In this document: in pieces, positions 1-64,000 of the stretch | How positions within the stretch are numbered: the stretch's first letter is position 1 | Layout of the letters: each line of letters begins with the position of its first letter | NCBI RefSeq assembly: GCF_000026545.1 | Contig: NC_011601.1 | DNA from: Escherichia coli O127:H6 str. E2348/69 | GTDB taxonomy: Bacteria > Pseudomonadota > Gammaproteobacteria > Enterobacterales > Enterobacteriaceae | Direction: 5' to 3' (one strand) | DNA length: 64,000 nt | The notes under the pieces: generated by a model | Told to the model about the DNA's origin: nothing | The model's database searches: none | The model's input: only the letters and a program-made list of their open reading frames with translations | Position numbers and translations under genes: made by a program

Positions 1-159
1 CGAAAAACTACCGCGCACTGTCTCAGGTAAAATACAAAAGTTTTTGTTAAGGAAAGATATTATGCGGCGATTAACTCAGGATGTCTGTGAAGAGATTGAA
101 TAAGTTTCATCTTCGGGGATCACATAAACCCGGCGACAAAACGCCGCCGGGTATTTATT

Positions 160-2538
160 TTATTTCTTCAGTTCAGCCAGGCTTAACCAGGTTTGCACCA
201 CGGTGTCCGGGTTCAGAGACAGGCTATCGATCCCCTCTTCCATCAACCATGCAGCAAAGTCTTCGTGGTCGGATGGACCCTGACCGCAAATCCCGACATA
301 TTTGCCCTGTTTCTTCGCGGCACGAATCGCCATCGACAGCAGTGCTTTCACCGCATCGTTGCGCTCATCGAACAGTTCAGACACCACGCCGGAGTCACGA
401 TCCAGACCGAGCGCCAGCTGCGTCATGTCGTTTGAGCCAATTGAGAAGCCGTCGAAATATTCCAGGAACTGCTCTGCCAGCAAGGCGTTGGACGGAATTT
501 CACACATCATGATGATTTTCAGCCCGTTCTCGCCACGTTTCAGCCCCTGACGCGCCAGTTCCTCAACCACCGCTTTCGCCTGATCAACGGTACGCACGAA
601 CGGGATCATGATCTCAACGTTAGTCAGCCCCATGTCGTTGCGCACACGTTTCACTGCTTCACACTCCAGCGCGAAGCAGTCGCGGAAGCTGTCGGAAACA
701 TAGCGGCCCGCGCCACGGAAGCCGAGCATCGGGTTCTCTTCATCTGGCTCGTAACGCTCACCACCGACCAGATTGGCATATTCGTTCGATTTAAAATCAG
801 AGAGACGGACAATGACGCGCTTCGGATAAAACGCGGCACCCAGCGTCGCGATCCCTTCAGTCAAACGCCCAACGTAAAATTCACGCGGAGAATCAAAACC
901 TTTCATCATCTCGCGGATTTCGTTTTGCAACTGCGGTTCCTGATCGTCAAACTCAAGCAGTGCGCGTGGGTGGACGCCAATCATACGGTTGATGATAAAT
1001 TCCAGACGCGCAAGGCCCACGCCTTCGTTCGGCAGGCAGGCGAAGTCGAAAGCACGGTCCGGATTACCGACGTTCATCATCACCTTCAACGGCAGGTCCG
1101 GCATCGTTTCTACGCTGGAGCTTTTCACGCTAAATTCCAGCAACTCCGCATAGACGTAACCGGTATCACCTTCGGCACAAGAAACAGTGACGTTCTCGCC
1201 GTCTTTCATCCGTTCTGTTGCATCACCACAGCCCACTACCGCCGGAATGCCGAGTTCACGAGCGATGATCGCCGCGTGACAGGTACGACCGCCACGATTG
1301 GTGACGATGGCAGATGCTTTCTTCATGATCGGTTCCCAGTCCGGGTCGGTCATGTCAGTAACCAGCACGTCGCCAGGTTCGATGCGGTTCATTTCGCTGA
1401 TGTCATGGATGACTTTCACCGGACCCGCGCCGATGCGATGACCGATAGCACGGCCTTCGGCGATAATCTTACCCTGTGAATGCAGCGTATAACGCTCCAT
1501 GACCTGACCGCGTGAGCGCACGGTTTCCGGACGCGCCTGCACAATGAACAGTTTGCCGGTGTGGCCATCTTTCGCCCACTCAATATCCATCGGGCGACCG
1601 TAGTGTTTCTCAATTTGTACGGCCTGTTTTGCCAGTTCCTGCACTTCTTCGTTGGTCAGCGAGAAGATGTCACGCTGTTCCTGCGGTACGTCTTCGATTT
1701 TAACCTGCTTGCCGTGCTCCTGGGTCGGCGCGTAAACCATGCGGATTTTTTTCGACCCCATGGTGCGGCGCACGATAGCCGGGCGATTCGCCGCAAGTGT
1801 CGGTTTATGCACATAAAACTCATCCGGGTTAACCGCACCCTGCACGACCATTTCACCAAGGCCCCATGCGGAAGTGATAAACACCACCTGGTCAAAGCCG
1901 GATTCGGTATCAATGGAGAACATCACGCCAGAAGATGCGAGGTCGGAGCGCACCATCCGCTGAACACCGGCGGAGAGCGCTACGCCACGATGGTCGTAAC
2001 CCTGGTGCACACGATAAGAGATGGCGCGATCGTTAAACAGAGAAGCAAATACATGCTTCACTGCCACGAGAACGGCGTCAAAACCCTGAACGTTGAGGAA
2101 AGTTTCCTGCTGACCGGCAAAAGAAGCGTCCGGCATATCTTCTGCAGTAGCGGAGGAACGCACCGCAAACGAAGCGTTTTCGTCATCGGCGGAAAGCTGT
2201 GCATAGGCTTCGCGGATGGCGTTTTCCAGCTCAGGCTGGAAGGGAGTGTCGATAATCCACTGGCGGATTTGCGCGCCCGCTTTCGCAAGCTGGGTAACAT
2301 CGTCAATATCCGTTTTATCCAGCAGTTCATAAATGCGCTGGTTTACGCCGCTTTGGTCCAGAAACTGGTTAAACGCGTCGGCGGTTGTGGCGAAACCATT
2401 CGGAACGGAAACACCCATTCCGGAAAGGTTAGTAATCATTTCACCCAGGGAGGCATTTTTGCCCCCAACCCTGTCTACATCATTCATGCCGAGTTGGTTA
2501 TACCAAAGCACCAGCGGTGACGAGCCATTGTTGGACAT
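160..2538 (-). CDS. ppsA: phosphoenolpyruvate synthase
   Basis: 792-aa ORF; translation recognised as PpsA from N-terminus ([34 protein letters not shown]) through the PEP-utilising enzyme domains. Confidence 0.95.
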
Positions 2539-2870
2539 CGAACAATCCTTTTGTGATAAATGAACGGTTTGAGAAACACATTTCTGCGCATTTATCTTTG
2601 CATATTTAACCGGATGAAAAAAACGGTGAATCGTTCAAGCAAATATATTTTTTTACTTTTTAAGACTGATCCCAGCGTTGCGCAAATCTGCTCTCTTCGA
2701 CAATTTCCACATAAACCATCGGTATAAACGAAACCATAAAAATGAAATACTGTTTTCATAAAAAATAAAATTTAAGTTTCATTTTATAAACCAGACATAA
2801 CGTTCTACGCTTCTGTGCGTTTTTAATTTATGCTTTCATAGAATTATGTCTGCATCACGGGAAGAACAAA

Positions 2871-3704
2871 ATGGATAATGCTGTTGATCGCCACGTTTTT
2901 TATATTTCTGATGGTACGGCAATAACTGCGGAGGTATTAGGACACGCAGTAATGTCACAATTTCCCGTCACTATCAGCAGCATTACGCTGCCGTTTGTCG
3001 AAAATGAGAGCCGTGCACGGGCAGTGAAGGATCAGATTGACGCAATTTATCACCAGACAGGTGTGCGCCCGCTGGTCTTCTACTCCATCGTGTTGCCGGA
3101 GATTCGCGCTATCATCTTGCAAAGTGAAGGCTTTTGCCAGGATATCGTTCAGGCGCTGGTTGCCCCGCTACAACAAGAGATGAAACTGGATCCAACGCCG
3201 ATTGCTCATCGTACCCATGGCCTTAACCCTAATAATCTCAATAAATATGATGCGCGCATTGCGGCGATTGATTACACCCTTGCCCACGATGACGGTATTT
3301 CGTTGCGCAATCTGGACCAGGCTCAGGTGATCCTGCTCGGTGTTTCTCGCTGTGGTAAAACCCCCACCAGTCTGTATCTGGCAATGCAATTTGGTATCCG
3401 CGCGGCAAATTACCCCTTTATTGCCGACGATATGGATAATCTGGTGCTACCCGCGTCGCTCAAACCGCTTCAGCACAAATTGTTCGGCCTGACTATCGAC
3501 CCGGAACGTCTGGCGGCGATTCGCGAGGAACGTCGGGAGAACAGTCGCTATGCCTCGCTTCGTCAGTGCAGGATGGAAGTCGCGGAAGTGGAAGCGTTGT
3601 ACCGTAAAAATCAGATCCCGTGGATTAACAGTACCAATTATTCGGTAGAAGAGATTGCCACCAAGATCCTCGATATCATGGGCCTTAGCCGCCGAATGTA
3701 CTAG
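2871..3704 (+). CDS. ppsR: PEP synthase regulatory protein (bifunctional kinase/pyrophosphorylase)
   Basis: 277-aa ORF divergent from ppsA; P-loop GVSRCGKT; matches YdiA/PpsR length and sequence. Confidence 0.9.
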
Positions 3705-3860
3705 AGAACTAGTGCATTGGCTTGTTTTTTTGTTATCATGCTAACCACCCGGCGAGGTGTGACACACCTCGCACTTGAAATCAGCTGCGATTGGTTTATC
3801 GTGATGCGCATCACTTCCCGGTAGTCCTGCCGTAGAAGCAACAAATTTCTGAGACTTGTA

Positions 3861-4907
3861 ATGAACAGAACTGACGAACTCCGTACTGCGCGTATTGAGA
3901 GCCTGGTAACGCCCGCCGAACTCGCGCTACGGTATCCCGTAACGCCTGGCGTCGCCCCCCATGTCACCGACTCCCGCCGTAGAATTGAAAAAATACTGAA
4001 TGGTGAAGATAAGCGACTGTTGGTCATTATTGGCCCCTGCTCGATCCACGATCTCACCGCTGCGATGGAGTACGCCACCCGTCTGCAGTCGCTACGCAAC
4101 CAGTACCAGCCACGGCTGGAAATCGTAATGCGCACCTATTTTGAAAAACCACGAACGGTTGTCGGCTGGAAAGGACTCATCTCCGATCCAGATTTAAACG
4201 GTAGCTATCGGGTAAATCACGGTCTGGAGCTGGCGCGCAAATTACTTTTACAGGTAAATGAGCTGGGCGTCCCTACCGCGACTGAGTTCCTCGATATGGT
4301 GACCGGTCAGTTTATTGCTGATTTAATCAGTTGGGGCGCGATTGGCGCACGTACTACCGAAAGTCAGATCCACCGCGAAATGGCTTCGGCACTCTCCTGT
4401 CCGGTGGGTTTTAAAAATGGTACCGATGGCAACACGCGGATTGCCGTGGATGCTATCCGCGCAGCCCGCGCCAGCCATATGTTCCTCTCGCCAGACAAAA
4501 ATGGTCAGATGACCATCTATCAGACCAGCGGCAACCCGTATGGCCACATTATTATGCGTGGTGGCAAAAAACCGAATTATCATGCCGATGATATCGCCGC
4601 AGCCTGCGATACGCTGCACGAGTTTGATTTACCTGAACATCTGGTGGTGGATTTCAGCCACGGTAACTGCCAGAAGCAGCACCGTCGCCAGTTAGAAGTT
4701 TGTGAGGATATTTGTCAGCAAATCCGCAATGGTTCTACGGCGATTGCTGGAATTATGGCGGAAAGTTTCCTGCGCGAAGGAACGCAAAAAATCGTCGGCG
4801 GTCAGCCGCTCACTTACGGTCAATCCATTACCGACCCGTGTCTGGGCTGGGAAGATACCGAACGCCTGGTCGAAAAACTCGCCTCTGCGGTAGATACTCG
4901 CTTCTGA
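3861..4907 (+). CDS. aroH: Trp-sensitive DAHP synthase
   Basis: 348-aa ORF; class I DAHP synthase sequence (IGPCSIHD, KPRT motifs); position after ppsR as in E. coli. Confidence 0.93.
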   Translation: MNRTDELRTARIESLVTPAELALRYPVTPGVAPHVTDSRRRIEKILNGEDKRLLVIIGPCSIHDLTAAMEYATRLQSLRNQYQPRLEIVMRTYFEKPRTVVGWKGLISDPDLNGSYRVNHGLELARKLLLQVNELGVPTATEFLDMVTGQFIADLISWGAIGARTTESQIHREMASALSCPVGFKNGTDGNTRIAVDAIRAARASHMFLSPDKNGQMTIYQTSGNPYGHIIMRGGKKPNYHADDIAAACDTLHEFDLPEHLVVDFSHGNCQKQHRRQLEVCEDICQQIRNGSTAIAGIMAESFLREGTQKIVGGQPLTYGQSITDPCLGWEDTERLVEKLASAVDTRF

Positions 4908-5038
4908 ATGCGTGCCCATTCCTGACGGGATGGGCATTTCTGCGCAACTTGTTGTCTTCTCAACAAATTACTACTTGCTCTGGCTCGCCATAATATTGAT
5001 AATAAGAATCATTGTTATATAAATTATTATTAATTTTT

Positions 5039-5230
5039 ATGCGTTATACGGATAGCAGAAAACTCACGCCTGAAACGGATGCCAATCACAAGACCGCTTC
5101 CCCGCAGCCCATCCGGCGAATTACCAGCCAGACACTGTTAGGTCCGGATGGCAAACTGATTATCGATCATGACGGGCAAGAATATCTGCTCCGTAAAACT
5201 CAGGCTGGCAAGCTGCTGTTGACCAAGTAG
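5039..5230 (+). CDS. ydiE: HemP-like small protein
   Basis: 63-aa product starting [14 protein letters not shown] inside the listed 5012..5230 ORF; matches E. coli YdiE. Confidence 0.75.
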
Positions 5231-5233
5231 CCT

Positions 5234-6709
<1,476 letters not shown>

Positions 6710-6732
6710 CTAAACACCAGCAAACAGGAGGG

Positions 6733-7446
6733 TTATCGCTGAACTAACGTCGTTATCTGATTTATAGGAACCGCAGGCCACAGGCATCCCTGGAGAGCAT
6801 GGAAATCAAAGGGGATAATCTGTGCCAATATTTCTGGCGTATCAATGCCCCCCGCGATGATGCAATTGCAACAAGGGGAAATTTGCGCCTGGATCGCACG
6901 AATAAACGGTTCGAAGGAACGATGCGTGATTTGTTGCTGAATAAAACTTTTATCCAGCATGACGCGGGTGAAAAGACCATCAAAAACCGCTTTCATTGTG
7001 CTATTACCTGCTCCCAAATTACCTAACACAAGGGGATACATTTGCGATAAGGATAAAAGATCGCGATTATCTTTTCCTTCATTGAAATGCGGGTAATTCT
7101 CATTAATCAACAGTTCAATAAACGGATATTTTAATAGTTCGCCTGCGAAATTATCCCTGTCTAATAATAATGTAGCCACGTGTGGCGTTAAATTAAGCCA
7201 GGCAAAGAGTTTATGTTGAATAAAAAAGTGTTGGCATGATTTTAGTAATTCCAACTGCTCTGAAAATAATTGCCAATGTTGCTCCTCGGTAAGTTGCGCT
7301 ATAACCCGACTCGTCGGGATACGAACCGTACCATCTTCACTGGAGAAATGGGTAATTAACTCAACGCCGACAAGGTCTTGCTGGTTATCTCTTATCGGCA
7401 GGAAATAGCAATCAGAATGATAAAGATTCTCCAAAAAAATCTTCAT
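6733..7446 (-). CDS. ydiV: anti-FlhDC factor, degenerate EAL-domain protein
   Basis: 237-aa ORF; AT-rich; matches YdiV. Confidence 0.85.
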   Translation of the reverse strand: MKIFLENLYHSDCYFLPIRDNQQDLVGVELITHFSSEDGTVRIPTSRVIAQLTEEQHWQLFSEQLELLKSCQHFFIQHKLFAWLNLTPHVATLLLDRDNFAGELLKYPFIELLINENYPHFNEGKDNRDLLSLSQMYPLVLGNLGAGNSTMKAVFDGLFTRVMLDKSFIQQQITHRSFEPFIRAIQAQISPCCNCIIAGGIDTPEILAQIIPFDFHALQGCLWPAVPINQITTLVQR

Positions 7447-7692
7447 GGTAACCGTCCCTCTCGAAGGATGTTTTTCAGTATCCGGCTAAAAGGGATGAGG
7501 CCATAAGACATAACAATTACAGAAGGAGTAACTTTCATTTGTTCCATGTTAACCACTTTTTCAGGGGTCCTTTTTTTAGATTATCCTGATTATAAACGAA
7601 GAATCCATTTACGGAATTTTTGTCTGCAAAATACTACTGTATTCAGGAGTAAATGGACGGCGATGTATCATCGCCGTCCATTTTTCGACATA

Positions 7693-8157
7693 CTAGATTC
7701 GTCTCGCCTGCCAGAAATTTTTCTGCCAATAGACATTATCAAGTGAGGAACGCATCACTCCCTTGCTGGTAGAGGCGTGGATAAATTGGTTGTTGGTATC
7801 GTAAATACCTACATGCAAACCATTTTGTCCGGAACCCGTTTTGAAAAAGACCAGGTCACCTGGCAGCAACTCGTCTTTATCAATTTGCGTGCCAATAGCG
7901 GCTTGTTGTTTGGTTTCACGGGGCAGCTGCAAATCGAAACGATCACGCATCGTCACAACCACAAATCCCGAACAGTCCACACCGCGCCGCGTCATGCCAC
8001 CATAACGATACGGCGTGCCATGCCAGCTTTGTAGCTGGTCGTTCAAACCGGCAATAACGGTGATCGAATCAGAAAGTCTGGCATTTGGCGGCGGTGCTTT
8101 ATGGTGGCTACACCCGGCCAGAAACAGTGCTGTGATCAAAATAAGGCAGAAACGCAT
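7693..8157 (-). CDS. nlpC: NlpC/P60 family lipoprotein endopeptidase
   Basis: 154-aa ORF; lipobox LFLAGC at N-terminus; NlpC/P60 Cys-His core (DCSGF ... H). Confidence 0.85.
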   Translation of the reverse strand: MRFCLILITALFLAGCSHHKAPPPNARLSDSITVIAGLNDQLQSWHGTPYRYGGMTRRGVDCSGFVVVTMRDRFDLQLPRETKQQAAIGTQIDKDELLPGDLVFFKTGSGQNGLHVGIYDTNNQFIHASTSKGVMRSSLDNVYWQKNFWQARRI

Positions 8158-8234
8158 TCCGTACGGTTCCTCTGTTTTTTATTCTTGCATTAATTTAGCG
8201 TCGTAATTACCCGATTTTCAAGATACTAATGAAA

Positions 8235-8984
8235 TCAGATGGTCGAAATCAGCATTCTGTGACCTTCGATATCCAGACGGCGAAAATTCATCCCATAGGC
8301 CTGCGCCAGATTTGCCGGCGTGAGCACCTCTTCTCTGCGTCCACTGGCCAGCATTTTTCCACCTTTTAGCAACCACGCCCGATGCGCATGACGCAATGTG
8401 TGGTTGAGATCGTGACTGCTCATCACAATCGCCAGTCCTTGCTGACACAGCGCGCTCAGAATTTTGTCTAAGGCGCTTTGTTGCGCAACATCAAGACTGT
8501 TCATCGGCTCATCAAGAAGCAGCAATTGGCCTGCGGGATTGGCTTGTGGTGTGATTTGCAGCACCACCGCAGCAAGACGTACGCGTTGCCATTCACCGCC
8601 GGAAAGTTGATTGGTGCTACGTCCGAGTTTGTCATCAAGAGCCAGCGCCCCTGCGACATCATTCAGTAGTTCGGTACGCGTTTTATCGTGCTGATGCAGT
8701 GTCAGGTAGTGCCAGACCGGCATTGCAAACGGCGGCGTCTGCTGTTGTGAAAGATAGGCGCGATGCAGCGCGAGCTTTGTTGCAGACCATGCTTCCAGTG
8801 GTTGCCCCGCGAACTGAATGCTTCCCTTACCGCTGGTCATTCCGGCCATTCGCGCCAGTAAGGTACTCTTACCCGCGCCATTCGGCCCCACCAGGTGCAG
8901 GATCTCCCCAGCCCGAACCTCGCCAGAAAGCGGCCCCAGGCGGGTAGATTCCGCAACATCCTGTAACTGCATCACAATAGACAT
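8235..8984 (-). CDS. btuD: vitamin B12 ABC transporter ATP-binding protein
   Basis: 249-aa ORF; Walker [13 protein letters not shown] signature LSGGEWQR, Walker B LLLDEP. Confidence 0.92.
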
Positions 8985-9535
8985 TATTTTGCCAACGCCA
9001 GTTTAATGCTTTCCATCACAATGGGATCTTCCGGCGTCATATCCGGGGAAAAACGCTGGATGACCTTTCCGTCCCTGCCAACTAAAAATTTCTCAAAATT
9101 CCATAAAATATCATCAGGGTACAGCGGTGCACGACCTTTGCTGACCATTCGGGCATAGAATCCGCTCTCTTCCGGCGCGACTGCAGTCGGCGCTGCGGCA
9201 ATCAATTTTTGATACAGCGGATGACGTCCTTCGCCATTAACTTCAATCTTACTGAACATCGGGAACGTCACCCCCCATGTGGTGGTGCAATAAGTTTTAA
9301 TCTCTTCATCGCTACCCGGTTCTTGCTCCAGAAACTGGTTACACGGGAATCCCAGCACCACAAAACCACGATCAGCCCAAGCTTTCTGAATATTCTCCAA
9401 CTGCTCATATTGCGGCGTTAAGCCACACTTTGAGGCGACATTGACAATCAACAGCACATTACCGGCGTACTTCTCTAGCGTGGTCACTTCACCGTCGATA
9501 TCTTTCACTACGGTCGTCAGAATGGAATCTTGCAT
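8984..9535 (-). CDS. btuE: glutathione peroxidase-like protein
   Basis: 183-aa ORF; GPx family motifs ([18 protein letters not shown]). Confidence 0.9.
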
Positions 9536-9596
9536 CGTTTCTCCTGGGTGTGGTCAGTAAAAATCTTAGCTTTTAATCATAGACCGTCTTTTGCGG

Positions 9597-10577
9597 CTAA
9601 CGTCCTGCTTTTAACAATAACCAGATAAACACCGGCGCACCCAACGTTGCGGTGACCACGCCAATTGGCAGCTCTGCGGCAGCTAATGCCAGGCGCGCTA
9701 CAATATCGGCCAGCAGCAATGCGCTCGCCCCTGCCAGCGCGCAGCCGGGAAGTAATACGCGATGATCGGTTAAACCACACAGCCGGAGAATATGTGGGAT
9801 CACCAGACCAATAAAGCCGATAGCACCCGCCAGCGCCACACTGACGCCAACCATCCAGCCGGTCGCTGCCACCAGCACATTGCGCCAGAACCACAGGGGT
9901 AAACCCAGTTGCCGCGCCGAGATCTCGCCAAGTGCTAATATATTCATCGGCCTGGACTGACAACAGATCCACAACAACACGGGGATCAATGCCAGCATCA
10001 GCCAGCTTTGCCGCCAGTCTACGCCGCCAAAACCGCCCATCATCCAGTACATCAGCTGACGTAAATCAACAGAGGTGGAAAAGTAGATAGCCCACGTCAT
10101 TAGTGCGCTACAGATAATCCCTAATGCAACGCCAGCCAGCAATAACCGACTGGTCGAAAGATGACGACGGGCGAAACGTAAGAGTATTAAAGTGATGATA
10201 AGTGCGCCTGCAATCGCACACAGCCCTAGCGCCCAGTTGGGGAGTTGCCCTTGCCCAAGCAATACCGCGGCGATAAGCCCCACGCCTGCGCCGTTAGAGA
10301 CGCCAAGTAGTCCAGGTTCTGCCAGAGGATTTTCAAACAACGCCTGCATTACAGCGCCGGATATAGCCAGCGCCGCACCAACCAGCAATACAGCCAGCGT
10401 ACGTGGCAGGCGAATTTGCCAGACGAACAGTTCGCCACGAGGAGAAAACCAGTCACCTGGCAAAATCCATAGTTCACCGGCGCAAAGGCTTAAGAGAAGC
10501 GCCAGTAGCATCAAAACTGACAAGCATAATAACCAGCGAATATTTTGTCGCTGTTGTTGGCGGGCAAGTGTCAGCAT
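9597..10577 (-). CDS. btuC: vitamin B12 ABC transporter permease
   Basis: 326-aa polytopic membrane ORF; FecCD-type permease; operon with btuE and btuD. Confidence 0.9.
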
Positions 10578-10635
10578 GGTATCCGTTCTGCTGAAGTGTC
10601 ATGGCGTTGATTTTACGGTGACTCTTCGACAGTGA

Positions 10636-10660
10636 AAAGAAAAAAGGCCGCAGAGCGGCC
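10636..10660. repeat. attL core (direct repeat aaagaaaaaaggccgcagagcggcc)
   Basis: Identical 25-mer found again at 47095..47119; the hairpin ggccgcagagcggcc is the ihfA terminator stem. Confidence 0.85.
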
Positions 10661-10766
10661 ATAAACACAAACAAAAATCAATAAGTTAGATAATTATCAA
10701 AGACTTACAGACACACAAAAACACAGCCAACCACAACAAATAACAGGGATGTGGTCACTTTGTGGA

Positions 10767-11183
10767 TCATTCGCTCCCCTCTTTTTCCTTATTTCGTTGA
10801 ACGCCAATTGCGACACACGTACTAAGCAAATCTTTACATTTCTCTACATCTTCAGACTTACGCAATTTGATGCTTTTTACAGACTGCGGGCTACTGTCCG
10901 TAGCACGATACATCGTTATTTCAATATCATTTCGGTCTAAGAGTCCCATAATGGCTTTTGCAACCTCCACACCCTTCTTCGCGAAATCAAAGAACAGAGC
11001 AAGTTTATATGGATTTTCGACGGAAAAAACTTCAATTTTGCTAAAACCAACATCGTGTAGAGAAAAATATTGCTCAACCTCATCTCGAAGTTCTGGATCG
11101 CATACAATGTCTATTCTCCAGTACTGACCTAAATGCAAATCGCTATTAACTGTTTTTTCCACAACATCCTCCTTACCCAGCAA
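10767..11183 (-). CDS. hypothetical protein (cargo gene downstream of int, abutting attL)
   Basis: 138-aa ORF overlapping the int stop by 11 nt; acidic, no recognisable motif; no P2 counterpart at this position. Confidence 0.5.
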   Translation of the reverse strand: MLGKEDVVEKTVNSDLHLGQYWRIDIVCDPELRDEVEQYFSLHDVGFSKIEVFSVENPYKLALFFDFAKKGVEVAKAIMGLLDRNDIEITMYRATDSSPQSVKSIKLRKSEDVEKCKDLLSTCVAIGVQRNKEKEGSE

Positions 11184-12147
11184 TAGGATTAAATCTCACC
11201 GCATCCTGCAAGTAATCCGGCGCAAGATGGGCATAAATCATCGTTGTCTGAATCTTTGCGTGCCCCAGAATTTTCTGGAGCGTCAGAATATTGCCGCCGT
11301 TCATCATGAAATGACTGGCGAAGGTGTGGCGCAGCGCATGAACAGCCTGGCCGTCAGGAACATCAGGTGCGACCGTTTTGATGACATCGCGAACCAATGG
11401 ATAATCCAGCGTCGGAAACACCAGTTTCCCGCCCCGTTTTTTGATCTTTTCAAACAGGCTTTCAGAAATAGGAACGGTACGGTTTTTGCTGTTCTTCGTT
11501 TTTGAAAAAGTGATTCGACAATGAAGAACACGGCGCTGCTCCAGTGCCGCTACCTCGCCCCATCGCGCCCCGGTCGACAGAAGGATTTCGACAGCCAGCC
11601 GTTCATCGGGATTTTCAGCCAGTGCATCCAGCAACTGAACACATTCAGACTTACTCAGATATCCCATTTCGCGCTCGTTAACCTTCATTCCTTTAAGGCC
11701 TTGAACGGGGTTATCGTTAAGAAAATGGCCGGATGAGATGAGTGCGGTAAACATCGCGCTTAACGCCCCAATCTCTCGATTAATGGTGCTGGGCTGTATC
11801 CCCTGCTCTATCCTGGACACACGTAGCTCGGTGAGCATCGTTGTATTAAGTTTATGCACACACGGGTCATCCATTGCCTCACTCAAGCGCAGCAATTTAA
11901 GGCGCGTGTTATGCCCTGACTTCATTAGCTGGCCGTGGTATTTCCACCACAAGTCAATAAGCACCGACAGCGGACGGCGATCAATGGAGTTTCCTTTCCA
12001 CTCATTGTTATGCTGTTGCGCCAGCACCCACCGCTCATATAAAACTGCATCCGATTTCGTTTTAAATTTTTTGCGAATGCGTTTGCCTTTACGCCCCTCA
12101 GGGCGCATGTCAAGAAGATACCCTCCCGGAATTGATTTTATGCTCAT
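11173..12147 (-). CDS. int: P2-type tyrosine integrase
   Basis: Product from MSIKSIPGGYLLDMRPEGRKGKRIRKKF closely parallels P2 Int; C-terminal HALRHTFASHFMMNGG ... LGHAKIQTTMIYAHL catalytic motifs; the listed ORF extends upstream to 12297 but the P2-like start is the internal Met. Confidence 0.9.
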   Translation of the reverse strand: MSIKSIPGGYLLDMRPEGRKGKRIRKKFKTKSDAVLYERWVLAQQHNNEWKGNSIDRRPLSVLIDLWWKYHGQLMKSGHNTRLKLLRLSEAMDDPCVHKLNTTMLTELRVSRIEQGIQPSTINREIGALSAMFTALISSGHFLNDNPVQGLKGMKVNEREMGYLSKSECVQLLDALAENPDERLAVEILLSTGARWGEVAALEQRRVLHCRITFSKTKNSKNRTVPISESLFEKIKKRGGKLVFPTLDYPLVRDVIKTVAPDVPDGQAVHALRHTFASHFMMNGGNILTLQKILGHAKIQTTMIYAHLAPDYLQDAVRFNPIAG

Positions 12148-12196
12148 TCGTGAAACCCCAGCGTTACAAGACCACCATGCCCCCAGCGTTCCATGA

Positions 12197-12505
12197 TTAA
12201 CCGGGCTGTGTACCAGTCTTGCGGGATTTTTGAGAAGACGATGTGTTTTCTGGCCCATCAGGGGAGAGAGAGGGACTGATCTGCCCAGCAGCCTCATTTG
12301 TTTTTCCCGTCATAAGCCAATTCATGTACTTAAAAAAGCGAGGGTGATTAACAATCTTGATAAGCACTTCGCCCCCTATGTTTTCAATCCGCCCCGTTTC
12401 ATAACGACGCAAAGTGCCGATAGGCACATCAATCAGGCCGCAAAATTCTTCGCGCGTTAAATCCTCTGATTCACGAATCACTCTAATTTTTTCACCGATA
12501 AGCAT
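12197..12505 (-). CDS. C: immunity repressor C (HTH)
   Basis: 102-aa ORF; HTH segment and C-terminal GQISPSL ... SSSQKSRKTG resemble P2 C; divergent from the early operon. Confidence 0.8.
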   Translation of the reverse strand: MLIGEKIRVIRESEDLTREEFCGLIDVPIGTLRRYETGRIENIGGEVLIKIVNHPRFFKYMNWLMTGKTNEAAGQISPSLSPDGPENTSSSQKSRKTGTQPG

Positions 12506-12601
12506 TGACAGTGTTCCTATAAGTACACTAAGCTTGCGCGCAAGGTGTACTTATAAGTACACCAAGTCACAAACAACCACAGATAGCGCAGGTTATCACA
12601 C
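12506..12601. promoter_or_regulatory. immunity switch region with direct-repeat operators (Pe/Pc)
   Basis: Two copies of tataagtacac(t/c)aag about 33 bp apart, beside a ttgaca -35-like hexamer, between divergent C and cox-like genes. Confidence 0.6.
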
Positions 12602-12880
12602 ATGGCAAAAGTCCTGAACACACACGAACAGGCAGACTTTGAGCGTTTAGCAGCGTTCTATCCCTACCGCGATGAGCATGGGTTACCAGTACTTGAAGAA
12701 AGCCTGAAAGATTACGCAAAGCGTACCAACCAAGCTGTTAACACAGTGAAAAGACAGGCTGACAGAGGTTCAATTCCCATCAACCAGGATGAAAAGAACT
12801 CAAGACGCACAGTAAATCTCTTCGCTCTTTTCCTGAAAACAATCAGGAGCGCAGAAAAATACGTGCAGATGACAAAATAA
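12602..12880 (+). CDS. putative Cox/Apl-type early regulator and excisionase (positional call)
   Basis: 92-aa first ORF of the rightward early operon; no confident sequence similarity to P2 Cox. Confidence 0.45.
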   Translation: MAKVLNTHEQADFERLAAFYPYRDEHGLPVLEESLKDYAKRTNQAVNTVKRQADRGSIPINQDEKNSRRTVNLFALFLKTIRSAEKYVQMTK

Positions 12881-12894
12881 CGAGGTGTCATTTT

Positions 12895-13233
12895 ATGCTG
12901 AAGCAACGCCGTAATTTTCGTACCGGAACAGAACGCCACGCTAACCGTTTCACTACTAGTGCATCACGCAGCAACATCCGCTACAGCCTGAGTGATACAC
13001 ACGCAACGCCGGATGGCTACCCAGTAAAACAAATCGGCGAGCACGCCTGGCTGATTGAGAAAGCTGGAATCGTGATCCACAAATGCCCACGCAATCCGTT
13101 TACCGGAAACCGCATTTTTGCATTGAGCTGTGGTGACAATCAGTTCGGGCAGGATTTCACATTATACGAAGCACTTCGCACGGTTGATCGTCTGCTTCGC
13201 GGGCAAAGTTTTATTAAACAGGCTGATTTATAA
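12895..13233 (+). CDS. hypothetical early protein
   Basis: 112-aa ORF in early operon. Confidence 0.45.
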   Translation: MLKQRRNFRTGTERHANRFTTSASRSNIRYSLSDTHATPDGYPVKQIGEHAWLIEKAGIVIHKCPRNPFTGNRIFALSCGDNQFGQDFTLYEALRTVDRLLRGQSFIKQADL

Positions 13234-13243
13234 CAGGTGCTTT

Positions 13244-13531
13244 ATGACCAAAGACCATGCACAAGGTGTATTTATCCGTTTTATTGATTTTCGCGGTGAA
13301 CTGTTATTACGTGCATCCGCTATTGACGGAGTGACTCCGGCGGGTAAAAACGGAGCCGACGAAGCCACTTACGTTTATCTGAACGGCACGCGACTGCTTG
13401 CGGAACTTCCGTACCAGACCGTACGAGAAATCATTAGCGAAGCTGAAAAGGCACGCCAGGTTAATGGCGATGAACCCTATATCGAAATTATTTGTATGGA
13501 TTCAGAAGCTGAAATACAGAAAGCAGATTAA
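13244..13531 (+). CDS. hypothetical early protein
   Basis: 95-aa product from MTKDHAQGVF inside the listed 13130..13531 ORF. Confidence 0.45.
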   Translation: MTKDHAQGVFIRFIDFRGELLLRASAIDGVTPAGKNGADEATYVYLNGTRLLAELPYQTVREIISEAEKARQVNGDEPYIEIICMDSEAEIQKAD

Positions 13532-13539
13532 AGGGCGTT

Positions 13540-13785
13540 GTGATGGGCAAAGAATATAAAACTCTCATTAACAAAGCACTTGAGCGTTTTTATTTTCGCT
13601 TAAGTGCATCTGGCGCTCATGCTGAACGTGCGGCCCGTGACTCATTGACCAGAGCAATCCGAAGTCTGTATGACGTGGCTTTTTACGCTGATGATCTGGA
13701 TGCACTTAACGAACTTTCCGAGCTGATCTGTGCCGCAGAATGCGGGGAACATATTGAACCGTATAAGCTGGGAAATATCGCATGA
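13540..13785 (+). CDS. hypothetical early protein
   Basis: 81-aa ORF. Confidence 0.45.
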   Translation: MMGKEYKTLINKALERFYFRLSASGAHAERAARDSLTRAIRSLYDVAFYADDLDALNELSELICAAECGEHIEPYKLGNIA

Positions 13786-13895
13786 GTATATTTATCTCAT
13801 GGCTTGTTCTGATTATTTCGGTGGTCTGCGCCATTGGGATTATGCGAATTATTAATTCAGTAAAAAAGATTGAACGCTTTTTCACTGAAGAATAA
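13782..13895 (+). CDS. small hydrophobic protein (37 aa, one TM helix)
   Basis: ATGA-overlapped with the previous ORF; MSIFISWLVLIISVVCAIGIMRIINSVKKIERFFTEE; below the 60-aa track cutoff, found by eye. Confidence 0.35.
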   Translation: MSIFISWLVLIISVVCAIGIMRIINSVKKIERFFTEE

Positions 13896-13981
13896 CCGCG
13901 CAAATAAGCCCCCAGGTTAAATAAGAAAATGTGAAAACAATCCGCATTCGCGGAGGTATTCGCACACGCCAAGGAGGCGTA

Positions 13982-14185
13982 ATGGCAATTAAGCATTTTC
14001 CTGTCGTTCGTTTCACCTCCAGAGGACGTGAATACGAAGTTGACGAACGCCTGATTACCACAATCGACAAACACCGTTCAGAAAAGGATGCACATCACAT
14101 CTATCTCACTGACGGCACTTACTTCTGCGCCACCAACGTGGTGCAGGTGAATCTTATCAGACAGGTACAGGAGTCACGCAGATGA
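13982..14185 (+). CDS. hypothetical early protein
   Basis: 67-aa product from MAIKHFPVVRF inside the listed 13931..14185 ORF. Confidence 0.4.
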   Translation: MAIKHFPVVRFTSRGREYEVDERLITTIDKHRSEKDAHHIYLTDGTYFCATNVVQVNLIRQVQESRR

Positions 14186-14427
14186 CCATTCTGGACTACA
14201 TCGCTGCCAATCCGGGTTGTAGCGGTGGAGAAATCGCCGCAGCACTGAATACACCAACCACAACCATTAATGCGGAGCTACGCCGTCTCTGGCGCAGCGG
14301 TTCAGTCATAAGAAAAGAGCGCAAAACAGGCGGTCGCTTTTCTTATCAGGTAAACCCGATGCCGTTTGGGTGTAGCAACCCACTAACCCAGATGTTCAAC
14401 CAGCTACTGAGGGAAATCAGAGCATGA
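14182..14427 (+). CDS. hypothetical small protein, possible winged-helix DNA binder
   Basis: 81-aa ORF overlapping the previous stop. Confidence 0.4.
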   Translation: MTILDYIAANPGCSGGEIAAALNTPTTTINAELRRLWRSGSVIRKERKTGGRFSYQVNPMPFGCSNPLTQMFNQLLREIRA

Positions 14428-14568
14428 GCACCTCCAACTGCCGGAAACCACGTCGGGCTTCAGCAGCTCATCCGGCAGCAAAACAAACTCCATTAATTCC
14501 TGTTCCGGGCCTTTCCTGCACCTTGTGGCGGGAGGCCTTCGCACATCTGTAACAAGAGGATTGCCGCA

Positions 14569-14934
14569 ATGATTCTCGCCAACGACTTTCTTGAATACCT
14601 GCTCAACACAGAGCGTGATCTTGCCGTTCGCGTGCGTGAACGTTATGACATGTACCTGAAATCCCTGCCTGTACCGCAGCTCGCTGACGGAAAGATTGTT
14701 ATTGATGGTCGCTACATGATTGACAGCCACGAGGGAAATTACAGGCTTTACCGCATTGAAGGTGGCACCCCGTCCGTTATTGGCATTTACCAGCGCCCAT
14801 CCTCTGCAATCGTCGATGTGATTGCCGACAGCATCCGCATCACACATCGCCATGCCGACACAGAAGACACCGTGCTGGAAATTCAGCGGCTGGCTACAGT
14901 CTGCCGCGACACCCTGAATGGCATGACGAAGTAA
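14569..14934 (+). CDS. hypothetical early protein
   Basis: 121-aa ORF immediately upstream of gene A. Confidence 0.45.
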   Translation: MILANDFLEYLLNTERDLAVRVRERYDMYLKSLPVPQLADGKIVIDGRYMIDSHEGNYRLYRIEGGTPSVIGIYQRPSSAIVDVIADSIRITHRHADTEDTVLEIQRLATVCRDTLNGMTK

Positions 14935-14940
14935 ATCACT

Positions 14941-17763
14941 ATGACGGCAGAGTACATCAGGGACTGGCAACAACCGCGCCACGCAGTGGGGCGTGAAGGA
15001 ACGGGGATCCCCGCTCCTGAATCCGCGCTTTCCTCCTGGCTGGATGCCTACCGGGCAGAGAACGAGCACCGCCAGGAAATGGCTGATGCGGCGTTCTCCG
15101 CCACGCCGCTGGGCAACCTGATTAATAAAAGCCTGGACGCACAGGAAAAACAGGACAAAACCATCACACTGGCAGGAGACGCCAGAAAACAGGCACGCGG
15201 CGCGGTGGATGAAGCCATGGCCTCGCTGCGCCTGCTGCCGTCCTATCTGCGCGATCCGCTTATTCGCCACCTCTCCTTCCTGCGCAAAAAACAGGAAGCC
15301 GATCGTCAGAAAGGAAAAAACGCCAGGCAGGCAGAACGCTATGCGCGTGGGACCCTGCGCAAAATATTCGAACGTCTGGAGCGCACCGATCACCGCTGGC
15401 TGACACCGGGTTATCGCTCCCTTGCCGGACGCGAACGCCTGGACGATTTGCTTTACCTGCCGCAGCTCAACAAACACCAGATAAAGACGCTGGCAACCAT
15501 GACGGCGGCGATGTTCAGCAGCACCTTCGAAAAACTCTGCGATGGCTTTGGCGCGACCGATGGCGAGCTGACCATGGATGTAACCCTGAAGGCGTATCAG
15601 ATGCTGGCCCGCATGGCGTTACACCTGCACGCCATGCCTCCACATTATGACGCACTGACAACAGACAAAGACCGGAGGAACGAACCGGACACGGAGCTGC
15701 TGCCGGGCGCAATCCTTCGCCTGACCTGTGCGGAATGGTGGAAACGCAAACTGTGGCTGTTACGTTGCGAGTGGAGAGAAGAACAACTCCGCGCCGCCTG
15801 TCTGGTTTCCAGAAAAACATCGCCCTATCTGAGCCAGGACGCGTTAAGCGAGTTTCGCGCACAGCGCGAGAAAACACGCGATTTCCTGAAAAGTTTCATG
15901 CTGGAAAACGAAGACGGGTTCACGATTGATCTCGAGACAGTGTATTACGCGGGAGTAAGTAACCCGGTTCACCGTAAGGCAGAAATGATGGCCACCATGA
16001 AGGGACTGGAACTTCTGGCCGAAGCCCGTGGCGACAGAGCGGTGTTTCTGACTGTCACCTGCCCGTCAAAATACCACGCAACAACGGAGAACGGTCATCC
16101 GAACCCCAAATGGAACGGGGCCACCATGCGCGACTCCAGCGATTACCTGGTTAACACGTTTTTTGCGGCGGTCCGCAAAAAACTGAACCGCGACGGCCTG
16201 CGCTGGTATGGCATCCGCACGGTGGAGCCTCACCATGACGGCACCGTGCACTGGCATATGATGGTCTTTGCTCATCCGGAAGAAATCGACAGCATCGTGA
16301 CCATCACCCGCGATATTGCCATTCAGGAAGACCGCCACGAGCTGGGCAATGATATTACTCCGCGCTTTAAGGTGGAGTACGTCGACGGCACCAAAGGCAC
16401 GCCAACCAGCTACATCGCCACCTACATCGGAAAAAACCTGGACAGCCGCGCCGTGGATGGCATCGACCCGAAAACGGGCAAACCACGCGTTGACCACGAA
16501 ACCGGAAAATCAATGGCCGAGAGCGTGGAGCGCGCCATCGGTTGGGCACGCCTTCACCGGGTCCGCCAGTTCCAGTTCTTTGGCATCCCCTCCCGTCAGG
16601 TGTGGCGTGAACTCCGCCGCCTTGCCAGCCAGATGGCACGCAACCCGGAAGGCCCGCAACGGCTGAAGGATGACGCAATGGATGCGGTACTCGCTGCCGC
16701 TGATGCCGGATGTTTTGCCACCTACATAGAGAAACAGGGCGGTGTACTTGTTCCACGCAAAGACTACCTGATTCGCACCGCCTACGACCTCGCCGATGAG
16801 CTGAACGATTACGGCGAACAGAGTGTACAGATTTACGGGATCTGGTCACCACTCATCGGGGAATCCTCCCGTGTGTGCACGCACCCGGATAACTGGAAGC
16901 TGGTAAGACGTAAACCGGAACAGGAAGGCAGCGCCCACGAAAATGGTTTTGACCTTCAGGGCGGCCCTGCCGCCCCTTGGACTCGTGGCAATAACTGTCC
17001 CCGTGTACAGGAAACGGACAACAACGGGACAGAACAGCCGGAAGAACGGCCAGCACCGTGGCCGCAGCTCCCTGACGGCGTTGAAGTGAACGAATGGGTG
17101 CGCTCACTGAAACGGCACGAACGCCGGGCGCTGATGCGTTCGCTTCGTGACAAACAGGCAAAAAACAGCAGTGATGAAATGCAGAGCTGGACACAGAGCC
17201 GCAAACAGCAGCGGCCTTTGCCTGATAACCACGAATTACTCGCTAAAGAATGGCGGGAGTCTGCTGAATCTCTCGGCCTGCATATCGGTGAACAGCAGAT
17301 GCAGCACCTGTTACGGGGCGGCAGCCTGTACGTTGACGGCAGCATCATTGCACCGCAGGGATATGAAATTGTACGTAAACCGGATACCCGCCCGGACAGC
17401 CGAATCACGCAGCTCTGGCAACGCCTGAGCCGTAACCACGGCGTAAGCAGCACGGAGATCCGCCATAACCCGGTCGCCAGCTATCTGGAACAACTAGGGG
17501 CATCAGACCCTGAAGCCGCCGCACGCCTGGCATCCACACTTCAGCAAGACCAGAACACCATGAAAACACCCGTTACCGTACTTTCTGACATGCTGCGCGC
17601 CATCCGCGACGCAGAGCACGAACAGAGAATCAGTGAAACAACTGAACGCGCCCGCCGCAAAGCAGACCTGCTGCGGGGTGGCCTGACCAGTGGAAACAAA
17701 AAACAGACAAAAACGGGATTCACAAATCCCGTAAATGAGCAAAAAACGCGCCGCGATATATGA
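14941..17763 (+). CDS. A: replication initiation endonuclease, P2 gpA family (rolling-circle initiator)
   Basis: 940-aa ORF; HHDGTVHWHMMVF (HUH-type) and YIATYIGKN (catalytic Tyr) motifs; about 180 aa longer than P2 A. Confidence 0.85.
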   Translation: MTAEYIRDWQQPRHAVGREGTGIPAPESALSSWLDAYRAENEHRQEMADAAFSATPLGNLINKSLDAQEKQDKTITLAGDARKQARGAVDEAMASLRLLPSYLRDPLIRHLSFLRKKQEADRQKGKNARQAERYARGTLRKIFERLERTDHRWLTPGYRSLAGRERLDDLLYLPQLNKHQIKTLATMTAAMFSSTFEKLCDGFGATDGELTMDVTLKAYQMLARMALHLHAMPPHYDALTTDKDRRNEPDTELLPGAILRLTCAEWWKRKLWLLRCEWREEQLRAACLVSRKTSPYLSQDALSEFRAQREKTRDFLKSFMLENEDGFTIDLETVYYAGVSNPVHRKAEMMATMKGLELLAEARGDRAVFLTVTCPSKYHATTENGHPNPKWNGATMRDSSDYLVNTFFAAVRKKLNRDGLRWYGIRTVEPHHDGTVHWHMMVFAHPEEIDSIVTITRDIAIQEDRHELGNDITPRFKVEYVDGTKGTPTSYIATYIGKNLDSRAVDGIDPKTGKPRVDHETGKSMAESVERAIGWARLHRVRQFQFFGIPSRQVWRELRRLASQMARNPEGPQRLKDDAMDAVLAAADAGCFATYIEKQGGVLVPRKDYLIRTAYDLADELNDYGEQSVQIYGIWSPLIGESSRVCTHPDNWKLVRRKPEQEGSAHENGFDLQGGPAAPWTRGNNCPRVQETDNNGTEQPEERPAPWPQLPDGVEVNEWVRSLKRHERRALMRSLRDKQAKNSSDEMQSWTQSRKQQRPLPDNHELLAKEWRESAESLGLHIGEQQMQHLLRGGSLYVDGSIIAPQGYEIVRKPDTRPDSRITQLWQRLSRNHGVSSTEIRHNPVASYLEQLGASDPEAAARLASTLQQDQNTMKTPVTVLSDMLRAIRDAEHEQRISETTERARRKADLLRGGLTSGNKKQTKTGFTNPVNEQKTRRDI

Positions 17764-17808
17764 AGCGCGCACAAAACAGGCGAAAACGGGATTTAAAAAT
17801 CCTGTAAC
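17707..17808. repeat. two copies of a roughly 28-bp element, each with an internal hairpin (acgggatt-N-aatcccgt)
   Basis: acaaaaacgggattcacaaatcccgtaa at 17707..17734 and gcgaaaacgggatttaaaaatcctgtaa at 17781..17808, spanning the gene A stop and the parM-like start. Confidence 0.6.
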
Positions 17809-17839
17809 CGATTAATTAATCAACATAAGGAAAAGCGAC

Positions 17840-18799
17840 ATGAAAATTTGTATCGACGACGGCTCCACCAACATCAAGCTGGCATGGACTGAGAACGGCG
17901 AACACCGCAACGCCATCAGCCCGAACAGCTTCAAGTCGGAATGGTCTGCGCCGTTCGGTGGCACGCAGCCCGCGAACTACATGCTTGATGGCGTGCGCTA
18001 TGGTTTTGATCCGGTCAGCGATCGCTTTGTCCAGACGACCGACACGCAATACCAGTACAGCGATGTGAATGTCATTGCCATTCATCATGCGCTGGTCAAA
18101 TCAGGCATCACGCCACAGGAGGTGGATGTGGTTGTCACCCTGCCACTGAGCGAGTATTTCGACACAAACGCACAGCCGGACATGGCCAACATCAACCGCA
18201 AAAAAGCGAACGTTATGCGCCCGGTGGAGTACCAAAACGGCGAGGCATTCACTATCCGTAACGTGCGGGTTATGCCTGAATCCATTCCGGCTGGCTTTAA
18301 AGCACTGGCTGACATGAGTCCGTTTGAATCCCTGCTGATTGTGGATTTGGGCGGAACCACGCTGGATGTGGCAAAGGTTCAGGGGCAACTGGCAGGTATC
18401 AGCCAGGTGTTTTGCGATCCACACGTAGGCGTTTCTCTGATGGCCGATGCCGTGCTGTCGGTGATGGCCACCAACGGTATGCGCACCAGTCACCACATCG
18501 CCAATACCATTATCGAACATCGCCACGATGAAGCCTGGCTGCGCCAGCACATCCACAATGACGCGCATTACGCCAGCCTGATGGCAGTTATTCGTGAAAA
18601 GGAGGAAACACTGAAACAACGCGTGATCCGCGCGCTGGCGGTTTTTTCGGGTTACGGGCGGGTGATGGTTGTCGGTGGAGGGGCGGAGATTGTGGCACCC
18701 GCTATCCGCGAAGCCTGCGGAGTTAATGCGACTTTCATCGCGGACGGGGTGCCACAGTTTGCTCTGGTTAATGGGCTGTACGCAATGGACAAGGAGTAA
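17840..18799 (+). CDS. ParM/StbA-type actin-like segregation ATPase
   Basis: 319-aa ORF; N-terminus MKICIDDGSTNIKLAWTE and the segments YSDVNVIAIHHAL, VMPESIPAG, LLIVDLGGTTLD, VMVVGGGAE parallel plasmid R1 ParM (StbA) along the whole length. Confidence 0.8.
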   Translation: MKICIDDGSTNIKLAWTENGEHRNAISPNSFKSEWSAPFGGTQPANYMLDGVRYGFDPVSDRFVQTTDTQYQYSDVNVIAIHHALVKSGITPQEVDVVVTLPLSEYFDTNAQPDMANINRKKANVMRPVEYQNGEAFTIRNVRVMPESIPAGFKALADMSPFESLLIVDLGGTTLDVAKVQGQLAGISQVFCDPHVGVSLMADAVLSVMATNGMRTSHHIANTIIEHRHDEAWLRQHIHNDAHYASLMAVIREKEETLKQRVIRALAVFSGYGRVMVVGGGAEIVAPAIREACGVNATFIADGVPQFALVNGLYAMDKE

Positions 18800-18803
18800 A
18801 CCA

Positions 18804-19115
18804 ATGACGACTCCAACCAGACGGATAAGTTTCTATCTGAAGCCCACCGCCGTCAAGAACGAAGGAGAAGCATGCGCCTGGCTGGACAGCCTTACACCAG
18901 AAGCCCGCAAAAGCGGCCAACGCGTGGCTTTTCTGGCCGGGCTGGCACTTCTGAAAATGAATCCGGCAGAGGCTTACCGACTGGCTGCATGGGCTGATGA
19001 TGAGGTGTTATCAGTGACACAAACCAAGACAGAACGCCCCGCGTCACAGCCAGTATCAACCGCACAGATAACCAGTCAGATGGCCGGAAATATCCGGGCG
19101 TTATTTCCTGAATAA
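18804..19115 (+). CDS. ParR/StbB-like adaptor protein
   Basis: 103-aa product from MTTPTRRISFYLKP inside the listed 18669..19115 ORF; N-terminal region parallels R1 ParR (RRxIxFxLxP ... LDS ... AGLAL); follows the parM-like gene. Confidence 0.6.
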   Translation: MTTPTRRISFYLKPTAVKNEGEACAWLDSLTPEARKSGQRVAFLAGLALLKMNPAEAYRLAAWADDEVLSVTQTKTERPASQPVSTAQITSQMAGNIRALFPE

Positions 19116-19493
19116 CATCAGGGCGTATTCGCCCTGCCACCAATCCCATAACATAAAGAACGGGGTGCAAATCACTATACACCCCGTTCCAATACAAACC
19201 ATCAGAAGATCTACACATCTTTCTCAAATGGCCAAGTAATCGAGCTGGTTCAGGAATAAGCATGCTGCCAACACAAGTGAAGGAGATAAAACTGTAGAAC
19301 TGATCAATCGTTGGAAACAAGTATTGACAGTATGTTCGAGTAACCCAACTGGATAGATTTTATGCTGATTATCCATACAGTAAAAAAGTAAGGATACTCT
19401 TTGAATTACGCCAGCAAGAGTGGTAACATTAGTCAATGATTTTCATTAATGTAGTTACCAGCTTACACAAGCTGATGTTTTATTGGGGGTTTT

Positions 19494-20576
19494 ATGGTAA
19501 ACGTGAGGGAGGATGAACTTTTCAAACTCATCGAGCAAGGCATCAAAGGCAACGCAAATGCATTTACACTCCTATGCAGAAAGATGATTAACAACATCCG
19601 TAAAAATGATGAGGCTTTAGCTTCTAAGCTGGCTTCGTTAGTTGCTGAGGGAACAGTATTACGTGGGGCATCTAGTAAGGCTCCTATGCCTGTGGATGGA
19701 GACTCCAGACGAAACCTTTTGCAGGAAACATCTGTCAACGCAATTGTTGAAGAACCTGTATGGAATACGGATATCTCAAAGAAGCTGGAGTCAATTGTTA
19801 ACGAAAGAGAGAATGCGGTTTCTTTGTTCAAAGCTGGTCTTGAACCTGTGAAGACGGTTTTACTTTCTGGCCCGCCAGGCGTAGGCAAAACAATGTCCGC
19901 ACATTGGCTTGCTGCAAAGTTAAATTTACCTCTTTTAACATTGGATCTCTCATCTGTAATGAGTTCTCTTTTGGGAAAAACAGGTAATAATATTAAATCC
20001 GTTATGGATTATGCCAAAGAGAAACCATGTGTCCTTTTGCTTGATGAATTTGATGCTGTTGCAAAAAGACGTGATGATGACAGGGACGTTGGAGAATTAA
20101 AACGTTTAGTTACTGTACTCCTACAGACCATAGATGAGTGGCCAGCGACCTCGCTTCTTGTTGCTGCGACTAATCACCCTGATATCTTAGATCCGGCTGT
20201 TTGGCGTCGATTTGAGCACATCCTTAAATTTAATATGCCATCAGTAGAACTGATAGATAGATATTTAGTCAATCATAATATTGAACCTGAACTATCTAAA
20301 AAACTTGCACCATTATTAGATGGCATGTCCTTTGCCATCATTAACCGTATTTTGAATTTCTCCAAAAAGAATGAGGTACTTAGAAATATTCCATTTGAAA
20401 GCTCATTAATAGAAGCCGTAATTACGGAGAGGGTTTCATTGGATGAGTTTAGCGATAATGATCTCAATATAATTAAATATCATTTTGACGGTTTTTCAAA
20501 TAGGAAGATAGCTGAATTAGTTGGTGTTTCACATCCAACAATCGCGAATAAATTACAAAAGTGGGGGATTAAATGA
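19494..20576 (+). CDS. AAA+ ATPase with C-terminal HTH-like segment (candidate defence component A)
   Basis: 360-aa ORF; Walker A LLSGPPGVGKT, Walker B VLLLDEFDAV, sensor-1/Arg-finger ATNHPDILDPAVWRRF; C-terminal NRKIAELVGVSHPTIANKL; AT-rich codon usage. Confidence 0.8.
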   Translation: MVNVREDELFKLIEQGIKGNANAFTLLCRKMINNIRKNDEALASKLASLVAEGTVLRGASSKAPMPVDGDSRRNLLQETSVNAIVEEPVWNTDISKKLESIVNERENAVSLFKAGLEPVKTVLLSGPPGVGKTMSAHWLAAKLNLPLLTLDLSSVMSSLLGKTGNNIKSVMDYAKEKPCVLLLDEFDAVAKRRDDDRDVGELKRLVTVLLQTIDEWPATSLLVAATNHPDILDPAVWRRFEHILKFNMPSVELIDRYLVNHNIEPELSKKLAPLLDGMSFAIINRILNFSKKNEVLRNIPFESSLIEAVITERVSLDEFSDNDLNIIKYHFDGFSNRKIAELVGVSHPTIANKLQKWGIK

Positions 20577-22777
20577 TGGAAAGGAACTTACTTTTAGGTA
20601 ACGGTCATGTTCTGACAAAAAAGGAACCTTTGCCTAAAGGAAGGGATGGTAAGCGCTATCCCTATACTCTTGAAGAAGTAAGGGAGCATTTAAACCCAGA
20701 GATTGATACTTTACTCTCACGCTTTCGCAGTTTGGATGATGCGGCTAAGCCAAGGGGGGAGAGTGTATTCAATTTAACTTTACACCCAGCGTTTTTGGGT
20801 AAAAGCTACTTTCCGGAAGGATTGCTTAGAGCGACAGGTTTACGGGATGTCGGCAGCCGTCAGGTAATCATTCGCCCACGGAAAGCGGCACGTCAGTGCG
20901 ATCAGAATAAGGACTTAGTAACGGCGCAACTGTTTGTTAGCGGTGATGATGATGCCGTTATAAGATTTAAGGAAATTTTAAATTCCCCTACAGCTCCGAA
21001 GGGCGTACAAAAGGATTTGATCGAAATTGAAAGTGTTAGCTTTTTTGAAGGAAAAGAGAGAGCACGCAATTTTGAGCATGCGAAAAGTGATTTGATAAAA
21101 TTTGAAGTGGTTCTTCATGCTGGGGTTGAAGACGATGATATCGTTAAAGCCTATATTAGCTATGCGGCACAATATGATGTCTCTGTTGATTACAAAAGTA
21201 GAATCCAAGTTGGTGGGCTGACTTTCATCGTTGCACACGCGCGACCTGAAGATATGAAAAAAACACTCGATTTTTCATTAATCCGCGTTGTGCGGCCGAT
21301 GCCGTCTCTCAGGTGTACTCAGCCGAACATTGTCAGAAAGTTATCTAATATAGTTACACCGGAGCTCCCTAATTCTAAAGCTGTTCTTGAATCCGAACGT
21401 ATTGCCATTTTTGATGGTGGCTTGGGGACAGCTGACTTGAGTAATTGGGTTACGGAATACGTGTATCCAGACACCAAAGAAACAAGCGGATTATTATTGC
21501 AGCACGGTAATGAAGTGACATCCACTTTCTTATTCGGACGTGTCGAGGAAAATGCACCTTCTTTTAAAAGACCGTTTATGAATGTAGATCATTATAGAGT
21601 TCTTTCACCGACATCAGGTGACAATGGCAATTGGGATTTATTTGATGTCCTTAAGAAAATACAGTCCGTTCTTGATAGTGGTGACTATAAGTTCGCTAAT
21701 CTAAGTATTGGTCCTCATCTTCCAATTGGTGATGATGAGGTTCATGTATGGACTGCTGTTTTAGACCAAATCTGTGCTAAGCATGGGATATTACTTACTG
21801 TTGCTGTTGGGAATGATGGCAATGAGGACGGTGATGCAGCGAGAATACAACCTCCTTCCGATATGGTAAACGCGCTAGCGATTGGTGCTGCTGATCGTAG
21901 CGGTGAAAAATGGGGGCGGGCACCATATAGCTGTATTGGGCCAGGCAGAAGCCCCGGATTCGTTAAACCTGATGGTGTTATTTTTGGTGGAAGCGACGAC
22001 GAGCCTTTTTACACTTACAACCCTCTGCTTGGTTCTATAGTTGGAGTTCAAGGAACCAGTTATGCCTCTCCATTAGCATTGAGAACGGCCGCTGGAGTTG
22101 CGGCTCTATCAGGAACTCCATTGAACACCATTGCATTGAAAGCGTTGCTTGTTCATCATGCTGAAACATCAAGAAAATATTCGCGTGAACATATCGGTTG
22201 GGGACGGTTTAGTGAGGATCCTAACGTTTTAATCGATTGTCCAAATGATACTGCTACAGTAATTTACTATGGTTCATTAGCAAAAAATAAATATTTAAGG
22301 GCACCGATCCCATTCCCTGATGTTCCCTTTGACGAAGCATTTGAGCTTACCGCTACTTTATGCATTCAAACCCCAGTAGATCCTGAACATTCAGTAAACT
22401 ATACAAGGGCCGGTATGCAGGTAACTTTCCGCCCAAGATTCGGCCTTGACGATACCGATACAGATGATTTCTTTGGTCAAAAAAGCCAGTATAAGACTGA
22501 AAGGGAGTGTAGGAGTGAAGGTCATAAGTGGGAAACTTGTTTGCACAGAAGCAAAAAGTTCAGTGCTGATACATTATTAAGCGATCCAGTTTTTGATATA
22601 CGGTATCATGCCCGAGATTCTTCGCGCCATGTTAAGGGAGTTTCAGCCCCTGATATGCAATATGCGATGGTAATAAGCGTAAGGGTAAAAGACTTTGATT
22701 TATATAATGTTATTCGCCAGCGATATACAATTCTGAATCCTATTCAACTGCGCACACAAATTTCTCTCGACACGTAA
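20573..22777 (+). CDS. subtilisin-like S8 serine peptidase, large multidomain, no signal peptide (candidate defence component B)
   Basis: 734-aa ORF, ATGA-overlapped with the ATPase gene; S8 motifs in order: Asp IAIFDGGLG, His LLQHGNEV, Asn VAVGNDGNEDG, Ser GVQGTSYASPLAL; about 260-aa N-terminal and 200-aa C-terminal extra regions. Confidence 0.8.
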   Translation: MMERNLLLGNGHVLTKKEPLPKGRDGKRYPYTLEEVREHLNPEIDTLLSRFRSLDDAAKPRGESVFNLTLHPAFLGKSYFPEGLLRATGLRDVGSRQVIIRPRKAARQCDQNKDLVTAQLFVSGDDDAVIRFKEILNSPTAPKGVQKDLIEIESVSFFEGKERARNFEHAKSDLIKFEVVLHAGVEDDDIVKAYISYAAQYDVSVDYKSRIQVGGLTFIVAHARPEDMKKTLDFSLIRVVRPMPSLRCTQPNIVRKLSNIVTPELPNSKAVLESERIAIFDGGLGTADLSNWVTEYVYPDTKETSGLLLQHGNEVTSTFLFGRVEENAPSFKRPFMNVDHYRVLSPTSGDNGNWDLFDVLKKIQSVLDSGDYKFANLSIGPHLPIGDDEVHVWTAVLDQICAKHGILLTVAVGNDGNEDGDAARIQPPSDMVNALAIGAADRSGEKWGRAPYSCIGPGRSPGFVKPDGVIFGGSDDEPFYTYNPLLGSIVGVQGTSYASPLALRTAAGVAALSGTPLNTIALKALLVHHAETSRKYSREHIGWGRFSEDPNVLIDCPNDTATVIYYGSLAKNKYLRAPIPFPDVPFDEAFELTATLCIQTPVDPEHSVNYTRAGMQVTFRPRFGLDDTDTDDFFGQKSQYKTERECRSEGHKWETCLHRSKKFSADTLLSDPVFDIRYHARDSSRHVKGVSAPDMQYAMVISVRVKDFDLYNVIRQRYTILNPIQLRTQISLDT

Positions 22778-22782
22778 TTTTT

Positions 22783-22806
22783 ATGGCCGCGAAAGCGGCC
22801 TTTTTT
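22783..22806 (+). terminator. rho-independent terminator after the ATPase/S8 operon
   Basis: ggccgcgaaagcggcc stem followed by tttttt. Confidence 0.7.
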
Positions 22807-23281
22807 CTGTAATTTTTTTATGAATTTACATGCACGATAGTGCACAAATTTGCACAATTTTTTTGAACGAATTTTTGCCCTTCTGGCCCGCGTGGCGGCT
22901 GGATCCGTCAGGGATCCGTGCGTGCACAAAAAAACGCGCTTTTTCTGCGCGCAGGTGACGGGGGAACAGCCCGCGTTTCAGGGGGTAAATAGCATCCCCT
23001 GAACGATGTCGCAGCGACACAACAGAATGGCTGTATTTCTCACGCTGAGCGTGAAAAAGACGTGAGGGCTTTTGATTTGATGGGGTGACAGATAAGGCCG
23101 TCAAAATCGCACTGAGGCGGCGAGAACATGCAGTCAACGCGGTGGGATTGCGTAAGAGCCTGACCGTCGATGATGGCGATAAGCTGGAAGACGTCGTGAA
23201 ATTATCTGATTGATACAGGAGCTGGAGAGTCGGGGCATAAATTTTTTATGCCCCGACGAAGCAGCAGACAAGCGAAGCGCG

Positions 23282-24328
23282 TCAGGATGTGGGCTGGGTG
23301 TCTAACAGTGCGTAAGGGTTAAAGCGGATCACCTCTTCGCCAAGCCAGTCATTGATGTGCTTCATAGCCTCCATAACGGGCATCAGCTCGTTAATTGCAT
23401 AAACCCGCGCGGCCTTCTCCACATCACCAAACGCACTTTTTTCGCCCGGCATCGCCCCCATCAGTTGCGGCGGAACGCGGTGCGCAGCCAGTACATCATC
23501 ACGGGATGCCGCCTTAACATTCATGAACTCATCCTTTGCGGTGATCTGCTGGAACGGCAAAATTTGCACCCCCTCTTTGCCCCCGTTGGGCGCATGAATG
23601 AGCACGTTTTTAAATGCACCACCACCACGCGCACCCTGTAACGTTTCTTTCAGGGAGTCCATGCTTTCGCGGTTTACCTGCGCTGCACCGATGTAGATGA
23701 TGCACCCGGCGTGGGATCCGTTGTCGTAGTACAGTTTTCTGAACATGTCCGCCGAATGAGAAAGGCTGGCCGAGAGTAATGCGCCAAGATATTCCGGCAT
23801 GCCGTAGATTTCCTGGTTAATATCCGGATTCATCAGGTGGCATACTTTGCCAGGGCGAAACTGAAACGCGTCCTTACCATCCTGCACATACCACCATGAT
23901 TCAAGATCGCTTCCGCGTCGCATGTATTTCGCCAGGGCGTGCCGTAATTTAAGCGGTTCGCCGAGCATATTGCTTCGAAGCTCAAGGAATGCATTACCGA
24001 ACACAAACCAGTCCAGCGCCAGCGCCGAGAAATCCTGCCGGGAAAGCAGCGGGTGCGGGATGTAGCAACCGAGTAATACATTGCGCTTAAAGTAAAGCGC
24101 AGACTGATGCCAGGACGTTTGCCGGGCTGCTCTTGCCAGACCGTACCAGTCCACCGGGGTTTCATACCACCGCCCGTTATCAGCACAGTACATATTGTCC
24201 AGCAGGTCATGCCCGGTCAGGCGATAAGGACCATCAAATGTGAATGCACTGAGCGATGATTCTTTCCTGAGCGCATCAGCGAGATCAATGCGTGAACTCA
24301 TGCGCACTTTTTTGTTTTTTCTGCTCAT
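23282..24328 (-). CDS. Q: portal protein
   Basis: 348-aa ORF; P2 gpQ length and position; adjacent to and co-oriented with terminase. Confidence 0.85.
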   Translation of the reverse strand: MSRKNKKVRMSSRIDLADALRKESSLSAFTFDGPYRLTGHDLLDNMYCADNGRWYETPVDWYGLARAARQTSWHQSALYFKRNVLLGCYIPHPLLSRQDFSALALDWFVFGNAFLELRSNMLGEPLKLRHALAKYMRRGSDLESWWYVQDGKDAFQFRPGKVCHLMNPDINQEIYGMPEYLGALLSASLSHSADMFRKLYYDNGSHAGCIIYIGAAQVNRESMDSLKETLQGARGGGAFKNVLIHAPNGGKEGVQILPFQQITAKDEFMNVKAASRDDVLAAHRVPPQLMGAMPGEKSAFGDVEKAARVYAINELMPVMEAMKHINDWLGEEVIRFNPYALLDTQPTS

Positions 24329-26079
24329 CAGAACTCCATAACCGTGAAACGCTCGTTTTCTCCTTCGCCGCCAATCGGTTCGTTAATGACAGCAAGCATG
24401 GTTGCCCACGCAAGGTCGCCGTGGCTGATCCCCCTCGCGCGGTCCGTTTCGTAAGTGATAAAGCCGCCCGGTGTTTTCACCTTACGCACGGCGTTAAAGG
24501 CCGCGACCAGCTCGCGTTCGGCGCGATCGTATTCCCACCGCCCGGCACGCATTATGTGCAGCATTTTCAGTACCAGCGACCGTTTTGATGACAGCGTGAA
24601 GGTGTACGGAATAGCAGCAGGGAAAAACCGTTTCACTATCTGATAAACAGCCTCCCCGTTCCCGCCCGTCACATCAATGCCGATGTGTTCCACGTTGTAG
24701 CGATACGTGAACTCTTCAATGACTCTGGCCTGTTCTTCAAACTCCAGCCCTTGAACGCGTCGCGTCTCCACCGTTCGAAAACGGCCACCAGGAACAGCCG
24801 GAGGAACCACCACGGACACAGCGCCGCTGTCGCCGTTGCCACTACTGCCGTTTGCGTCATACCCAATCCATACCGGACGATTCCCCATCGGGCGGGGAGC
24901 AAAAGGTTTCCAGTCTTTCCAGTCGTCGTATCCGTCAACACCGCAGCCAATCAGGATATTCAGGTTAAATGCCGATTCCCCTTCGCGGACAAACTCACAC
25001 ATATAGAGATTGAGGAACTCGTCTTCGGTGTTTTCATCACGAATTTCGTCGATATCAGTGTGTTTCCAGCCGTGATTAACCACATCTTCCAGCGTGACAA
25101 TTTGCCGCCACGTCCGGTCAGGGCAGATAAGCCCGTTATGCAGCGTTTTCCAGTCCACAGAAAAACGCTGGCGTTTATGCGAGGCCTTTTTCTCATTCCA
25201 GCGGTCGCCGTTCCAGTAGGCGTATGCCTCGTGCGTTTCGGTGGATGGCGTGGAGAAGTAGGTGCGCCGCAGTCCGCTGAGGGTTGCCATAGCGCCAGCC
25301 ACCTTGCGCAGTTCAGCAAAGCGACTGACCCAGAAAAATTCATCAAAATAAAAATTGCCCGTATAGGACTGTGCCGACGCAGCAGAAGTGCCGAGAAAAT
25401 GCAGCTCTGCGCCGTTGGAGAGGATGATTTTATCGCCCCCTTTCAGCTCCACATCAACTTCAGCCGCGGCCTTCTGAATAATGCTTTTAAACTGGAACGC
25501 CTGACGACGCGACGCAGACAAAAAAATCTGGTTACGCTGGTAAGGTTGCGCCACATCGTCACGCAGCGCCATCAGCAGTGCTTCCTGTGCAAAATACCAG
25601 GTCGCCCCAATCTGTCGGGATTTCAGGATCATCCTGTTACGTATCCCGGCTTCCCTGCAAAGGGTCAGGGAGTCAAACCAGCCCCGCTGATGCCACTCCA
25701 GCCTGCTGATGATTTTTTCCCGCAGTGCGGCAATCTGTTCCGGCGTGAAATGATTTTTGAGTTTTTTCGCCCGGCCTTTCTTTCCTGCGGCCGTCGCATC
25801 CGGCTGGCCATCATGCAGCTTTTTAAGCTGCCGGGTCAGCAGGTCTATTTCCTTAAAGTCACCGCCTGTTTTATTCTGTTTTTCAGTAAGCTGGATGAGA
25901 CGCGCATCGATGGACTGCGTGACACGCTGCACGGGTGGCGTTTCATCCCACTGGTCACGTTTTTTCCACGCATAAATCGTGTTCGGGTTTATTCCCATCA
26001 GACGTGATATTTCTGCGGGCGGATAACCCTGCCAGTAAAGTTGCCGCGCACGCTGGCGCACAAAAGCGTCCTGAATCAT
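24328..26079 (-). CDS. P: terminase large (ATPase) subunit
   Basis: 583-aa ORF; P2 gpP length and position; overlaps the Q start. Confidence 0.88.
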   Translation of the reverse strand: MIQDAFVRQRARQLYWQGYPPAEISRLMGINPNTIYAWKKRDQWDETPPVQRVTQSIDARLIQLTEKQNKTGGDFKEIDLLTRQLKKLHDGQPDATAAGKKGRAKKLKNHFTPEQIAALREKIISRLEWHQRGWFDSLTLCREAGIRNRMILKSRQIGATWYFAQEALLMALRDDVAQPYQRNQIFLSASRRQAFQFKSIIQKAAAEVDVELKGGDKIILSNGAELHFLGTSAASAQSYTGNFYFDEFFWVSRFAELRKVAGAMATLSGLRRTYFSTPSTETHEAYAYWNGDRWNEKKASHKRQRFSVDWKTLHNGLICPDRTWRQIVTLEDVVNHGWKHTDIDEIRDENTEDEFLNLYMCEFVREGESAFNLNILIGCGVDGYDDWKDWKPFAPRPMGNRPVWIGYDANGSSGNGDSGAVSVVVPPAVPGGRFRTVETRRVQGLEFEEQARVIEEFTYRYNVEHIGIDVTGGNGEAVYQIVKRFFPAAIPYTFTLSSKRSLVLKMLHIMRAGRWEYDRAERELVAAFNAVRKVKTPGGFITYETDRARGISHGDLAWATMLAVINEPIGGEGENERFTVMEF

Positions 26080-26233
26080 TGCTCCCCCTGAGTAATTACA
26101 GGAAGATTACCCGCGCGCGAAACTGTTCTCCTTAACCCCCTGTTCTGGCCGTTTTCTTACAACAAAAGCCCTTTGTATCAGCCTGTTACGCTTTGCCATC
26201 ATGACTGAAGAACCAGTCAGAGGGGCAAAAACT

Positions 26234-27070
26234 ATGGCTAATGAAAAAAAGACATCCCGCAAAAAGTTTCGCGTGGCTGTCTCCGGATCAACTGTTGATG
26301 GCCGTGAAATCAGTCCGGTGCATCTGCGTGAAGCCGCCGAGAACTTCAACCCGGATGTTTACGCTGCCCGCGTGAACGTTGAGCACTATCTCTCGCCATG
26401 CCCGTCAAGCGAATTTTCCGCAATGGGCGATGTCACCGCACTGAGTACGGAAGACATTACGGAAGGTCCGCTGGCCGGACGTACTGCGCTGTATGCAGAA
26501 ATCGAACCGACCGAGCGCATGAAGCAGCTTGTCGCGGACGGCAAGAAAATCTATTCCAGTATCGAACTGCACCCGCAGTTCTCCGTTAACGGGCGCGCCT
26601 ATCTGGTCGGGCTGGCGATGACCGACACCCCGGCAAGCCTGGGCACTGAGCGCCTGAAATTCACGGCACAGCAACGTCAGGCGGTGATGACGTTCAACAG
26701 TATCCAGGGTGAAGCGCCGCTTATCTCCGAAGCCATCGAGTCTGAAATCATCGAAATGGCAGAACAACGCCAGGAAGAAGGCACCCAGTGGTTTAACCGC
26801 GTAATGGGGATTATTGGCCGTGGCCGCAAAGCGGATGACGCCAGTTTTTCCCGTATTCAGGAAGCGGTGGAAGGCGTCGCAACGTCACAGGCCGACATTA
26901 TCGACCGTTTTAATGTGCTGGAAACCCGCCATCAGCAGGACCGCCAGAAAATTACGTCACTGACCACAGAGCTGGCAGCACTGAAGGAAAAACTGCGCAC
27001 GCAGGACGGCGATCCGCAGAACCGGTTCACCGCAACAGGTGCAGCCTCCGACCAGCTGGCTGACTTCTGA
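26234..27070 (+). CDS. O: capsid scaffolding protein
   Basis: Product from MANEKKTSRKKFRVAVSGSTVDGREISPVHL parallels P2 gpO (FRIGVEGDTCDGRVISAQDI); divergent from P/Q. Confidence 0.85.
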   Translation: MANEKKTSRKKFRVAVSGSTVDGREISPVHLREAAENFNPDVYAARVNVEHYLSPCPSSEFSAMGDVTALSTEDITEGPLAGRTALYAEIEPTERMKQLVADGKKIYSSIELHPQFSVNGRAYLVGLAMTDTPASLGTERLKFTAQQRQAVMTFNSIQGEAPLISEAIESEIIEMAEQRQEEGTQWFNRVMGIIGRGRKADDASFSRIQEAVEGVATSQADIIDRFNVLETRHQQDRQKITSLTTELAALKEKLRTQDGDPQNRFTATGAASDQLADF

Positions 27071-27093
27071 TAAGACAAAGGAGCAAATTTTTT

Positions 27094-28146
27094 ATGAATC
27101 TGGTGATGTCAGATATTACCCGCAACAAGCTGGGTTGCTATATGGCGCAGCAGGCGTCGCTTAATAATATTCCGGTTTCCGCACTGGTATCGCGATTTAC
27201 CGTGGAACCCTCGGTGCAGCAGCGTTTTGAAAACGCCTCAAAGGAAAGCACCGAATTTACAAAAAGAATTAACGTGATCGGCGTGACCGACCAGAAAGGC
27301 GAAAAAATCCTCCTGGACACCACCGGGCCAATTGCACGCACGAATACCGGTTATGACGGCACAAAACGCCGTAACCCGAATAACGTGGTTGATCTGAAAA
27401 ACCGCAAATACCAGTGCGAACAGGTGAACTACGACACGTTTATTTCATATCCGCAGCTTGATGCCTGGGCGGCACATCCTGATTTTCAGTCCCGCATCAG
27501 CGCACAGATTGCCCGGCAGGTGGCGCTTGACCGCATCATGATCGGTTTCAACGGCACGTCTCACGCGGATGAGTCCAACTTCAGCACCAACAAGCTGCTT
27601 CAGGACGTTAACGTGGGATGGCTGGAGCACATCAGAACCGACGCCAGCGAACGCGTTATGAATGACGTGACGCTGACCTCCCGCAACATGGACAACACCG
27701 TGGCGCACGCGGGTAAGTATGCGAACGCTGATGCACTGGTACAGGACGCGCGTTCATCCCTGCTGGATGAATGGCACAAGGAAGCTGACGACCTTGTGGT
27801 GATTATGGGGCGCAACCTGTTTAACTCGCTGCGTCTGCCCGTGCTGAACAGCATCAGCGGCCAGAATCCCAATGCGGAATTACTTGCCGGGCAGCTCATC
27901 CTGTCATCGCGCACCATTGGCGGGCTGGGCGTGTTCCTTGCACCGTTCTTCCCGGATGCAACGATGCTGATCACCTCGTTCAACAACCTGTCGATTTACT
28001 GGCAGAAAGGTTCAATGCGTCGCCTGATGAAAGACGAGCCGGAATACAACCGCATCGCCACCTACCAGTCCATCAATGACGCTTATGTCGTTGAAGACTA
28101 TGGCAAGTGCGCGATGGTTACTGGCCTGAAGTTCGCCGACAGCTAA
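27094..28146 (+). CDS. N: major capsid protein
   Basis: 350-aa ORF; extensive similarity to P2 gpN (FTVEPSV, MIGFNG, DYVVEDY segments). Confidence 0.9.
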   Translation: MNLVMSDITRNKLGCYMAQQASLNNIPVSALVSRFTVEPSVQQRFENASKESTEFTKRINVIGVTDQKGEKILLDTTGPIARTNTGYDGTKRRNPNNVVDLKNRKYQCEQVNYDTFISYPQLDAWAAHPDFQSRISAQIARQVALDRIMIGFNGTSHADESNFSTNKLLQDVNVGWLEHIRTDASERVMNDVTLTSRNMDNTVAHAGKYANADALVQDARSSLLDEWHKEADDLVVIMGRNLFNSLRLPVLNSISGQNPNAELLAGQLILSSRTIGGLGVFLAPFFPDATMLITSFNNLSIYWQKGSMRRLMKDEPEYNRIATYQSINDAYVVEDYGKCAMVTGLKFADS

Positions 28147-28191
28147 TCAACTCACGGCGGGCATCATGCCCGCCTGTAACGGAGAGAAAAA

Positions 28192-28992
28192 ATGATTACT
28201 CCTGCACAGCAACACTGGCAGAACGTGATGGCACAGCGCGCAGGCCGGGCGAATGAAGGCGTGGACCACGCCGCGCGTACCGCGCATGAAGAGGTGCTGT
28301 ATCGTCTGCGTCTGGCACAGGCCCGGCTTAAGGGCGTACAGGCCAGAAGCGCGAAAGCCGCCATCAAAAAAGAGTTGTTGCCGGATTTTTCCGGCTGGAT
28401 TGAGGGAACGCTGGAGGCTGACGGCGGGCAGCAGGATGAAGTGATTGCCACGCTGATGGTGTGGGCGATTGACTGTGGCGATCTTCCGCTGGCGTTGCGT
28501 ATTGGTGCGTATGTGGTCCGTCACAACCTCATCATGCCGGATAACTTTGGCCGTACTGCTGCCACGGTACTGACCGAAGAAATCTGTAATCCGGTACTGA
28601 CGCAGGCCGGGACGGATGCCGACGCGGATTTGTCCGCCTTTATCGAACCACTGGACACCCTCCGGGAGATTGTCACCGACCAGGACATGCCGGACGAAGT
28701 GCGCGCCAAATTATGCAAAGCGTGCGCCTTTGCCCGCCGTGGCCTGAGTGATGCGGACAGCATGGCCCTGTCACTGAAGCTGCTGCGCGAAGCAATGCAC
28801 CTGAACCCGAACGCAGGTGTGAAACGCGAGATTGCAACCCTTTCCCGCGCCCTGAAAAAAGCCGATTCCGCAGCCGCACCAGAAGATGCCAGCACACCGC
28901 AGGCGCAGGACGAAAGCAGCAAAAGTAAAAAGACAACGCGGAAGCCTGCAACACGAAAAACCACCGCGACGCAGAAGGCGAAGCGCGGTTAA
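28192..28992 (+). CDS. M: terminase small/endonuclease subunit
   Basis: 266-aa ORF at the P2 gpM position; basic Lys/Arg-rich C-terminal tail. Confidence 0.7.
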   Translation: MITPAQQHWQNVMAQRAGRANEGVDHAARTAHEEVLYRLRLAQARLKGVQARSAKAAIKKELLPDFSGWIEGTLEADGGQQDEVIATLMVWAIDCGDLPLALRIGAYVVRHNLIMPDNFGRTAATVLTEEICNPVLTQAGTDADADLSAFIEPLDTLREIVTDQDMPDEVRAKLCKACAFARRGLSDADSMALSLKLLREAMHLNPNAGVKREIATLSRALKKADSAAAPEDASTPQAQDESSKSKKTTRKPATRKTTATQKAKRG

Positions 28993-29084
28993 CGACTGAC
29001 CCCGTCAGCGGGCGGCGTGCGCGGTGTTCCGGTTTGACTCCGTGACCGCTTACACCGCGCACCCACCGCCCGATTTTTTCAGGA

Positions 29085-29588
29085 GTGAACCCCATGAGTA
29101 TGGTTGCCAGAACCAACCCCGGACCCGCAGAGGACGACATCACCGATACCGATGATGGCGATACCCGCATTTCAGCGGGTGCATTCTGGCCGGATATTGT
29201 GCTGCGCGAGCTGCGTCTGGCGGTACGACTGCCGGGGCGCGTGACCACCTCCCGCCTGCTGCATACTGCCACCGGGGCTGTGGCACACGTTACCCGCGAG
29301 CTGGAAGCATGGCAGCAGGAACAGCAGGCAGCTGGCCATCAGACGCTGGCCGATGTTCCGGCACCCGTAATTAACGGAGAAAGCGTCAATCTCTGGCACT
29401 GGCGCAATGCTGTTTATACCGCCACGCGCGCCCTGATTCTGGAGCGTTATCGTGATGCAGACACTACGGACAAGGGCGACCGCCGGGCGGACGCTCTGGA
29501 TATACAGACATCGGATTTGTGGCGTGATGTGAGCTGGGCCATCTCTGACATTCTGTGCCGCCCGCGAATCTTTGCGGAGTTGTGCTGA
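29085..29588 (+). CDS. L: head completion/stabilisation protein
   Basis: 167-aa ORF; parallels P2 gpL (LADVPA ... GES ... LWRDVSWAI ... CRP). Confidence 0.8.
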   Translation: MNPMSMVARTNPGPAEDDITDTDDGDTRISAGAFWPDIVLRELRLAVRLPGRVTTSRLLHTATGAVAHVTRELEAWQQEQQAAGHQTLADVPAPVINGESVNLWHWRNAVYTATRALILERYRDADTTDKGDRRADALDIQTSDLWRDVSWAISDILCRPRIFAELC

Positions 29589-29788
29589 TGAAAGTGAAGG
29601 CACTGGAAGGCGACACCGTGGATTCGCTCTGTTTCCGGTACTACGGCACGACGCAGGGCGTCACCGAAAAGGTGCTGGATGCCAACCCCGGACTCTGTCA
29701 GCAGGTATTTCTGGACGCCGGGCAGGAAGTGGAGATGCCGGAGCCGGAGAAGAAGAAACGAGAAATGATTCAGTTGTGGGGGGAGTAG
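29588..29788 (+). CDS. X: small tail protein (P2 gpX-like)
   Basis: 67-aa product MKVKALEGDTVDSL...; ATGA overlap with the L stop; same length as P2 X. Confidence 0.7.
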   Translation: MKVKALEGDTVDSLCFRYYGTTQGVTEKVLDANPGLCQQVFLDAGQEVEMPEPEKKKREMIQLWGE

Positions 29789-29790
29789 CA

Positions 29791-30114
29791 GTGAGCACCA
29801 TTCAAACAGGGATCACAGAGCAGGTTATTGCGTGGCTCTTTGACCACCTGCCAACGGTGTATGCAGTAGGCGCGGCGGTCAGCATTTCCGCGCTGATGAG
29901 CCTTTATGACGGACGAACACTGGTTCAGACCGTAACGGGATCGCTGGCGTGCGGCGTTCTTGCCATGGCCGTGGCCGGGTCGTTGCGCTTCTTCGGGTTT
30001 CCTGAAGATGCCGTGACGTTTATCGGCGCATCAATCGGTTTTATGGGTGCAGAGAAAGCACGCGACAAGGTTATTGCGGCCTTTAATCGCAGGGTGAAGG
30101 AGAAGGACGAATGA
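29791..30114 (+). CDS. holin (P2 gpY position)
   Basis: GTG start after ggggggag RBS; 107 aa with hydrophobic TM segments and a charged C-terminus. Confidence 0.6.
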   Translation: MSTIQTGITEQVIAWLFDHLPTVYAVGAAVSISALMSLYDGRTLVQTVTGSLACGVLAMAVAGSLRFFGFPEDAVTFIGASIGFMGAEKARDKVIAAFNRRVKEKDE

Positions 30115-30503
30115 GCAACACATTTAAATTCAGCAGCCGGAGCGAAAAGAATTTGCAGGGCGTAAATCCTGATCTGGTGAAAGTGACCCGACGGGCACTG
30201 GAAATCTCGGAAGTGGATTTTGGTATCACCGAAGGGTTGCGCAGCCGTTACCGCCAGAAGCAACTGGTGGCCACGGGTAAGAGCCAGACCATGAACAGCC
30301 GCCACCTTACGGGGCATGCCGTGGATGTTGTGGCTTATATCGGCAGCCAGGTGTCATGGGAATGGCCGCTGTACGAAAAAATCGCAGCAGCATTCAGACA
30401 GGCCAGCCGGGAACTGAATATTCCGGTGGAATGGGGCGGCGACTGGAAGACCCTGAAAGACGGACCGCATTTTCAGTTACCACACGGAGCCTATCCGGCA
30501 TGA
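30111..30503 (+). CDS. endolysin, peptidase M15 (L-Ala-D-Glu / VanY-like) type
   Basis: 130-aa ORF; SRHLTGHAVDV and WGGDW zinc-peptidase motifs; replaces the lysozyme gene K of P2. Confidence 0.75.
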   Translation: MSNTFKFSSRSEKNLQGVNPDLVKVTRRALEISEVDFGITEGLRSRYRQKQLVATGKSQTMNSRHLTGHAVDVVAYIGSQVSWEWPLYEKIAAAFRQASRELNIPVEWGGDWKTLKDGPHFQLPHGAYPA

Positions 30504-30907
30504 AGCTCTGGCCCACGCTTGGCGTCGCTTTCCTTCTGACTGCCGGATGGGGAACATCCATGCGTCTGTCGTGGTCGCTGGGCCGGGAGAACGCCAGAAA
30601 CGAAGCGCAGGCCAGCACCCTGAAAAGTACCGCCGACACCCTGAATATCATCAGCGCCGGGGTACAGGATATGCAGCAGGTGCTGGCGCAACTCCGCGTG
30701 GAAAATCAGCAACGCAATCAGGACGGAGAGGTAAGACGTGAACAGCTACGCAACGATATTGCAAAAGATGAATGCGCCCACGCTTTGCCTGACGCTCGTT
30801 TTACTGACAGGCTGCGCAGGCACGCAGAACGCGCCACTGCCAGCGCCGTCAGTCCGGCTTATACCGCAGACGCTGACCATACCGGTAACGCCTCCCCCCT
30901 TCCCTGA
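30500..30907 (+). CDS. i-spanin (Rz/LysB-like)
   Basis: Product from MKLWPTLGVAFLLTAGWG has an N-terminal TM helix then a charged coiled region; ATGA overlap with the endolysin. Confidence 0.65.
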   Translation: MKLWPTLGVAFLLTAGWGTSMRLSWSLGRENARNEAQASTLKSTADTLNIISAGVQDMQQVLAQLRVENQQRNQDGEVRREQLRNDIAKDECAHALPDARFTDRLRRHAERATASAVSPAYTADADHTGNASPLP

Positions 30908-31058
30908 CACTCCCACATGGGGAAAACTCGGTATATGGGGCGACCACCTTCTGGATGCACTGGAAACCTGTAACGCGGATAAACGGGCCATTGAATTACT
31001 GGAACAGCGCAGGCTGCAACGACTGAACAACGAGGATAACAACCATGCTGAAAACTGA
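30768..31058 (+). CDS. o-spanin lipoprotein (Rz1/LysC-like), overlapping the i-spanin in another frame
   Basis: MNAPTLCLTLVLLTGCAG lipobox signal, proline-rich body. Confidence 0.6.
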   Translation: MNAPTLCLTLVLLTGCAGTQNAPLPAPSVRLIPQTLTIPVTPPPFPDTPTWGKLGIWGDHLLDALETCNADKRAIELLEQRRLQRLNNEDNNHAEN

Positions 31059-31512
31059 TTCCCTGCGTGAAGCCATGACCCGTTCATGCCGATGGTGTCA
31101 GGCCAACCCGGAAAAATTCACCATTTTCGTGGAGAGCGGCAACATTGAAACGACCGGAGAAACTCCCTCGTTTGTTTACCGCTATCAGATGGTGATGTTT
31201 GTCATGGATTACGCCGGAGAGCTGGACGACCTCACGCTGCCGCTGCTGGCCTGGTTATCCGAAAATCAGCCACAGTTGTTGCTCAATCCGGAGCGTAATC
31301 AGGACATCAAATTTTCTGCCGTTATCAATGACGATGACAGCGCCGATCTCCTGTTTACGCTCCCCCTGCGGGAACGCGTTCGCATCACGCGCAGCAGTCA
31401 GGGTACACCGCAGGCAGAACACCTGCCGGAGCCAAAACCCCGCCTGCCCTCTTCCGAAGGCGAATGGTCGCATGTATTCCAGGATGTGACGTGGGGTGAA
31501 AGCGATGGATAA
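31045..31512 (+). CDS. R: tail completion protein
   Basis: 155-aa ORF; parallels P2 gpR (MLKxDSLR ... LAWLxENQP). Confidence 0.85.
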   Translation: MLKTDSLREAMTRSCRWCQANPEKFTIFVESGNIETTGETPSFVYRYQMVMFVMDYAGELDDLTLPLLAWLSENQPQLLLNPERNQDIKFSAVINDDDSADLLFTLPLRERVRITRSSQGTPQAEHLPEPKPRLPSSEGEWSHVFQDVTWGESDG

Positions 31513-32140
31513 GGCATTCATCCGCGTGGATGAAACCCTTGAGGCCATCCGCGACAGCCTGAATCAGCAGGCCATCAATAACATCGCCAGAAAGCTGGCA
31601 CAGGATTTACGCCGCGCCCAGCAGGCGCGCATCCGGTCACAGAAAGCGCCGGACGGGACCGCGTGGACACCACGCAGACGCCGCGTAACCCGGATACAGG
31701 AGCGCATTCGCTTTATCTGGAATAACGAAGCACGCACGCTGAAAAACTGGCATCACGACACGGGGAAATACGGGCGAACCATTACCGGGTGGGATGAGGA
31801 TAAAAACAATATCCGCACGTTTTACCGGGATGACATCGACCGTTTTCTGGAAATACGCACCCGGCGCATCAACCAGGACAGTACAAAGCGCGTCCCCATG
31901 TTCGTAAAACTGCGCACCGCCCGCTACCTGAAAGCCCGTGCAGATGCTTCCGGTGTGACGGTGGGTTACAGCGGCGTGGCCGCACGTATTGCACGCGTTC
32001 ATCAGTTCGGTGAGCGCGATCAGGTTGCGCCGGGCATTTTCACCGATTACCCGGTACGTGAGCTGCTGGGTATCAGCCAGGCAGATGAGCGCCTGATTTA
32101 TAACACGGTGCTGGGCCGGATTGCGGAGGCTGTACGGTGA
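31496..32140 (+). CDS. S: tail completion / virion morphogenesis protein
   Basis: 214-aa ORF at the gpS position; longer than P2 S. Confidence 0.65.
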   Translation: MKAMDKAFIRVDETLEAIRDSLNQQAINNIARKLAQDLRRAQQARIRSQKAPDGTAWTPRRRRVTRIQERIRFIWNNEARTLKNWHHDTGKYGRTITGWDEDKNNIRTFYRDDIDRFLEIRTRRINQDSTKRVPMFVKLRTARYLKARADASGVTVGYSGVAARIARVHQFGERDQVAPGIFTDYPVRELLGISQADERLIYNTVLGRIAEAVR

Positions 32141-32718
32141 GCGCAGAACTCATGCGACTGCTGAGCAACATCATTCGCACCGGGATCATCTCTGAAGTTG
32201 ATGAGAAGTCCTGGCGCGTGCGCGTTCGCAGCGGCGAACTGGAAACAGGCTGGCTGCGCTGGAACACCACGCGCGCGGGAGCCTTCAATGTGTGGCTGCC
32301 GCCATCACCAGGCGAACAGGTGGTAATTGCCTGCATTGGCGGCAACCCGGAAACCGCCATGATAATTGGCAGCCTGTGGAGTGATGCTATTCCGGCCCCC
32401 GGCAAAAGCCTGAAAGAAATCGTGGTCAGCGCGCCGGATGGCGCGGTGTTCCGCTACGACGCGGACGCAGGCGCACTGAGCGCCAGCGGCATGAAAACAG
32501 CCACCCTGCAGGCATCCGTCAGCGTGACACTGGATACGCCCGTCGTGGAATGCACAGACCTTCTGAGAACGGCGACGCTTGACGTCACAAAAGGGGGAAA
32601 GATGAGCGGCAATATCACGCACAGCGGCGGCAATTTCACCTCAAACGGCATCACAGTGCATACGCATAAACACGGTGGCGTTAAAGGTGGCAGCTATTCG
32701 ACAGGAGGCCCGCAGTGA
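32137..32718 (+). CDS. V: baseplate spike/assembly protein
   Basis: 193-aa ORF; gpV-like with C-terminal HxH motif (HTHKHGG). Confidence 0.8.
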   Translation: MSAELMRLLSNIIRTGIISEVDEKSWRVRVRSGELETGWLRWNTTRAGAFNVWLPPSPGEQVVIACIGGNPETAMIIGSLWSDAIPAPGKSLKEIVVSAPDGAVFRYDADAGALSASGMKTATLQASVSVTLDTPVVECTDLLRTATLDVTKGGKMSGNITHSGGNFTSNGITVHTHKHGGVKGGSYSTGGPQ

Positions 32719-33065
32719 CAACCCGCTACACAGGAATGAACCCGGACGGAACGGGAAACCTGAACGATATGGAGCACCTGAAACAGTCAGTCAGGGACAT
32801 CCTGACCACCCCGCTGGCAAGCCGGGTTATGCGACGGGAATATGGCAGCCTTGTGCCTGATTTGATTGACGAACCCATGAATAACACCACGCGTCTGCAA
32901 TGCATGAGTGCTGCCGTGATTGCGCTGACACGATGGGAACCCCGCATTGCCCTGGACGCTATCGACGTTGTCTGGAAGGCAGGAGGCCGCGCCGGGGTGA
33001 CGCTGTCGGGCACTGTCATGCAGACCATGCAGAATGTTGAATTAACCATCACGCTGAGAGAGTAA
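32715..33065 (+). CDS. W: baseplate wedge protein (GPW/gp25 family)
   Basis: 116-aa ORF; same size and position as P2 gpW. Confidence 0.8.
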   Translation: MTTRYTGMNPDGTGNLNDMEHLKQSVRDILTTPLASRVMRREYGSLVPDLIDEPMNNTTRLQCMSAAVIALTRWEPRIALDAIDVVWKAGGRAGVTLSGTVMQTMQNVELTITLRE

Positions 33066-33068
33066 ATC

Positions 33069-33965
33069 ATGCCTGCTGTTGACCTTTCCCAGTTACCGGA
33101 ACCCGCCATCATCGCGGAGCCTGATTTTGAGGCAATTCTGGCTGACACAAAGGCCATGATGATTGCGTCCTATCCTGCCGAACAGCGTGAAGCCGTCTCC
33201 GCCGCGCTGGAGCTGGAATCGGAACCCCTGAACGTTATCGCTCAAACCATGTCTTTTCGTGAAATGCTGTTACGCCAGCGGGTTAACGAGGGCGCTCGCG
33301 CCTGCATGTTAAGCCACGGTTCAGGGACAAACCTGGACAACCTCGCGGGCAATATGAACACAAAGCGCCTGGTTATCACTCCGGCAACGGATACCACCGA
33401 CGCGGTGATGGAGAGTGACACCTCGCTGAGATTGCGGGCGCAACGGGCGTATGACGGCCTGAGTGTTGCTGGTCCGTCAGGTGCATACGAGTATTTTGCA
33501 CGCAGCGCCAGCGGTCTGGTGCGTGATGCGCGGGCCATCAGCCCGTCTCCGGCCTGTGTGACGGTTTCCATCCTGTCCACTGAAGGCGACGGCACAGCAA
33601 CGGAGGCGTTGCTTAATACCGTTCGCGCCGTTCTGAATGCAGAGGATACCCGCCCGGTGGCCGACCGCCTGACCGTACAGAGCGCCAGAATCGTGACATG
33701 GCGGCTGAATGCAAAACTGTACTTTTACCCCGGCCCGGAATCCGAACCTATTCTGGCCGCGGCTGAATCGTCGTTCAGGAAGTGGCTGGCTGAGCAGGGG
33801 CTTATCGGTCAGGACGTGGCGTTGTCCGCCATTGCTGCCGCACTGCATGTGCACGGTGTGCAACGCGTGGAGATAATCGAACCCACACAGAATATGGCCA
33901 TCAGCGACATACAGGCGGCGCGCTGTGAGTCATTCACCATCAGCGAAGGTGGACGCAATGAGTAA
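33069..33965 (+). CDS. J: baseplate protein J
   Basis: 298-aa ORF; same size and position as P2 gpJ. Confidence 0.8.
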   Translation: MPAVDLSQLPEPAIIAEPDFEAILADTKAMMIASYPAEQREAVSAALELESEPLNVIAQTMSFREMLLRQRVNEGARACMLSHGSGTNLDNLAGNMNTKRLVITPATDTTDAVMESDTSLRLRAQRAYDGLSVAGPSGAYEYFARSASGLVRDARAISPSPACVTVSILSTEGDGTATEALLNTVRAVLNAEDTRPVADRLTVQSARIVTWRLNAKLYFYPGPESEPILAAAESSFRKWLAEQGLIGQDVALSAIAAALHVHGVQRVEIIEPTQNMAISDIQAARCESFTISEGGRNE

Positions 33966-34566
33966 TTCGTTGTTACCACCATCAGCCAGCAATTTCATGC
34001 GTTGTGCCGAAGCCGTCGGAACACGCATTACAGACATTCCGGTAGACCTCAACACGCTGTGGTCGCCGGACACCTGCCCGGTGCATCTGCTGCCTTATCT
34101 CGCCTGGGCATTTTCCGTTGACCGCTGGGATCGCAACTGGCCGGAAGAGACAAAGCGACAGGTGATTCGTGATGCATGGCTGATACACCGACACAAAGGG
34201 ACCATCAGCGCACTGCGAAGAGCCGTGGAGCCTCTCGGCTACCTGATTGAAGTAAAGGAGTGGTGGCAACTCAACGAGGAACCGGGAACATTTCGCATTG
34301 TTGTCGGAGTACTTGATCAGGGCATCACCGATGAAATGTATCAGGAACTTGAGCGCCTTATTGCGGATGCAAAACCAGTAAGTCGCCATCTGACGGGGCT
34401 GGCGATCAGCCTGAGTGTGAACGGAAAGATTTTCGTTGGTACGGGATGCTATCACGGCGATGCCCTGACGGTTTATCCCTACACCCCGGAGTCCATTATT
34501 GTCGAAGGGGATTATTTCCCTGCCCCAGCCATTCATTTAATTGATAATCTGAGAGTAAACGCATGA
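33958..34566 (+). CDS. I: baseplate protein I
   Basis: 202-aa product from MSNSLLPP inside the listed 33925..34566 ORF; overlaps the J stop. Confidence 0.75.
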   Translation: MSNSLLPPSASNFMRCAEAVGTRITDIPVDLNTLWSPDTCPVHLLPYLAWAFSVDRWDRNWPEETKRQVIRDAWLIHRHKGTISALRRAVEPLGYLIEVKEWWQLNEEPGTFRIVVGVLDQGITDEMYQELERLIADAKPVSRHLTGLAISLSVNGKIFVGTGCYHGDALTVYPYTPESIIVEGDYFPAPAIHLIDNLRVNA

Positions 34567-36128
34567 CAGTGAAATACTACGCCATTCTGACTAATCAGGG
34601 CGCGGCACGACTGGCTAACGCGACGATGCTCGGCAGTAAGCTGAATCTGACGCAAATGGCCGTTGGTGATGCAAATGGTGTGTTACCAACACCAGACCCT
34701 GCACAAACAAAACTGATTAACCAGAAACGCATTGCACCGCTGAATCTTCTGAGTGTTGACCCTAACAATCAGAGCCAGATTATTGCGGAGCAAATCATCC
34801 CTGAAAACGAGGGAGGATTCTGGATCCGTGAGATTGGTCTTTATGATGATGAAGGTGTACTCATTGCGGTGGCAAACTGCCCGGAAACGTACAAACCGCA
34901 GTTGCAGGAAGGCAGTGGACGCACCCAGACTATCCGCATGATTCTGGTTGTCACGAACACCGAAGCCATCACGCTGAAAATCGACCCGTCTGTGGTTCTG
35001 GCAACCCGCAAATATGTGGATGATAAAATCTCAGAGCACGAACAGTCACGACGTCACCCGGACGCCTCGCTGACCGTAAAAGGTTTTACTCAGTTAAGCA
35101 GTGCAATTAACAGTGAATCAGAAACACTGGCCGCAACACCGAAAGCGGTTAAGGCTGCATATGACCTGGCTAACGGGAAATATACCGCCCAGAACGCCAC
35201 CACTACACAAAAAGGAATTGTTCAGCTCAGTAGCGCCACGAACAGCACGTCTGAAACGCTGGCAGCGACACCAAAAGCTGTTAAGGCGGTAATGGATGAA
35301 ACGAACAAGAAAGCACCATTAAACAGCCCGGCACTGACCGGAACGCCAACAACACCAACAGCGCCACAGGGGACTAATAGTACCCAGATCGCAAGCACGG
35401 CTTTCGTTATGGCCGCGATTGCCGCACTTGTAGATTCGTCACCTGATGCACTGAACACGCTGAACGAACTGGCTGCGGCGCTGGGCAATGACCCGAATTT
35501 TGCGACCACCATGACTAACGCGCTTGCGGGTAAGCAACCGAAGGATGCCACCCTGACGGCGCTGGCAGAGCTTGCTACATCAGCAGATAAACTCCCATAT
35601 TTTACAGGGGCAGATCGTGCCGCGTTAACCGCGTTGACAAGTGTTGGACGTGCCATTCTTGGTAAAACCAGCACTCAGGGAGTTCTTGATTACCTTGGTT
35701 TGGGGGAAGGCTCTGCACTGCCCGTTGGTGTGCCCGTTCCGTGGTCCTCAGCAACACCACCAACGGGCTGGCTGAAATGTAACGGTGCAGCATTTTCTTC
35801 TGAAATGTATCCCAGACTGGCAAGGGCTTATCCCACCAATAAATTACCGGATTTACGCGGTGAATTTATCCGTGGCTGGGATGATGGGCGCGGGATTGAT
35901 GCGGGACGTACCCTGCTTTCAGGGCAGGATGGTACAAGTTTTTCTCATTACGGAGGTAATTTCGACATTGGGTCTGGTCATTCAATCAATAACTATGACC
36001 AAATTGTTTCTAACCAACCAGGCTTTTCCCGTTTTTCATTTGCAGGGCCTTCACGAGGTGATGGGGTTAATTATGTAACCATTCGTCCTCGTAATATTAC
36101 GTTTAATTACATCGTAAGGGCAGCATGA
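34563..36128 (+). CDS. H: tail fibre protein, constant N-terminal part fused to C-terminal cassette 1
   Basis: 521-aa ORF; N-terminus MTVKYYAILTNQGAARLANA typical of P2 H; internal TLAATPKAVKA repeats; C-terminal 150 aa is one of three alternative cassettes. Confidence 0.85.
   Translation: MTVKYYAILTNQGAARLANATMLGSKLNLTQMAVGDANGVLPTPDPAQTKLINQKRIAPLNLLSVDPNNQSQIIAEQIIPENEGGFWIREIGLYDDEGVLIAVANCPETYKPQLQEGSGRTQTIRMILVVTNTEAITLKIDPSVVLATRKYVDDKISEHEQSRRHPDASLTVKGFTQLSSAINSESETLAATPKAVKAAYDLANGKYTAQNATTTQKGIVQLSSATNSTSETLAATPKAVKAVMDETNKKAPLNSPALTGTPTTPTAPQGTNSTQIASTAFVMAAIAALVDSSPDALNTLNELAAALGNDPNFATTMTNALAGKQPKDATLTALAELATSADKLPYFTGADRAALTALTSVGRAILGKTSTQGVLDYLGLGEGSALPVGVPVPWSSATPPTGWLKCNGAAFSSEMYPRLARAYPTNKLPDLRGEFIRGWDDGRGIDAGRTLLSGQDGTSFSHYGGNFDIGSGHSINNYDQIVSNQPGFSRFSFAGPSRGDGVNYVTIRPRNITFNYIVRAA
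35684..35709. repeat. candidate invertase crossover site A (hix/gix/cix-like)
   Basis: ttcttgattaccttggtttgggggaa at the constant/variable junction of H; related copies at 36125.. and, inverted, at 37683.. Confidence 0.5.
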
Positions 36129-36150
36129 AAACGTTGGTTTGGGGGAAGGC
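36125..36150. repeat. candidate crossover site B (direct orientation)
   Basis: aaaacgttggtttgggggaagg at the start of cassette 2. Confidence 0.45.
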
Positions 36151-36615
36151 TCTGCACTGCCCGTTGGTGTGCCCGTTCCATGGCCCTCAGCCACGCCGCC
36201 AACGGGATGGCTGAAATGTAACGGCGCAGCATTTTCTTCTGAAAAGTACCCAAAACTGGCAAGGGCTTACCCCACCAATAAATTACCAGACTTACGCGGT
36301 GAATTTATCCGTGGCTGGGATGATGGGCGAGGAATTGATGCGGCACGCGCTTTATTGAGCATTCAAAACGGGATGTTGGAAAAACACCGCCATATTGTTG
36401 TAGCTAACGATGGATATGACACAAAGGATGAATGGGAGTTGGCCACGATTTTCAAAAAAACATATACGCAAGGCAGGGGGCTTGATGCCACAAATACAGG
36501 AGGGAGTTTGATTCCATCACCAACGCTTCATTCACGAGGAAGTATTGGTAACACAGGTGGTAGTGAAACCCGCCCCCGCAATATTGCATTTAACTATATC
36601 GTGAGGGCGGCTTAG
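36139..36615 (+). other. promoterless alternative tail-fibre C-terminal cassette 2 (direct orientation)
   Basis: The ORF begins exactly at the shared GEGSALPVGVPVPW block and ends with the shared PRNIAFNYIVRAA tail; central 70 aa differs from cassette 1. Confidence 0.7.
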
Positions 36616-36621
36616 TTATAT

Positions 36622-37233
36622 TCAACTGGCTGCTGCCAGTGGTATTTCCGGCAAGTTGATATCTGGTGCCATGTTTATATCCATTGCGTTCAGCGCGTCT
36701 ATATAATCCAGCACGGCATTAAGCCGGGTGGTTTCTGCCTGCGTCAACTTCCGCCCGGCCTGCAACTTCAACTGAATCAGACTTATGGAAGCCATTGCCG
36801 CATCAGCCAGTGACTGGCGCTTGGTTTCTGCCGCTTCTACTGCAGCACGATGTTGTGCCTCAGTATCTGTCACCCATTTTTCACCATCCCATTTATCGTA
36901 TGGTGTTAACGGGGCGATAGTGGTTGTATTTTTCGGGTAGTCACCCAGCGCCGTGATTTCTTCGGTGTTTCCCGTGTCAGTGCTATAGACGGTTTCACCA
37001 CGATGGTCTGGCGCATACTCCCATGAGCTTAAATTCTCCGAACGGCGGATAGCATAGCCCGCTTTATGTGCGCCCGGGGCATCTAAACAGGAATTTGCCG
37101 GAATACCGACACCCACAGCAAGATATTCAGTTGATTCGGAAATATATTCCCGTGTCTCACCATCATAGTTATAAACGACGATGTTTCCTGCCTGTACGGC
37201 AATAAGGTCATCATTTAATATCGCGTTATTCAT
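36622..37233 (-). CDS. tail fibre assembly chaperone (Tfa/gpG-like)
   Basis: 203-aa ORF immediately downstream of, and co-oriented with, cassette 3; phage Tfa-like N-terminus. Confidence 0.75.
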   Translation of the reverse strand: MNNAILNDDLIAVQAGNIVVYNYDGETREYISESTEYLAVGVGIPANSCLDAPGAHKAGYAIRRSENLSSWEYAPDHRGETVYSTDTGNTEEITALGDYPKNTTTIAPLTPYDKWDGEKWVTDTEAQHRAAVEAAETKRQSLADAAMASISLIQLKLQAGRKLTQAETTRLNAVLDYIDALNAMDINMAPDINLPEIPLAAAS

Positions 37234-37700
37234 TATGCGGTTCTCACAATATAATTGAAGGCAATATTGCGTGGGTGGGTTTCATTCCCCTCTGAGGATT
37301 CCGTTCTGTATTGACTGGTAAATCTACCGTTAATTGCACCTTGCCGGACGGCGTTATCTGTCGACAACAGACTATCCCCTCCTTTGTCATTTGGCACCAA
37401 CACCGTGTTATCCCACGCATCCCATGACCGAATATTATGATAATGACTTCCTGTTAACCACCCCTGCATGCTTAAGATGCCCCTTCCGGCATCCACCCCG
37501 CGCCCATCATCCCAGCCACGGATAAATTCACCGCGTAAATCCGGTAATTTATTGGTGGGGTAGGCCTTTGCCAGTTTTGGGTACATTTCAGAAGAAAATG
37601 CTGCACCGTTACATTTCAGCCACCCTGCTGGCGGTGTGGCTGAGGGCCACGGAACAGGTACACCAACGGGCAGTGCAGAGCCTTCCCCCAAACCAACGTT
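37233..37700 (-). other. alternative tail-fibre C-terminal cassette 3 (inverted orientation)
   Basis: Minus-strand ORF (listed 37233..37748) encodes the same GEGSALPVGVPVPW ... PRNIAFNYIVRTA frame with a distinct central segment. Confidence 0.7.
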
Positions 37701-37708
37701 TTCGTTTT
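37683..37708. repeat. candidate crossover site C (inverted orientation)
   Basis: Reverse complement reads aaaacgaaaacgttggtttgggggaa. Confidence 0.45.
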
Positions 37709-37762
37709 TATCCCTACCTATACCAACTCTGTATTTTTCACGAAACAAAGAGGATGTTTTTT

Positions 37763-38362
37763 ATGCAAATTGGCTATATTCGTGTGTCAACAAATGACCA
37801 GAACACGGATTTACAACGCAATGCACTGAACTGCGCAGGATGTGAACTGATTTTTGAAGATAAAATCAGCGGAACGAAATCAGCCAGACCGGGATTGAAA
37901 AAACTGCTCAGAACGCTATCAGAAGGAGATACGCTGGTTGTCTGGAAGCTGGACAGACTGGGCAGAAGTATGAAACACCTGATCACGCTTATTGAGGAAT
38001 TGCGGGAAAAAGGTGTTAATTTCCGTAGTCTGACGGACAGCATTGACACATCAACACCCATGGGGCGTTTCTTTTTTCACGTCATGGGGGCTTTAGCCGA
38101 AATGGAACGTGAATTAATTGTAGAGCGTACACTGGCCGGGCTGGCAGCAGCACGCGCACAAGGACGCATTGGCGGACGTCGCCCGAAGTTGACAAAAGAA
38201 CAACACGAGCAAATAGCGAGGCTGATTAAAAACGGTCATGACAGGAAACAACTGGCGATCATTTACGACATCGGCATATCGACGATTTATCGTTATCACC
38301 CTGTAGGCGATATACAGGCTGAAGAAACAACCAGGCAGACTCAGGAAAATAAAAACCGCTAA
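37763..38362 (+). CDS. serine recombinase DNA invertase (Gin/Cin/Pin/Hin family)
   Basis: 199-aa product MQIGYIRVSTNDQNTDLQRNAL ... LVVWKLDRLGRSMKHL ... GRIGGRRPKLT, near-colinear with Mu Gin; the listed ORF 37568..38362 includes a spurious upstream extension. Confidence 0.92.
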   Translation: MQIGYIRVSTNDQNTDLQRNALNCAGCELIFEDKISGTKSARPGLKKLLRTLSEGDTLVVWKLDRLGRSMKHLITLIEELREKGVNFRSLTDSIDTSTPMGRFFFHVMGALAEMERELIVERTLAGLAAARAQGRIGGRRPKLTKEQHEQIARLIKNGHDRKQLAIIYDIGISTIYRYHPVGDIQAEETTRQTQENKNR

Positions 38363-38381
38363 TCTGACCATTAGCGGTTTT
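38354..38381. terminator. bidirectional hairpin between the convergent invertase and U genes
   Basis: aaccgctaat-ctgacc-attagcggtt inverted repeat flanked by A/T runs. Confidence 0.55.
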
Positions 38382-38388
38382 GCGTTAA

Positions 38389-38883
38389 TCAAAACAGCCC
38401 TTTAACGGAGCTGGCCGCGCTGTTAAGGGATGATGTGACCTTATCTTTGAAGCCGGACAGCATATCACTGAACGATGAGGATTGCAGGCGCTCCCGCAAA
38501 TCCTCATCACAGCGTTCAAGAGTCAGTGAAAATTCTATCTTTTTCGCCTTACCGTAGCGATCAAACTCGGAACGGGTCGTATTCGTTTCAGTCAGTACAT
38601 ACATGCCGTAAATCTGCCCGACACCATCAATCAGAGGCCAGGGGCGTCCTGTATATGCCTGCGTGGTCAGCAACGAAAGCGACACTTCGCCACCTGTAAT
38701 TTCAGGATAAAGCACGCCGGAAAGCACGATGCGATCATCACCTGCGCCGATATACTGCCAGCTTGCTGAACGGTTAACGCGTTCATTTTTCACATGCCGC
38801 CAGCTTTTGTTTTGCTGTAACTGCTGATGCGGCAATGTGCGCAGCTCAAAAACAAACATGCCGTAGATCATCATCATGGCCAT
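38389..38883 (-). CDS. U: tail protein U
   Basis: 164-aa ORF; strong parallel to P2 gpU (MMM..G.FVF ... LSGVLYPE.TGG ... AWPLI.G.G.IYGM.V ... IDFSLTL.R.DE). Confidence 0.88.
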   Translation of the reverse strand: MAMMMIYGMFVFELRTLPHQQLQQNKSWRHVKNERVNRSASWQYIGAGDDRIVLSGVLYPEITGGEVSLSLLTTQAYTGRPWPLIDGVGQIYGMYVLTETNTTRSEFDRYGKAKKIEFSLTLERCDEDLRERLQSSSFSDMLSGFKDKVTSSLNSAASSVKGLF

Positions 38884-38889
38884 GACTCC

Positions 38890-41733
38890 TCAATCTTTAT
38901 CGTAAAAACTGCCACGTCCGGCACGGTCGCGTCGTTCCAATTCTGCCCTGACCATTTCACCGACCAGTTTCGCCAGTTTGCGGGGATTCTGCGTAACAAC
39001 GTTATGCAGATGAACATGAATTTCACCGCCAAATCCGGAGACAACAGGCTCCCGGTTACGGGAAGTTGCAGGAACTGATGCCACTGGCGATCGTATGGCC
39101 TCCGCCACCGGGCGGGAGCTGGCCGCAACAACAGGGACCAGCGCCGGAGGCAGAGGAGTCGGGACCACGGGTGTGATGTTGATTGCGGAAGCAGGCTTAC
39201 TGACCTGCGCAATCTTCCGCTCCTGCCACTCCCCACGAACAGCAAGTGCGCGGGGCAGATTCTTAAAGACAATATCGCCGGGGCCAATGCGTTTTTTCGT
39301 CTCATCAACCAGCTTACCTGTGTTATCAGCAATTTTGCTGAGTCTGCGTAGCGTACCGGTATTGCTGTCTGTGAGCGGTTTGTTGTCTTTGGGTTTATCA
39401 CCTCCGGTGCCATTGCCATTTTCCACAGGCTTCGGCGGATTGATTTTCGCCAGGTCCCCCTGAAGCAAGGCAACCTTGTCCTGAAGAATGGCCGCACGCT
39501 GTGCGTCTTCGATTTTCTTGCGCGCCCTTTCCGCTTCATCCGGAAGGACGCCAAGTTTTTCAAGTATCCACGCCAGCGTATCCAGTAGCATTTTTGCAGG
39601 CGTCAGAACAAGTTGTAACGCACCGCCAAGAACGTTACCGAATATCTCGCCAGCACTGGTACATTTATCCAGCGTTTCCTTGCTGGACTCCATCGGTGAC
39701 AGCAGCGATTTAAACCAGTTAAACACCTGGCTGATCCCGCTTCCGATTGCGTCAAAAACAGGACCAAACCGTTCAAAGGTTTCGCGCAACGGGGCCAGCC
39801 TTTCCATAATCCCGCTGAACACCCCGGCAAAAAATGCCCTGATGGGATCCCAGTATTTCCAGATAAGAACGGCAGCTCCGGCAAGTGCAGCCACGATAAG
39901 ACCAACCGGACTGAACAGCGCCCCGATAGCGCCTCCCAGTAAAGAAACGGAACCCGTCACCATTCCCCATAGTGCTGGCAGGACCCTGACAGCATTCATT
40001 GATCCGGTCAGGAGAGAAAAACCAAGACGCAGTTTTGCCAGCGGACCAGCAAGCACACCAATAGCCAGCGACAACGAGCCAACCGTTGCAGTCATTGCCA
40101 GCAACGCACCGCCTGCTATCAGTAGCTGGCGCGTCAGTGCCGGATGGGCCTGCGCCAGCGCCGTCACCCTTGATACCACCCGCGTGAGCCACTGCGTGAC
40201 AGAACGCAGCGGACCGTCAATCAGATCTGCAATGCGGATGCGCAACCCTTCCCATGCACTGCCGAGTGATTTCAGATCGCCGTCAAGGTTGTTGGCCATA
40301 ACCTTTGCTGTGCGTTCAGCCTCACCGCGCGCGCCTTCAAGTTCTTTTCTCAGTTTGGGTAAGGAACCGTCACCCGCTGCATCAACGAGCGCCATAAACG
40401 ATGTGAAAGCCTCTTCTCCGGCAATGTCCTTAAAGAACGATACCCGGTCAACTTCCCCGTATTTGCGGGTGGCTTTATAAAGGTCGGCCAGCACATCCTC
40501 CATCGGGCGCATTTTGCCCCCGGCATCCGAGACGGACACGCCCAGCTCTTTCAGAGCTTCTGCCGCCGCCTTTGGCGGTGATGCCAGACGAGCCAGGCTG
40601 GCACGCATTGCCGTCCCGGCATCACTCCCTCTGATGCCCATATTCGCCAGCACGCCAGCCATCGCTGCGGCCTGCTCCAGCGATATTCCCAGCTTACCCG
40701 CCACCGGACCTGCATATTTCATGGTTTCGCCCAGTGCGCGAAGGTCAGTGTTGGTACGGGTAAACGCTGCGGTGAGTGTGTCACCGACCCGGTCCATCTG
40801 GTCAGCAGAAAGGCCGAACTGCGTCAGGATATTTGAGCCAATATCTGCCGTCTCGCCGAGATCCATACCGCCAGCCGTTGCCATGCTCAGCACTCCGGGA
40901 AGCGCAGCCTGAATGGCCTGCGGTGTGAAGCCAGCCATTGCAAGAAATGCCTGCCCACTGGCGGCATCGCCTGCGGTGAACTGCGTTTCAGAGCCAAGTT
41001 TTAACGCCTGCTCACGCAGCGCCTTAAACTGCGGGCTGTTCTGGTCGATTCGCGTCAGCGCCTGAACGCGGGACATCTCTTTGCCGAACCCGATCGCGGG
41101 CTGCAAAAAACGCCCGGCAGCATAGCCGCCCGCCGCTGCCGCACCAATTGCCAGCGCACCACCTGTTTTCAGTTTTCCCGCGGTTTCCTGCGCGCGCGAA
41201 TACCGCTCACGCGCCCGCGTTACACGCGCAAGCGCCTGCCGTTCGCGTTCAAGCTGGTTGTTGTACTGTTCGGTGCGTCTGATGGCCTGCTGGATGGTGT
41301 TATCGCTGCCTGTCAGGGAAATGCCGTGGCGTTTCAGCTCTCCGCCAAGTTCCCGCATTTTCTGAATTTCCCGTGTGCGCGATTCATTCAGGCGTTCAAG
41401 CCGGGTGCTTAACTGCTGCATCAGCTTTTGTTGTTTTTCGCTGAGCACTGTACCCGTGCGTTGTAACTGATTAAGAGCGTTAAGCTGGCGTCGTGCTTTC
41501 AATATGCCAGCATCCGCTTTACTGACAGCGTCACGGGCGCGCTCAAATGAACGCGCCTGACGCTCGAGATTTTTGATCGCCCCCTGCGTTCGCTGGATGG
41601 AGTCACCAAACTGCCCCATCAGGCGGCGGGCGTTTTCGGCAGGCCGGGTCAGCCTGTCAACGGCGCTGAAAGCGACCCGGATATCAAGAGTCTTCATTGT
41701 CTGTATTCCCGCTGCGAAGTGCCGCCCGCTCAC
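38890..41733 (-). CDS. T: tail tape measure protein
   Basis: 947-aa Ala/Gly/Leu-rich ORF with coiled N-terminal region; position after E/E'. Confidence 0.85.
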   Translation of the reverse strand: MSGRHFAAGIQTMKTLDIRVAFSAVDRLTRPAENARRLMGQFGDSIQRTQGAIKNLERQARSFERARDAVSKADAGILKARRQLNALNQLQRTGTVLSEKQQKLMQQLSTRLERLNESRTREIQKMRELGGELKRHGISLTGSDNTIQQAIRRTEQYNNQLERERQALARVTRARERYSRAQETAGKLKTGGALAIGAAAAGGYAAGRFLQPAIGFGKEMSRVQALTRIDQNSPQFKALREQALKLGSETQFTAGDAASGQAFLAMAGFTPQAIQAALPGVLSMATAGGMDLGETADIGSNILTQFGLSADQMDRVGDTLTAAFTRTNTDLRALGETMKYAGPVAGKLGISLEQAAAMAGVLANMGIRGSDAGTAMRASLARLASPPKAAAEALKELGVSVSDAGGKMRPMEDVLADLYKATRKYGEVDRVSFFKDIAGEEAFTSFMALVDAAGDGSLPKLRKELEGARGEAERTAKVMANNLDGDLKSLGSAWEGLRIRIADLIDGPLRSVTQWLTRVVSRVTALAQAHPALTRQLLIAGGALLAMTATVGSLSLAIGVLAGPLAKLRLGFSLLTGSMNAVRVLPALWGMVTGSVSLLGGAIGALFSPVGLIVAALAGAAVLIWKYWDPIRAFFAGVFSGIMERLAPLRETFERFGPVFDAIGSGISQVFNWFKSLLSPMESSKETLDKCTSAGEIFGNVLGGALQLVLTPAKMLLDTLAWILEKLGVLPDEAERARKKIEDAQRAAILQDKVALLQGDLAKINPPKPVENGNGTGGDKPKDNKPLTDSNTGTLRRLSKIADNTGKLVDETKKRIGPGDIVFKNLPRALAVRGEWQERKIAQVSKPASAINITPVVPTPLPPALVPVVAASSRPVAEAIRSPVASVPATSRNREPVVSGFGGEIHVHLHNVVTQNPRKLAKLVGEMVRAELERRDRAGRGSFYDKD

Positions 41734-41920
41734 GCCAGCTAACCACTTCGCCGGGAGTCATCATGAAGATTTCGGCGGGCGACCAGTTAAAAATGGTGGC
41801 AATATCCGCCACCAGATCTTCGATGTGCTCAAAGCACACCAGGGTGATTACGCTGCCGTCTCCTGCACGCTCTTCGCGCCAGAGTCTGGCTCGCTCATAA
41901 AATTTACAGCCACAGCGCAC
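41684..41920 (-). other. E' extension frame (read via -1 frameshift from E)
   Basis: ORF in the -1 frame overlapping the 3' end of E and the start of T, as in P2 E+E'. Confidence 0.6.
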
Positions 41921-42222
41921 AACTGAATAAAATCGCGTGACGACATTTTTTTAATCATCACTTCATCCAGTTGTGGCGAGGTCACGCGAGGCAACAGCGT
42001 GAACATGGTATCCGCTTTCAGATTCAGCACATCAGACAGCGACAGACCACGCAGGGATCCCGCCTGCTCAATAGCCCCGGTGATCTCCACATATGTGATT
42101 TTTTCGGCACCACGCTCAATTGGCCGGGAAAGTTTTACACCACGTTCGACAGCCATATCCTCACCTGCCGTCACATCATCCGCTACGGTGTTATTCCGGG
42201 TTTCAGTATCGATATTTTTCAT
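41848..42222 (-). CDS. E: tail assembly chaperone E
   Basis: Parallels P2 gpE (LRGxSL ... LLPRxTxPxL); the true start may be the internal Met about 22 codons in. Confidence 0.75.
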   Translation of the reverse strand: MKNIDTETRNNTVADDVTAGEDMAVERGVKLSRPIERGAEKITYVEITGAIEQAGSLRGLSLSDVLNLKADTMFTLLPRVTSPQLDEVMIKKMSSRDFIQLCAVAVNFMSEPDSGAKSVQETAA

Positions 42223-42277
42223 CAGTTGTCTCCTTTTCAGTCAGAGGCGACGCACTGCGCCGCCTGCATATTACTTA

Positions 42278-42790
42278 TCAGCCAAGCCCGAGCGCGGAAC
42301 GGATGCGATCGGGCACAATGTCCTTGCCGTCCTTCCGGTAAATGAAGTTCAGCAGGTCAATCTCCCACAACGGACGATCGTTAACACTCAGCTTGTAGTA
42401 GGTGTTTTTAATGGCGTAAGTGTGTGATGTGGCTTCGCCCTGTTTGGCTTCCCCCATATCAATTTCCGTCACACGTCCGCGCATTTCGACTTCATACAGG
42501 TCGCTTTCTGCATCGGTGTAATATTCACCCGCAAAACGCAGCAGCGTGCCGTCAATCGTGCCGCCATACTTAAGGAACAGCTCACGAACTGCGCCCCCCA
42601 TGACAAAGCTCGCATCAAGCGCGGAGTCGTCCAGACCGAGATCAATACTTACCGCCCCCATCATGCCACCACCCCGGTAGCTGTCGGTTTTGCGCGTCAG
42701 CTTAGGCAGGGTGACGGACGTCACCTTACCCACTTCGTTTTCACCATCCACAAACAGCGTAAAAAAGCGAAGATGTTTTGGCACAGCCAT
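42278..42790 (-). CDS. FII: tail tube protein
   Basis: 170-aa ORF; same size and position as P2 FII. Confidence 0.85.
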   Translation of the reverse strand: MAVPKHLRFFTLFVDGENEVGKVTSVTLPKLTRKTDSYRGGGMMGAVSIDLGLDDSALDASFVMGGAVRELFLKYGGTIDGTLLRFAGEYYTDAESDLYEVEMRGRVTEIDMGEAKQGEATSHTYAIKNTYYKLSVNDRPLWEIDLLNFIYRKDGKDIVPDRIRSALGLG

Positions 42791-43974
42791 CAGGCACCTC
42801 CCAGCACCGCAAATGCGGGTTCAAAGTATTCATCAGTAAACGTCTGGTAAAGCTCCATGTCTTCCAGTGGCGGAACGGGCGTATATTTGTAGCGAATACG
42901 CACACGCCCCTGACGTAAATCCGTGGTGCTGTTATCCACCACGTCATACCAGCACTCCGCGCCAATCAGTTTCCCGGCAGTCACCAGTGAATCCAGTTTT
43001 GCCCTGATGGCACTGATAACATCCTTCACGTTCGCAGGCGTCAGTGGACTGTCGATGGTTTCAAACTGCGCTTCCGCAATTGAATCAGCCAGCACCTGTG
43101 CGGTTCGGGTATACACCTCAAAGATGTAGGCGTTCGTTTCCGGTGTGCGGTTGCCCCAGAAGCGGAACCCGTTGCGACGAATAATGGTCGTGATTTCTTT
43201 GTTGTTGAGGCTGTTGGCATCGCTGTCTTCGGCCTGCAACGACCAGAACACATGCCTCGACATCCCCAGCACATTTTTAACCGGAACGTTGGACAGTGAT
43301 TTGTGCCAGCCCTGCTCATGGTCAATGTACGCACGAAGGCCGCACGCATAGGCAGGCGCGGGGAACGTTTCGTTTTTGCCACTTTTCGGGTTGTAGGCGA
43401 TGAAGTCCGGCCATAAGAGCATCACCTCACGTTCGTTGAATTTCTGGCGGTAGGTAATCGCATCAGCCATCGTGTCACAGCCATGACATGAGGCATACAC
43501 AAACGCGCGCAGTTTACCCGCAATCACGCACAGGGATTTTGTCACCGCCTCCGTGTCCAGCTCCGGCGCGGCCAGAATACGCGGACGGTATCCGATGCTT
43601 TCATCCTGCTCTGCAACAAGCAGCGCATACATCCCCGTATAGCTGCCGTCAGATTCAGAACCACCGATAACCAGTTGATCCTGCGTCTTTCCGTCTTCTT
43701 CTTTGTGTTCAGCCACGCGAACGACGATCACCTTTGTGCTCACCTGGTCTGCGATAGCCTTAAGCGCACGATAAAGCGTCCCCGTTGTCCCGCATTTTCC
43801 CAGCACGTCATTGACGCGGGTCAGCAGTGTGGGCTTGTTCAGCGGGAACAGCTTCGCGTCCGCATCATCCGCCGTTGCCACGATACCGATAACACTGGAA
43901 TCAACATCATTAATCGCTGTTACCAGGTCGGTATTTTCCGTAACACGGGCACCATGAAAACGAGTTTCACTCAT
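42790..43974 (-). CDS. FI: contractile tail sheath protein
   Basis: 394-aa product from MSETRFHGARV inside the listed 42790..44148 ORF; colinear with P2 FI (KLRAF.Y.S..GC, GWHK.LSNV, RR.GFRFWGNRT, YTRTAQV.AD, YTPVPPLE). Confidence 0.9.
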   Translation of the reverse strand: MSETRFHGARVTENTDLVTAINDVDSSVIGIVATADDADAKLFPLNKPTLLTRVNDVLGKCGTTGTLYRALKAIADQVSTKVIVVRVAEHKEEDGKTQDQLVIGGSESDGSYTGMYALLVAEQDESIGYRPRILAAPELDTEAVTKSLCVIAGKLRAFVYASCHGCDTMADAITYRQKFNEREVMLLWPDFIAYNPKSGKNETFPAPAYACGLRAYIDHEQGWHKSLSNVPVKNVLGMSRHVFWSLQAEDSDANSLNNKEITTIIRRNGFRFWGNRTPETNAYIFEVYTRTAQVLADSIAEAQFETIDSPLTPANVKDVISAIRAKLDSLVTAGKLIGAECWYDVVDNSTTDLRQGRVRIRYKYTPVPPLEDMELYQTFTDEYFEPAFAVLGGA

Positions 43975-44131
43975 AGCTTCAGCCCCTTGTATCCGTAAAA
44001 TGATTCGGCAACAATCATCACCCACCACGCGCGTAATCTCACCCCTGCGCCGTTCTCCCGACCCGGCGACAACAAAAAGCAGTAACCCCCTCCGCACGCA
44101 CATGCGACCATGCCGCACAGGGAGGGAACAG

Positions 44132-45232
44132 ATGACCGATACCACCATGCAATTGCTCAGTCAGGGCACAGACCCCGTGAAAATGCCGGATTTTGATATT
44201 CTCGCGGAGGGTAAAACGCTGTCAGGCGTGGCAGAGCGCCTGATGAGCCTGTCACTGACCGACAACCGGGGATTTGAGGCGGACCAGCTCACCATCACGC
44301 TGGATGATGCGGATGGTCAGTTGCAGCTACCGCCACGGGGCGCGCGCCTGACGGTTCTCATTGGCTGGAAAGGAGAACCGCTGACAGAAAAAGGCACTTA
44401 CATTGTTGATGAAATCGCTCACGAAGGACCGCCGGACAGGCTGACTGTTTCAGCCAGAAGCGCAGATTTTCGGGATGAATTTAACGTTAAACGTGAGGTG
44501 TCCTGGCATGATGTGACCGTTGAGCGCGTGGTATCTGCCATCGCTCATCGGTACGGTCTGAAACCGCAAATCAGCGAAATACTGATGGATATCGAAATCG
44601 ACCACGCCGACCAGACCGAAGAAAGCGACATGTCCTTCCTTACGCGCATGGCGGAAATGCTGGGCGCAATCACCACGGTAAAAAGCGGTAATCTGTTATT
44701 CATCATGCCAGGCGGTCGCGTGAACGCACTGGGCCAGCCGTTGCCATCGTTCGCCATCACACGCAGCAGCGGCGATCGCCATCAGTTCCGCATTGCTGAC
44801 CGCGAGGCGTATACGGGTGTACGCGCCTACTGGCTTGATCTTAATTACGGGAAAAAGAAAAAAGTCAGCGTGAAACGCCGCAAACCGAAAAAAGAGAAAA
44901 GCAGCAGCCGTGAAGGTGACTATATGGAAGGTGCGGAAGGCAACGTGTTTGTGTTACGCAAAACTTATCAGAACGAGCAGGCAGCAAGACGCGCAGCGGC
45001 GGCAAAATGGCAGCAGCTACAACGCGGAGCCGCATCATTTTCCATCACGCTGGCACGTGGACGAGCAGAACTCTACCCCGAAATGCATGGCACGGTAACA
45101 GGATTTAAAAGCGAGATTGATAATCAGGACTGGATCATTGCAAAAGCCGAGCACACCATTGATAACAGTGGCTTTACCACGCAGCTTGAGCTTGAAGCCA
45201 AAATCCCGGAATGGATAGCAGAAACAGAGTAA
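44132..45232 (+). CDS. D: tail protein D (late control D / baseplate hub family)
   Basis: 366-aa product from MTDTTMQLLSQG with gggaggga RBS, inside the listed 44000..45232 ORF; position before ogr. Confidence 0.75.
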   Translation: MTDTTMQLLSQGTDPVKMPDFDILAEGKTLSGVAERLMSLSLTDNRGFEADQLTITLDDADGQLQLPPRGARLTVLIGWKGEPLTEKGTYIVDEIAHEGPPDRLTVSARSADFRDEFNVKREVSWHDVTVERVVSAIAHRYGLKPQISEILMDIEIDHADQTEESDMSFLTRMAEMLGAITTVKSGNLLFIMPGGRVNALGQPLPSFAITRSSGDRHQFRIADREAYTGVRAYWLDLNYGKKKKVSVKRRKPKKEKSSSREGDYMEGAEGNVFVLRKTYQNEQAARRAAAAKWQQLQRGAASFSITLARGRAELYPEMHGTVTGFKSEIDNQDWIIAKAEHTIDNSGFTTQLELEAKIPEWIAETE

Positions 45233-45402
45233 ACAACTTAGATGCATTAGCCCTGACATTTGCTAACGCGCTTACAGCAAGAATCATAACCAATCTGACA
45301 GCCTACCCGGTGTCAAAATCAGAAGAGCCTTACATTAGAATATGTTAATTTGTAGCAAACAAATTTACACACAAATGATTACTGCTGAAATAGCCCCCAT
45401 AA

Positions 45403-46092
45403 ATGCCATGTCAAAGGATCCATGTTATGAATATGCAAATTTTTATCGCACCAGCAGCCACAGTTGCTGCAGTCTGCCTTGCTGCATATTTTGCTTTACG
45501 AAATGAACGTAAAAAGAAAGCACTTGAGATTAGAACAACTCAACTAGATCGAATATCTGAGCTAGTAAACCGAGCATCTACCAATTTGATGCAATATACA
45601 GGTACTCTTGCCTCTATACTGGAAGCGCACGCCAAAGATAATTATCTACCGAACAAAAAATTTGACATTAATGTAATTAGCAAATGGAAAGATTGCCTCG
45701 ATGAGAGTGAGGTCTGGGCGATTGATATACAGCAACTAAGAACATGTCAGCACAGTCTGGAGTTTCATCGTGAAAAAGAATGGGCTGAATGGAAAAAAAT
45801 AATTCCACCATTACTTGATAAAATTAACCAATTTTTTCTCATATCTAAGCCAGGGCAACCTGTTACGTTTATAAATGGCCAAAACAAAACAGCTGATGAA
45901 CTACTTGTTTTCTCAAGATATTTGAGAAAACAAACAGCAGAAATTGAATCAGTACGTCAGCTGTTACTTTCTCAAATGAGAGAGGAATTCATCGAGTTAA
46001 CTAGCTTTGAACCTGTCACAATGTTTAGCTTATTTAAATCAATAAAGAAAAATGTCATGCAATTTTTCTGTATCAGTGCTCTTAAAAATTGA
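45403..46092 (+). CDS. hypothetical membrane-anchored protein (AT-rich moron between D and ogr)
   Basis: 229-aa ORF; one N-terminal TM helix (IFIAPAATVAAVCLAAYFAL) followed by a Lys/Glu-rich soluble domain; strongly AT-rich codons; the start may be an internal Met (MNMQ). Confidence 0.55.
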   Translation: MPCQRIHVMNMQIFIAPAATVAAVCLAAYFALRNERKKKALEIRTTQLDRISELVNRASTNLMQYTGTLASILEAHAKDNYLPNKKFDINVISKWKDCLDESEVWAIDIQQLRTCQHSLEFHREKEWAEWKKIIPPLLDKINQFFLISKPGQPVTFINGQNKTADELLVFSRYLRKQTAEIESVRQLLLSQMREEFIELTSFEPVTMFSLFKSIKKNVMQFFCISALKN

Positions 46093-46241
46093 CGCTCTGT
46101 TGCAAGCAACCCCAGTGTTAAACTGGGGTTATTCTTGCTAAGAGACCTTTCTACGGCATCAGTAAACAAAACGAACTATCAGTTGGAGTCTGAGCAAGTT
46201 CAGCCTAAACTAGCGACAGCACTACGTTAAGGGAGGTCGCT

Positions 46242-46502
46242 ATGTTCCGTTGTCCGCTTTGTGGCGCATCTGCCCGTATCCGCACCAGTCGTCCGGAAAA
46301 TGATTCAAACACCGTGCGGCAAAAGTATTACCAGTGTAACAACCTGGAATGCGGCGTATGCTTCTCAACACTGGAAGCTTTCCATAAATTCACATCGAAA
46401 CACGCCTCCGGCATCCACTCTTCAGAAGGTATCCCGTGGCATGAGCTGCCAGCTTCACACAGGGGAAACAATCAGATGAGCTTGCCTTTACCTCAGAATT
46501 AA
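46242..46502 (+). CDS. ogr: late gene activator, Ogr/Delta zinc-finger family
   Basis: MFRCPLCGASARIRTSR ... YYQCNNLECGVCFSTLE matches the P2 Ogr CxxC-N-CxxxxC pattern. Confidence 0.85.
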   Translation: MFRCPLCGASARIRTSRPENDSNTVRQKYYQCNNLECGVCFSTLEAFHKFTSKHASGIHSSEGIPWHELPASHRGNNQMSLPLPQN

Positions 46503-46562
46503 CAGGCAGAATTGCCGGAGTAACAAAAACGCGATAGATTACGCGCGGGTGCCTTTCGGCTG

Positions 46563-46775
46563 ATGGTCGGAGGGAATACCCGAAGGCCAGATGTGGAAAG
46601 GCCCCGGAAAACATCTCTGTTTAACCGAGGCCCTAACCGCATTACCTTGACAAGTGAAAGGTTAGCGCCTCTCCGGAAAAGGAGCAAGTGCTATGTCGCA
46701 AAAATCGCTTACGGCCATCACGTTCTGCGTGACGGCAATCCTCATCATCTGGATGTTGCACGGTTCGCTGTGTGA
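46563..46775 (+). CDS. mok-like overlapping leader reading frame of the hok-type locus
   Basis: 70-aa ORF overlapping the hok-like gene in another frame, as in hok/mok/sok loci. Confidence 0.4.
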   Translation: MVGGNTRRPDVERPRKTSLFNRGPNRITLTSERLAPLRKRSKCYVAKIAYGHHVLRDGNPHHLDVARFAV

Positions 46776-46833
46776 AATACGGATGAGCTTCTGGGGAGCG
46801 GAGTTTGCGGCGTTCTTACAGTGTAAGCAGTAA
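46693..46833 (+). CDS. Hok/Gef-family type I toxin (small membrane protein)
   Basis: 46-aa ORF MSQKSLTAITFCVTAILIIWMLHGSLCEIRMSFWGAEFAAFLQCKQ: one TM helix, then the Hok-family SLCEIR and AAF motifs; ggag RBS upstream; not in the ORF track (under 60 aa). Confidence 0.7.
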   Translation: MSQKSLTAITFCVTAILIIWMLHGSLCEIRMSFWGAEFAAFLQCKQ

Positions 46834-46922
46834 GGAAACCGCGACGGGGGAGCAATCCCCCGTCAATCGGTTGCCAGGGTAAGGTCGATAAGGCACCCTA
46901 TCTCACAGACATGAACAACAAA

Positions 46923-46954
46923 CCCGCAGCATAAAAACTGCGGGTTTTCTTTTT
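46923..46954 (+). terminator. rho-independent terminator near the prophage right end
   Basis: cccgcag-cataaaaa-ctgcggg followed by ttttcttttt. Confidence 0.65.
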
Positions 46955-47094
46955 GGTGTCCTCACCGACTTGAAACAGTGATCAGACTATAAGACAAAGC
47001 CCACAATGTAGCGGGCTTACTCCCCTCCCCCCACTAAATGTGGACGCATCGTGGAACGAAGAGATATAAAACATTATAAATCAATTAGTTATTG

Positions 47095-47119
47095 AAAGAA
47101 AAAAGGCCGCAGAGCGGCC
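47095..47119. repeat. attR core (direct repeat) overlapping the ihfA terminator
   Basis: Same 25-mer as at 10636..10660; on the minus strand it gives the ggccgctctgcggcc hairpin plus T-tract just downstream of ihfA. Confidence 0.85.
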
Positions 47120-47136
47120 TTTTTAGTTAGATCAGA

Positions 47137-47436
47137 TTACTCGTCTTTGGGCGAAGCGTTTTCGACCCGGCTTTTTAACTTCTGCCCGGGTCTGAAGGTC
47201 ACCACGCGCCGTGCTGTAATGGGAATATCCTCGCCCGTTTTCGGGTTACGTCCCGGGCGTTGATTCTTATCACGCAGATCGAAGTTACCAAAACCAGAGA
47301 GTTTCACCTGTTCGCCGTTTTCCAGAGCGCGACGGATCTCTTCGAAAAACAGTTCAACCAGTTCTTTGGCATCCCGCTTGCTAAGCCCAAGCTTATCAAA
47401 CAGATATTCTGACATTTCAGCTTTTGTAAGCGCCAT
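47137..47436 (-). CDS. ihfA: integration host factor alpha subunit
   Basis: 99-aa [41 protein letters not shown]... recognised as IHF-alpha. Confidence 0.95.
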
Positions 47437-47440
47437 AGGT

Positions 47441-49831
<2,391 letters not shown>

Positions 49832-49842
49832 CTATTCCTGCC

Positions 49843-50868
<1,026 letters not shown>

Positions 50869-51033
50869 TTAGAGCCCATCCCATCAGGCTATTTTACTTG
50901 CCATTTTGGTCCCGGGCAGTGCTCGAAATCCTCACGTACTTAAGTACGCTCCGGTTTCTCCGCGCTGGCCGTGTCCAGACTGGCTGCGACAATTACGCCT
51001 GATGAGACAGGCTTTTTATTTTTCAAAACGCGC

Positions 51034-51060
51034 ATACAAAAAAAGCCTCCACTGGGAGGC
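51034..51060 (-). terminator. pheST attenuator terminator
   Basis: Minus-strand gcctcccagtggaggc hairpin followed by a T-run, between the pheM leader and pheS. Confidence 0.7.
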
Positions 51061-51109
51061 TTTCAGGCGCTGTTTTCCGTTTCTCTTCTCACGCGCTAGC
51101 CTCCTGGAG

Positions 51110-51154
51110 TCAGGTGCTAAAGTAAAAAAAGAAGCGGAAAATAGCAGCATTCAT
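51110..51154 (-). CDS. pheM: pheST operon leader peptide
   Basis: 14-codon Phe-rich [17 protein letters not shown] found by eye on the minus strand upstream of pheS. Confidence 0.8.
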
Positions 51155-51276
51155 TGCTTGCGTTACCTTTTGGTACTCTTCAAAAGACCTTTATTGAAAA
51201 GGCTACGGCGATAAAAGTCAATGTTTTGATGGCGTTGAAACGAAAAGAGGGAGACTAGCTCCCTCTTTCAACTGGC

Positions 51277-51660
<384 letters not shown>

Positions 51661-51685
51661 TTAAAAAGTTAAAAACGTTAACGGC

Positions 51686-51907
<222 letters not shown>

Positions 51908-51979
51908 TTAATAAACGAAACAAAGGCGAACAATGCCTGTGAAGCCCAAAGGCTCCACAGACAGTGCTACTTGAAGGCC

Positions 51980-52525
<546 letters not shown>

Positions 52526-54454
52526 TTATTCCTCCAATTGTTTAAGACTGCGGCTGCGAATCTCTTGTTGCAGCTTCTCGATCACTTCATTTACGTCCAT
52601 GCTTCCCAGGTCTTTACCACGGCGGGTGCGAACGGCAACTTTGCCTGATTCCACCTCTTTATCACCACAGACCAGCATATATGGGACGCGACGCAAAGTG
52701 TGCTCGCGGATTTTAAAGCCAATCTTCTCATTTCTCAAGTCTGCTTTAACACGAATGCCCGCATTTGATAGTTTTTGCGTCAGTTCGTTAACGTATTCAG
52801 ACTGAGAATCGGTAATATTCATGATAACAACCTGAACTGGCGCAAGCCAGGTCGGGAAGAAACCAGCAAATTCTTCGGTCAGGATACCGATGAAACGTTC
52901 CATCGACCCCAGAATTGCGCGGTGAATCATTACCGGTACTTTACGTTCATTGTCTTCGCCTACATAAGAAGCGCTCAGACGAGAAGGCAAAGAGAAGTCC
53001 AGCTGTACTGTACCGCACTGCCATGCACGATCGAGGCAGTCATACAGGGTAAATTCAATTTTCGGACCGTAGAAAGCGCCTTCACCCAGTTGATATTCAA
53101 ACGGGATGTTGTTTTCTTCCAGCGCAACCGCCAGGTCCGCCTCAGCACGATCCCACATTTCGTCGCTGCCAATACGTTTTTCAGGACGAGTGGAGAGTTT
53201 GACGACGATCTTCTCGAAGCCAAAAGTGCTGTACATATCATAGACTAAACGGATACATCCGTTAACTTCATCGCGAATTTGTTCTTCAGTACAGAAGATA
53301 TGCGCGTCATCCTGGGTAAAACCACGCACGCGCATCAGGCCATGCAGCGAACCTGACGGCTCGTTACGGTGGCAGCTACCAAACTCGGCCATACGCAGCG
53401 GCAGATCGCGATAAGACTTCAGCCCCTGGTTGAAAATTTGTACGTGCCCCGGGCAGTTCATCGGCTTAATGCAGTATTCACGGTTCTCAGAAGACGTGGT
53501 GAACATTGCATCTTTATAGTTGTCCCAGTGACCGGTTTTTTCCCACAGGACACGGTCCATCATGAACGGACCTTTAACTTCCTGATACTGGTACTCTTTC
53601 AGTTTAGAACGAACAAACACTTCCAGTTCACGGAAGATGGTCCAGCCGTCGTTGTGCCAGAATACCATACCCGGCGCTTCTTCCTGCATATGGTACAGGT
53701 CGAGCTGTTTACCGATTTTACGGTGGTCGCGTTTCGCGGCTTCTTCCAGGCGTTGCAGGTAAGCGTTAAGCGCTTTTTTGTCTGCCCACGCCGTACCGTA
53801 AATACGTTGCAACATTTTGTTATTGCTGTCGCCACGCCAGTAAGCCCCTGCCGTTTTCATTAGTTTGAAATGATGGCAGAAACGCATGTTCGGTACGTGC
53901 GGACCGCGGCACATATCGACATATTCTTCATGGAAGTACAGACCTGGCTTGTCATCATGGGCGATGTTTTCGTCAAGAATGGAGACTTTGTAGCTCTCCC
54001 CACGGTTGGCGAAAGTTTCACGCGCTTCGTGCCAGCTGACTTTCTTCTTAATGACGTCGTAGTTTTTCTCAGCAAGCTCATGCATCCGCTTCTCGAGTGC
54101 TTCGACATCTTCCTGGGTTAACGTGCGGTCAAGATCAACGTCGTAATAAAAACCGTTGTCAATAACCGGGCCGATTGCCATTTTGGTATGCGGCCAAAGT
54201 TGTTTAATCGCGTGCCCTAACAGGTGCGCACAGGAGTGACGAATGATCTCCAGACCTTCTTCGTCTTTGGCGGTAATGATCGACAGTTGTGCATCGTTTT
54301 CAATCAGATCGCAAGCATCAACCAGTTCACCATTAACGCGCCCTGCGATACAGGCTTTCGCCAGACCTGGACCAATGTCCAGCGCAACATCCATGGGGCT
54401 TACAGCGTGGTCGTAATGGCGTTGGCTGCCATCAGGAAGAGTTATAACAGGCAT
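52526..54454 (-). CDS. thrS: threonine--tRNA ligase
   Basis: 642-aa ORF; class II aaRS motifs; ThrRS sequence. Confidence 0.95.
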
Positions 54455-54640
54455 TTTATATCCTTATTTGCAGTGGTGACCCACACGAAAGATCACATAC
54501 AAAGAAAAATTTGTTTATTAACAGTTCATTGCGAAACCATCTAGCCAACAAATGCTAAATTGGTTCGCAATCAGGTACACAAATGAAAGACATTAACCTC
54601 TCACCTTCCACCCGGTTGAACGATGTTAACACTAAAAAAA
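54455..54640 (-). promoter_or_regulatory. thrS 5' leader/operator region (approximate bounds)
   Basis: Untranslated region upstream of thrS; in E. coli this leader is the translational autoregulation operator (established knowledge, structure not mapped here). Confidence 0.45.
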
Positions 54641-54977
54641 GGGAGATTGTACCTTTCCGTTTCACATTGATTCGATTCGCAATTCGTTTGTAGTGAGTAC
54701 ACCAGCAAAACGCTTAAAGAACCACTGATAACATCACAGATGTGTCTGAAAGGTTTACTACGAGCGGATTTACAGCAGCATAAACTGAATCCAGCAAAGT
54801 TCGTTGCGTGATTTGGCGGTGGTATTTAAACGATCATGAGATTAATGACGAAGTAGTCATATCGCAATGATAAAAGTGACATAATTCTTATAGCAATTTT
54901 TCGTGCGCATTTCGTTCTGGCGATAATAATCAATCATCATCCTCAAAATCTCCAGACATATATAAGGCGAATAGATT

Positions 54978-55412
54978 ATGAGTAAAAACGATATCATTAT
55001 CAGAACTCATTATGAGTCTCCTCTTAGAATGCACATCGATAGCGACATACTAACGCCTTCATCAGAGCCTATTAATCAATTTGCGCGCCAGCTCATCACC
55101 CTACTTGATACCTCTGATTTAAGTTCGATGCTGTCATACTGTGTTACTCAGGAATTTACCGCAAGCTGTCGAAAAATATCACACAATTGTTATTCCACTG
55201 CCCTTTTTATCATTAGCTTTACCACTTCACCCATCCATGCAGAAAATACACTCATTACATTACACTATAAAAAAGAAATCATTTCCTTATTTCTGGAAAC
55301 CACGCCTATTAAAGCTAACCATTTGCGAAGCATACTGGATTATATTGAACAGGAACAGTTAACTGCCGAAAAACGTAACCATTGCATGAAACTGTCCAAA
55401 AAAAATTCATAG
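54978..55412 (+). CDS. hypothetical protein in AT-rich island downstream of thrS (possibly a pseudogene fragment)
   Basis: 144-aa ORF in a strongly AT-rich stretch, followed by short overlapping ORFs (55461..55763, 55693..55887) that look like gene remnants. Confidence 0.35.

Positions 55413-64000: not shown

Follow-up and report, generated by a model that had tools for sequence, protein, structure and literature searches.

Two 25-base repeats mark the ends of a 36.5-kb P2-family prophage between btuC and ihfA in Escherichia coli O127:H6 E2348/69

Genes and repeats between btuC and ihfA

In the 64,000-nucleotide stretch of Escherichia coli O127:H6 str. E2348/69 (NC_011601.1) that was analysed here as the window, the 25-mer AAAGAAAAAAGGCCGCAGAGCGGCC occurs in two exact copies on the plus strand, at 10636-10660 and 47095-47119, when both strands are searched. 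As the first-pass annotation had claimed, these are its only two sites, given that no third copy was found in the window on either strand with up to three mismatches (expectation from shuffles, 0.00). The identity of the two copies ends at exactly 25 bp, the preceding base being A on the left and G on the right, and the following base A and T, respectively. The left copy, recovered by repeat search, terminator scan and folding, is the attL core, and the right copy, recovered by repeat search, folding and empty-site alignment, is the attR core. Beside attL lies the host gene btuC (9597-10577, minus strand), with its start codon 58 bp to the left of the repeat, and beside attR lies ihfA (47137-47436, minus strand), with its stop codon 17 bp to the right, both genes being placed by annotation and genome alignment. 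On both outer sides the window annotation contains host genes only, and no phage gene was found beyond either repeat. A tRNA target for the insertion was rejected, because there is no tRNA or tmRNA gene in the window.

Inside the left copy, the first gene is a 131-aa ORF without assigned function (orf131, 10767-11162, minus strand; annotated as a hypothetical protein, phrog_14142), and it is followed by int (11173-12147, minus strand), which by homology and Pfam encodes a 324-aa tyrosine integrase of the P2 Int type. Next come a helix-turn-helix immunity repressor of the C type (102 aa, 12197-12505, minus strand; phrog_147, E 2.5e-31) and, divergent from C, a putative Cox-like excisionase/repressor (92 aa, 12602-12880, plus strand; phrog_575, E 1.1e-07). 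The earlier statement that integrase and repressor lie just inside this copy is right as to their proximity, but it is orf131, and not int, that comes first. The Cox-like ORF sits in the cox position of P2, and its phrog_575 match is modest, the best-scoring family being one of unknown function. The slot that orf131 occupies, between the P' arm described below and int, is variable, and other copies of the prophage carry unrelated cassettes there; orf131 and its alternatives had no PADLOC or Pfam match and matched only PHROGs of unknown function.

From 12931 to 46950, P88 homology and annotation delineate a P88-like (probably Xuanwuvirus) backbone, in which accessory cargo accompanies the genes for replication, head, lysis and tail. 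The P88 homology (~96%) starts at 12931, and the shared ogr-hok module ends near 46950. Of the left 25 kb, 73% aligns with P88 at ~96% identity; of the tail block, 98% aligns at 94.5%. The whole-genome product of identity and coverage would fall near the usual genus line of 70%, and we regard the backbone as P88-like rather than that of P2 itself. P88 and other Xuanwuvirus members (P884B11 and Citrobacter phage Shae_phiSM) are colinear with the prophage at 94-97% nucleotide identity from the gene after cox to ogr/hok, and its structural genes, a full-length gpD among them, form a complete set in the same order as in P88, an isolated phage. At the right end, an ogr/Delta-type late-gene activator (46242-46502, plus strand; annotation and PHROG search) and a Hok/Gef family toxin gene (46693-46833, plus strand; annotation, phrog_251, E 1.3e-22) lie inside the right copy, where they had been placed from the start.

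The FI-U tail operon of this P88-like backbone lies on the minus strand, opposite to that of P2; its origin as a rearrangement made by an invertase was rejected, since P88, P884B11, Shae_phiSM and E. coli SE11 all have it in colinear order. The element does contain a second recombinase gene, a serine recombinase at 37763-38362, and in principle this enzyme might have carried out the integration instead of the tyrosine integrase. We consider this hardly credible, as the serine recombinase adjoins inverted repeats of 215-239 nt on either side of alternative tail-fibre ends, carries a DNA invertase annotation in P88-like phages with other integration modules, and is 9-27 kb away from att sites whose layout is of the tyrosine integrase type. 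Such tail-fibre inversions have in fact been reported for the P2-like prophages of E2348/69 (PMC4272514).

The empty site and its occupancy in E. coli

The first-pass annotation had proposed that a genome without the insertion should carry one copy of the 25-mer between btuC and ihfA, and this is what was found: the left flank, one 25-mer and the right flank form one uninterrupted match in 5120 of the 5426 complete E. coli genomes. Across the empty-site join, 517 bp are 100% identical in strain 536, which has one copy of the 25-mer, and in others, and the genes annotated next to the join are btuC and ihfA. Homology to the window restarts at exactly 47095 in the unoccupied genomes, and the three-way alignment of attB, attL and attR makes the join exact to the base. 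The core is common to attP and attB, being repeated at the prophage ends and single in the empty site. The two 25-base repeats are, then, the true ends of the P2-family prophage, which measures 36,459 bp to the base with one core counted.

Between genes, short hairpins rich in G+C and accompanied by A/T runs are frequent, and the core scores as a generic terminator; on these grounds the repeat could be a coincidence, or a by-product of homologous recombination between two similar terminators, and not a crossover core. This explanation is very improbable and already contradicted by the exact single-copy empty site and by the P2-type arm and IHF sites, whose spacing from the core on either phage side is as expected, besides the lack of any third copy in the 64 kb and the recurrence of the same junction with the same Int in hundreds of genomes.

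Three counts agree on the occupancy of the site in the 5426 complete genomes, namely a split site in ~306, the attR junction in 293 and the int gene in 298, so that a phage with this Int/att module is present in ~5.5% of complete E. coli genomes; 94% have an empty site. In IMG/VR, 42 of 42 contigs with the core/P' junction share the btuC-side flank and encode an Int at least 97.8% identical, with differing cargo. The same Int/att junction with such varied cargo therefore indicates, at the level of sequence comparison, many separate integrations by one Int/att module. Outside E. coli the phage was not found in a search of one genome per species with an 18-mer across the core/P' junction, whose seven matches were all in unrelated taxa and are best read as chance; the same search gave no hybrid cores able to place the crossover point.

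For another strain, E. coli SE11, this site has been published, with prophage PP_SE11-4 described as lying “between btuC and ihfA” with a 25-nt duplication (Oshima et al. 2008, DNA Res 15:375; PMC2608844). In SE11 the identical 25-mer begins at the published start, 1,928,706, and its second copy begins one base past the published end, 1,964,507. PP_SE11-4 and the E2348/69 prophage share the site, the 25-nt duplication, the P88-like backbone and the C repressor protein accession, and differ by a few bases in the arm regions and by their cargo: two genes instead of orf131 in the slot between P' arm and int, three hypothetical genes instead of ParMR and IetAS in the cos-adjacent hotspot, and other genes between D and ogr. 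A literature search on ihfA and prophages gave nothing beyond the SE11 paper. Since the site and its 25-base duplication were already published in 2008 for another strain, our finding is correct but ordinary, and conceptually it adds nothing new, given that terminator-targeting by P2-family integrases is already in the literature.

The integrase and the reconstructed attP

From end to end, the integrase aligns with its homologue P2 Int (46% identity, E 2e-111, 324/337 aa), the R...HxxR...H...Y region included, and it contains the Pfam domains PF24624 (Int_N, E 4.5e-28) and PF00589 (Phage_integrase, E 3.3e-19). When the two prophage ends are joined, the predicted attP junction reads ...AGTTATTG-[25-mer]-ATAAACAC..., and paired arm-type repeats appear on both sides of the core, as in the attP plan of P2; the predicted attB junction, which excision would leave behind, reads ...CAGTGA-[25-mer]-TTTTTAGTT.... 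In the P arm, TGTGGAC and CGTGGAA, direct repeats of the Int arm type that start 11 bp apart (47039-47058, plus strand; starts 47039 and 47050), lie 56 bp left of the core start, compared with 59 bp left of the core in P2. In the P' arm, TGTGGTC and TGTGGAT, also 11 bp apart (10750-10769, plus strand; starts 10750 and 10761), lie 114 bp right of the core start, compared with 115 bp in P2. Of the three occurrences of the motif GTGGW-N6-GTGGW in the 64 kb, where 0.43 would be expected, two are the predicted P and P' arms. The P' arm is kept in all 42 related viral contigs, and the GTGGA cores of the P arm are conserved in SE11.

Directly left of the attR core, AATCAATTAGTTA (47079-47091, plus strand) matches the IHF consensus WATCAANNNNTTR with no mismatches, in the same position, between P arm and core, as the annotated IHF site of P2, and its SE11 copy, AATCAATCGGTTA, differs only at N positions. 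Two more IHF-consensus matches (10676-10688 and 10695-10707) lie in the spacer between core and P' arm (10661-10749, plus strand), which corresponds in position to the Cox-binding region of P2 attP and where, judging from that position, Cox may bind. No convincing motif for Cox boxes was common to this spacer and the C-cox intergenic region, there being just short similarity of the AACCACA type. Excision in P2 needs Cox.

Compared with P2 (AF063097; host site locI), the prophage shares the homologous Int, two direct TGTGGNC-type repeats per arm, a predicted IHF site between P arm and core, ~90 bp from core to P' arm (the Cox region in P2), the order and orientation of int-C and the putative cox, and a core made of an A-run followed by a short hairpin. 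Nevertheless, the P2 core, AAAAAATAAGCCCGTGTAAGGGAGATT, is alike at only 14 of 24 positions, a weak similarity (shuffle p ~0.03), the host target differs, and the P' arm, which P2 has within the 3' end of int, is separated from that gene in the prophage by the variable gene slot. In coliphage WPhi the Int is likewise of the P2 type (48.6% identity), the arm repeats are the same TGTGGAC pairs, and between the arms lies a hairpin that, with its T-run, resembles a terminator, but this hairpin is CCCCCACATGATGTGGGGG, its arm spacing is 196 versus 170 bp, and its T-run is on the other side of the hairpin. The att-int-C-cox module as a whole is absent from 50,697 phage records, and its absence from the Xuanwuvirus phage records means that those phages must use other attachment sites. 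The closest Int in these records (53.6%), that of Klebsiella CP052639, is accompanied by the same P' arm motif, and a shared core was rejected in this case since a different hairpin lies ~90 bp away.

The full-length P2 Int homologue and the P2-like arrangement of arms, IHF site and core support the proposal of site-specific integration by a P2-type integrase. Very likely, what lies at 10636-47119 is a P2-family prophage (Peduoviridae, P88-like) in integrated form, which has the two repeats as its attL and attR cores and was inserted by its own Int.

A different question is whether the prophage can still leave. P2-type phages are not known to be SOS-inducible, and the attP form was not found in any collection searched: the 370-nt reconstructed attP had no megablast match in the 50,697 phage records, an exact 38-mer had 0 matches in IMG/VR, and an exact 37-mer had 0 in JGI metagenomes, so that present-day mobility is something we infer. 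Moreover, in some lineages, such as O111 strains, int is truncated at nt 793 and joined to a downstream gene, and therefore decay does occur. All of this would fit a past Int-mediated integration now fixed as a non-excising, domesticated or defective prophage with fossil att sites. We think such fixation unlikely, because the two cores are identical, nothing is missing from the length of Int and its catalytic region aligns with that of P2 Int, there is a Cox-like gene, and the structural genes, including a full-length gpD, are complete and colinear with an isolated phage. The many cargo variants on one Int/att at one site, with 94% of genomes empty, also argue for recent, repeated integration.

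The core as the predicted ihfA terminator

The first-pass annotation had claimed that the core holds the stem of the ihfA terminator, and the core turned out to hold more than that. On the minus strand it consists of the hairpin GGCCGC-TCT-GCGGCC followed by TTTTTTCTTT, so that the complete predicted intrinsic terminator of ihfA, GGCCGCTCTGCGGCC plus TTTTTTCTTT on the ihfA strand, with a 6-bp G+C stem, a 3-nt loop and a T-run, lies inside the 25 bp. Both identical copies have this G+C-rich hairpin with a T/U run on the transcribed strand. The terminator scan reported the attL copy as terminator-like on the minus strand, and its hairpin folds with a z of -3.1; the attR core, which is the native predicted ihfA terminator, is absent from the scan output, probably because the tool extended the stem into the flanking A/T runs, and its hairpin folds at -17.2 kcal/mol (z -4.1). 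Because the whole predicted terminator is within the core, each junction retains one, as had been suggested for the integration event. It had also been suggested that ihfA termination and the btuC upstream region are left intact; the predicted ihfA terminator is indeed unchanged, and the upstream region of btuC is intact as far as the core, but not beyond it, because the DNA further upstream is now phage.

We suggest that the core of the phage attP reproduces the intrinsic terminator of host ihfA and has P2-type arm sites for Int, as well as a site for IHF, on its flanks. The tyrosine integrase, with host IHF binding alongside it, would recombine the attP core with the same 25 bases in the ihfA-btuC interval, the crossover presumably falling somewhere within the 25 bp. 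Since the 25-bp identity spans the whole terminator, recombination would duplicate it: attR would retain the ihfA terminator unchanged, while at attL the identical terminator would stand 58 bp ahead of btuC and close the leftward transcription unit of C, int and orf131.

The same hairpin is also the paired stem of the Rfam model RF02082 for STnc540, an ihfA 3'-derived sRNA, which scores 67.4 bits at the empty site, 41.3 bits at attR and 22.5 bits at attL, the gathering threshold being 38 bits. STnc540 was described in Salmonella as an ihfA 3'-derived, ProQ-bound sRNA (PMC6315103). The ihfA terminator might thus be a phage target for more than a safe harbour, possibly coupling the expression of lysogeny genes to ProQ/IHF circuits, a speculation to which we give very little weight. 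The prophage lies immediately downstream of the gene that encodes IHF-alpha, its presumed cofactor in integration. If the speculation were true, the phage C-int-orf131 transcript would share at attL the 3' hairpin of ihfA mRNA and STnc540, and a chimeric phage 3'UTR with the STnc540 terminator could be stabilised by ProQ or compete for it.

In summary, exact base-level boundaries are now fixed for one P2-like prophage of the EPEC reference strain, which are of use in annotation and in engineering, for example as a defined attB/Int pair. For the phage and its host, this choice of target would allow insertion without loss of the predicted ihfA terminator or of the 58 bp upstream of btuC.

The 25-bp repeat and the empty ihfA-btuC site

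The 25-mer AAAGAAAAAAGGCCGCAGAGCGGCC has two copies, both on the plus strand, at 10636-10660 (the attL core) and 47095-47119 (the attR core), and its confinement to these two places, noted in the first-pass annotation, was confirmed, with no third match of up to three mismatches on either strand of the 64-kb window and 0 in 100 shuffles. Identity between the surroundings of the two repeats stops exactly at the 25-mer borders. To the left of the left repeat lies btuC (9597-10577, minus strand), with its start codon 58 bp away, followed by btuE and btuD, and to the right of the right repeat lies ihfA (47137-47436, minus strand), with its stop codon 17 bp away, followed by pheT and pheS. The RefSeq annotation has no phage genes outside the repeats, which would have spoken against these boundaries, and there are no tRNA or tmRNA genes in the 64-kb window.

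We reconstructed attB as the left flank, one 25-mer, and the right flank, and searched it against 5426 complete E. coli genomes, 5120 of which gave a single contiguous match, many of them at 100% identity along all 517 positions, over annotated btuC and ihfA genes. The three-way alignment of attB, attL, and attR places the flank switch at the 25-mer borders, and in unoccupied genomes, e.g., K-12 and 042, the right-junction similarity starts at query base 896, that is, window position 47095, where the right repeat starts. The expected empty site, with one 25-mer between btuC and ihfA, was thereby found exact to the base, and strain 536 has exactly one 25-mer copy there.

The core reads GGCCGC-TCT-GCGGCC and then TTTTTTCTTT on the ihfA strand, and it therefore holds a complete intrinsic terminator; the stem previously described is present, but as part of a whole terminator. 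Folding of 61-nt contexts gives the hairpin at both junctions (-17.2 and -12.9 kcal/mol, z-scores -4.1 and -3.1). A terminator scan lists the attL copy and not the attR copy, despite their 25 identical bases, and probably the AAAAA and TTTTT around the attR hairpin lengthen its stem and upset the tail rule of the scan. It follows from the sequence that the ihfA terminator at attR would be unchanged by integration, and that the identical predicted terminator at attL would end the leftward C-int-orf131 unit ahead of btuC, and that on the plus strand of attR the predicted hairpin, together with the host TTTTT, could end transcription arriving from ogr/hok on the left. The region upstream of btuC, said to be intact, is so up to the core, but the DNA farther upstream is now phage; a weak promoter-like match for btuC (TTTTCA-17-TAAAAT, 10638-10610) at the core edge is kept after integration.

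The Rfam STnc540 model (RF02082) reaches from the ihfA 3' end across the terminator into the btuC leader, with matches at 47051-47195 and 10578-10701, both on the minus strand, and at 1684-1842 of locus L004. In Salmonella, STnc540 is a ProQ-dependent sRNA from the ihfA 3' end (PMC6315103). Against this model the empty site scores 67.4 bits; the prophage divides the match into parts of 41.3 bits at attR and 22.5 bits at attL. Given that the paired terminator stem in the model is formed by the att core, the 3' end of the sRNA should survive integration.

Integrase, attP layout, and mobility

The 324-aa integrase encoded by int (11173-12147) shares 46% identity with P2 Int (E 2e-111) in an end-to-end alignment that takes in the regions of the catalytic Arg, His-x-x-Arg, His, and Tyr, and it has Pfam Int_N and Phage_integrase domains. 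We rebuilt attP by joining the right end of the prophage to its left end, and compared it with the GenBank-annotated P2 attP, where the Int P arm, IHF site, Int core, Cox sites, and Int P' arm are marked. The P arm repeats TGTGGAC and CGTGGAA are 11 bp apart, the first being 56 bp left of the core start vs. 59 bp in P2, and the P' arm repeats TGTGGTC and TGTGGAT are also 11 bp apart, the first being 114 bp right of the core start vs. 115 bp in P2. In the 64-kb window there are three occurrences of GTGGW-N6-GTGGW vs. 0.43 expected, and two of them are the P and P' arms, in the same orientation. Adjoining the core there is a perfect match to the IHF consensus, AATCAATTAGTTA, where P2 has one mismatch at the same position; between E2348/69 and the SE11 copy (prophage PP_SE11-4) the IHF matches differ only at consensus N positions. 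Phage WPhi has the same attP plan built around a different terminator-like hairpin, and the P2 core is loosely like that of the prophage, with an A-run and then a short hairpin (shared bases, 14 of 24; p ~0.03 in shuffles). By P2 precedent and these patterns, Int, IHF, and Cox would bind at the predicted attP sites. The C-cox intergenic region (12506-12601) has TATAAGTACAC twice in direct orientation, at a spacing of about 32 bp, and by analogy with O1/O2 of P2 these copies are likely C-repressor operators.

Excision and current activity of the prophage are putative: phage records, IMG/VR, and JGI metagenomes yielded no sequence in the attP configuration, and a search for the core/P' junction in one genome per species gave chance hits only. 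The same absence from these three collections would suit a copy in E2348/69 that no longer moves, which we consider rather improbable. Site-specific integration by a P2-type integrase, as first proposed, is supported by the homology to P2 Int, the P2-like attP layout, and the exact empty site.

Backbone, tail-fibre region, and variable cargo

In the RefSeq annotation, the left-end module consists of orf131 (131 aa, 10767-11162, minus strand), int, the C-type repressor, and the divergent cox-like gene, followed by the early genes and replication endonuclease, the ParM/ParR-like genes, an AAA ATPase and S8 peptidase pair, the portal, terminase, capsid, lysis, baseplate, and tail-fibre genes, the invertible tail-fibre segment with its serine invertase, the minus-strand tail genes U-T-E-FII-FI, D, and, at the right end, a 221-aa ORF, ogr, and hok. 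The integrase and repressor are near the left end, as described before, but the first gene is orf131; ogr and hok are indeed the last annotated genes before the right repeat.

From 12931, right after cox, to ~46950, the prophage is colinear with P88, Xuanwuvirus P884B11, and Citrobacter phage Shae_phiSM at 94-97% nucleotide identity, and hence its backbone is P88-like. None of the 50,697 phage records has an equivalent of the module that runs from the P arm to cox inclusive; the reconstructed attP has no match among them, and the best integrase match is 53.6%. As judged from these comparisons, the prophage is a P88-like backbone with a swapped integration-immunity module. The minus strand carries the tail genes U-T-E/E'-FII-FI (38389-45232 region), an orientation opposite to that of D and to the order in P2, and we rejected a rearrangement because P88-like phages share this colinear order, a trait of the group. 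PGAP calls a 263-aa gpD fragment (44441-45232); WPhi gpD residues 15-384 are matched by the ORF that runs from 44000, and D looks intact, with a full-length gpD.

In the invertible region (35692-38362, with the serine invertase at 37763-38362), inverted repeats of 215-239 nt, 89-92% complementary, enclose alternative fibre C-termini and assembly genes. The three related arms (35692-35906, 36127-36365, and 37465-37703) suggest more than two configurations, which would agree with a report of shufflon-like phase variation in one P2-like prophage of E2348/69, a strain carrying P2-like prophages with invertible tail-fibre segments (PMC4272514).

The slot from the P' arm to the int stop codon (10770-11172) varies, as also seen in loci L005-L046, L054 (3599-4414), and L055 (1357-2156). 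The core/P' junction is present in 42 IMG/VR contigs, always in integrated form and next to the same btuC-side flank. Although their Int is at least 97.8% identical, the slot has at least four unrelated fillings: orf131 in E2348/69 and three cassettes of two genes, one for a CxxC...CxxC protein (phrog_4293) and the other for a coiled-coil protein bearing a C-terminal hydrophobic helix. These slot genes have no PADLOC or Pfam match, and a Klebsiella P2-like element has the same slot arrangement. The searched text of Rousset et al. 2022 (PMC9122126) describes a cos-adjacent cargo hotspot in P2-like phages, partition systems included, and makes no mention of the P' arm-int slot. In that known hotspot lies the low-GC (0.40-0.43) pair of AAA ATPase (360 aa) and S8 peptidase (734 aa) genes at 19494-22777, for which PADLOC gives matches to IetA/IetS, an anti-phage system (E 3.6e-89 and 6.6e-41), whereas the SE11 copy has three different genes there. 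The ParM-like and ParR-like genes (17840-19115) lie between the replication endonuclease and this defence cargo; for the partition systems of some P2-like phages, the same searched text suggests plasmid-like maintenance. The 221-aa ORF between D and ogr (45427-46092) sits within a kilobase of low GC content (0.40), and neither PHROG nor PADLOC gives a match for it; the SE11 copy has a different 384-aa gene on the opposite strand at this position, which is thus a third variable slot.

Distribution and recurrent use of the site

The site is split in ~306 complete E. coli genomes, the ogr-hok-core-ihfA junction is found in 293, and the int gene, always chromosomal, in 298, while only 169 genomes have at least 80% coverage of the attL-orf131-int-C stretch, because the DNA from the P' arm to int is variable. 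In some O111 genomes (H127, H128), int matches to nt 793 only and abuts a DUF4761 gene, which implies that they have lost the int 5' end, C, and cox, and would keep a locked-in remnant at the same site.

Oshima et al. 2008 (PMC2608844) reported an E. coli SE11 prophage between btuC and ihfA with a 25-nt duplication, and since the same 25-mer starts in that region at 1,928,706 and again at 1,964,508, the site and the duplication were already published; both the integration site found here and its kind were known before. Considering that one Int/att module is combined with differing cargo, in varied serotypes and sources, and that 94% of the genomes are empty, the sequence comparison indicates repeated independent integrations at the ihfA-btuC site.

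Follow-up and report, generated by a model that had tools for sequence, protein, structure and literature searches.

A small gene between integrase and attachment site in a P2-like prophage of Escherichia coli O127:H6: exchangeable cargo with a possible role in phage conflict

What does a P2-like prophage carry between its integrase gene and its attachment site, and does that gene serve integration or something else? The question is raised by a 64,000-nucleotide stretch of the chromosome of Escherichia coli O127:H6 strain E2348/69 (hereafter the window), in which btuC and ihfA flank a P2-like prophage of about 36.5 kb; across the 2.1 kb compared (10500-12600), identity to this strain is 100%. 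According to RefSeq, btuC is followed by a gene for a hypothetical protein of 131 aa, then by an integrase (324 aa) and an HTH repressor, and these by the early, replication and late genes of the P2 family. The original prediction read the hypothetical gene, here called orf131, as an acidic frame of 138 aa that overlaps the end of int and fills a slot which is empty in P2, and took it for an accessory gene expressed in lysogeny. Overall, the reading as an accessory gene and not a conserved integrase factor is upheld by the present analysis, whereas the overlap with int is not, and acidity is no trait of the family.

The prophage is bounded by a 25-bp exact repeat, AAAGAAAAAAGGCCGCAGAGCGGCC (Table 1). 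Read on the minus strand, this core is the intrinsic terminator behind ihfA, a hairpin with its T-run, and a terminator scan placed a terminator-like site inside the attL copy (minus strand, 10660-10646). In Rfam, the small RNA STnc540 (RF02082, 41 bits) matches across the ihfA 3′ end and the att site (47051-47195, minus strand). Since the att core is the ihfA terminator lying under STnc540, integration of the prophage duplicates an sRNA/mRNA 3′-end terminator, and the copy can terminate an int-orf131 transcript. In the whole 64-kb window there are just two occurrences of the motif TGTGGNCNNNNYGTGGA, against an expectation of 0.01; they lie one in each attP arm, at 90 bp and about 40 bp from the respective cores. 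The motif consists of the same 11-bp-spaced TGTGG direct repeats that are annotated in P2 as Int arm sites. The last base of the P′ arm repeat directly adjoins the stop codon of orf131, so that int is followed in the slot by 10 bp, orf131, the Int arm sites, a spacer of 89 bp and the core, which is also the terminator.

The attP of P2 (AF063097) has the same TGTGG motif in 11-bp direct repeats, in the same orientation in both arms, and its P′ arm lies at nearly the same distance from the core (87 bp, against 90 bp in the window). The two differ in that the P′ arm of P2 lies inside the 3′ end of int, with the int stop codon 79 bp from the core, while in the window int and the arm are 406 bp apart (orf131 plus 10 bp); the slot is thus empty in P2, as had been claimed. 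A core that coincides with the ihfA terminator is a further difference from P2.

Table 1. Coordinates of the orf131 locus and of associated features (window positions, unless a locus handle is given)
Feature	Position	Strand	Remarks
attL core	10636..10660		25-bp exact repeat of attR; minus strand reads GGCCGCTCTGCGGCC, then T-run
attP P′ arm spacer	10661..10749		33% GC; non-coding; conserved in all cassette alleles
P′ arm, P2-type Int arm-binding direct repeats TGTGGTCACTTTGTGGA	10750..10766	+	11-bp spacing; abut orf131 stop codon
orf131	10767..11162	-	WP_000416304.1; 131-aa predicted cytosolic alpha/beta protein; phrog_14142; GTG start
orf131 Shine-Dalgarno AAGGAGG	11168..11174	-	overlaps last two bases of int stop; 5 nt before GTG
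int, P2-family tyrosine integrase, 324 aa	11173..12147	-	Pfam Int_N + Phage_integrase; RefSeq
C-type immunity repressor, HTH, 102 aa	12197..12505	-	first gene of presumed C-int-orf131 transcription unit; operon logic after P2
229-aa ORF just before ogr	45403-46092	+	no Pfam or PADLOC match
P arm Int arm-type sites TGTGGACGCATCGTGGA, attR side	47039..47055	+	motif search
attR core	47095..47119		functional ihfA terminator; exact repeat of attL core
Alternative two-gene pair	L012 1709-2505; also L047, L053, L054, L055		downstream of int; highly diversified

A frame of 138 codons does exist when a TTG start is chosen (10767..11183, minus strand), yet the true gene has 131 codons and starts with GTG at 11162. 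This start is preferred because it stands five bases behind an AAGGAGG ribosome-binding site, because RefSeq annotates the 131-aa product, because the PHROG profile match begins only at residue 8 of the 138-aa version, and because a Salmonella homologue has an ATG at exactly the position of this GTG. Only the TTG version runs into the int stop codon (11173-11175), whereas the true start lies 10 bases beyond it; translational overlap of int and orf131 was therefore rejected. The interval of the original prediction, 10661-11183, is coding only in part: positions 10661-10766 are non-coding and belong to the attP arm, with its Int arm sites at the gene-proximal end. The E2348/69 protein is indeed acidic (pI 5.15, net charge −5), but its homologues range from pI 4.8 to 9.4, and the idea of a DNA mimic or anti-restriction protein, which acidity alone would suggest, was dropped because charge varies across homologues. 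With a GC content of 39% (GC3 35%), orf131 differs from int (49%, GC3 54%) and from the prophage (52%).

Several comparisons bear on whether the frame is used. Against homologues with 77% and 64% identity, dN/dS of orf131 is 0.19-0.23 at dS of 0.7-1.6, and that of int is 0.07-0.08. A single, full-length chromosomal copy (100% query cover) is present in 158 of 5426 complete E. coli genomes, at 95% identity or more in all except one of them. Among the 40 of these rows that were listed, 39 carry an annotated CDS; the other, NCTC11121 (row H53), has a 1-bp deletion (395 of 396 bases aligned) and no CDS there. Otherwise the frame is uninterrupted in close relatives, where an interruption would have counted against the original prediction. 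Another 22 prophage loci in IMG/VR match residues 1-131 at 98-99% identity. Judged by these substitution patterns, orf131 is a real gene under purifying selection.

A profile search extended the family to about 72 homologue clusters (at 90% identity), reaching down to about 30% identity, all in Enterobacterales: Escherichia, Salmonella, Citrobacter, Enterobacter, Klebsiella, Raoultella, Yokenella, Kosakonia, Yersinia, Pectobacterium and Pantoea. Members are about 128-133 aa long; all 72 clusters are annotated as hypothetical, and none has a Pfam domain. The whole of PHROG family phrog_14142 (profile positions 1-128 of 128, E = 8.6e-70) matches orf131, a family which carries no annotation and membership of which says nothing about function. 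Searches with orf131 in Pfam, NCBIfam and PADLOC returned no family match, a tblastn and megablast search of 50,697 deposited phage genomes returned no copy, the region matched no RNA family in Rfam, and a literature search by accession found nothing on the gene. One 2029-aa protein with eight short matches (P0019) was set aside as a repeat artefact, and the label "PDDEXK family nuclease", which one source attaches to one homologue, is supported by none of the searches. Proteins of about 57 aa in E. coli, Salmonella and Pantoea (P0123-P0131) cover about 40% of the query; they may be fragments left at old att sites.

In other prophages the slot is occupied differently. In E. coli CE20, which shares its attL with the window and whose int shows 99.7% DNA identity across an alignment of 615 bp, orf131 is replaced by two other, overlapping genes (120 and 145 aa); similarity to the window ends at 10774 and returns at 11186. 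Among IMG/VR prophages with the same core and an Int of 98-100% identity, at least five alleles of the slot were found, namely orf131 or one of four diverged two-gene pairs. In all alleles homology breaks off some five codons ahead of the int stop and is restored exactly at GATCCACAAAGTGACCACA, the arm site; relative to that stop, the start of every cassette falls at −7 to +14 nt. The repressor gene C is exchanged independently of int-orf131. Identity also differs between Int and the orf131 product, Int standing at 85% and the ORF product at 47% in L121, and the two at 83% and 64% in Salmonella L002; this discordance indicates allele turnover within the orf131 family too. Because the same Int and the same att carry other cassettes, the slot is exchangeable, and orf131 is very probably an exchangeable accessory (cargo) gene of the P2-like prophage.

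In the sense of Hendrix and colleagues, a moron is a gene present in some relatives and absent from others between adjacent sites, with deviant base composition, a promoter and terminator of its own, and expression from the repressed prophage. The first two features are seen here: P2 lacks the gene, near-identical integrases are followed by other cassettes, and the GC content stands well below that of the prophage, which agrees with the claim of an extra gene relative to P2. The locus also shows what is found for cargo of the P2 int-att hotspot, i.e., a position between int and att together with allelic turnover, and, like that cargo, its alleles are swapped between near-identical elements; unlike it, orf131 corresponds to no recognised defence system. 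This interval has been described as a minor defence hotspot holding 3% of P2 defence systems, and analogous att-int cargo in PICI satellites is cited in the same work (bioRxiv 10.64898/2026.02.27.708500).

The alternative cassette consists of a zinc-ribbon-like protein of phrog_4293 (120-166 aa) and a glycine-rich coiled-coil protein resembling phrog_9415, with a C-terminal membrane anchor (100-184 aa). The pair is itself a candidate conflict system. PADLOC matches of the second protein to LmuB and ZorA are coiled-coil matches and were discarded as not meaningful.

Across Enterobacterales the gene is not tied to int. The position next to int is confined to the ihfA/btuC lineage of E. coli and Salmonella and to a related lineage beside greA (L121). 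At the other end of the prophage, on the ogr side, homologues occur in Yersinia, Klebsiella, Enterobacter, Citrobacter, Pectobacterium, most Salmonella and a metagenomic P2-like phage; there they directly follow a host gene (fabF, raiA, mlaA, ybjL or a U32 peptidase gene), point inward, converge on ogr and are often flanked by terminators. The circular order ogr-(hok)-ORF-int is nevertheless constant and only the position of the att crossover varies, so that most homologues lie across the crossover from int and are unlinked to it in the lysogen, while every family member adjoins an attP arm. From this distribution the family, an orphan one confined to prophage ends, is an old, non-core resident of the ogr-int interval and not a recent one-off insertion.

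Other genes were seen near the same ends. In the window, the space between ogr (46242-46502) and attR contains a gene for a 46-aa Hok/Gef toxin (46693-46833, plus strand; Pfam HOK_GEF, E = 4e-7), and in a Yersinia P2-like prophage a hok/gef gene directly neighbours the orf131 homologue (L124 5558-5707); no sok-type RNA near the hok/gef genes reached the Rfam gathering score. Another Yersinia locus has a PemK-type toxin pair between host mlaA and the homologue (L125 4127-4737), and the insertion of this pair makes the host-proximal side of the gene a cargo site as well. In Pectobacterium, a remnant between raiA and pheA (L122/L123 5001-7340) consists of an orf131 homologue, an ogr-type gene and two ORFs only. 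After the ogr-side homologue, which stands there beside raiA or ybjL, Salmonella L009 (6388-7418) and Citrobacter L037 (3702-4269) have about 0.5-1 kb without a long ORF, and then tail genes.

In P2, the lysogenic promoter Pc drives C and then int, and the P2 record (AF063097) annotates Pc upstream of C. By analogy, Pc in the E2348/69 prophage would transcribe a C-int-orf131 message with orf131 as its last gene, and translation of orf131 would start from a strong ribosome-binding site that belongs to it alone. Transcription would stop at the ihfA terminator in the attL core, and this would result in a low, constant level of the protein in lysogens. In a scan of the int-orf131 junction, neither a terminator-like nor a promoter-like site was found; the first terminator beyond orf131 is that of the att core. 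Low-level transcription of repressor and integrase has been seen under each of 22 conditions in BTP5, a P2-like prophage of Salmonella (PMC7067206). Since these data stand together with the separate ribosome-binding site of orf131, low constant expression in lysogeny is the most economical expectation, and the co-transcription with int that was originally predicted is plausible and somewhat more likely than not, by analogy with P2 and by the layout of the junction. Operon membership with int is not a property of the family, as in most lineages the gene lies apart from int. The ogr-side copies have terminators on both sides, and a promoter-like site of clear sigma-70 type was found in front of only one of them, L037.

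Two AlphaFold2 runs, based on alignments of 13 and 34 sequences, gave the same topology (pLDDT 79 and 75, pTM about 0.7): beta1 (14-21), alpha1, beta2, beta3 (52-59), alpha2 (60-76), beta4, beta5, alpha3 and beta6 (116-123). In both models residues 52-123 are predicted to form beta-alpha-beta-beta-alpha-beta, as in an ACT domain. Residues A68, M72, G73, L74, R77, E81, L100, C109 and L112 are invariant in the family, and the conserved polar positions are H10, C21, C45, R77, D79, E81, T88, K99, R101, D105 and C109; the family has a conserved patch, R-N-D-x-E / K-L-R, along with a conserved His/Cys set. The E2348/69 copy has V45 in place of the conserved C45 and lacks the widespread His-Cys at 85-86; these losses may reflect relaxed constraint in its lineage.

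The resemblance to ACT domains was followed with the small subunit of acetohydroxyacid synthase. The comparator is a sequence that we take to be that of IlvH, in which a Pfam search confirmed the ACT domain. With this N-terminal domain the C-terminal half of orf131 shares the predicted topology and the register of a motif: the best-conserved stretch, IMGLLNRNDIEIE, aligns in register with VIGLFSQRGYNIESL. In hhalign the alignment runs element by element at a probability below 4%, and a global profile alignment of residues 50-126 with the IlvH ACT domain scored 11.1, against 3.1 ± 2.0 for 200 shuffles, a single one of which attained the real score. No ACT match exceeded the Pfam gathering score in 14 members, the best being ACT_AHAS_ss in one homologue (E = 0.087; 13.4 bits, where 27 are required). 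A sequence-profile search of the PDB with orf131 gave only noise (E > 0.1), and Foldseek against PDB and BFVD gave no match at E < 0.001. The C-terminal 75 residues may thus be called weakly ACT-like in the predicted models, as a lead and without assignment. As a best guess from the predicted fold, a protein that binds a ligand or a partner would fit these features better than an enzyme.

One alternative that has to be weighed is an accessory factor of the integrase, i.e., a directionality, arm-binding or int-regulating protein that has co-evolved with Int and att. Such a role would account for the fact that in E. coli and Salmonella orf131 is always found behind the same int, at an unchanging distance of 10 bp and within one and the same ihfA/btuC site, that the synonymous divergence of the two genes is similar, that the stop codon of orf131 touches the Int arm sites, and that an attP arm adjoins every family member. 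The same arm sites and core, however, with Int 98-100% identical, occur with unrelated genes instead of orf131; most homologues sit on the ogr side, P2 recombines without a gene of this type, and orf131 matches no DNA-binding family (there is no HTH, the topology is alpha/beta, and charge is not conserved). We regard this role as most improbable, which accords with the original prediction. Still harder to credit is a decaying or non-functional frame that persists through linkage to int and attP. The missing C45 and His85/Cys86 of the E2348/69 copy, a few truncated variants (P0002, P0004, P0006, P0007) and the single deletion mentioned above would suit it. Against it stand the low dN/dS of about 0.2, the intact copies in complete genomes and IMG/VR loci, a confident fold prediction, and conservation of the family to 30% identity across genera.

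A toxin-antitoxin or addiction partner, for example of a hok/gef-type toxin across attP, is suggested by the conserved circular order, by the hok/gef genes beside the Yersinia homologue and across the att core in the window, and by the PemK pair that adjoins one family member. Control of hok genes is exerted by antisense RNA and not by proteins, which argues against such a part for orf131, as do the many family members without a hok neighbour and the absence of an adjacent toxin gene beside orf131 in the window; the reading is very unlikely. A counter-defence or host-modulating factor that would benefit phage or host and not exclude other phages (a small sponge or sensor of a signalling nucleotide or metabolite, or a regulator of a host enzyme) is in agreement with a small, predicted soluble protein without an enzyme motif, with the predicted, weak ACT-like ligand-binding topology, with the conserved charged patch and Cys/His set of the family, and with the faster evolution of orf131 than of int. 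But orf131 matches no known family, a place downstream of int in the lysogenic operon would be unusual for a counter-defence gene that is needed early in infection, and Anti_RM and Anti_CRISPR were the only types that the 2026 survey recorded, in 28 P2 elements (bioRxiv 10.64898/2026.02.27.708500). We consider it rather unlikely.

The account that we prefer is that of a cargo gene, transcribed from Pc, whose product would be a soluble, three-fold beta-alpha-beta protein that binds a small ligand or a partner protein and is not catalytic, this last being the weakest step. The prophage would use it to its own benefit in conflicts with other phages, by exclusion, defence or counter-defence, and not in site-specific recombination. 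Taken as a whole, this explanation is somewhat favoured. Its component of a role in phage conflict is possible, at a level that we put below even, and a small ligand- or partner-binding protein employed in phage-phage conflict is a best guess held with reserve. A more definite version is offered tentatively: the family would be a single-protein determinant of phage-phage conflict, made of an ACT-like ligand-binding module with a His/Cys site. It might exclude other phages, defend against them or soak up a signalling molecule like a sponge, and its expression would be wired to the integration junction, through the int operon in some lineages and on the host side of the junction in others.

The prior for a conflict role, of about one third, derives from the figures of the hotspot survey and from a known defence system in the main hotspot of the same prophage, and is raised little by the data on orf131 itself. 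In that survey, six of eight hotspot loci of unknown content from P4 satellites protected against phages (P2 loci were not part of the test), and its predictor gave an antiviral score to 15-32% of the unknown proteins of P2 (bioRxiv 10.64898/2026.02.27.708500). The old/tin slot of the E2348/69 prophage (19494-22777, plus strand; L001 28995-32278) holds an AAA ATPase and an S8 peptidase, which PADLOC identifies as IetA (E = 4e-89) and IetS (E = 7e-41), i.e., the IetAS system. Cargo that neighbours the family includes hok/gef and PemK. PADLOC-DB v2 returned no hit for orf131 or its homologues: orf131 matched no family at E ≤ 10, and at E ≤ 1 P0013 and P0014 matched none. orf131 is also small for a defence gene that would stand alone.

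The lysogenic-conversion genes of P2 itself, old, tin and Z/fun, are non-essential, variably present, atypical in base composition and expressed from the prophage, and have demonstrated exclusion phenotypes. The old/tin and Z/fun hotspots have been described (PMC9122126). These genes and orf131 are alike as variable, non-essential cargo, and differ in their slots and in belonging to unrelated protein families; moreover, orf131, unlike them, appears from its upstream sequence to have no promoter of its own and to use the int transcript.

These observations define a cargo slot in P2-like prophages to the base, from the last codons of int to the Int arm-binding repeats of attP. The exchange of cassettes between these limits implies that genes can sit between int and att while recombination is undisturbed. 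They also provide two candidate families for phage conflict, phrog_14142 and the phrog_4293/phrog_9415 pair, which occur in pathogenic E. coli (EPEC E2348/69, O104:H4, O111 and O55:H7), Salmonella, Klebsiella, Citrobacter and Yersinia, and they remove the more exotic reading of a new integrase cofactor. orf131 is an ordinary accessory gene: its protein family is uncharacterised, and the kind of element is already known.

Elsewhere in the prophage, the 229-aa ORF just before ogr is probably further cargo near the att end, and RefSeq annotates ParM-like and plasmid-partition-like genes after replication gene A (17840-19115, plus strand; L001 27341-28616). The BtuC permease figures as a putative "auxiliary metabolic gene" of phages in a survey of P2-like viruses from 2026 (PMC13100340); the entry may be an artefact of prophage boundaries, as prophages of this kind adjoin the host gene btuC.

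Follow-up and report, generated by a model that had tools for sequence, protein, structure and literature searches.

The immunity switch of a P2-family prophage in Escherichia coli contains two dyad-symmetric DNA sites, O1 and O2, on the predicted early promoter Pe. We put at roughly 85% the probability that O1 and O2 are the two operators where a P2-type C repressor turns off Pe. Judged from its sequence, the region would be an ordinary P2-family immunity switch of uncharacterised specificity, and its modest twist is the dyad symmetry of the operators, a property apparently shared by most of the family. The analysis covered a stretch of 64,000 nucleotides (the window) from the chromosome of the enteropathogenic E. 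coli O127:H6 strain E2348/69.

The switch region and its two dyads

The prophage is 36.5 kb long and is flanked in the E. coli E2348/69 chromosome by btuC and ihfA. Its late genes (capsid, portal, terminase, sheath, tube, tail and ogr) are of the P2 type. The prophage ends share an exact 25-bp match, the att core AAAGAAAAAAGGCCGCAGAGCGGCC, which is present as a direct repeat with a left copy at 10636-10660 and a right copy at 47095-47119, between the prophage and ihfA. A GC-rich hairpin, GGCCGCagaGCGGCC, lies inside the 25-bp core, and together with the run of T residues after the right copy it resembles a terminator of the host in the btuC-ihfA interval. The BtuC permease is listed as an auxiliary metabolic gene in a survey of P2-like viruses from 2026 (PMC13100340). 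Since btuC is a plain host gene adjoining attL here, we speculate that some of the BtuC auxiliary-metabolic calls may be boundary artefacts.

Other prophage genes were also recorded. An open reading frame of 131 to 138 residues (10767-11183, minus strand), annotated as hypothetical and without a Pfam match, is cargo at the prophage end, located between the att site and int. In this integrating P2-type prophage, 17840-19115 (plus strand) codes for a ParM-like segregation ATPase and a protein for partition or stability, both of them unusual for P2 itself. Following the genes for replication and ParM, an AAA ATPase and S8 peptidase pair (19494-22777, plus strand) matched the anti-phage proteins IetA (E=3.6e-89) and IetS (E=6.6e-41) in PADLOC, and by these matches the IetA/IetS-like pair is predicted defence cargo in a P2-type variable region. 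Toward the right end, an invertase-type recombinase gene (about 37763-38362) adjoins partial tail-fibre genes, which suggests a host-range inversion switch, and a Hok/Gef-family toxin gene (about 46693-46833) lies beside ogr; the coordinates of these two genes were converted from the RefSeq record.

As the original prediction had it, the site under study lies between two divergent genes. The 102-residue C immunity repressor is encoded by the open reading frame at 12197-12505 on the minus strand (Pfam HTH_3; phrog_147), and the integrase gene int (11173-12147, minus strand; RefSeq annotation, Pfam Int_N and Phage_integrase) is downstream of it in a C-int operon. Divergent from this operon is the early operon, which begins with a cox-like open reading frame of 92 residues (12602-12880, plus strand; phrog_575), followed on its 3' side by a DUF4761 gene and a gene for a 940-residue replication endonuclease. 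The repressor matched the P2 C structures 2XCJ and 2L49 over residues 3 to 98 (E=4e-16) and was 47% identical to P2 C in a tblastn search. At the DNA level the switch region had no match in 50,697 phage records, and its link to P2-family phages came from the protein-level search only. The cox-like product matched phrog_575 ("Cox-like excisionase and repressor") over residues 34 to 84 only (E=1.1e-7), gave a weak BLASTP match to the helix-turn-helix (HTH) region of P2 Cox (7/25 identities, E=6e-5) and had no Pfam match. From these comparisons, the product appears to be only remotely Cox-like.

The original prediction placed a pair of direct repeats between the two genes, and two 15-mers are indeed found there, tataagtacactaag at 12518-12532 and tataagtacaccaag at 12552-12566, with a start-to-start distance of 34 bp and a gap of 19 nt. 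In a repeat search the pair extended to 22 nt with 86% identity (12511-12532 and 12545-12566). The 11-mer TATAAGTACAC occurs in direct copies at 12518-12528 and 12552-12562, with the same 34-bp period, and in a third, inverted copy at 12545-12555. Because of this inverted copy, which the original prediction overlooked, the true units are two dyads. O1 (12511-12528) is an 18-bp imperfect dyad, GTGTTCCTATAAGTACAC, in which 7/9 pairs are mirrored (14/18 positions symmetric) and the right half carries the 11-mer. O2 (12544-12563) is a perfect 20-bp palindrome, GGTGTACTTATAAGTACACC, with 10/10 pairs and the arms GGTGTAC and GTACACC, and it contains both the second direct copy and the inverted copy of the 11-mer. 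With at most one mismatch allowed, TATAAGTACAC was found nowhere else in the 64-kb window.

We then placed the dyads on the predicted promoters. A strict consensus scan returned no promoter in the region, and a position weight matrix (PWM) scan gave one strong sigma-70 match, TTGACA-18-TAAGCT, with a score of 12.3 against a shuffle 95th percentile of 11.3. In this predicted Pe (plus strand), the -35 TTGACA at 12505-12510 overlaps the start codon of C (CAT, 12503-12505), and the -10 TAAGCT is at 12529-12534. The repeats had been described as overlapping TTGACA, which is not the case: the hexamer abuts the extended repeat and is 7 nt upstream of the first 15-mer. The 18-bp spacer of Pe coincides exactly with O1. 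O2 begins 10 nt past the -10 and, with a predicted Pe start near 12542, would cover about +2 to +22, so that the two dyads sit either side of TAAGCT. For C itself we found only a tentative promoter, the candidate Pc at 12618-12590 on the minus strand, composed of TTCAGG (12618-12613), 17 nt and TAACCT (12595-12590) with an extended -10 TG; its PWM score of 6.6 is below the shuffle mean of 7.8.

The Shine-Dalgarno sequence of C, AGGA (12514-12517, minus strand, 9 nt before the ATG), lies within the left half of O1, GTGTTCCT. The reverse complement of this half, AGGAACAC, differs from the half-site AAGTACAC by two changes, and these create the AGGA. From this we infer that O1 is less symmetric than O2 because its left half doubles as the ribosome-binding site of C. 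The left-half motif GTGTTCC is kept in 5/10 of the orthologues described below.

The positions of the dyads suggest how the switch would work. Bound at O1, C would occlude the spacer between the -35 and -10 of Pe, and bound at O2 it would occlude the start site and the first 20 or so transcribed bases, so that RNA polymerase would be excluded or its escape blocked. Each operator consists of two GTGTAC-type arms about 13 bp apart, a spacing that fits a symmetric C dimer reaching two successive major grooves. One dimer would then occupy each dyad, with 34 bp between the two centres; binding is probably cooperative and accompanied by DNA bending, both of which were measured for the C proteins of P2 and WPhi. 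Symmetric recognition is an extrapolation, since the studied members P2 and WPhi use non-palindromic repeats. As 34 bp is 3.2 helical turns, O1 and O2 do not point in quite the same direction around the helix. Transcription from Pc must traverse both sites, and high C could therefore also limit its own synthesis; in P2, high C limits C synthesis (PMC3448106).

Conservation of the dyads

We counted the C allele as present when a match covered at least 80% of the C-to-cox query at an identity of at least 98%. By this threshold the allele was found in about 114 of 5,426 complete E. coli genomes, including enteropathogenic (EPEC), Shiga toxin-producing (STEC) and enterotoxigenic (ETEC) strains. 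Among the IMG/VR relatives (80 listed, with roughly 560 more beyond), 37 loci had the same or a near-identical C DNA-binding domain. In these 37 loci among the matches listed, the 11-mer core of O1 was invariant, and the core of O2 carried a single substitution in 1 locus. The original prediction expected the repeats to be conserved among prophages that share the C allele, and the near-invariant cores bear this out. Substitutions in the 37 listed loci clustered at 12538-12539, in the spacer between the dyads, and at 12564-12568, just 3' of O2. The trailing "caag" of the second 15-mer is outside the conserved site, as it varies among prophages with the same repressor. The repeats first proposed are real, and their quoted extents are slightly off.

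A palindrome in the spacer, cttgcgcgcaag (12533-12544), was considered as a third operator element and rejected. It occurs in a minority of alleles only and is broken in 32 of the 37 listed loci with the same C domain, where the sequence is CTTGCGCACAAG in 31 loci and CTTGCGCATAAG in the other. The orthologues have unrelated spacers.

Orthologues with a C identity of 88 to 56% were taken from contigs of Salmonella (two), Klebsiella, Yersinia, Edwardsiella, Providencia, Serratia and two metagenomes. One layout was shared by 10/10: a -35, an O1 of 17 to 18 bp, TAnnnT, 7 to 9 variable nt and a 20-bp O2, with a centre-to-centre distance between O1 and O2 of 32 to 34 bp. For the six further genera and one metagenomic orthologue, the C identity was 83 to 56%. 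The Pe -35 was kept in 10/10, and the -10 position read TAnnnT in 10/10, with TAAGCT, TATTCT, TAATCT, TAACAT, TAAGAT, TAAAGT, TAATAT and TATAGT among the versions. In 6 of the 7 orthologues that keep GT(L/M)RRYET in helix 3 of C, the O2 arms GGTGTAC and GTACACC were unchanged between flanks that could not be aligned. The central 6 bp of O2 differed among orthologues (TTATAA, TAATAA, TTAAAG, CAAGAG) while the arms were kept.

Where the arms changed, they changed symmetrically. The Yersinia orthologue, which keeps GT(L/M)RRYET, has the O2 arms GGTGTtC and GaACACC, a mirrored double change that retains 10/10 symmetry. In the orthologue L097, whose helix reads GSLKRYET, the O2 arms are GGTAC and GTACC and the half-site of O1 is altered in step, to AAGTACCC. 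The Serratia orthologue (helix PTMKRYET) has a new O2 dyad, GGGTTCTC-aa-GAGAACCC. The original prediction started from the premise that C binds direct repeats rather than palindromes. Given a perfectly palindromic O2 whose arms change symmetrically, and an O1 that is also a dyad, the non-palindromic half-site model of P2 does not describe this allele.

Base-contacting positions of P2 C have been proposed from its structure (PMC2995052), and the residues of the window C aligned to them are I29, T31, R33, R34 and R39. R33 accompanies GGTGTAC arms, and K33 accompanies GGTAC or GGTTC arms. A candidate specificity determinant is therefore residue 33 (numbered as in the window C), an Arg or Lys that aligns with Ser35 of P2 C.

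We also surveyed 22 distinct C specificities for the best 9-pair dyad centred 45 to 55 bp after the start of the -35. At this O2 position a dyad of at least 7/9 was present in 16/22 specificities, at least 8/9 in 8, and a perfect one in 3, counts that are indicative rather than fully independent because the surveyed alleles are partly related. At control offsets, 0 to 2 of the 22 reached 7/9 and none reached 8/9; at the O1 position, 7/22 reached 7/9. Examples at the O2 position are TGGAGCTAATTAGCTCCA, GGTTCCTTATAAGGAACC, GGTGTCAATTGACACC, AAAGTCGCCTATAGACGACTTT (allele B, described below) and TTCACCAcaTGGTGAA (UTI89, immunity class IX). Within this survey the O2 dyad was absent from P2, WPhi, the WPhi-like L175, A24 and the phiT5282H/SEN4 type. 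A degenerate dyad sought at the O2 positions of P2 and WPhi gave 4/9 and 5/9 pairs only, and the 7/9 dyad at O1 of WPhi is not significant alone. Separately, in phages phiT5282H and SEN5 (L089/L090) the repeats GGTAGGGATCTCTACCAT and GGTGGTAATCTCTACCAT are dyads of the GGTAG-N6-CTACC type upstream of C; they lie partly within the annotated 5' end of C, so the annotated start codons may be too far upstream.

These counts incline us, by a little over even odds, to a family-wide reading in which dyad operators are the rule for P2 C proteins, each "half-site" is a full site for one symmetric dimer, and P2 and WPhi are atypical. On the same reading, overlap with the promoter spacer and with the ribosome-binding site of C may be what makes O1 degenerate in general. 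We found no description of dyad-symmetric operators in the P2 C family among the papers searched, and the 2026 survey of P2-like viruses contains nothing on repressors or operators (PMC13100340).

The sites could also be read as in P2. P2 C is described as binding non-palindromic direct repeats, and all seven classes then known seem alike in this (PMC2995052). In its crystal structure, P2 C forms a symmetric dimer that resembles palindrome-binding proteins, and one dimer per "half-site" was proposed (PMC2995052). Applied to the window, the model proposed for P2 C (PMC2995052) would limit recognition to the directly repeated 11-mer, read by one helix of each dimer with the other in non-specific contact, and the left arm of O2 would be there incidentally or for some other purpose. 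The degenerate but tolerated left arm of O1 fits such recognition, as does the want of an O2 dyad in P2 and WPhi. However, the left arm of O2 is conserved as well as the right in orthologues of six further genera, it mirrors the changes of the right arm in Yersinia, L097 and Serratia, and allele-specific dyads recur at the same offset in 16/22 specificities. We consider recognition of the 11-mer alone unlikely.

Alternatively, the dyads may serve RNA, either as a 5' stem-loop on the Pe transcript or as a hairpin between the transcribed O2 and O1 (O2':O1') that hides the ribosome-binding site of C. For the predicted Pe leader, the computed fold has a terminal hairpin of 8 bp (-19.6 kcal/mol, z=-3.3). 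Because one palindrome underlies both O1 and O2, pairing of O2' with O1' could bury the Shine-Dalgarno sequence in the C leader (12490-12585, minus strand), and the computed fold does show this pairing across it (-31.9 kcal/mol, z=-3.7). Mirrored arm changes preserve both stems, and since the dyads would form hairpins in both transcripts, such changes alone cannot separate protein symmetry from RNA pairing. On the other hand, RNA pairing leaves unexplained why the sequence tracks the recognition helix of C and swaps with the C DNA-binding domain, and why O1 at the promoter spacer resembles O2; the C-leader fold further rests on an unproven Pc start. An RNA purpose in place of C binding is thus quite improbable, though the dyads could act at the RNA level in addition to binding C. 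The O2':O1' hairpin of the C leader could provide translational control of the repressor or be a mere by-product of two similar palindromes.

Exchange of the immunity cassette

Sister E. coli prophages carry other alleles of the switch, and we compared two of them with the window, O104:H4 (allele B) and A24 (allele C). The stretch 12317-12575, roughly 260 bp that comprise C codons 1 to 63 (the DNA-binding domain), Pe, O1 and O2, was about 50% identical to alleles B and C and effectively unalignable. The flanks, in contrast, were 97 to 100% identical on the left, in the 3' third of C, and about 83 to 93% identical to the right of 12575. In alleles B and C an unrelated HTH domain and unrelated repeats replace 12317-12575, while Cox is similar, and the int product of A24 has the same accession as that of the window (WP_000023776.1). 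The sequence GGTTATCAC at the candidate Pc is kept across alleles A, B and C. In the comparison with L004, L005 and L006, sister E. coli prophages have flanks up to 100% identical around unrelated C N-terminal domains and operators. The boundaries of recombination are sharp, and the right one lies directly after O2.

The converse arrangement was found in two Klebsiella-type loci (L048 and L093), in which the same operator type stands beside a different cox gene. The exchange next to the same Int and a similar Cox, together with these two loci, indicates that the repeats track the DNA-binding domain of C and not Cox, Int or the att site. The comparison supports the view that the predicted operators and C residues 1 to 63 form a single cassette of about 260 bp that would set immunity specificity. 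The original prediction had held that the repeats are the C operators and that their sequence defines the immunity specificity of the prophage. Both proposals gain support at the level of sequence from the placement of the repeats on the predicted Pe, as in WPhi, from their conservation with the recognition helix of C, and from their exchange with the C DNA-binding domain in sister prophages.

The same comparison bears on whether the repeats bind Cox, Int or IHF, for recombination or for control of Pc, instead of C. The Cox and Apl proteins of P2 and 186 do bind direct repeats in their switch regions (PMC7498355, PMC3936717). Against this, A24 has entirely different repeats despite an identical Int and a similar Cox, L048 and L093 have the same repeats despite a different cox gene, and the repeats of the window are on Pe rather than on the candidate Pc. 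Binding of these proteins in place of C is very improbable. A chance repeat is excluded, as 300 shuffles of the intergenic sequence yielded neither a direct repeat of 11/11 nor a dyad of 9/9, and the notion that the TATAAG motifs (5/6 matches to TATAAT, present on both strands) are tandem -10 boxes was ruled out because they have no suitably spaced -35 and the central 6 bp vary in orthologues while the arms are kept, which leaves this last pair of explanations a negligible share.

Comparison with characterised switches

The closest likeness to the predicted operators is to those of WPhi. The WPhi half-sites are 10 bp long and 34 bp apart and span the -10 (PMC1904268, PMC1904263); site-directed mutation placed C binding at these repeats, and mutating both abolishes repression (PMC1904263, PMC1904268). 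The two repressors belong to the same C family, with 38% identity in the alignment. WPhi has CAT, TTGACA, 6 nt, TATTGGTGAC and TTATAT, with the second TATTGGTGAC 34 bp after the first, and when counted from the start codon of C, the first repeat begins at nucleotide 16 and the second at nucleotide 50 in both phages. The repeat itself differs (TATTGGTGAC in WPhi, TATAAGTACAC in the window), and heteroimmunity with WPhi is therefore expected. In addition, the WPhi O2 lacks the dyad that is perfect over 20 bp in the window, and the Cox proteins and early operons are unrelated or remotely related. At the level of sequence, the predicted operators have the WPhi geometry with a different sequence.

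P2 has a homologous repressor, encoded like that of the window in an operon with int, and its two operators flank the Pe -10, as the predicted ones do in the window. Its cox gene is divergent from this operon, as is the cox-like gene of the window, whose product appears only remotely Cox-like. Its half-sites are 8 bp long and 22 bp apart, and those of P2 Hy dis are 8 bp long and 26 bp apart, spanning the -35 (PMC1904268, PMC1904263). P2 differs in being non-palindromic at the O2 position, in a C start codon that overlaps the -35 on its 3' side, where that of the window does so on the 5' side, and in an intergenic region of 114 bp against 96 bp. The window thus has the repressor of about 100 residues with an HTH, homologous to P2 C, and the two repeated sites flanking the Pe -10 that mark a P2-type switch. 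It does not have non-palindromic half-sites, as O2 is 10/10 and O1 7/9 symmetric and the arms co-vary in mirror image. Non-palindromic half-sites are a property of the characterised members and not of the protein family; their absence here lowers the case for a switch exactly like that of P2 and leaves family membership untouched.

By the published criterion (Karlsson 2006; Nilsson 2011), a phage belongs to an immunity class when its C is at least 95% identical to that of the class representative. Membership of the WPhi class (class III), which requires the same operator and such a C, is excluded by 38% identity and different repeats. Of the three classes compared, P2 (class I), WPhi (class III) and UTI89 (class IX), none is the class of the window. 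The UTI89 prophage was rejected as a carrier of the same allele; the allele differs, though its O2 is palindromic too. In the UTI89 switch (L101, 946882-946984 region), which encodes a 173-residue "Cox family" protein and a 113-residue C, the operator plan is alike: the Pe spacer holds TTCACCA, and the palindrome TTCACCAcaTGGTGAA follows 32 bp further downstream.

Two dyad-binding HTH-dimer proteins offer an analogy, though not a membership. Massad et al. noted that P2 C is structurally similar to P22 c2 and to the controller protein C.Esp1396I (PMC2995052). In both of these systems, as predicted for the window, each dimer has a dyad of 18 to 20 bp with an AT-rich, variable centre, and two dimer sites act jointly. 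They differ in protein family and in spacing (15 bp between the two adjacent dyads of C.Esp1396I).

Phage 186 is also P2-like and has face-to-face lytic and lysogenic promoters. Its CI repressor is in a separate class of size and sequence from the P2-type C proteins of about 100 residues, binds inverted repeats and distant flanking sites, and is accompanied by cII (PMC1904268, PMC3448106). The window encodes a 102-residue P2-type C, and long-range extra sites of the 186 type, sought with at most two mismatches, were not found within 64 kb; a CI switch of the 186 type was therefore rejected as the model. The original prediction had proposed a comparison with the operators of P2, WPhi and 186, and in that comparison the WPhi layout and 34-bp spacing recur with a different sequence, and 186 does not serve as the model.

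If the predicted operators are correct, they and C residues 1 to 63 would set which P2-family phages this lysogen resists by immunity. For the study of P2 itself, a naturally palindromic operator would provide a direct test bed for the symmetric C dimer, and the sister cassettes in near-identical switches form a convenient set for following the co-evolution of repressor and operator. If dyad operators do prove to be family-wide, they would resolve a puzzle that the crystal structure of P2 C raised, namely how a symmetric dimer comes to bind asymmetric DNA.

Follow-up and report, generated by a model that had tools for sequence, protein, structure and literature searches.

A type II partition cassette maintained beside the replication gene of P88-type, P2-like prophages, and its probable substrate

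What does a plasmid-type, actin-like partition system do in a phage that resides in the chromosome? The question is raised by a prophage of Escherichia coli E2348/69 contained in the window analysed here, i.e. a single stretch of 64,000 nucleotides. A first-pass annotation had described an integrated P2-like prophage in which replication gene A is followed by ParM- and ParR-like reading frames, and had suggested a phage-plasmid, present or past. Integration was readily established. The prophage is seated between btuC and the pheT side, with these host genes on its two sides, and has one copy of a 25-bp att direct repeat on either flank (10636 and 47095). It is an integrated P2-like (P88-type) prophage; this copy is not extrachromosomal in its lysogen. 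The only replication module seen in it is the P2-type gpA rolling-circle endonuclease, and gpA replication was scored as 'plasmid-like replication' by Pfeifer et al. (2021). The cassette as such and the episome hypothesis are known already. For P88, both an episomal and an integrative state have been considered possible (Pfeifer et al., 2021), about a quarter of the E. coli P2-like prophages were reported to carry such a system, with the same episomal speculation (Rousset et al., 2022), and the genes are annotated by PGAP and PHROGs. In the literature searched we found no paper with a functional test of the cassette. New in this analysis are a phage-specific ParM clade, purifying selection and two dyad boxes of the form GGG-N10-CCY upstream of parM.

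The features of the locus are compiled in Table 1. The reading frame after gene A is covered from end to end by Pfam matches to StbA_N (E 3.7e-82) and the ParM C-terminal domain (9.8e-69), and it aligned along its whole length with ParM of plasmid R1 (PDB 1mwk, E 8.6e-93), as the proposed colinearity demands. Lack of the actin-fold nucleotide-binding motifs had been named among the findings that would speak against the proposal; in the alignment to 1mwk these motifs are present (DDGSTNIK, MPESIPAG, DLGGTTLD and GGGAE), and phosphate-1, phosphate-2, adenosine and catalytic motifs were all found. Identity to plasmid ParMs is 46.5-52.3%. The next reading frame, surmised to be ParR-like, belongs to the ParR/StbB family (Pfam PF10784, Plasmid_stab_B, E 8.5e-24), and a profile of six ParR sequences matched the solved structure of pB171 ParR/StbB (2jd3, E 3.9e-13). 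The protein is composed of an N-terminal domain of the ribbon-helix-helix type (1-65), a hypervariable linker (66-92) and a conserved C-terminal tail, NIRALFPE, in which NIxxLFPE aligns with the C-terminal tail of R100/R1 ParR (NAMKLIN in R100). AlphaFold predicted helices at 18-29, 32-52 and 86-100 of the monomer at low confidence (pLDDT 63). Judged by its sequence, the product would be a small adaptor with an N-terminal DNA-binding domain and a C-terminal ParM-binding tail. The gap between the A stop and the parM start is 76 nt, both genes are on the same strand and the terminator scan predicted no + strand terminator-like site between them. Therefore, co-expression of parM and parR with the early replication operon is plausible.

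Table 1. Features of the partition locus (positions in the window).
Feature	Position	Strand	Remarks
Gene A	14941-17763	+	P2-type replication endonuclease, 940 aa; phrog_91 E 5.9e-277, ORF list
Direct repeat copy 1, 38 nt	17697-17734	.	inside the A coding tail (last ~65 nt)
Dyad box 1, GGGATTCACAAATCCC	17715-17730		palindrome 17713-17732, in repeat copy 1
Direct repeat copy 2, 38 nt	17770-17807	.	in the A-parM spacer
Dyad box 2, GGGATTTAAAAATCCT	17788-17803		palindrome 17786-17805, in repeat copy 2; putative ParR operator/centromere half
ATTAATCAA	17815-17823	+	possible -10 region of a parM promoter
parM	17840-18799	+	actin-like segregation ATPase, 319 aa; Pfam, 1mwk, phrog_691 'partition protein'
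parR (stbB)	18804-19115	+	adaptor, 103 aa, ATG start; PF10784, phrog_2515, 2jd3 profile
Two hairpins after parR	19119-19136, 19157-19190	-	read as minus-strand terminators; conserved module ends there

Does the region upstream of parM contain a site for such an adaptor? Two hairpin-bearing repeats spanning the A stop had been described, and they are indeed present, although the repeated unit is 38 nt long and not about 28 bp. The copies are 84% identical at a spacing of 73 bp, and each contains one 20-bp palindrome with a folding energy of -10.7 (copy 1) and -9.0 kcal/mol (copy 2; z against shuffles -3.9 and -2.2, respectively). Comparison with other genera showed what is conserved. Exactly two GGG-N10-CCY boxes precede parM, at -125/-52, -128/-55 and -131/-59 in three genera, with a spacing of 72-73 bp in E. 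coli, Hafnia and Plesiomonas; the boxes were defined post hoc from these sequences, and the upstream Hafnia box alone had been predicted beforehand. Such a pair was absent from 20,000 shuffles (0/20,000). As this arrangement of two boxes is found again in other genera and never arose in the shuffles, the repeat pair is above chance. In related P88-like loci a box is present at the box 1/box 2 positions in 80 of 81. The boxes are alike across ParR allele classes, which have an identical N-terminal strand, and this strand, TRR(I/V)SFYL, is common to the ParRs of the E. coli, Hafnia and Plesiomonas phages. In the Serratia/Enterobacter subclade the upstream repeat is of another kind. The A-parM spacer has a mean diversity of 0.062, slightly lower than the synonymous diversity of parM (0.074), a difference so small that the population data alone are no proof of constraint on the spacer.

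The palindromes might have nothing to do with ParR and act as RNA or DNA hairpins, for example as intrinsic minus-strand terminators which shield A from antisense transcription or as mRNA stability elements. The terminator scan did pick out copy 1, whose minus-strand sequence is a stem with TTTTTGTCTG after it, and in E. coli the stems are more stable than those of shuffled sequences. However, in Plesiomonas and Hafnia the stems are reduced to the outer GGG/CCC pairs around a 10-nt 'loop' (weak z of -0.5 to -2.4), yet the position and the spacing of the boxes are kept; among the E. coli loci, substitutions in the stem are uncompensated (17719 T/C), and no Rfam family matched. We regard hairpins of this kind as quite improbable. 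The conserved feature is a dyad formed by the outer half-sites; the hairpin as such is not conserved. The earlier proposal that the repeats may serve as centromere or operator gains comparative support from box position and spacing in the three genera.

The layout suggests a centromere/operator arrangement to which ParR would bind and which is unlike the eleven-base iterons of R1. In R1, parC has ten iterons, far above the two units which are present here and kept in three genera. The two boxes may be the operator alone, with the centromere elsewhere. In the loci of E. coli, Hafnia and Plesiomonas alike, ATTAATCAA is conserved 11-14 nt 3' of box 2; it scored below the threshold of the + strand promoter scan, which returned nothing above it.

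Is the cassette a functionless relic, decaying after a past life as a phage-plasmid or after recombination with a plasmid? Plasmid-type genes on an integrated element might be viewed in this way. The selection data contradict it. parM was intact in all 75 related loci and parR in 74 of the 75, and piN/piS was 0.063 in parM vs 0.276 in the adjacent part of gene A. Thus, parM is under strong purifying selection. Furthermore, the synteny is kept even between phages with no more than 29-51% identity in their portal proteins, and 1306 (24%) out of the 5426 complete E. coli genomes have the cassette, all of which makes a relic hardly credible. ParMs adjoining gpA in E. coli, Hafnia, Plesiomonas, Serratia and Enterobacter are 54-62% identical to the window ParM and in a neighbour-joining tree cluster apart from those of plasmids and ICEs (53% or less). 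In a scan of species representatives gpA was upstream at all four loci with a ParM of at least 58% identity and at none of those with 53% or less. By these comparisons, the ParMs of P2-like phages form a clade of their own which in five genera always adjoins gpA.

Next to this stability the surroundings vary. The place of the cassette is constant, directly after A or its small neighbours, and the cargo past parR differs; beyond the two hairpins variable cargo begins, and megablast matches to other phages stop at about 19110-19197 of the window. Here, the IetAS (IetA/IetS) defence pair, a PADLOC match, lies directly 3'. Therefore, one may ask whether parMR itself is hotspot cargo with a competitive role instead of a housekeeping one for the phage, for example partition-mediated incompatibility or exclusion of incoming relatives or plasmids which share the boxes, or an influence on segregation of the host chromosome locus. 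The cassette lies in the gpA-gpQ interval, described as an anti-phage hotspot (Rousset et al., 2022), and ParR linker alleles, hypervariable in our allele survey, display what is often a trait of conflict systems. Yet neither ParM nor ParR matched a PADLOC defence model, the cassette keeps its place while its neighbours change, and parM evolves very conservatively. A GGG-N10-CCY box was found in none of the parC regions of R100, IncK, IncF and D6; as boxes and ParR are unlike those of these replicons, a cross-reaction with common plasmids is unlikely. Taken together, a competitive role is improbable.

Where, then, does the cassette reside? In the complete E. coli genomes 1452 chromosomal places stand against 2 on plasmids. 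Hosts include prophages of EPEC, O157:H7 and Citrobacter rodentium and the sopE-carrying Salmonella phage. A ParM relative is encoded in only 16 of 50,697 phage records, 14 of them P88-like and 2 of phage D6, which agrees with the premise that canonical P2 has no partition genes. These numbers bear on the notion of a facultative phage-plasmid, as suggested by Pfeifer et al. (2021) and Rousset et al. (2022): a low-copy circle which in some hosts or conditions, such as absence of attB or failure of Int, would be replicated by gpA/ori and partitioned by ParMRC for many generations. The completeness of the cassette and its closeness to R1 ParMRC are in its favor, as is a Plesiomonas homologue on a 32-kb contig of phage size. 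Of the seven PLSDB 'plasmid' matches three were examined; the other four are in records of 228 kb to 1.4 Mb. The only phage-sized circle of the three is pZ1323PEC0009-2, a circular record of 34,461 bp with a whole P88-like genome. In a sister strain this identical phage occurs as an integrated prophage. Integrase and att duplication are retained, which speaks against a facultative phage-plasmid. The second match turned out to be chromosomal DNA within an IncHI2 record, the third a linear, IS-ridden fragment. The lone circle may be excised or induced DNA which was assembled separately. In P2-type phages, moreover, gpA generally serves lytic replication by the rolling-circle mode and is kept repressed in the lysogen. 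Distribution, as well as the att-flanked, integrated state of the window copy, thus argues against the phage-plasmid proposed in the first-pass annotation, and we consider a facultative phage-plasmid possible, though rather unlikely. An occasional or transient episomal state of the prophage may occur. The circular record itself, in which one finished genome lists the identical phage as a 34.5-kb replicon, fits a phage-plasmid better than it fits a transient circle.

How does the cassette compare with known partition systems? The closest copies are those of Escherichia phage P88, other Xuanwuvirus, Citrobacter phage phiSM and the sopE-carrying Salmonella P2-like prophage, which have the same module (94-97% DNA identity over A-parM-parR, ParM 95-99%) and are already annotated as ParM or partition protein. 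Nothing essential differs; the window is distinct in the IetAS cargo after parR and in its ParR allele. Among plasmids, ParMRC of R1/R100 (StbA/StbB/parC) has the same order of repeats, parM and parR, a ParM which aligns over the full length with all nucleotide-binding motifs, and a ParR with the same N-terminal domain and C-terminal tail. Both have two repeat blocks around a central segment 5' of parM, of 49 nt and 94 bp apart in R100, of 38 nt and 73 bp apart in the window. Yet ParM is only about 50% and ParR 26-27% identical, R100 parC consists of A/C-rich 11-bp iterons where the window has one dyad box per block, and the cassette of the window is carried by a phage that integrates instead of by a plasmid, with one repeat inside the gene A coding region. 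The P1-like phage-plasmid D6 also carries phage-borne StbA/StbB, and its annotation cites similarity to P88 StbA. However, D6 is a 91-kb plasmid prophage with upstream repeats of the TCTCA type, and its ParM (47.8% identical to that of the window) falls among plasmid ParMs in the tree.

Two systems of normally integrated elements are instructive. SrpMRC of SXT/R391 is likewise a type II partition system on a normally chromosomal element; it stabilises the excised circle and a test plasmid, and SrpR binds repeats 5' of srpM (Carraro et al., 2015; PMC4489591). Unlike the window cassette, SrpR is without recognisable ParR homology, SrpM is only distantly related, the genes are expressed together with int, controlled by SetCD, and their carrier is a conjugative element rather than a phage. 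In the integrated prophage CGP3 of Corynebacterium glutamicum the actin-like protein and adaptor of AlpAC/alpS are paired in a similar way; the adaptor binds the region upstream of its own operon, and the pair is induced early, while the excised circle does not replicate efficiently in its absence (Donovan et al., 2015; PMC4446434). There, the host is Gram-positive, the sequences are unrelated and the adaptor gene comes first, and a role in replication efficiency is established for AlpAC, not for the E. coli module. In terms of functional analogy the window cassette may be grouped with both, having an actin-like protein, an adaptor and a putative upstream site. SrpMRC and AlpAC are precedents for partition systems which act on excised integrated elements, and support a transient circle as substrate.

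With moderate confidence we thus favor a complete type II cassette (ParM/ParR/parC-like), long-standing and selectively maintained in P88-type and related P2-like phages, which would segregate transient circular phage DNA. As the phage is normally integrated, its substrate is most likely this transient form rather than a standing plasmid prophage. ParR dimers would bind the two boxes, seven helical turns apart on either side of the A stop codon and 52 and 125 nt 5' of the parM start; occupancy of box 2 would probably also repress the weak promoter there, an autoregulation. The C-terminal tail of ParR would capture the ends of ParM filaments, which would push phage DNA copies apart. The cassette might be expressed and act after infection and prior to integration, and/or after excision and during early rolling-circle replication. 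Because ParMRC needs at least two DNA copies, a benefit prior to integration requires some early replication. The biological pay-off would presumably lie in these phases.

The cassette is among the commonest accessory modules of E. coli prophages. Whether it serves lysogenisation, stability of the excised circle, lytic replication or a plasmid state would clarify the extrachromosomal phase of integrating phages and would show how sharp the phage-plasmid boundary is. With a small module, a two-box site and the inducible phage P88 the question is directly testable. A regular plasmid-like phase of P88-type phages, in which gpA-driven circles are partitioned by ParMRC via a minimal two-box centromere, we consider unlikely. 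If true, lysogeny could pass through generations with no integration event, for example where attB is already taken or absent, and a phage replicon of the rolling-circle type would act as a low-copy plasmid, in a group of phages found in roughly a quarter of E. coli genomes.

The window matches the chromosome of the enteropathogenic strain E. coli E2348/69 at 100% identity. The P88-type prophage is integrated, with the host genes btuC and pheT on its two sides. A 25-bp direct repeat, AAAGAAAAAAGGCCGCAGAGCGGCC, bounds about 36.5 kb of prophage from btuC to the ihfA/pheT side and is probably the attL/attR core. The prophage is P2-like, of the P88 / Xuanwuvirus type, and shares 94-97% DNA identity with phage P88, P884B11, Citrobacter phage phiSM and others.

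Features of the parMR region and the boundaries of the prophage (window positions)
Feature	Position	Length	Remarks
btuC	9597-10577		host gene
25-bp direct repeat, first copy	10636-10660	25 bp	probable att core
gene A	14941-17763	940 aa	phrog_91
38-nt repeat, copy 1	17697-17734	38 nt	within the last codons of gene A
box 1	17715-17730		GGG-N10-CCY dyad in copy 1
38-nt repeat, copy 2	17770-17807	38 nt	in the A-parM spacer
box 2	17788-17803		GGG-N10-CCY dyad in copy 2
parM (+)	17840-18799	319 aa	76 nt past the gene A stop
parR (+)	18804-19115	103 aa	Pfam Plasmid_stab_B, 8.5e-24; phrog_2515 'partition protein'
ParR linker	18999-19080		parR codons 66-92
two hairpins	19119-19190		3' of parR
IetA	19494-20576		AAA ATPase
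IetS	20573-22777		S8 peptidase
25-bp direct repeat, second copy	47095-47119	25 bp	probable att core
pheT	47441-49828		host gene

The first-pass annotation had described the ORF after gene A as colinear with R1 ParM (StbA). A profile search bore this out: both Pfam ParM domains matched end to end (3.7e-82 and 9.8e-69), and 315 residues aligned to R1 ParM (1mwk; E 8.6e-93). On this alignment the actin-fold nucleotide motifs were all present and intact: DDGSTNIK and DLGGTTLD (phosphate-binding loops), MPESIPAG (catalytic segment) and GGGAE (adenosine motif). The proposed resemblance of the next ORF to ParR (StbB) held as well. Besides the Pfam domain, a profile of six ParR sequences matched the solved pB171 ParR/StbB chain 2jd3 (E 3.9e-13); with a single ParR sequence there was no sequence match in the PDB. 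The first 65 residues align to R100 StbB/ParR, and the closing residues, NIRALFPE, line up with the C-terminal tails of ParRs from plasmids: NAMKLIN for R100 and NIKNLFPDDE for an IncF plasmid. In NCBIfam, ParM scored far under the cut-offs of the ParM and PRTRC models and ParR had no match. This reflects narrow equivalog models and not a lack of homology. The AlphaFold monomer of ParR had low confidence (pLDDT 63).

In P88-like loci parM was intact in 75 of 75, with a piN/piS of 0.063; the values were 0.276 in the adjoining part of gene A and 0.37 in the first 65 parR codons. That the cassette is a non-functional relic is contradicted by these selection data and by the comparative data. Across the 75 loci the N-terminal domain and the C-terminal tail of ParR are constant, and residues 66-92 between them form a hypervariable linker. 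Three or more allele classes sit on nearly identical parM genes, and the ParR alleles of O157:H7 and E2348/69 share 53% identity. A flexible linker that connects a DNA-binding domain with a ParM-binding peptide would be expected to give such a pattern.

Upstream of parM, two hairpin repeats of about 28 bp had been described. The repeats are real; their length is 38 nt. The copies are 84% identical and 73 bp apart, each with a 20-bp palindrome (folding energies -10.7 and -9.0 kcal/mol). Within 260 nt ahead of parM, E. coli, Hafnia and Plesiomonas each have two and no more than two matches to GGG-N10-CC(C/T), at -125/-52, -128/-55 and -131/-59, i.e. with spacings of 73, 73 and 72 bp. The pattern was set after E. 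coli and Plesiomonas had been seen; the 73-bp spacing then predicted the place of the upstream Hafnia box, and the box was there. Before parM of R100, IncK, IncF, D6, an integrated plasmid and an ICE there was no match, and 20,000 shuffles of each of the three upstream regions yielded no such box pair. Over the whole window the degenerate box pattern was not enriched (15 matches, 10.4 expected). The significance of the boxes lies in position, pairing and recurrence across genera.

In Hafnia and Plesiomonas the inner stem bases of the boxes are not kept and folding is unconvincing; within E. coli, the stem positions vary without compensation. Because the inner stem is neither conserved nor compensated, the kept feature is a pair of half-sites with dyad symmetry, separated by one helical turn; the pair recurs seven turns further on. 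Judged from sequence, this arrangement is typical of a protein-binding site, not of an RNA or DNA hairpin. The earlier proposal of hairpin repeats as a ParR centromere or operator is thus retained in part: a conserved candidate site with a two-box layout exists in three genera, but its conserved part is a dyad and not a hairpin. The reading of the palindromes as a terminator or hairpin is contradicted by the comparative data and was rejected on the cross-genus comparison, in which boxes and spacing are kept and stems are not. No known RNA family (Rfam) matched.

The three box-bearing lineages have in common the ParR N-terminal segment TRR(I/V)SFYL. The segment is NRKISFYL in Serratia and RRTIAFKL in R100, both with other repeats. 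Both boxes were kept in 80 of 81 P88-like loci; the remaining one, an IMG/VR locus, lacks exactly the 73 bp between the repeats, which leaves a single box and an altered end of gene A. In two further IMG/VR loci an identical base change affects box 1 and box 2 alike (AGG in both; AAACCC/AACCCC), a hint that the copies change in concert. Among the 81 loci ParR allele class and box variant were not associated. The last four codons of gene A occur in two forms in E. coli, RRDI or RHKT before the stop. A second phage subclade, represented by a Serratia locus (L010, 5880-5980) and an Enterobacter locus (L091, upstream of 5001), is without GGG-N10-CCC boxes. Its site has a long inverted repeat, GGGAAC..ATAGAAAAATG / CATTTTTCT.TTTC, plus ATTTCATGACC twice; in Serratia the arms are 14 nt, perfect and 26 nt apart. 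These repeats would be a centromere of a different kind, paired with a related ParR (NRKISFYL). Like R100 parC, which has 49-nt blocks 94 bp apart with 11-bp iterons, the prophage site comprises two repeat blocks flanking a central segment; type and number of the repeat units differ.

A possible -10 region is ATTAATCAA, which lies 11-14 nt after box 2 and is conserved in all of E. coli, Hafnia and Plesiomonas. A consensus promoter scan upstream of parM passed no candidate, and no coding-strand terminator was predicted between A and parM. For parMR, read-through from the early operon via gene A is no less likely than transcription from a promoter of its own. The two strong hairpins 3' of parR are intrinsic-terminator-like on the minus strand only and would halt transcription from the late Q/P side, not terminate the parMR transcript.

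Directly after parR follows the IetA/IetS anti-phage pair, a cargo of the gpA-gpQ hotspot. PADLOC models matched at 3.6e-89 (IetA) and 6.6e-41 (IetS). Because matches to the NCBIfam IteA/IteS models fell under the cut-offs, the pair is a divergent variant. Given the place of the cassette in this hotspot, adjoining a defence pair, a competitive or incompatibility role is possible, though improbable.

Of 5426 complete E. coli genomes, 1306 carry the 1.4-kb module, which occupies 1452 places on chromosomes and 2 on plasmids. PLSDB has seven matching 'plasmid' records, three of which were examined; the other four are 228 kb to 1.4 Mb long. One record (NZ_CP148288.1, from a finished cat E. coli genome) is a complete, circular P88-like phage of 34,461 bp listed as a 'plasmid', with int, cox, A, parM, parR, structural genes and hok. 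The phage recurs at 100% identity, integrated into the chromosome, in a sister strain that the same study isolated from a human. The second (NZ_CP110658.1, 99424-140848) is a Salmonella IncHI2 record with a chromosomal stretch and a sopE-carrying P2-like prophage bearing parMR. The housekeeping genes ffh, rpsP, trmD, pheA and tyrA lie alongside the prophage, and IS26 forms the borders; the stretch is either captured chromosomal DNA or an assembly error. The third is a linear fragment riddled with IS1. The main rival explanation, a facultative plasmid prophage, was proposed by Pfeifer et al., and the first-pass annotation had inferred that the prophage may persist as, or derive from, a phage-plasmid. 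The single circular record supports it, yet the distribution of 1452 to 2 and the integrated state of the window copy weaken it, and the distribution does not support that inference. The species-representative genome scan gave 25 loci, mostly draft contigs, and says little on the replicon state outside E. coli; the viral-contig scan kept 80 loci, all near-identical.

Hafnia, Plesiomonas, Serratia and Enterobacter carry ParM homologues of 54-62% identity, all in P2-like prophages. There gpA is followed by at most two small genes, then by parM, parR, variable cargo and the portal gene. Inspected homologues at 50% identity or less were in an integrated plasmid and in a conjugative element; other plasmid ParMs were at most 52% identical to the window ParM. 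Among 50,697 phage records, relatives were limited to P88-like phages and the phage-plasmid D6. A neighbour-joining tree of 108 ParMs, computed without bootstrap values, places the phage-linked proteins in one clade of two subclades, apart from all plasmid ParMs including R100 and D6. The species-representative scan gave the same split: gpA was upstream in all four loci at 58% identity or more and in none at 53% or less. Among these distant phages ParM is 53-74% identical, more conserved than gpA at 33-57%; the portal protein (29-86%) is also less conserved than ParM in most pairs. The gene trees are discordant and therefore the parMR-bearing phages are mosaic. Their gpA varies from 785 to 940 residues, and box 1 is overlapped by the C-terminal tail of gpA.

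The cassette has all the components of a working type II partition system, and the selection data show that it is in use, yet the replicon is integrated in almost every finished genome. Therefore, action on circular phage DNA while outside the chromosome is the best-supported reading. After infection and before integration, the cassette could distribute a few early copies to both daughter cells; it might also act in early replication once the phage has excised. We infer that ParR binds the boxes, and likewise infer the autoregulation, timing and benefit of the cassette. The proposed role resembles that of the type II system SrpMRC of SXT/R391, which stabilises the excised form and in which SrpR binds repeats upstream of srpM (PMC4489591). 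Similarly, in prophage CGP3 the actin-like AlpC and its adaptor AlpA are early-induced, serve the excised circle and are needed for its efficient replication (PMC4446434).

The finding as such is already known. It has been published that P88 and roughly one in four P2-like prophages of E. coli carry the module, with the suggestion that it might permit an episomal state (Pfeifer 2021; Rousset 2022), and standard annotation names the partition genes (PGAP: 'plasmid segregation protein ParM' and 'plasmid partitioning/stability family protein', adjoining a 'replication endonuclease'). Added here are a phage-specific ParM clade, the strength of selection, the count of chromosomal versus plasmid places, the domain and allele structure of ParR and a two-box site which replaces R1-type iterons. 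To a specialist the presence of the module is unsurprising; the interest lies in the functional question, which is easy to test.

Follow-up and report, generated by a model that had tools for sequence, protein, structure and literature searches.

A complete ietAS operon carried as exchangeable cargo by a P2-like prophage of Escherichia coli E2348/69

Introduction

What is the role of the AT-rich gene pair encoding an AAA+ ATPase and an S8 subtilase in a P2-like prophage of Escherichia coli E2348/69? The pair lies in the window analyzed here, a stretch of 64,000 nucleotides of contig NC_011601.1, and a first-pass annotation of these letters had recognized in it the IetAS architecture, with Gao et al. 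2020 as its source. The identity holds, but not the first description since, by the accounts given in PMC5006074 and PMC13069673, ietAS was described earlier as a plasmid toxin-antitoxin (TA) system of pTiC58 (Yamamoto, 2009), made up of a serine protease toxin and an AAA ATPase antitoxin. Our analysis shows that the ietAS operon at this locus is complete and apparently functional, and that it is carried as exchangeable cargo in the prophage's gpA-cos-portal hotspot. This exact locus has already been catalogued as ietAS: it is not new, but a real and ordinary member of the system.

Organization of the locus

The elements of the locus are as follows:

19137..22823, + strand: swappable ietAS cargo cassette, 3687 bp, AT-rich, its ends being set by backbone homology with UTI89
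19494..20576, + strand: ietA, AAA+ ATPase (antitoxin by homology), from PADLOC, Pfam and invariant motifs
20573..22777, + strand: ietS, S8 subtilase (toxin/effector by homology), from PADLOC, Pfam and invariant catalytic residues
22785..22806, + strand: intrinsic terminator of the ietAS operon, GGCCGCGAAAGCGGCC followed by T6, from hairpin search and folding
19401..19429, + strand: candidate ietAS promoter, TTGAAT-17 nt-TGgTAACAT (extended -10), weak and read by eye
19119..19136 and 19158..19189, no strand assigned: two very stable hairpins at the left cassette junction, from the folding of 19119..19189

Open reading frame calling gave two overlapping genes on the + strand, both starting with ATG and encoding 360 and 734 aa, respectively, which are joined by a 4-bp ATGA overlap at 20573..20576. 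The non-coding leader (19116..19493; 378 bp, GC 0.397) extends from the stop codon of the parR-like gene (19113-19115) to the ATG of ietA at 19494, and 261 bp 5' of ietA move with the cassette in phage phiT5282H. The terminator begins 8 nt past the ietS stop codon and folds at -13.7 kcal/mol (z = -3.6). The overlap, the co-travelling leader and the strong terminator are operon traits occurring together; every checkable detail previously given for the coupled pair, its AT-rich leader and its hairpin terminator was confirmed. The GC content amounts to 0.39 in ietA, 0.43 in ietS and 0.411 in the entire cassette, in comparison with 0.565 in the gpA/parMR flank and 0.538 in the portal/terminase flank.

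The hairpins at the left junction fold at -30.6 kcal/mol (z = -7.4), a stability equaled by none of 200 shuffled sequences, and they are possibly the terminators of parMR or a recombination boundary. In the consensus scan of 19116..19493, no + strand promoter site with at least 9 of the 12 consensus matches was detected. In 31 divergent loci, the region 5' of ietA contained no recurrent operator-like inverted repeat, so that autoregulation of ietAS by the helix-turn-helix (HTH) of IetA is unsupported.

Sequence features of IetA and IetS

IetA matches the PADLOC model PDLC02196 (3.6e-89) practically end to end, residues 7-356 of 360 being aligned with profile positions 5-370 of 374, and three more PADLOC IetA models also match it. 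The Pfam domains AAA (122-247, 1.9e-30) and HTH_50 (335-359, 1.5e-5) were identified. The codons of the functional residues, which were checked, and the approximate extent of the HTH are as follows:

19869..19892, + strand: Walker A of IetA
19968..19976, + strand: aliphatic pore-loop L159-L160-G161 of IetA
20043..20048, + strand: Walker B residues D184/E185 of IetA
20172..20174, + strand: sensor-1 residue N227 of IetA
20205..20210, + strand: Arg fingers of IetA
about 20481..20573, + strand: C-terminal HTH of IetA (HTH_50)

The Walker A (GPPGVGKT, 126-133) and Walker B (LLLDEFD, 181-187) motifs, including K132/T133 and D184/E185, as well as N227 and the Arg fingers R238/R239, are invariant in 43 homologues. 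The intact AAA+ motifs and the HTH-like tail initially attributed to the first gene are thereby and by the HTH_50 match confirmed. IetA is probably a hexameric remodelling ATPase of the classical AAA+ clade; the closest solved structures are those of the unfoldases p97/Cdc48 D2 and PAN. Since its pore-loop-1 consists of Leu-Leu-Gly in place of an aromatic residue, processive unfolding by IetA is less likely. As the Pfam search identified no metalloprotease domain in IetA, the protein is not FtsH.

IetS likewise matches its PADLOC model end to end (PDLC02197, 6.6e-41; residues 22-707 on profile positions 24-718 of 749), together with five more IetS models, and Peptidase_S8 was found by Pfam at 288-544. 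These full-length matches agree with the IetAS-like identity put forward at the outset. The regions of IetS and its catalytic codons are the following:

20573..21382, + strand: aa 1-270, N-terminal tail, helix and two prodomain-like beta-alpha-beta-beta-alpha-beta modules
21386..22207, + strand: aa 272-545, S8 core
22238..22759, + strand: aa 556-729, C-terminal beta-sandwich
21413..21415, + strand: catalytic D281
21503..21505, + strand: catalytic H311
21812..21814, + strand: catalytic N414
22058..22060, + strand: catalytic S496

The S8 set read from the letters was recovered as D281 (FDGG), H311 (HGNEV), N414 (GNDG) and S496 (GTSYA), N414 being the oxyanion Asn and the other three the catalytic triad, all invariant in 45 homologues. 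A crude Kyte-Doolittle scan detected neither a hydrophobic N-terminal segment nor a transmembrane-like segment in IetS, in keeping with the signal peptide having been reported as absent; on this hydropathy scan, which gave no export signal, IetS is predicted to be cytoplasmic. The N-terminal tail shows strictly conserved residues (N5, L7, L8, G11, and L14). The flanking domains, which the annotation had proposed for structure prediction, were modelled as N-terminal prodomain-like modules and a C-terminal beta-sandwich. The model resembles unprocessed pro-subtilases, with which it aligns over 318-376 residues, the modules being placed N-terminal to the catalytic domain. Those pro-subtilases (ProN-Tk-SP 3afg, pro-subtilisin E 3whi, and fervidolysin 1r6v) are secreted and have one cleavable prodomain, whereas IetS is predicted to be cytoplasmic, has an ATPase partner and carries, besides its conserved N-terminal tail, a long helix and two modelled prodomain-like modules.

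The absence of a consensus promoter in the leader might be taken to indicate that the cassette is a decaying, inactive remnant. This is highly improbable in view of the two reading frames, which are full length with respect to both the homologues and the profile models, the intact catalytic residues, and the preserved gene overlap and terminator; in addition, many unrelated E. coli hosts harbour copies with 99.9% identity, and an isolated Enterobacter phage has one with 96%.

Assignment to the ietAS family and previous records

The two genes are adjacent and co-oriented, in the order A then S. The specific matches in NCBIfam were limited to the anti-phage models NF042959 (IteA) and NF042956 (IteS), with scores falling well short of the equivalog cut-offs (IetA, 253 bits compared with 510; IetS, 116 bits compared with 900), as was also the case for three further variants from the P2 slot. 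The locus is therefore a family member belonging to a divergent subfamily rather than an equivalog of the tested reference, and its function is transferred across roughly 25-45% identity.

In the catalogue by Rousset et al. (2022; PMC9122126, Table S5), WP_000248600 and WP_000970615 constitute P2-hotspot system 7, with 400 occurrences, labelled "ietAS (Gao et al 2020)" and Peptidase_S8 | AAA. The present locus does not differ from it in accessions, slot or StbA/Plasmid_stab_B neighbours: IetA is 100% identical to the sequence in Table S5B, and IetS is identical over its first 399 aa. It had been considered that the HTH tail and the additional domains of the protease may mark a distinct variant; judging from the homologous sequences, they are common to the whole clade, and hence denote no new variant, and the "AAA/HTH_50 + Peptidase_S8" architecture was already recorded by Rousset et al. 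(PMC9122126). System 7 was catalogued by these authors, and is absent from their list of tested systems. A PADLOC ietAS call in E2348/69 spanning 3284 bp, which is the exact combined length of ietA and ietS here, was reported by Wu et al.; the ietAS cloned by the latter authors from ECOR52 is a different variant, since their primers have no match in the window. Our literature search found no phage-plating, toxicity or stability tests of the P2-slot ietAS clade.

Prophage context and exchange of the cargo

The cassette is flanked by the following backbone genes:

14941..17763: replication endonuclease gpA, upstream of the parM-like and parR genes
17840..18799, + strand: parM-like partition gene, left backbone flank (RefSeq annotation of the identical locus; PHROGs 1.7e-90)
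18804..19115, + strand: parR/StbB-like partition gene, left backbone flank (RefSeq annotation of the identical locus; PHROGs 2.4e-58)
22824..24328, - strand: right backbone flank, consisting of the cos-proximal non-coding region and portal gene Q
23282..24328, - strand: portal gene Q
24328..26079, - strand: terminase P, next after Q

The location of the pair in the P2 accessory slot between gene A and cos/Q, as originally proposed, is supported by the RefSeq context of E2348/69, and the cos-adjacent P2 hotspot has been described (PMC9122126). The content of this slot proved to be variable, as anticipated, within a constant backbone from gpA to cos/portal. Backbone homology with UTI89 stops at 19136 and restarts at 22824, and with 06-00048 the junctions are at 19165 and 22831; in both cases, the same flanks enclose unrelated cargo. 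Conversely, the isolated Enterobacter phage phiT5282H shares 19233..22975 at 95.8% identity and carries the same cassette behind a different gpA. In divergent P2-like phages, homologous pairs (38-47% identity) are located in this same slot between gpA and the portal gene. Thirty E. coli genomes contain the cassette at an identity of 99% or more, and 75 of the 80 related viral loci have kept the ietA-ietS pair, even where identity falls to about 25-35%, which argues against a chance pair of reading frames.

The position of the protease gene about 500 bp from the portal gene, along with the AAA+/FtsH-like labels present in phage records ("ftsH" in phiT5282H, for example), might suggest a morphogenesis or housekeeping pair, for example a protease for prohead maturation and its chaperone ATPase, or else a general proteostasis module. 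This explanation is effectively refuted: separate genes exist for the P2-type scaffold/protease gpO and for the capsid, most otherwise near-identical prophages, including sisters that share the structural genes, lack the cassette, the GC content of the cassette sets it apart from the backbone, and the FtsH label conflicts with the lack of a metalloprotease domain. The PHROGs families concerned, phrog_3757 and phrog_3964, are dedicated families of unknown function and not those of prohead or housekeeping proteases; membership of the latter is what the annotation had named as counting against its proposal.

The pair directly follows parM/parR, which both fall in the PHROGs class "partition protein" and lie outside the cassette, and this arrangement recurs in several E. 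coli loci. The module may therefore serve mainly for addiction, post-segregational killing stabilizing, together with parMR, a possibly episomal P2-like element, with defence as a secondary effect. According to PMC5006074 and PMC13069673, ietAS was discovered as a plasmid-stability TA system of pTiC58, and sgiAT of SGI1 promotes maintenance of its island; in addition, Rousset et al. (PMC9122126) have suggested that prophages of this kind may be able to remain in the cell as plasmids by means of their partition genes. However, among 5426 E. coli genomes, 1306 contain parMR genes, whereas ietAS occurs in only 33, and no ParM homologue was detectable beside ietAS in phiT5282H and the divergent P2-like phages, so that parMR and ietAS are not linked. 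The slot is moreover a documented defence hotspot (PMC9122126), and anti-phage activity has been demonstrated in homologues. Stability as the main role is possible, though somewhat unlikely, and the two roles are not mutually exclusive.

Comparison with known systems

The operon resembles the IetAS of pTiC58 and the anti-phage ietAS of Gao et al. 2020 in its order, ATPase then protease, and in combining a classical AAA+ protein with a large cytoplasmic S8 subtilase. It differs from them in belonging to the divergent P2-slot clade, which was compared through family profiles. SgiAT of Salmonella Genomic Island 1 also consists of an AAA-ATPase antitoxin and a subtilisin-like toxin carried by a mobile element; its TA activity was demonstrated, its identity to the pTiC58 IetAS proteins is 50% and 36%, and in both systems the toxic partner is the protease, with the ATPase as its antitoxin (PMC5006074). 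SgiAT is located on an integrative mobilisable island, whereas the P2-slot ietAS is located on a phage.

The ietHAS type of chromosomal ietAS in E. coli (E24377A type; Liu et al., 2026; PMC13069673) shares the IetA and IetS core with this locus. In the E24377A-type operon, this core is preceded by an SNF2 helicase and followed by a type III RM system, whereas no SNF2-family helicase gene (ietH) was found in the present cassette, parM/parR being located upstream. The E24377A-type proteins (326 aa for IetA and 795 aa for IetS) are 31% and about 22% identical to those described here, respectively, and the alignment to IetA stops before the HTH tail. In ietHAS, defence requires the protease, and ietA mutants could not be cloned, as is to be expected of an antitoxin (PMC13069673).

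The ietAS of Bacillus cereus m1293, which bears the same name, acts by abortive infection and becomes toxic once YosG of SPbeta is expressed (Stokar-Avihail et al., bioRxiv 2022.08.27.505566). Of the systems compared, it is the most informative about how ietAS may act. Its host is Gram-positive, its phages are those of such a host, and the trigger has no known coliphage counterpart. The P2 genes old and tin occupy the same gpA-cos-Q slot and play the same role, namely prophage-encoded exclusion of competing phages, but their proteins and mechanisms are unrelated to those of ietAS.

Proposed mode of action

On the basis of the homologues and the anatomy of the locus, the most likely mechanism is that toxic IetS would be neutralized by ATP-dependent IetA until infection lifts the block, resulting in abortive infection. 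As an explanation of the whole, the ietAS identity combined with this mechanism is very probably right. IetS would be an intracellular protease, the activity of which is toxic to the cell, and IetA might keep it harmless by holding it, unfolding it or turning it over, while autoregulation of ietAS may be a further function of the IetA HTH. On infection of the lysogen by a competing phage, IetA would no longer be able to neutralize IetS, owing either to a phage product or to the effect of that product on the cell, and the freed protease would then cut essential host and/or phage proteins and abort the infection before progeny release. Sister lysogens, and therefore the prophage, would thus be protected, and the same addiction logic could also stabilize the element carrying ietAS. 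Because ietAS, as far as the sources cited above recount its history, was first described as a TA system with the ATPase as antitoxin, IetA is better called an antitoxin than a proven sensor of infection.

The roles might also be reversed, IetS being a zymogen autoinhibited by its prodomain-like modules, and IetA an activator which senses infection and uses ATP to strip or unfold the prodomain, as in the ATPase-gated protease put forward by the annotation. The two I9/prodomain-like modules modelled immediately before the catalytic domain, the alignment with unprocessed pro-subtilases and the unfoldase clade of IetA are in line with this idea, and the conserved tail of IetS could be an engagement tag. 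In homologous systems, however, the protease is toxic by itself and is neutralized by the ATPase, and the failure to obtain ietA-mutant constructs of ietHAS (PMC13069673) is the reverse of what would be expected if IetA were an obligatory activator. With the aromatic pore-loop residue also missing, activation by IetA is quite improbable.

Returning to neutralization by IetA, a more specific version can tentatively be envisaged as an "energy-dependent zymogen lock", which is rather unlikely to hold in full: a hexameric IetA with a non-aromatic pore would engage the strictly conserved tail of the pro-subtilase-like IetS, to which two prodomain-like modules are covalently attached, and would continuously lock it or turn it over, the HTH would repress the operon, and any phage product that blocked the ATPase or caused a collapse of ATP or translation would allow IetS to mature and kill the cell. 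No paper describing this mechanism in the case of IetAS was found in our literature search.

Location and organization of the ietAS cassette

According to the RefSeq annotation, a P2-like prophage is inserted between btuC and ihfA, at about 10.8-46.8 kb of the window. Its left part carries the integrase, the early genes, the replication endonuclease (gpA), ParM, ParR/StbB, ietA and ietS, followed by the portal and terminase genes and then by P2-type head, lysis and tail genes. The cargo position between gene A and cos/Q proposed in the first-pass annotation was thus found here, with gpA and the parMR genes on the left and the portal gene on the right. The ietAS block comprises the following features:

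19494..20576, + strand: ietA, ORF of 360 aa
20573..22777, + strand: ietS, ORF of 734 aa
22785..22806: terminator hairpin GGCCGCGAAAGCGGCC followed by a T-run, starting 8 bases past the ietS stop

The two ORFs overlap by the ATGA at 20573..20576, and the GC content of the cassette is 0.411, as compared with a backbone GC content of 0.565 on the gpA/parMR side and 0.538 on the portal/terminase side, which bears out the description of the pair as coupled genes in an AT-rich block. The non-coding lead-in of 378 bp (19116..19493), which begins after the parR-like stop codon and leads up to the ATG start codon of ietA, has a GC content of 0.397, and the terminator folds with -13.7 kcal/mol (z = -3.6).

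The strains UTI89 and 06-00048 share the gpA-parMR and portal-terminase backbone with 96-98% identity and carry unrelated small genes between parMR and the portal gene. The backbone homology ends and restarts at 19136 and 22824 in the case of UTI89 and at 19165 and 22831 in that of 06-00048. Since it ends at 19136 and restarts at 22824, the cassette was delimited as 19137..22823. Two very stable hairpins (19119..19136 and 19158..19189; together -30.6 kcal/mol, z = -7.4) sit exactly where the homology to these prophages ends (19136 and 19165); they may be parMR terminators, a recombination boundary of the cargo slot, or both.

The converse situation, the same cargo between other flanks, was also encountered, as expected of a slot with variable contents. 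In phiT5282H, an Enterobacter phage of the Peduoviridae, a copy of the cassette matching 19233..22975 of the window with 95.8% identity adjoins the 3' end of a different gpA, and parMR is missing. The genes encoding IetA and IetS occur in this order in 75 of 80 related viral contigs, the remaining ones being cut by contig ends. Members of the clade occupy this slot in many divergent P2-like phages as well, an IetA/IetS pair showing 38-47% identity lying between gpA (31-44% identity) and the portal gene (45-72%). A second E. coli variant, with 43% identity in IetA and 38% in IetS, was found in the IMG/VR contigs L057-L061, of which the backbone is nearly identical to that of the E2348/69 prophage (gpA 87-96%, portal 99%) and in which ietAS is located directly 3' of gpA, without parMR. 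In contig L057, the genes are placed as follows:

about 5773..6894: ietA
6918..9143: ietS

The ParM/ParR (StbA/StbB-type) plasmid partition pair lies at 17840..19115, between gpA and the cargo slot, and Rousset et al. (PMC9122126) have speculated that it lets the prophage be maintained like a plasmid. As an alternative that does not rule out defence, ietAS might have a role in stabilization or addiction, perhaps jointly with parMR. An obligatory linkage between the two is not supported, however: the parMR flank is present in 1306 of the 5426 complete E. coli genomes and the ietAS cassette in 33, and both phiT5282H and L057-L061 do without parMR.

Family assignment and previous records

Both proteins match PADLOC profiles over essentially their full length: PDLC02196 in the case of IetA (3.6e-89, residues 7-356) and PDLC02197 in that of IetS (6.6e-41, residues 22-707); several additional PADLOC IetA and IetS models also match. 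The IetAS-like reading of the pair proposed previously is therefore upheld by end-to-end matches. The only specific NCBIfam matches were "anti-phage ATPase IteA" and "S8 family anti-phage peptidase IteS", neither of which reached its equivalog cut-off (253 bits against 510 for IteA, 116 bits against 900 for IteS). The P2-slot variants L057, L051 and L020 all scored far under these cut-offs, which ruled out a P2-slot variant as the NCBIfam (Gao) reference. Judged by its sequence, the locus truly belongs to the IetAS family, within a subfamily distinct from that reference. In PHROGs, each of the two proteins has a family of its own without assigned function (phrog_3757 and phrog_3964). Since these are not prohead proteases, the prohead-protease reading, which would have told against the first-pass annotation, was discarded; an FtsH reading was also rejected, as Pfam showed no metalloprotease domain. 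The RefSeq labels are "AAA family ATPase" (WP_000248600) and "S8 family peptidase" (WP_000970615).

The slot between gpA and the cos-adjacent gpQ has been surveyed across all E. coli genomes by Rousset et al. (2022; PMC9122126), who list "Peptidase_S8 | AAA" in their Table S5B as system 7, with 400 occurrences and the label "ietAS (Gao et al, 2020)". The four proteins they give are those of the window. Translation of 19494..20573 yields exactly the IetA sequence printed in that table, and the 399 residues printed for IetS also agree with the window without a difference. Table S1 of Wu et al. (bioRxiv 2022.08.21.504612) includes a PADLOC "ietAS" call in E2348/69 (NC_011601.1, 1875494-1878777), of which the 3284 bp are the exact two-gene span. 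Since the locus is catalogued in both tables, the present analysis has correctly identified, once more, a known system that is detected automatically, and its value as a discovery is small: PADLOC finds the locus by itself and two published tables (hotspot and strain) include it. The variant tested by Wu et al. is another one, since the primers used for ECOR52 match neither the window nor the locus of strain E24377A.

The E24377A chromosomal locus itself differs markedly from that of the window. Its IetA (326 aa) shows 31% identity, with an alignment to the IetA of the window that stops at residue 301, and its IetS has 795 aa instead of 734, with an identity of about 22%. Next to it lie a type III RM system and the gene for an SNF2 helicase, and the "ietHAS" described by Liu et al. 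(2026; PMC13069673) is of this type. At 3030..13793 of the E24377A record (L003, NC_009801.1), the genes encoding the SNF2 helicase, IetA, IetS, a DNA methyltransferase and a DEAD/DEAH helicase are co-oriented, the last two being type III RM-like. This single block explains the co-localization of ietAS and RM III that has been reported in the literature.

Conserved features of IetA and IetS

The AAA+ motifs of IetA are intact, as had been read from the sequence: Walker A GPPGVGKT (126-133), Walker B LLLDEFD (181-187), sensor-1 N227 and the arginine fingers R238/R239. The Pfam AAA domain was matched at 1.9e-30, and the HTH-like C-terminal tail corresponds to HTH_50 (residues 335-359, 1.5e-5). 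Among 43 homologues ranging from Enterobacteria to Pseudomonas, Burkholderia and Ralstonia, the residues G333, R337, I339, A340, H347, P348 and T349 of this tail are invariant, and most IetA homologues in the databases show a Pfam match to HTH_23 or HTH_50.

The search for solved structures returned none of IetA or IetS. The closest ones to IetA are the p97/Cdc48 D2 ring, NVL, Rix7 and PAN, which are hexameric unfoldases of the classical clade. Pore-loop-1 consists of S158-L159-L160-G161 (window 19965..19976), in which L160 and G161 are invariant and L159 is conserved in at least 90% of the sequences. The residue at this site is aliphatic, whereas an aromatic one is usual in substrate-threading AAA+ unfoldases; a conserved aliphatic loop would be more typical of weakly translocating rings.

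In IetS, the complete Asp-His-Asn-Ser set claimed for gene 2 consists of D281, H311, N414 and S496, arranged in the order canonical for subtilases; the Pfam Peptidase_S8 match covers residues 288-544. A crude hydropathy scan showed neither a hydrophobic N-terminus nor any TM-like segment, in line with the predicted lack of a signal peptide. Conservation across the whole 730 aa, including the N- and C-terminal regions, was seen in 45 homologues, and many positions are invariant. The AlphaFold model, based on 45 sequences (pLDDT 85, pTM 0.88), comprises the following parts:

aa 1-32: N-terminal tail
aa 33-53: long helix
aa 64-157 and 175-242: two beta-alpha-beta-beta-alpha-beta modules
aa 243-271: linker
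aa 272-545: subtilase core
aa 556-729: C-terminal beta-sandwich

The large flanking domains expected from the first reading are thus seen in the model on either side of the core. The suggestion that the HTH tail and these extra domains might mark a distinct variant was not sustained, both being universal in the clade (43 IetA and 45 IetS homologues).

When the N-terminal 272 residues were modelled separately (pLDDT 83), the top matches were subtilase prodomains, namely those of ProN-Tk-SP (8.3) and pro-kumamolisin (7.2), followed by the PCSK9 prodomain (6.9), POIA1 (6.3) and the BPN' prodomain (5.9); these are modest values, and generic ferredoxin-like folds rank in between the prodomain matches. 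The tail (aa 1-30, window 20573..20662) carries the strictly conserved residues N5, L7, L8, G11, L14, K27, P30 and Y31. Since it forms short strands in the full-length model (pLDDT 60-75) and is disordered in the N-domain model (pLDDT 44-57), the models suggest that it docks on the catalytic or the C-terminal domain; it could serve in docking or in engagement.

Possible mode of action

In the IetAS of pTiC58 and the SgiAT of SGI1, the toxin is the protease and the antitoxin the AAA ATPase, according to PMC5006074. Defence by ietHAS requires the protease activity, and ietA-mutant constructs were unobtainable (PMC13069673). The ietAS of B. cereus shows abortive-infection behaviour and turns toxic upon expression of the SPbeta protein YosG (bioRxiv 2022.08.27.505566). 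By analogy with these systems, the present ietAS most likely works through an IetS restrained by IetA and released by infection: IetA would depend on ATP to keep IetS, a zymogen-like protease of the cytoplasm, from doing harm, infection by a competing phage would disable this control, and the freed IetS would cleave essential proteins, so that the infected lysogen would die or arrest, thereby protecting the prophage population. It might be proposed instead that IetA switches IetS on, the ATPase being an activator of the protease, which would fit the prodomain-like anatomy of the IetS model but conflicts with the genetics of the homologues.

The practical value of the locus lies in its being a compact 3.7-kb variant, with its own leader and candidate promoter, in the well-studied pathogen EPEC E2348/69. 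Being native to E. coli, tractable and provided with a confident structural model, it could serve as a mechanistic entry point.

Regulatory elements

The promoter scan of the 378-bp leader detected no sigma-70-like site on the + strand with at least 9/12 matches, and such sites were not enriched in the region as a whole (10 observed vs 8.8 expected). One candidate was read by eye:

19401..19429, + strand: candidate ietAS promoter with an extended -10

Operators were sought as perfect inverted repeats with arms of at least 6 bp in the 160 bp 5' of ietA, both in the window and in 31 divergent loci. The repeats were not enriched over shuffles (mean best repeat arm 2.97 vs 2.51), and autoregulation by the IetA HTH is therefore a guess. 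The leader hairpin at 19459..19474 was rejected as a structured element, its stability resembling that of shuffles (z = 0.09). The Rfam scan of 18800..23400 yielded no family and a single sub-threshold "Histone3" stem-loop match (22760..22805, - strand, 32 bits vs a gathering score of 34), which was dismissed as a chance resemblance because it coincides with the ietAS terminator hairpin.

Other accessory loci in the window

In the tail module of the prophage, at about 36776..38362, opposite-strand fragments of tail-fibre genes adjoin a gene annotated as "recombinase family protein" (37661..39247 in L001, a record of the E2348/69 locus), an arrangement that resembles an invertible segment for host-range switching. 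At the prophage end near ihfA, at about 45427..46833 (17168..18574 in L087, another E2348/69 record), two extra genes surround ogr: gpD and ogr are separated by an unannotated hypothetical gene of 221 aa, and ogr is followed by a toxin gene of the Hok/Gef family. Both are possible additional positions for accessory cargo. The chromosomal flank contains, at about 54978..55758 (8243..9023 in L087), a frameshifted pseudogene of a ShET2/EspL2-family type III effector, with yniD and thrS on its two sides.

Follow-up and report, generated by a model that had tools for sequence, protein, structure and literature searches.

Bacteriophage P2 is a cos phage, and the core of its cos site is common to P4 (PMC9122126, PMC7617512). 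This P2/P4 core is 55 bp long, as cited from Ziermann and Calendar (1990) in two later papers (PMC5694545; PMC9122126). The cohesive ends of P2 and 186 are 5′ extensions of 19 nt, GGCGAGGCGGGGAAAGCAC and GGCGTGGCGGGGAAAGCAT, respectively. Numbering of the P2 genome starts at the left cohesive end (base 1); the terminator tQ follows at 160-181 and Q ends at 187, and the accessory genes old and tin are found at the opposite end of the linear molecule. The layout of 186 is like that of P2, with other accessory genes. In the P2-like Ralstonia phage phiRSA1, the mapped cos ends are 5′-GGTGAGGCGGGGTCCAAC (PMC5694545). A looser analogy is offered by the cosQ-cosN-cosB arrangement of lambda, in which phased repeats on one side of the nicking site position the terminase; lambda cos has no sequence relationship to the site described here, its overhang is 12 nt long, and its terminase belongs to different families.

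We analyzed a 64,000-nucleotide stretch of the genome of Escherichia coli O127:H6 str. E2348/69 (hereafter the window), and a gap in it between a defence operon and a phage portal gene (22778-23281, 504 bp). The gap very probably holds the cos packaging site of a P88-like, P2-family prophage; the closest phage relatives of the gap sequence place the prophage in the genus Xuanwuvirus of the Peduoviridae (the P2 family). Over 701 bases around the gap, the sequence matches the E2348/69 chromosome at 100% identity. The assignment to the P2-family cos draws on position, on the packaging machinery encoded nearby, on motif architecture and on transitive homology, and the cleavage itself is a prediction. 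The genes around the gap are the following:

14941-17763, replication gene A.
17840-18799, ParM (319 aa).
19494-20576, IetA, an AAA ATPase of 360 aa (PADLOC, E = 3.6e-89).
20573-22777, plus strand, IetS, an S8 peptidase/protease of 734 aa (PADLOC, E = 6.6e-41).
23282-24328, minus strand, portal protein Q (Pfam Phage_portal).
24328-26079, minus strand, large terminase P (Pfam Terminase_5/6N/6C).
28192-28992, plus strand, small terminase M (Pfam Phage_term_smal).

A scaffold and a capsid gene come between P and M. The gene order around the gap is that of P2 around its cos: as in P2 and 186, the site is downstream of the portal gene and beside a hotspot of accessory or defence genes, and the cognate P2-type portal and both terminase subunits are encoded nearby. 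Since these head and packaging proteins share only 36-47% identity with their P2 counterparts (47% for Q, 44% for P and 36% for M), the prophage is a distant relative of P2. The cargo to the left of cos is IetA and IetS, a known two-gene defence system; a cos-proximal defence hotspot of P2-like phages was reportedly described by Rousset and colleagues in 2022, and IetAS is said to sit there. The Enterobacter phage phiT5282H has an S8 family peptidase at the place that matches IetS. Between replication gene A and the hotspot there are, separately, ParM and a Plasmid_stab_B-type gene (17840-19115), which are partition genes within an integrated P2-like prophage and are kept in P88-like phages.

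The gap extends exactly from the stop codon of IetS to that of Q, and the RefSeq record has no annotated feature within it, confirming the non-coding interval between the defence operon and Q that had been proposed in an earlier note on this DNA; its placement of the interval at the P2 cos position was likewise borne out by the gene order, downstream of Q and beside the accessory-gene hotspot. Small open reading frames of 42-103 aa occur in the gap, and two of them are listed as hypothetical proteins in the annotation of phage P88. No Pfam family matches those at 23085-23213 (plus strand), 23134-23271 (minus strand) and 22850-23002 (plus strand), and no codon-position bias is seen at their variable sites among 87 distinct P88-like sequences (for example, 21/19/17 over the three positions in the 42-aa frame, which is broken in 12 of the 87 relatives). 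As far as can be told, the gap is non-coding. A promoter scan of 22400-23600 returned no sigma-70-like site, and the search against Rfam returned sub-threshold matches alone (Histone3, gyrA, and RefA1). The match to the histone 3′ UTR stem-loop (22760-22805, minus strand; 32 bits, below the gathering score of 34 bits) was rejected, as it is the hairpin of the terminator behind IetS:

22785-22806, plus strand, intrinsic terminator that ends the IetA-IetS operon, with the hairpin GGCCGC-GAAA-GCGGCC and then a TTTTTT tract (terminator scan).

This terminator (-13.7 kcal/mol, z = -3.3) is part of the cargo and outside cos. In P88-like phages with other cargo, the shared sequence starts only at about 22826-22831, that is, at the first of the TGCAC motifs described below, which is 53 bp from the end of IetAS.

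We compared the gap with known cos sites both directly and by profile. A Smith-Waterman alignment of the 55-bp P2 core with the gap scored 16 at best, a value no better than that of shuffled sequences (mean 15.5), though it was located at 22947-22970. An nhmmer profile built from 61 distinct cos regions of the P2/186/P4 types had its best match in the 64-kb window at 29402-29461 (E = 0.19), within a coding gene, and we took this match as chance. The same profile matches 22 cos regions of Klebsiella/Enterobacter-type P2-like phages (E values of 1e-5 to 7e-4, in 1.7 Mb searched), in alignments that span the TGCAY cluster and continue into the 19-mer, setting gcgggcg|ggcgagg in register with GCGCGCA|GGTGACG. 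When these 22 matches were added to the P2/186/P4 regions, the second-round profile matched the window at 22830-22975 with E = 3.8e-19, the sole match below E = 0.8 in the 64 kb. By these comparisons, homology of the site to the P2/186/P4 cos is supported through intermediates, not directly. The check suggested in the earlier note, a plain alignment with P2 and 186 cos sequences, thus fails when used alone, giving a shuffle-level score and a profile E above 0.1; the intermediates are needed.

The features of the predicted site are listed here, with offsets counted from the predicted left nick (22954):

22830-22976, plus strand, predicted functional cos region (about -125 to +22), putatively homologous to the P2/186/P4 cos.
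22831-22855, plus strand, distal TGCAC cluster, cosB-like, three motifs one helical turn apart.
22901-22919, plus strand, direct repeat of GGATCCGT, with copies at 22901-22908 and 22912-22919 (11-nt spacing).
22923-22953, plus strand, proximal TGCAC, A run, GC inverted repeat (22934-22952) and GCGCGCA, equivalent to the left portion of the 55-bp P2/P4 core TGCATTAAAACCGCCCCGTGAAGCGGGCG.
22954-22972, plus strand, predicted cohesive end (cosN equivalent), 5′-GGTGACGGGGGAACAGCCC-3′, from sequence comparison.

These elements follow the same order as in P2 and 186: three phased TGCAY motifs, about 70 bp of other sequence, a TGCAY with an A run, a GC-rich block, and a G-rich 19-mer that starts with GGYGA. 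This phased-TGCAY architecture (motifs about 100-125 bp and about 30 bp to the left of the nick) is our own reading of P2, 186, and P4, and not a published definition. TGCAC occurs at 22831, 22841, and 22851 (10-nt spacing) and again at 22923, so the repeated tgcaca motifs that the earlier note had pointed out at 22840-22860 are real. Four TGCAY within 150 nt compare with 0.31 expected, and this number is reached in 72 of 63,851 150-nt windows, about 58 of which are the cos cluster itself. The offsets of the four motifs (-123, -113, -103, and -31) are close to those of TGCAT in P2 (-123, -111, -101, and -29) and in P4 and 186 (-124, -111, -101, and -29), and the architecture of P4 agrees with that of the window within ±2 nt. 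Among 123 distinct cos regions of the P88 type, the TGCAY motifs are found at the conserved offsets in 98-114 (the distal three in 98-112). By analogy, we infer that the distal cluster is a terminase recognition (cosB-like) element.

The site also differs from those of P2 and 186. It has TGCAC where they have TGCAT, a change that accompanies a small terminase only 36% identical to P2 gpM; its 19-mer matches that of P2 at just 13 of 19 positions without gaps; its GC-rich block ends in GCGCGCA, and that of P2 in GCGGGCG; and cos is 309 bp away from the Q stop, as against 167 bp. The middle block is a GGATCC/GATC repeat here, whereas P2 has AT-rich DNA and 186 has GGCGCGGCTCCAGAG at this place. 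The short direct repeat that had been noticed earlier is present, as GGATCCGT at 22901 and 22912; a single 8-mer repeat could be chance, yet the block varies by just 0.2-1.4% among the 87 distinct P88-like sequences. It occupies the position of a block, GGCGCGGTCTGAG, that P4 shares at about -55 with the Klebsiella/Enterobacter-type relatives of the window cos. The repeat contains two GATC (Dam) sites, at 22902-22905 and 22913-22916 (-52 and -41 from the predicted nick); GATC is found at -41 in 107 and at -52 in 72 of the 123 distinct P88-type cos regions, whereas P2, 186, and P4 are without GATC in the corresponding stretch from -60 to -35.

The sequence next to the predicted nick is extremely constant: 22940-22953 is invariant among the 87 P88-like sequences, and GCGCGCAGGTGACGGGGG is the core of the P88 cos type. 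The inverted repeat at 22934-22952 scores as terminator-like on the minus strand in the terminator scan; its folding is no better than that of shuffled sequences (z = -0.66), and the structure is not kept across lineages. To the left of the nick, a 6-bp inverted repeat is present in P2 and P4; since the repeats here are short and differ between sub-lineages, we claim no conserved hairpin at this place.

The earlier note had proposed a cos region and had failed to locate the cohesive end by eye. The first part stands, given the profile match at 22830-22975, and for the second we can offer a candidate: the most likely cohesive-end sequence, judged by comparison with relatives, is GGTGACGGGGGAACAGCCC at 22954-22972. 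It is unique within the 64-kb window and fits the form GGYGNSG..GGGG of the 19-nt cohesive ends in the P2 family. Its identity with the P2 cohesive end is 13/19 without gaps and 15/20 with gaps; the 19-mer of a more distant prophage (L017, E. coli AMSCJX04), GGTGACGGGGGGAAAGCCC, matches P2 at 15 of 19 and the window at 17 of 19 positions, bridging both. The mapped phiRSA1 cos, which begins GGTGAGGCGGGG, is like the window in having GGTGA and then a G run (PMC5694545). Further likenesses are that the phiRSA1 cos is upstream of a Q homologue and that extra DNA separates cosL from Q; the differences are that its host belongs to another branch of the phylum and that the 3′ half of its overhang is another sequence, the comparison being one with the printed end, unaligned. 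The predicted nicks would fall before 22954 on the top strand and after 22972 on the bottom strand, within ±2 nt, and a 19-nt overhang of 5′ polarity is presumed, carried over from P2 and 186. Both predicted nicks are 5′ of a G that follows GC(A/C), and in P2 the top strand is nicked at GCG^GGCG and the bottom strand at GCA^GTGC. Mapped virion ends for the P88-like group were not found in searchable records or papers, and the searchable literature returned no report of a P88 or Xuanwuvirus cos, or of GGTGACGGGGGAACAGCCC as a phage end. Two other sources of termini were considered and rejected: the locus ends in IMG/VR are storage-chunk boundaries and not contig ends, and the assemblies whose contigs match the portal protein are bacterial chromosomes.

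It is improbable, though conceivable, that the cos assignment is right and that the nicks are placed elsewhere (for example, at 22952) or the overhang has a length other than 19 nt. In the second-round profile alignment, the register is moved by 2 nt and the P2 nick falls farther left, at 22952, from where three of the four TGCAC offsets become identical to those of P2 (-111, -101, and -29; the fourth is -121, as against -123). Overhang lengths also differ within the P2 family, being 7 nt in HP1 and 21 nt in phiCTX. We give the nick as 22954 ± 2 because of this register shift and because relatives differ by 2 nt in how far the proximal TGCAC is from the 19-mer. We prefer 22954 because the first-round alignments and the ungapped match of the AMSCJX04 19-mer to P2 put the nick before GGTGACG, and because the context, 5′ of a G after GC(A/C), is then that of P2; moreover, one relative (L076) has the P2-like spacing and yet the same GCGCGCA|GGTGACG junction.

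Conservation around the predicted cohesive end also favors this placement. In the 87 distinct P88-like sequences, 22940-22979 shows essentially no variation, and neighboring 10-nt bins vary by 2-12%. In a set from IMG/VR that was anchored about 100 bp upstream, on the TGCAC cluster, so that the 19-mer was free to vary (108 distinct sequences), the 19-mer pattern is kept in 106, and the two exceptions are off at one position each; these counts overstate the independent support, because the sequences are related by descent. Phages with a portal protein just 68-78% identical retain GCGCGCA and the 19-mer, and the DNA on both sides cannot be aligned. The similarity of phiT5282H-type phages to the window stops at about 22975, roughly 3 nt past the 19-mer, and the left edge of the cos profile match is where conservation starts among phages with different cargo. 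Together, these conservation edges delimit what appears to be a functional unit of some 150 bp.

Two phage records depart from this pattern. P88_4B11 (LR595891), sequenced from virion DNA in the supernatant of a strain (PMC6969025), has a 5-bp deletion and a substitution (at about 85-100 of the record), and the environmental isolate Chuche (PP925824), presumably also sequenced from virions, has a 7-bp deletion (at about 1640-1660 of the record). These are the sole indels of the region in the two records, and they fall within the 19-mer or at its edge; no indel in the 19-mer was found among the 108 distinct IMG/VR sequences. Since the 19-mer is otherwise invariant, the deletions are probably assembly errors at the physical ends of the DNA, and real ends with poor coverage would give such a pattern. 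The argument from indels rests on two cases, because P88, Shae_phiSM, and 569R5, which are likely assemblies of phage DNA, have an intact 19-mer.

A cut at the G-rich stretch farther upstream (about 22889-22907, GCCCGCGTGGCGGCTGGATCC) is very improbable, and we rule it out as a candidate. That stretch includes the 9-mer GCGTGGCGG, which also forms the core of the 186 cohesive end, and the LR595891 record begins 13 nt upstream of it, at window position 22876. Nucleotide 1 of that record, however, was chosen “relative to reference genomes” and was not mapped (PMC6969025), which removes it as a physical end. The stretch is also variable (P88 has GCGTGACAGT there, and 22890-22899 varies by 7.4%), and in the profile alignments it pairs with the P4 block from -65 to -50, CCCGGCGCGGTCTGAG, and not with the P4 cut site.

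The right part of the gap, 22977-23281 (about 300 bp), is P88-like-specific non-coding DNA outside the conserved cos core, with no coding signature and no Rfam match. It contains three hairpins (22977-23003, 23033-23061, and 23229-23257), of which two call for description:

22977-23003, no strand assigned, inverted repeat TTCAGGGG-N11-CCCCTGAA, directly right of the 19-mer and lineage-specific.
23229-23257, no strand assigned, perfect 13-bp hairpin, with arms at 23229-23241 and 23245-23257 and a 3-nt loop.

The first (-13.9 kcal/mol, z = -2.2) is absent from phiT5282H-type phages. The second is the more stable (-22.6 kcal/mol on the minus strand, z = -7.6) and is located downstream of Q, 25 nt from its stop, in the position that the terminator tQ occupies in P2. 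Neither strand has a T run after its stem, the terminator scan returned no hit for it, and a rho-independent terminator was rejected for this strong stem without a U tract. The earlier note had described a hairpin with an A/T-rich loop at 23234-23260, within the cos/packaging region; the hairpin exists, the A/T stretch taken as its loop is mostly stem, and the structure adjoins Q, outside cos. Beside it, the 32 bp from the hairpin to the Q stop (23250-23281) are invariant in the 87 P88-like sequences, and the last Q codons vary by 9-14%. In phages of the ON470599 type (L013, 1960-2596), a 635-bp insertion separates this hairpin from Q (window 23285/23307) and takes the place of the last Q codons; the insertion has a 174-aa open reading frame and a bidirectional terminator of its own, and it makes the Q stop a second variable spot.

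That the gap is a mere transcriptional spacer (convergent terminators and leftover DNA), with packaging elsewhere or the prophage defective, is scarcely credible: the three terminator-like hairpins and the weak profile match at 29402-29461 would suit it, but that match is non-significant and inside a coding gene, and terminators leave unexplained both an invariant 40-bp block common to other genera with different flanks and a motif architecture that matches P2, 186, and P4. The window cos has exactly the commonest 19-mer and GCGCGCA junction among its relatives, and therefore shows no sign of decay.

With the gap read as the cos site of the P88-like prophage, packaging could proceed as follows. 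After induction and replication, the terminase (gpM and gpP) would recognize the region of about 150 bp at 22830-22976, probably through the four TGCAC motifs, three of them phased at 100-125 bp to the left of the cut and one 31 bp away; by analogy, these motifs would be the terminase binding sites, and the GGATCC/GATC block between them may contribute to recognition. gpP would then make two staggered nicks around GGTGACGGGGGAACAGCCC, leaving single-stranded 5′ ends of 19 nt, and the DNA would be fed through the Q portal, by analogy with P2. The virion DNA would start at about 22954, run rightward into Q, P, O, N, M and beyond, and terminate near 22972, past the IetAS cargo. From these predicted ends, the linear genome would have the cargo hotspot on its far right, beside cos.

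We also asked how P4-like satellites compare, using P4-like loci anchored on psu (L183-L262), in which cos is found 160-172 bp downstream of psu and is recognizable in 79 of the 80 listed. Among the matches listed, none of these 79 has a 19-mer of the GGTGAC type: all 79 are of the GGCG type, in eight variants, with GGCGTGGCGGGGAGAGCAT in 21 loci. Since the P88-type variant occurs in none of the 79, the satellites were rejected as an independent witness for the window cos. In the satellites, conservation stops and variable cargo starts about 7 bp to the right of the 19-mer, whereas here the TGCAC cluster has the cargo on its left side. Of 5426 complete E. coli genomes, 1139 (about 21%) contain the cos core, and places with the cos core (1314) are not in excess of Q-proximal places (1340).

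The version of the site with GGTGACGGGGGAACAGCCC and TGCAC repeats is new to the searchable literature; the cos site itself is an ordinary and expected feature of such a phage. Knowing the cos core and its likely ends would allow the genome records of P88-like phages to be oriented consistently, and physical ends at the 19-mer would account for the small deletions in LR595891 and PP925824. The limits of cos also fix the boundary of the cos-proximal defence hotspot, and the 150-bp fragment is offered for cosmid-type transduction with P88-like phages. Even more tentatively than the separate specificity class suggested below, the GATC sites at -41 and -52 may make recognition sensitive to Dam methylation, by analogy with the pac site of P1, whose recognition is sensitive to it. 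Our understanding of P2-type packaging is unchanged by this site, and the sole biological question it raises is whether P4-like satellites are shut out by this cos variant. The satellite data and the counts in E. coli genomes, which are negative evidence from the matches listed, are compatible with a packaging specificity that these satellites do not exploit, and we suggest, as a tentative and rather doubtful possibility, that the P88-type cos forms a separate packaging-specificity class within the P2 family, one that P4-like satellites have not captured; if this is true, the divergence of cos would insulate the very common P88-like prophages from P4-type piracy.
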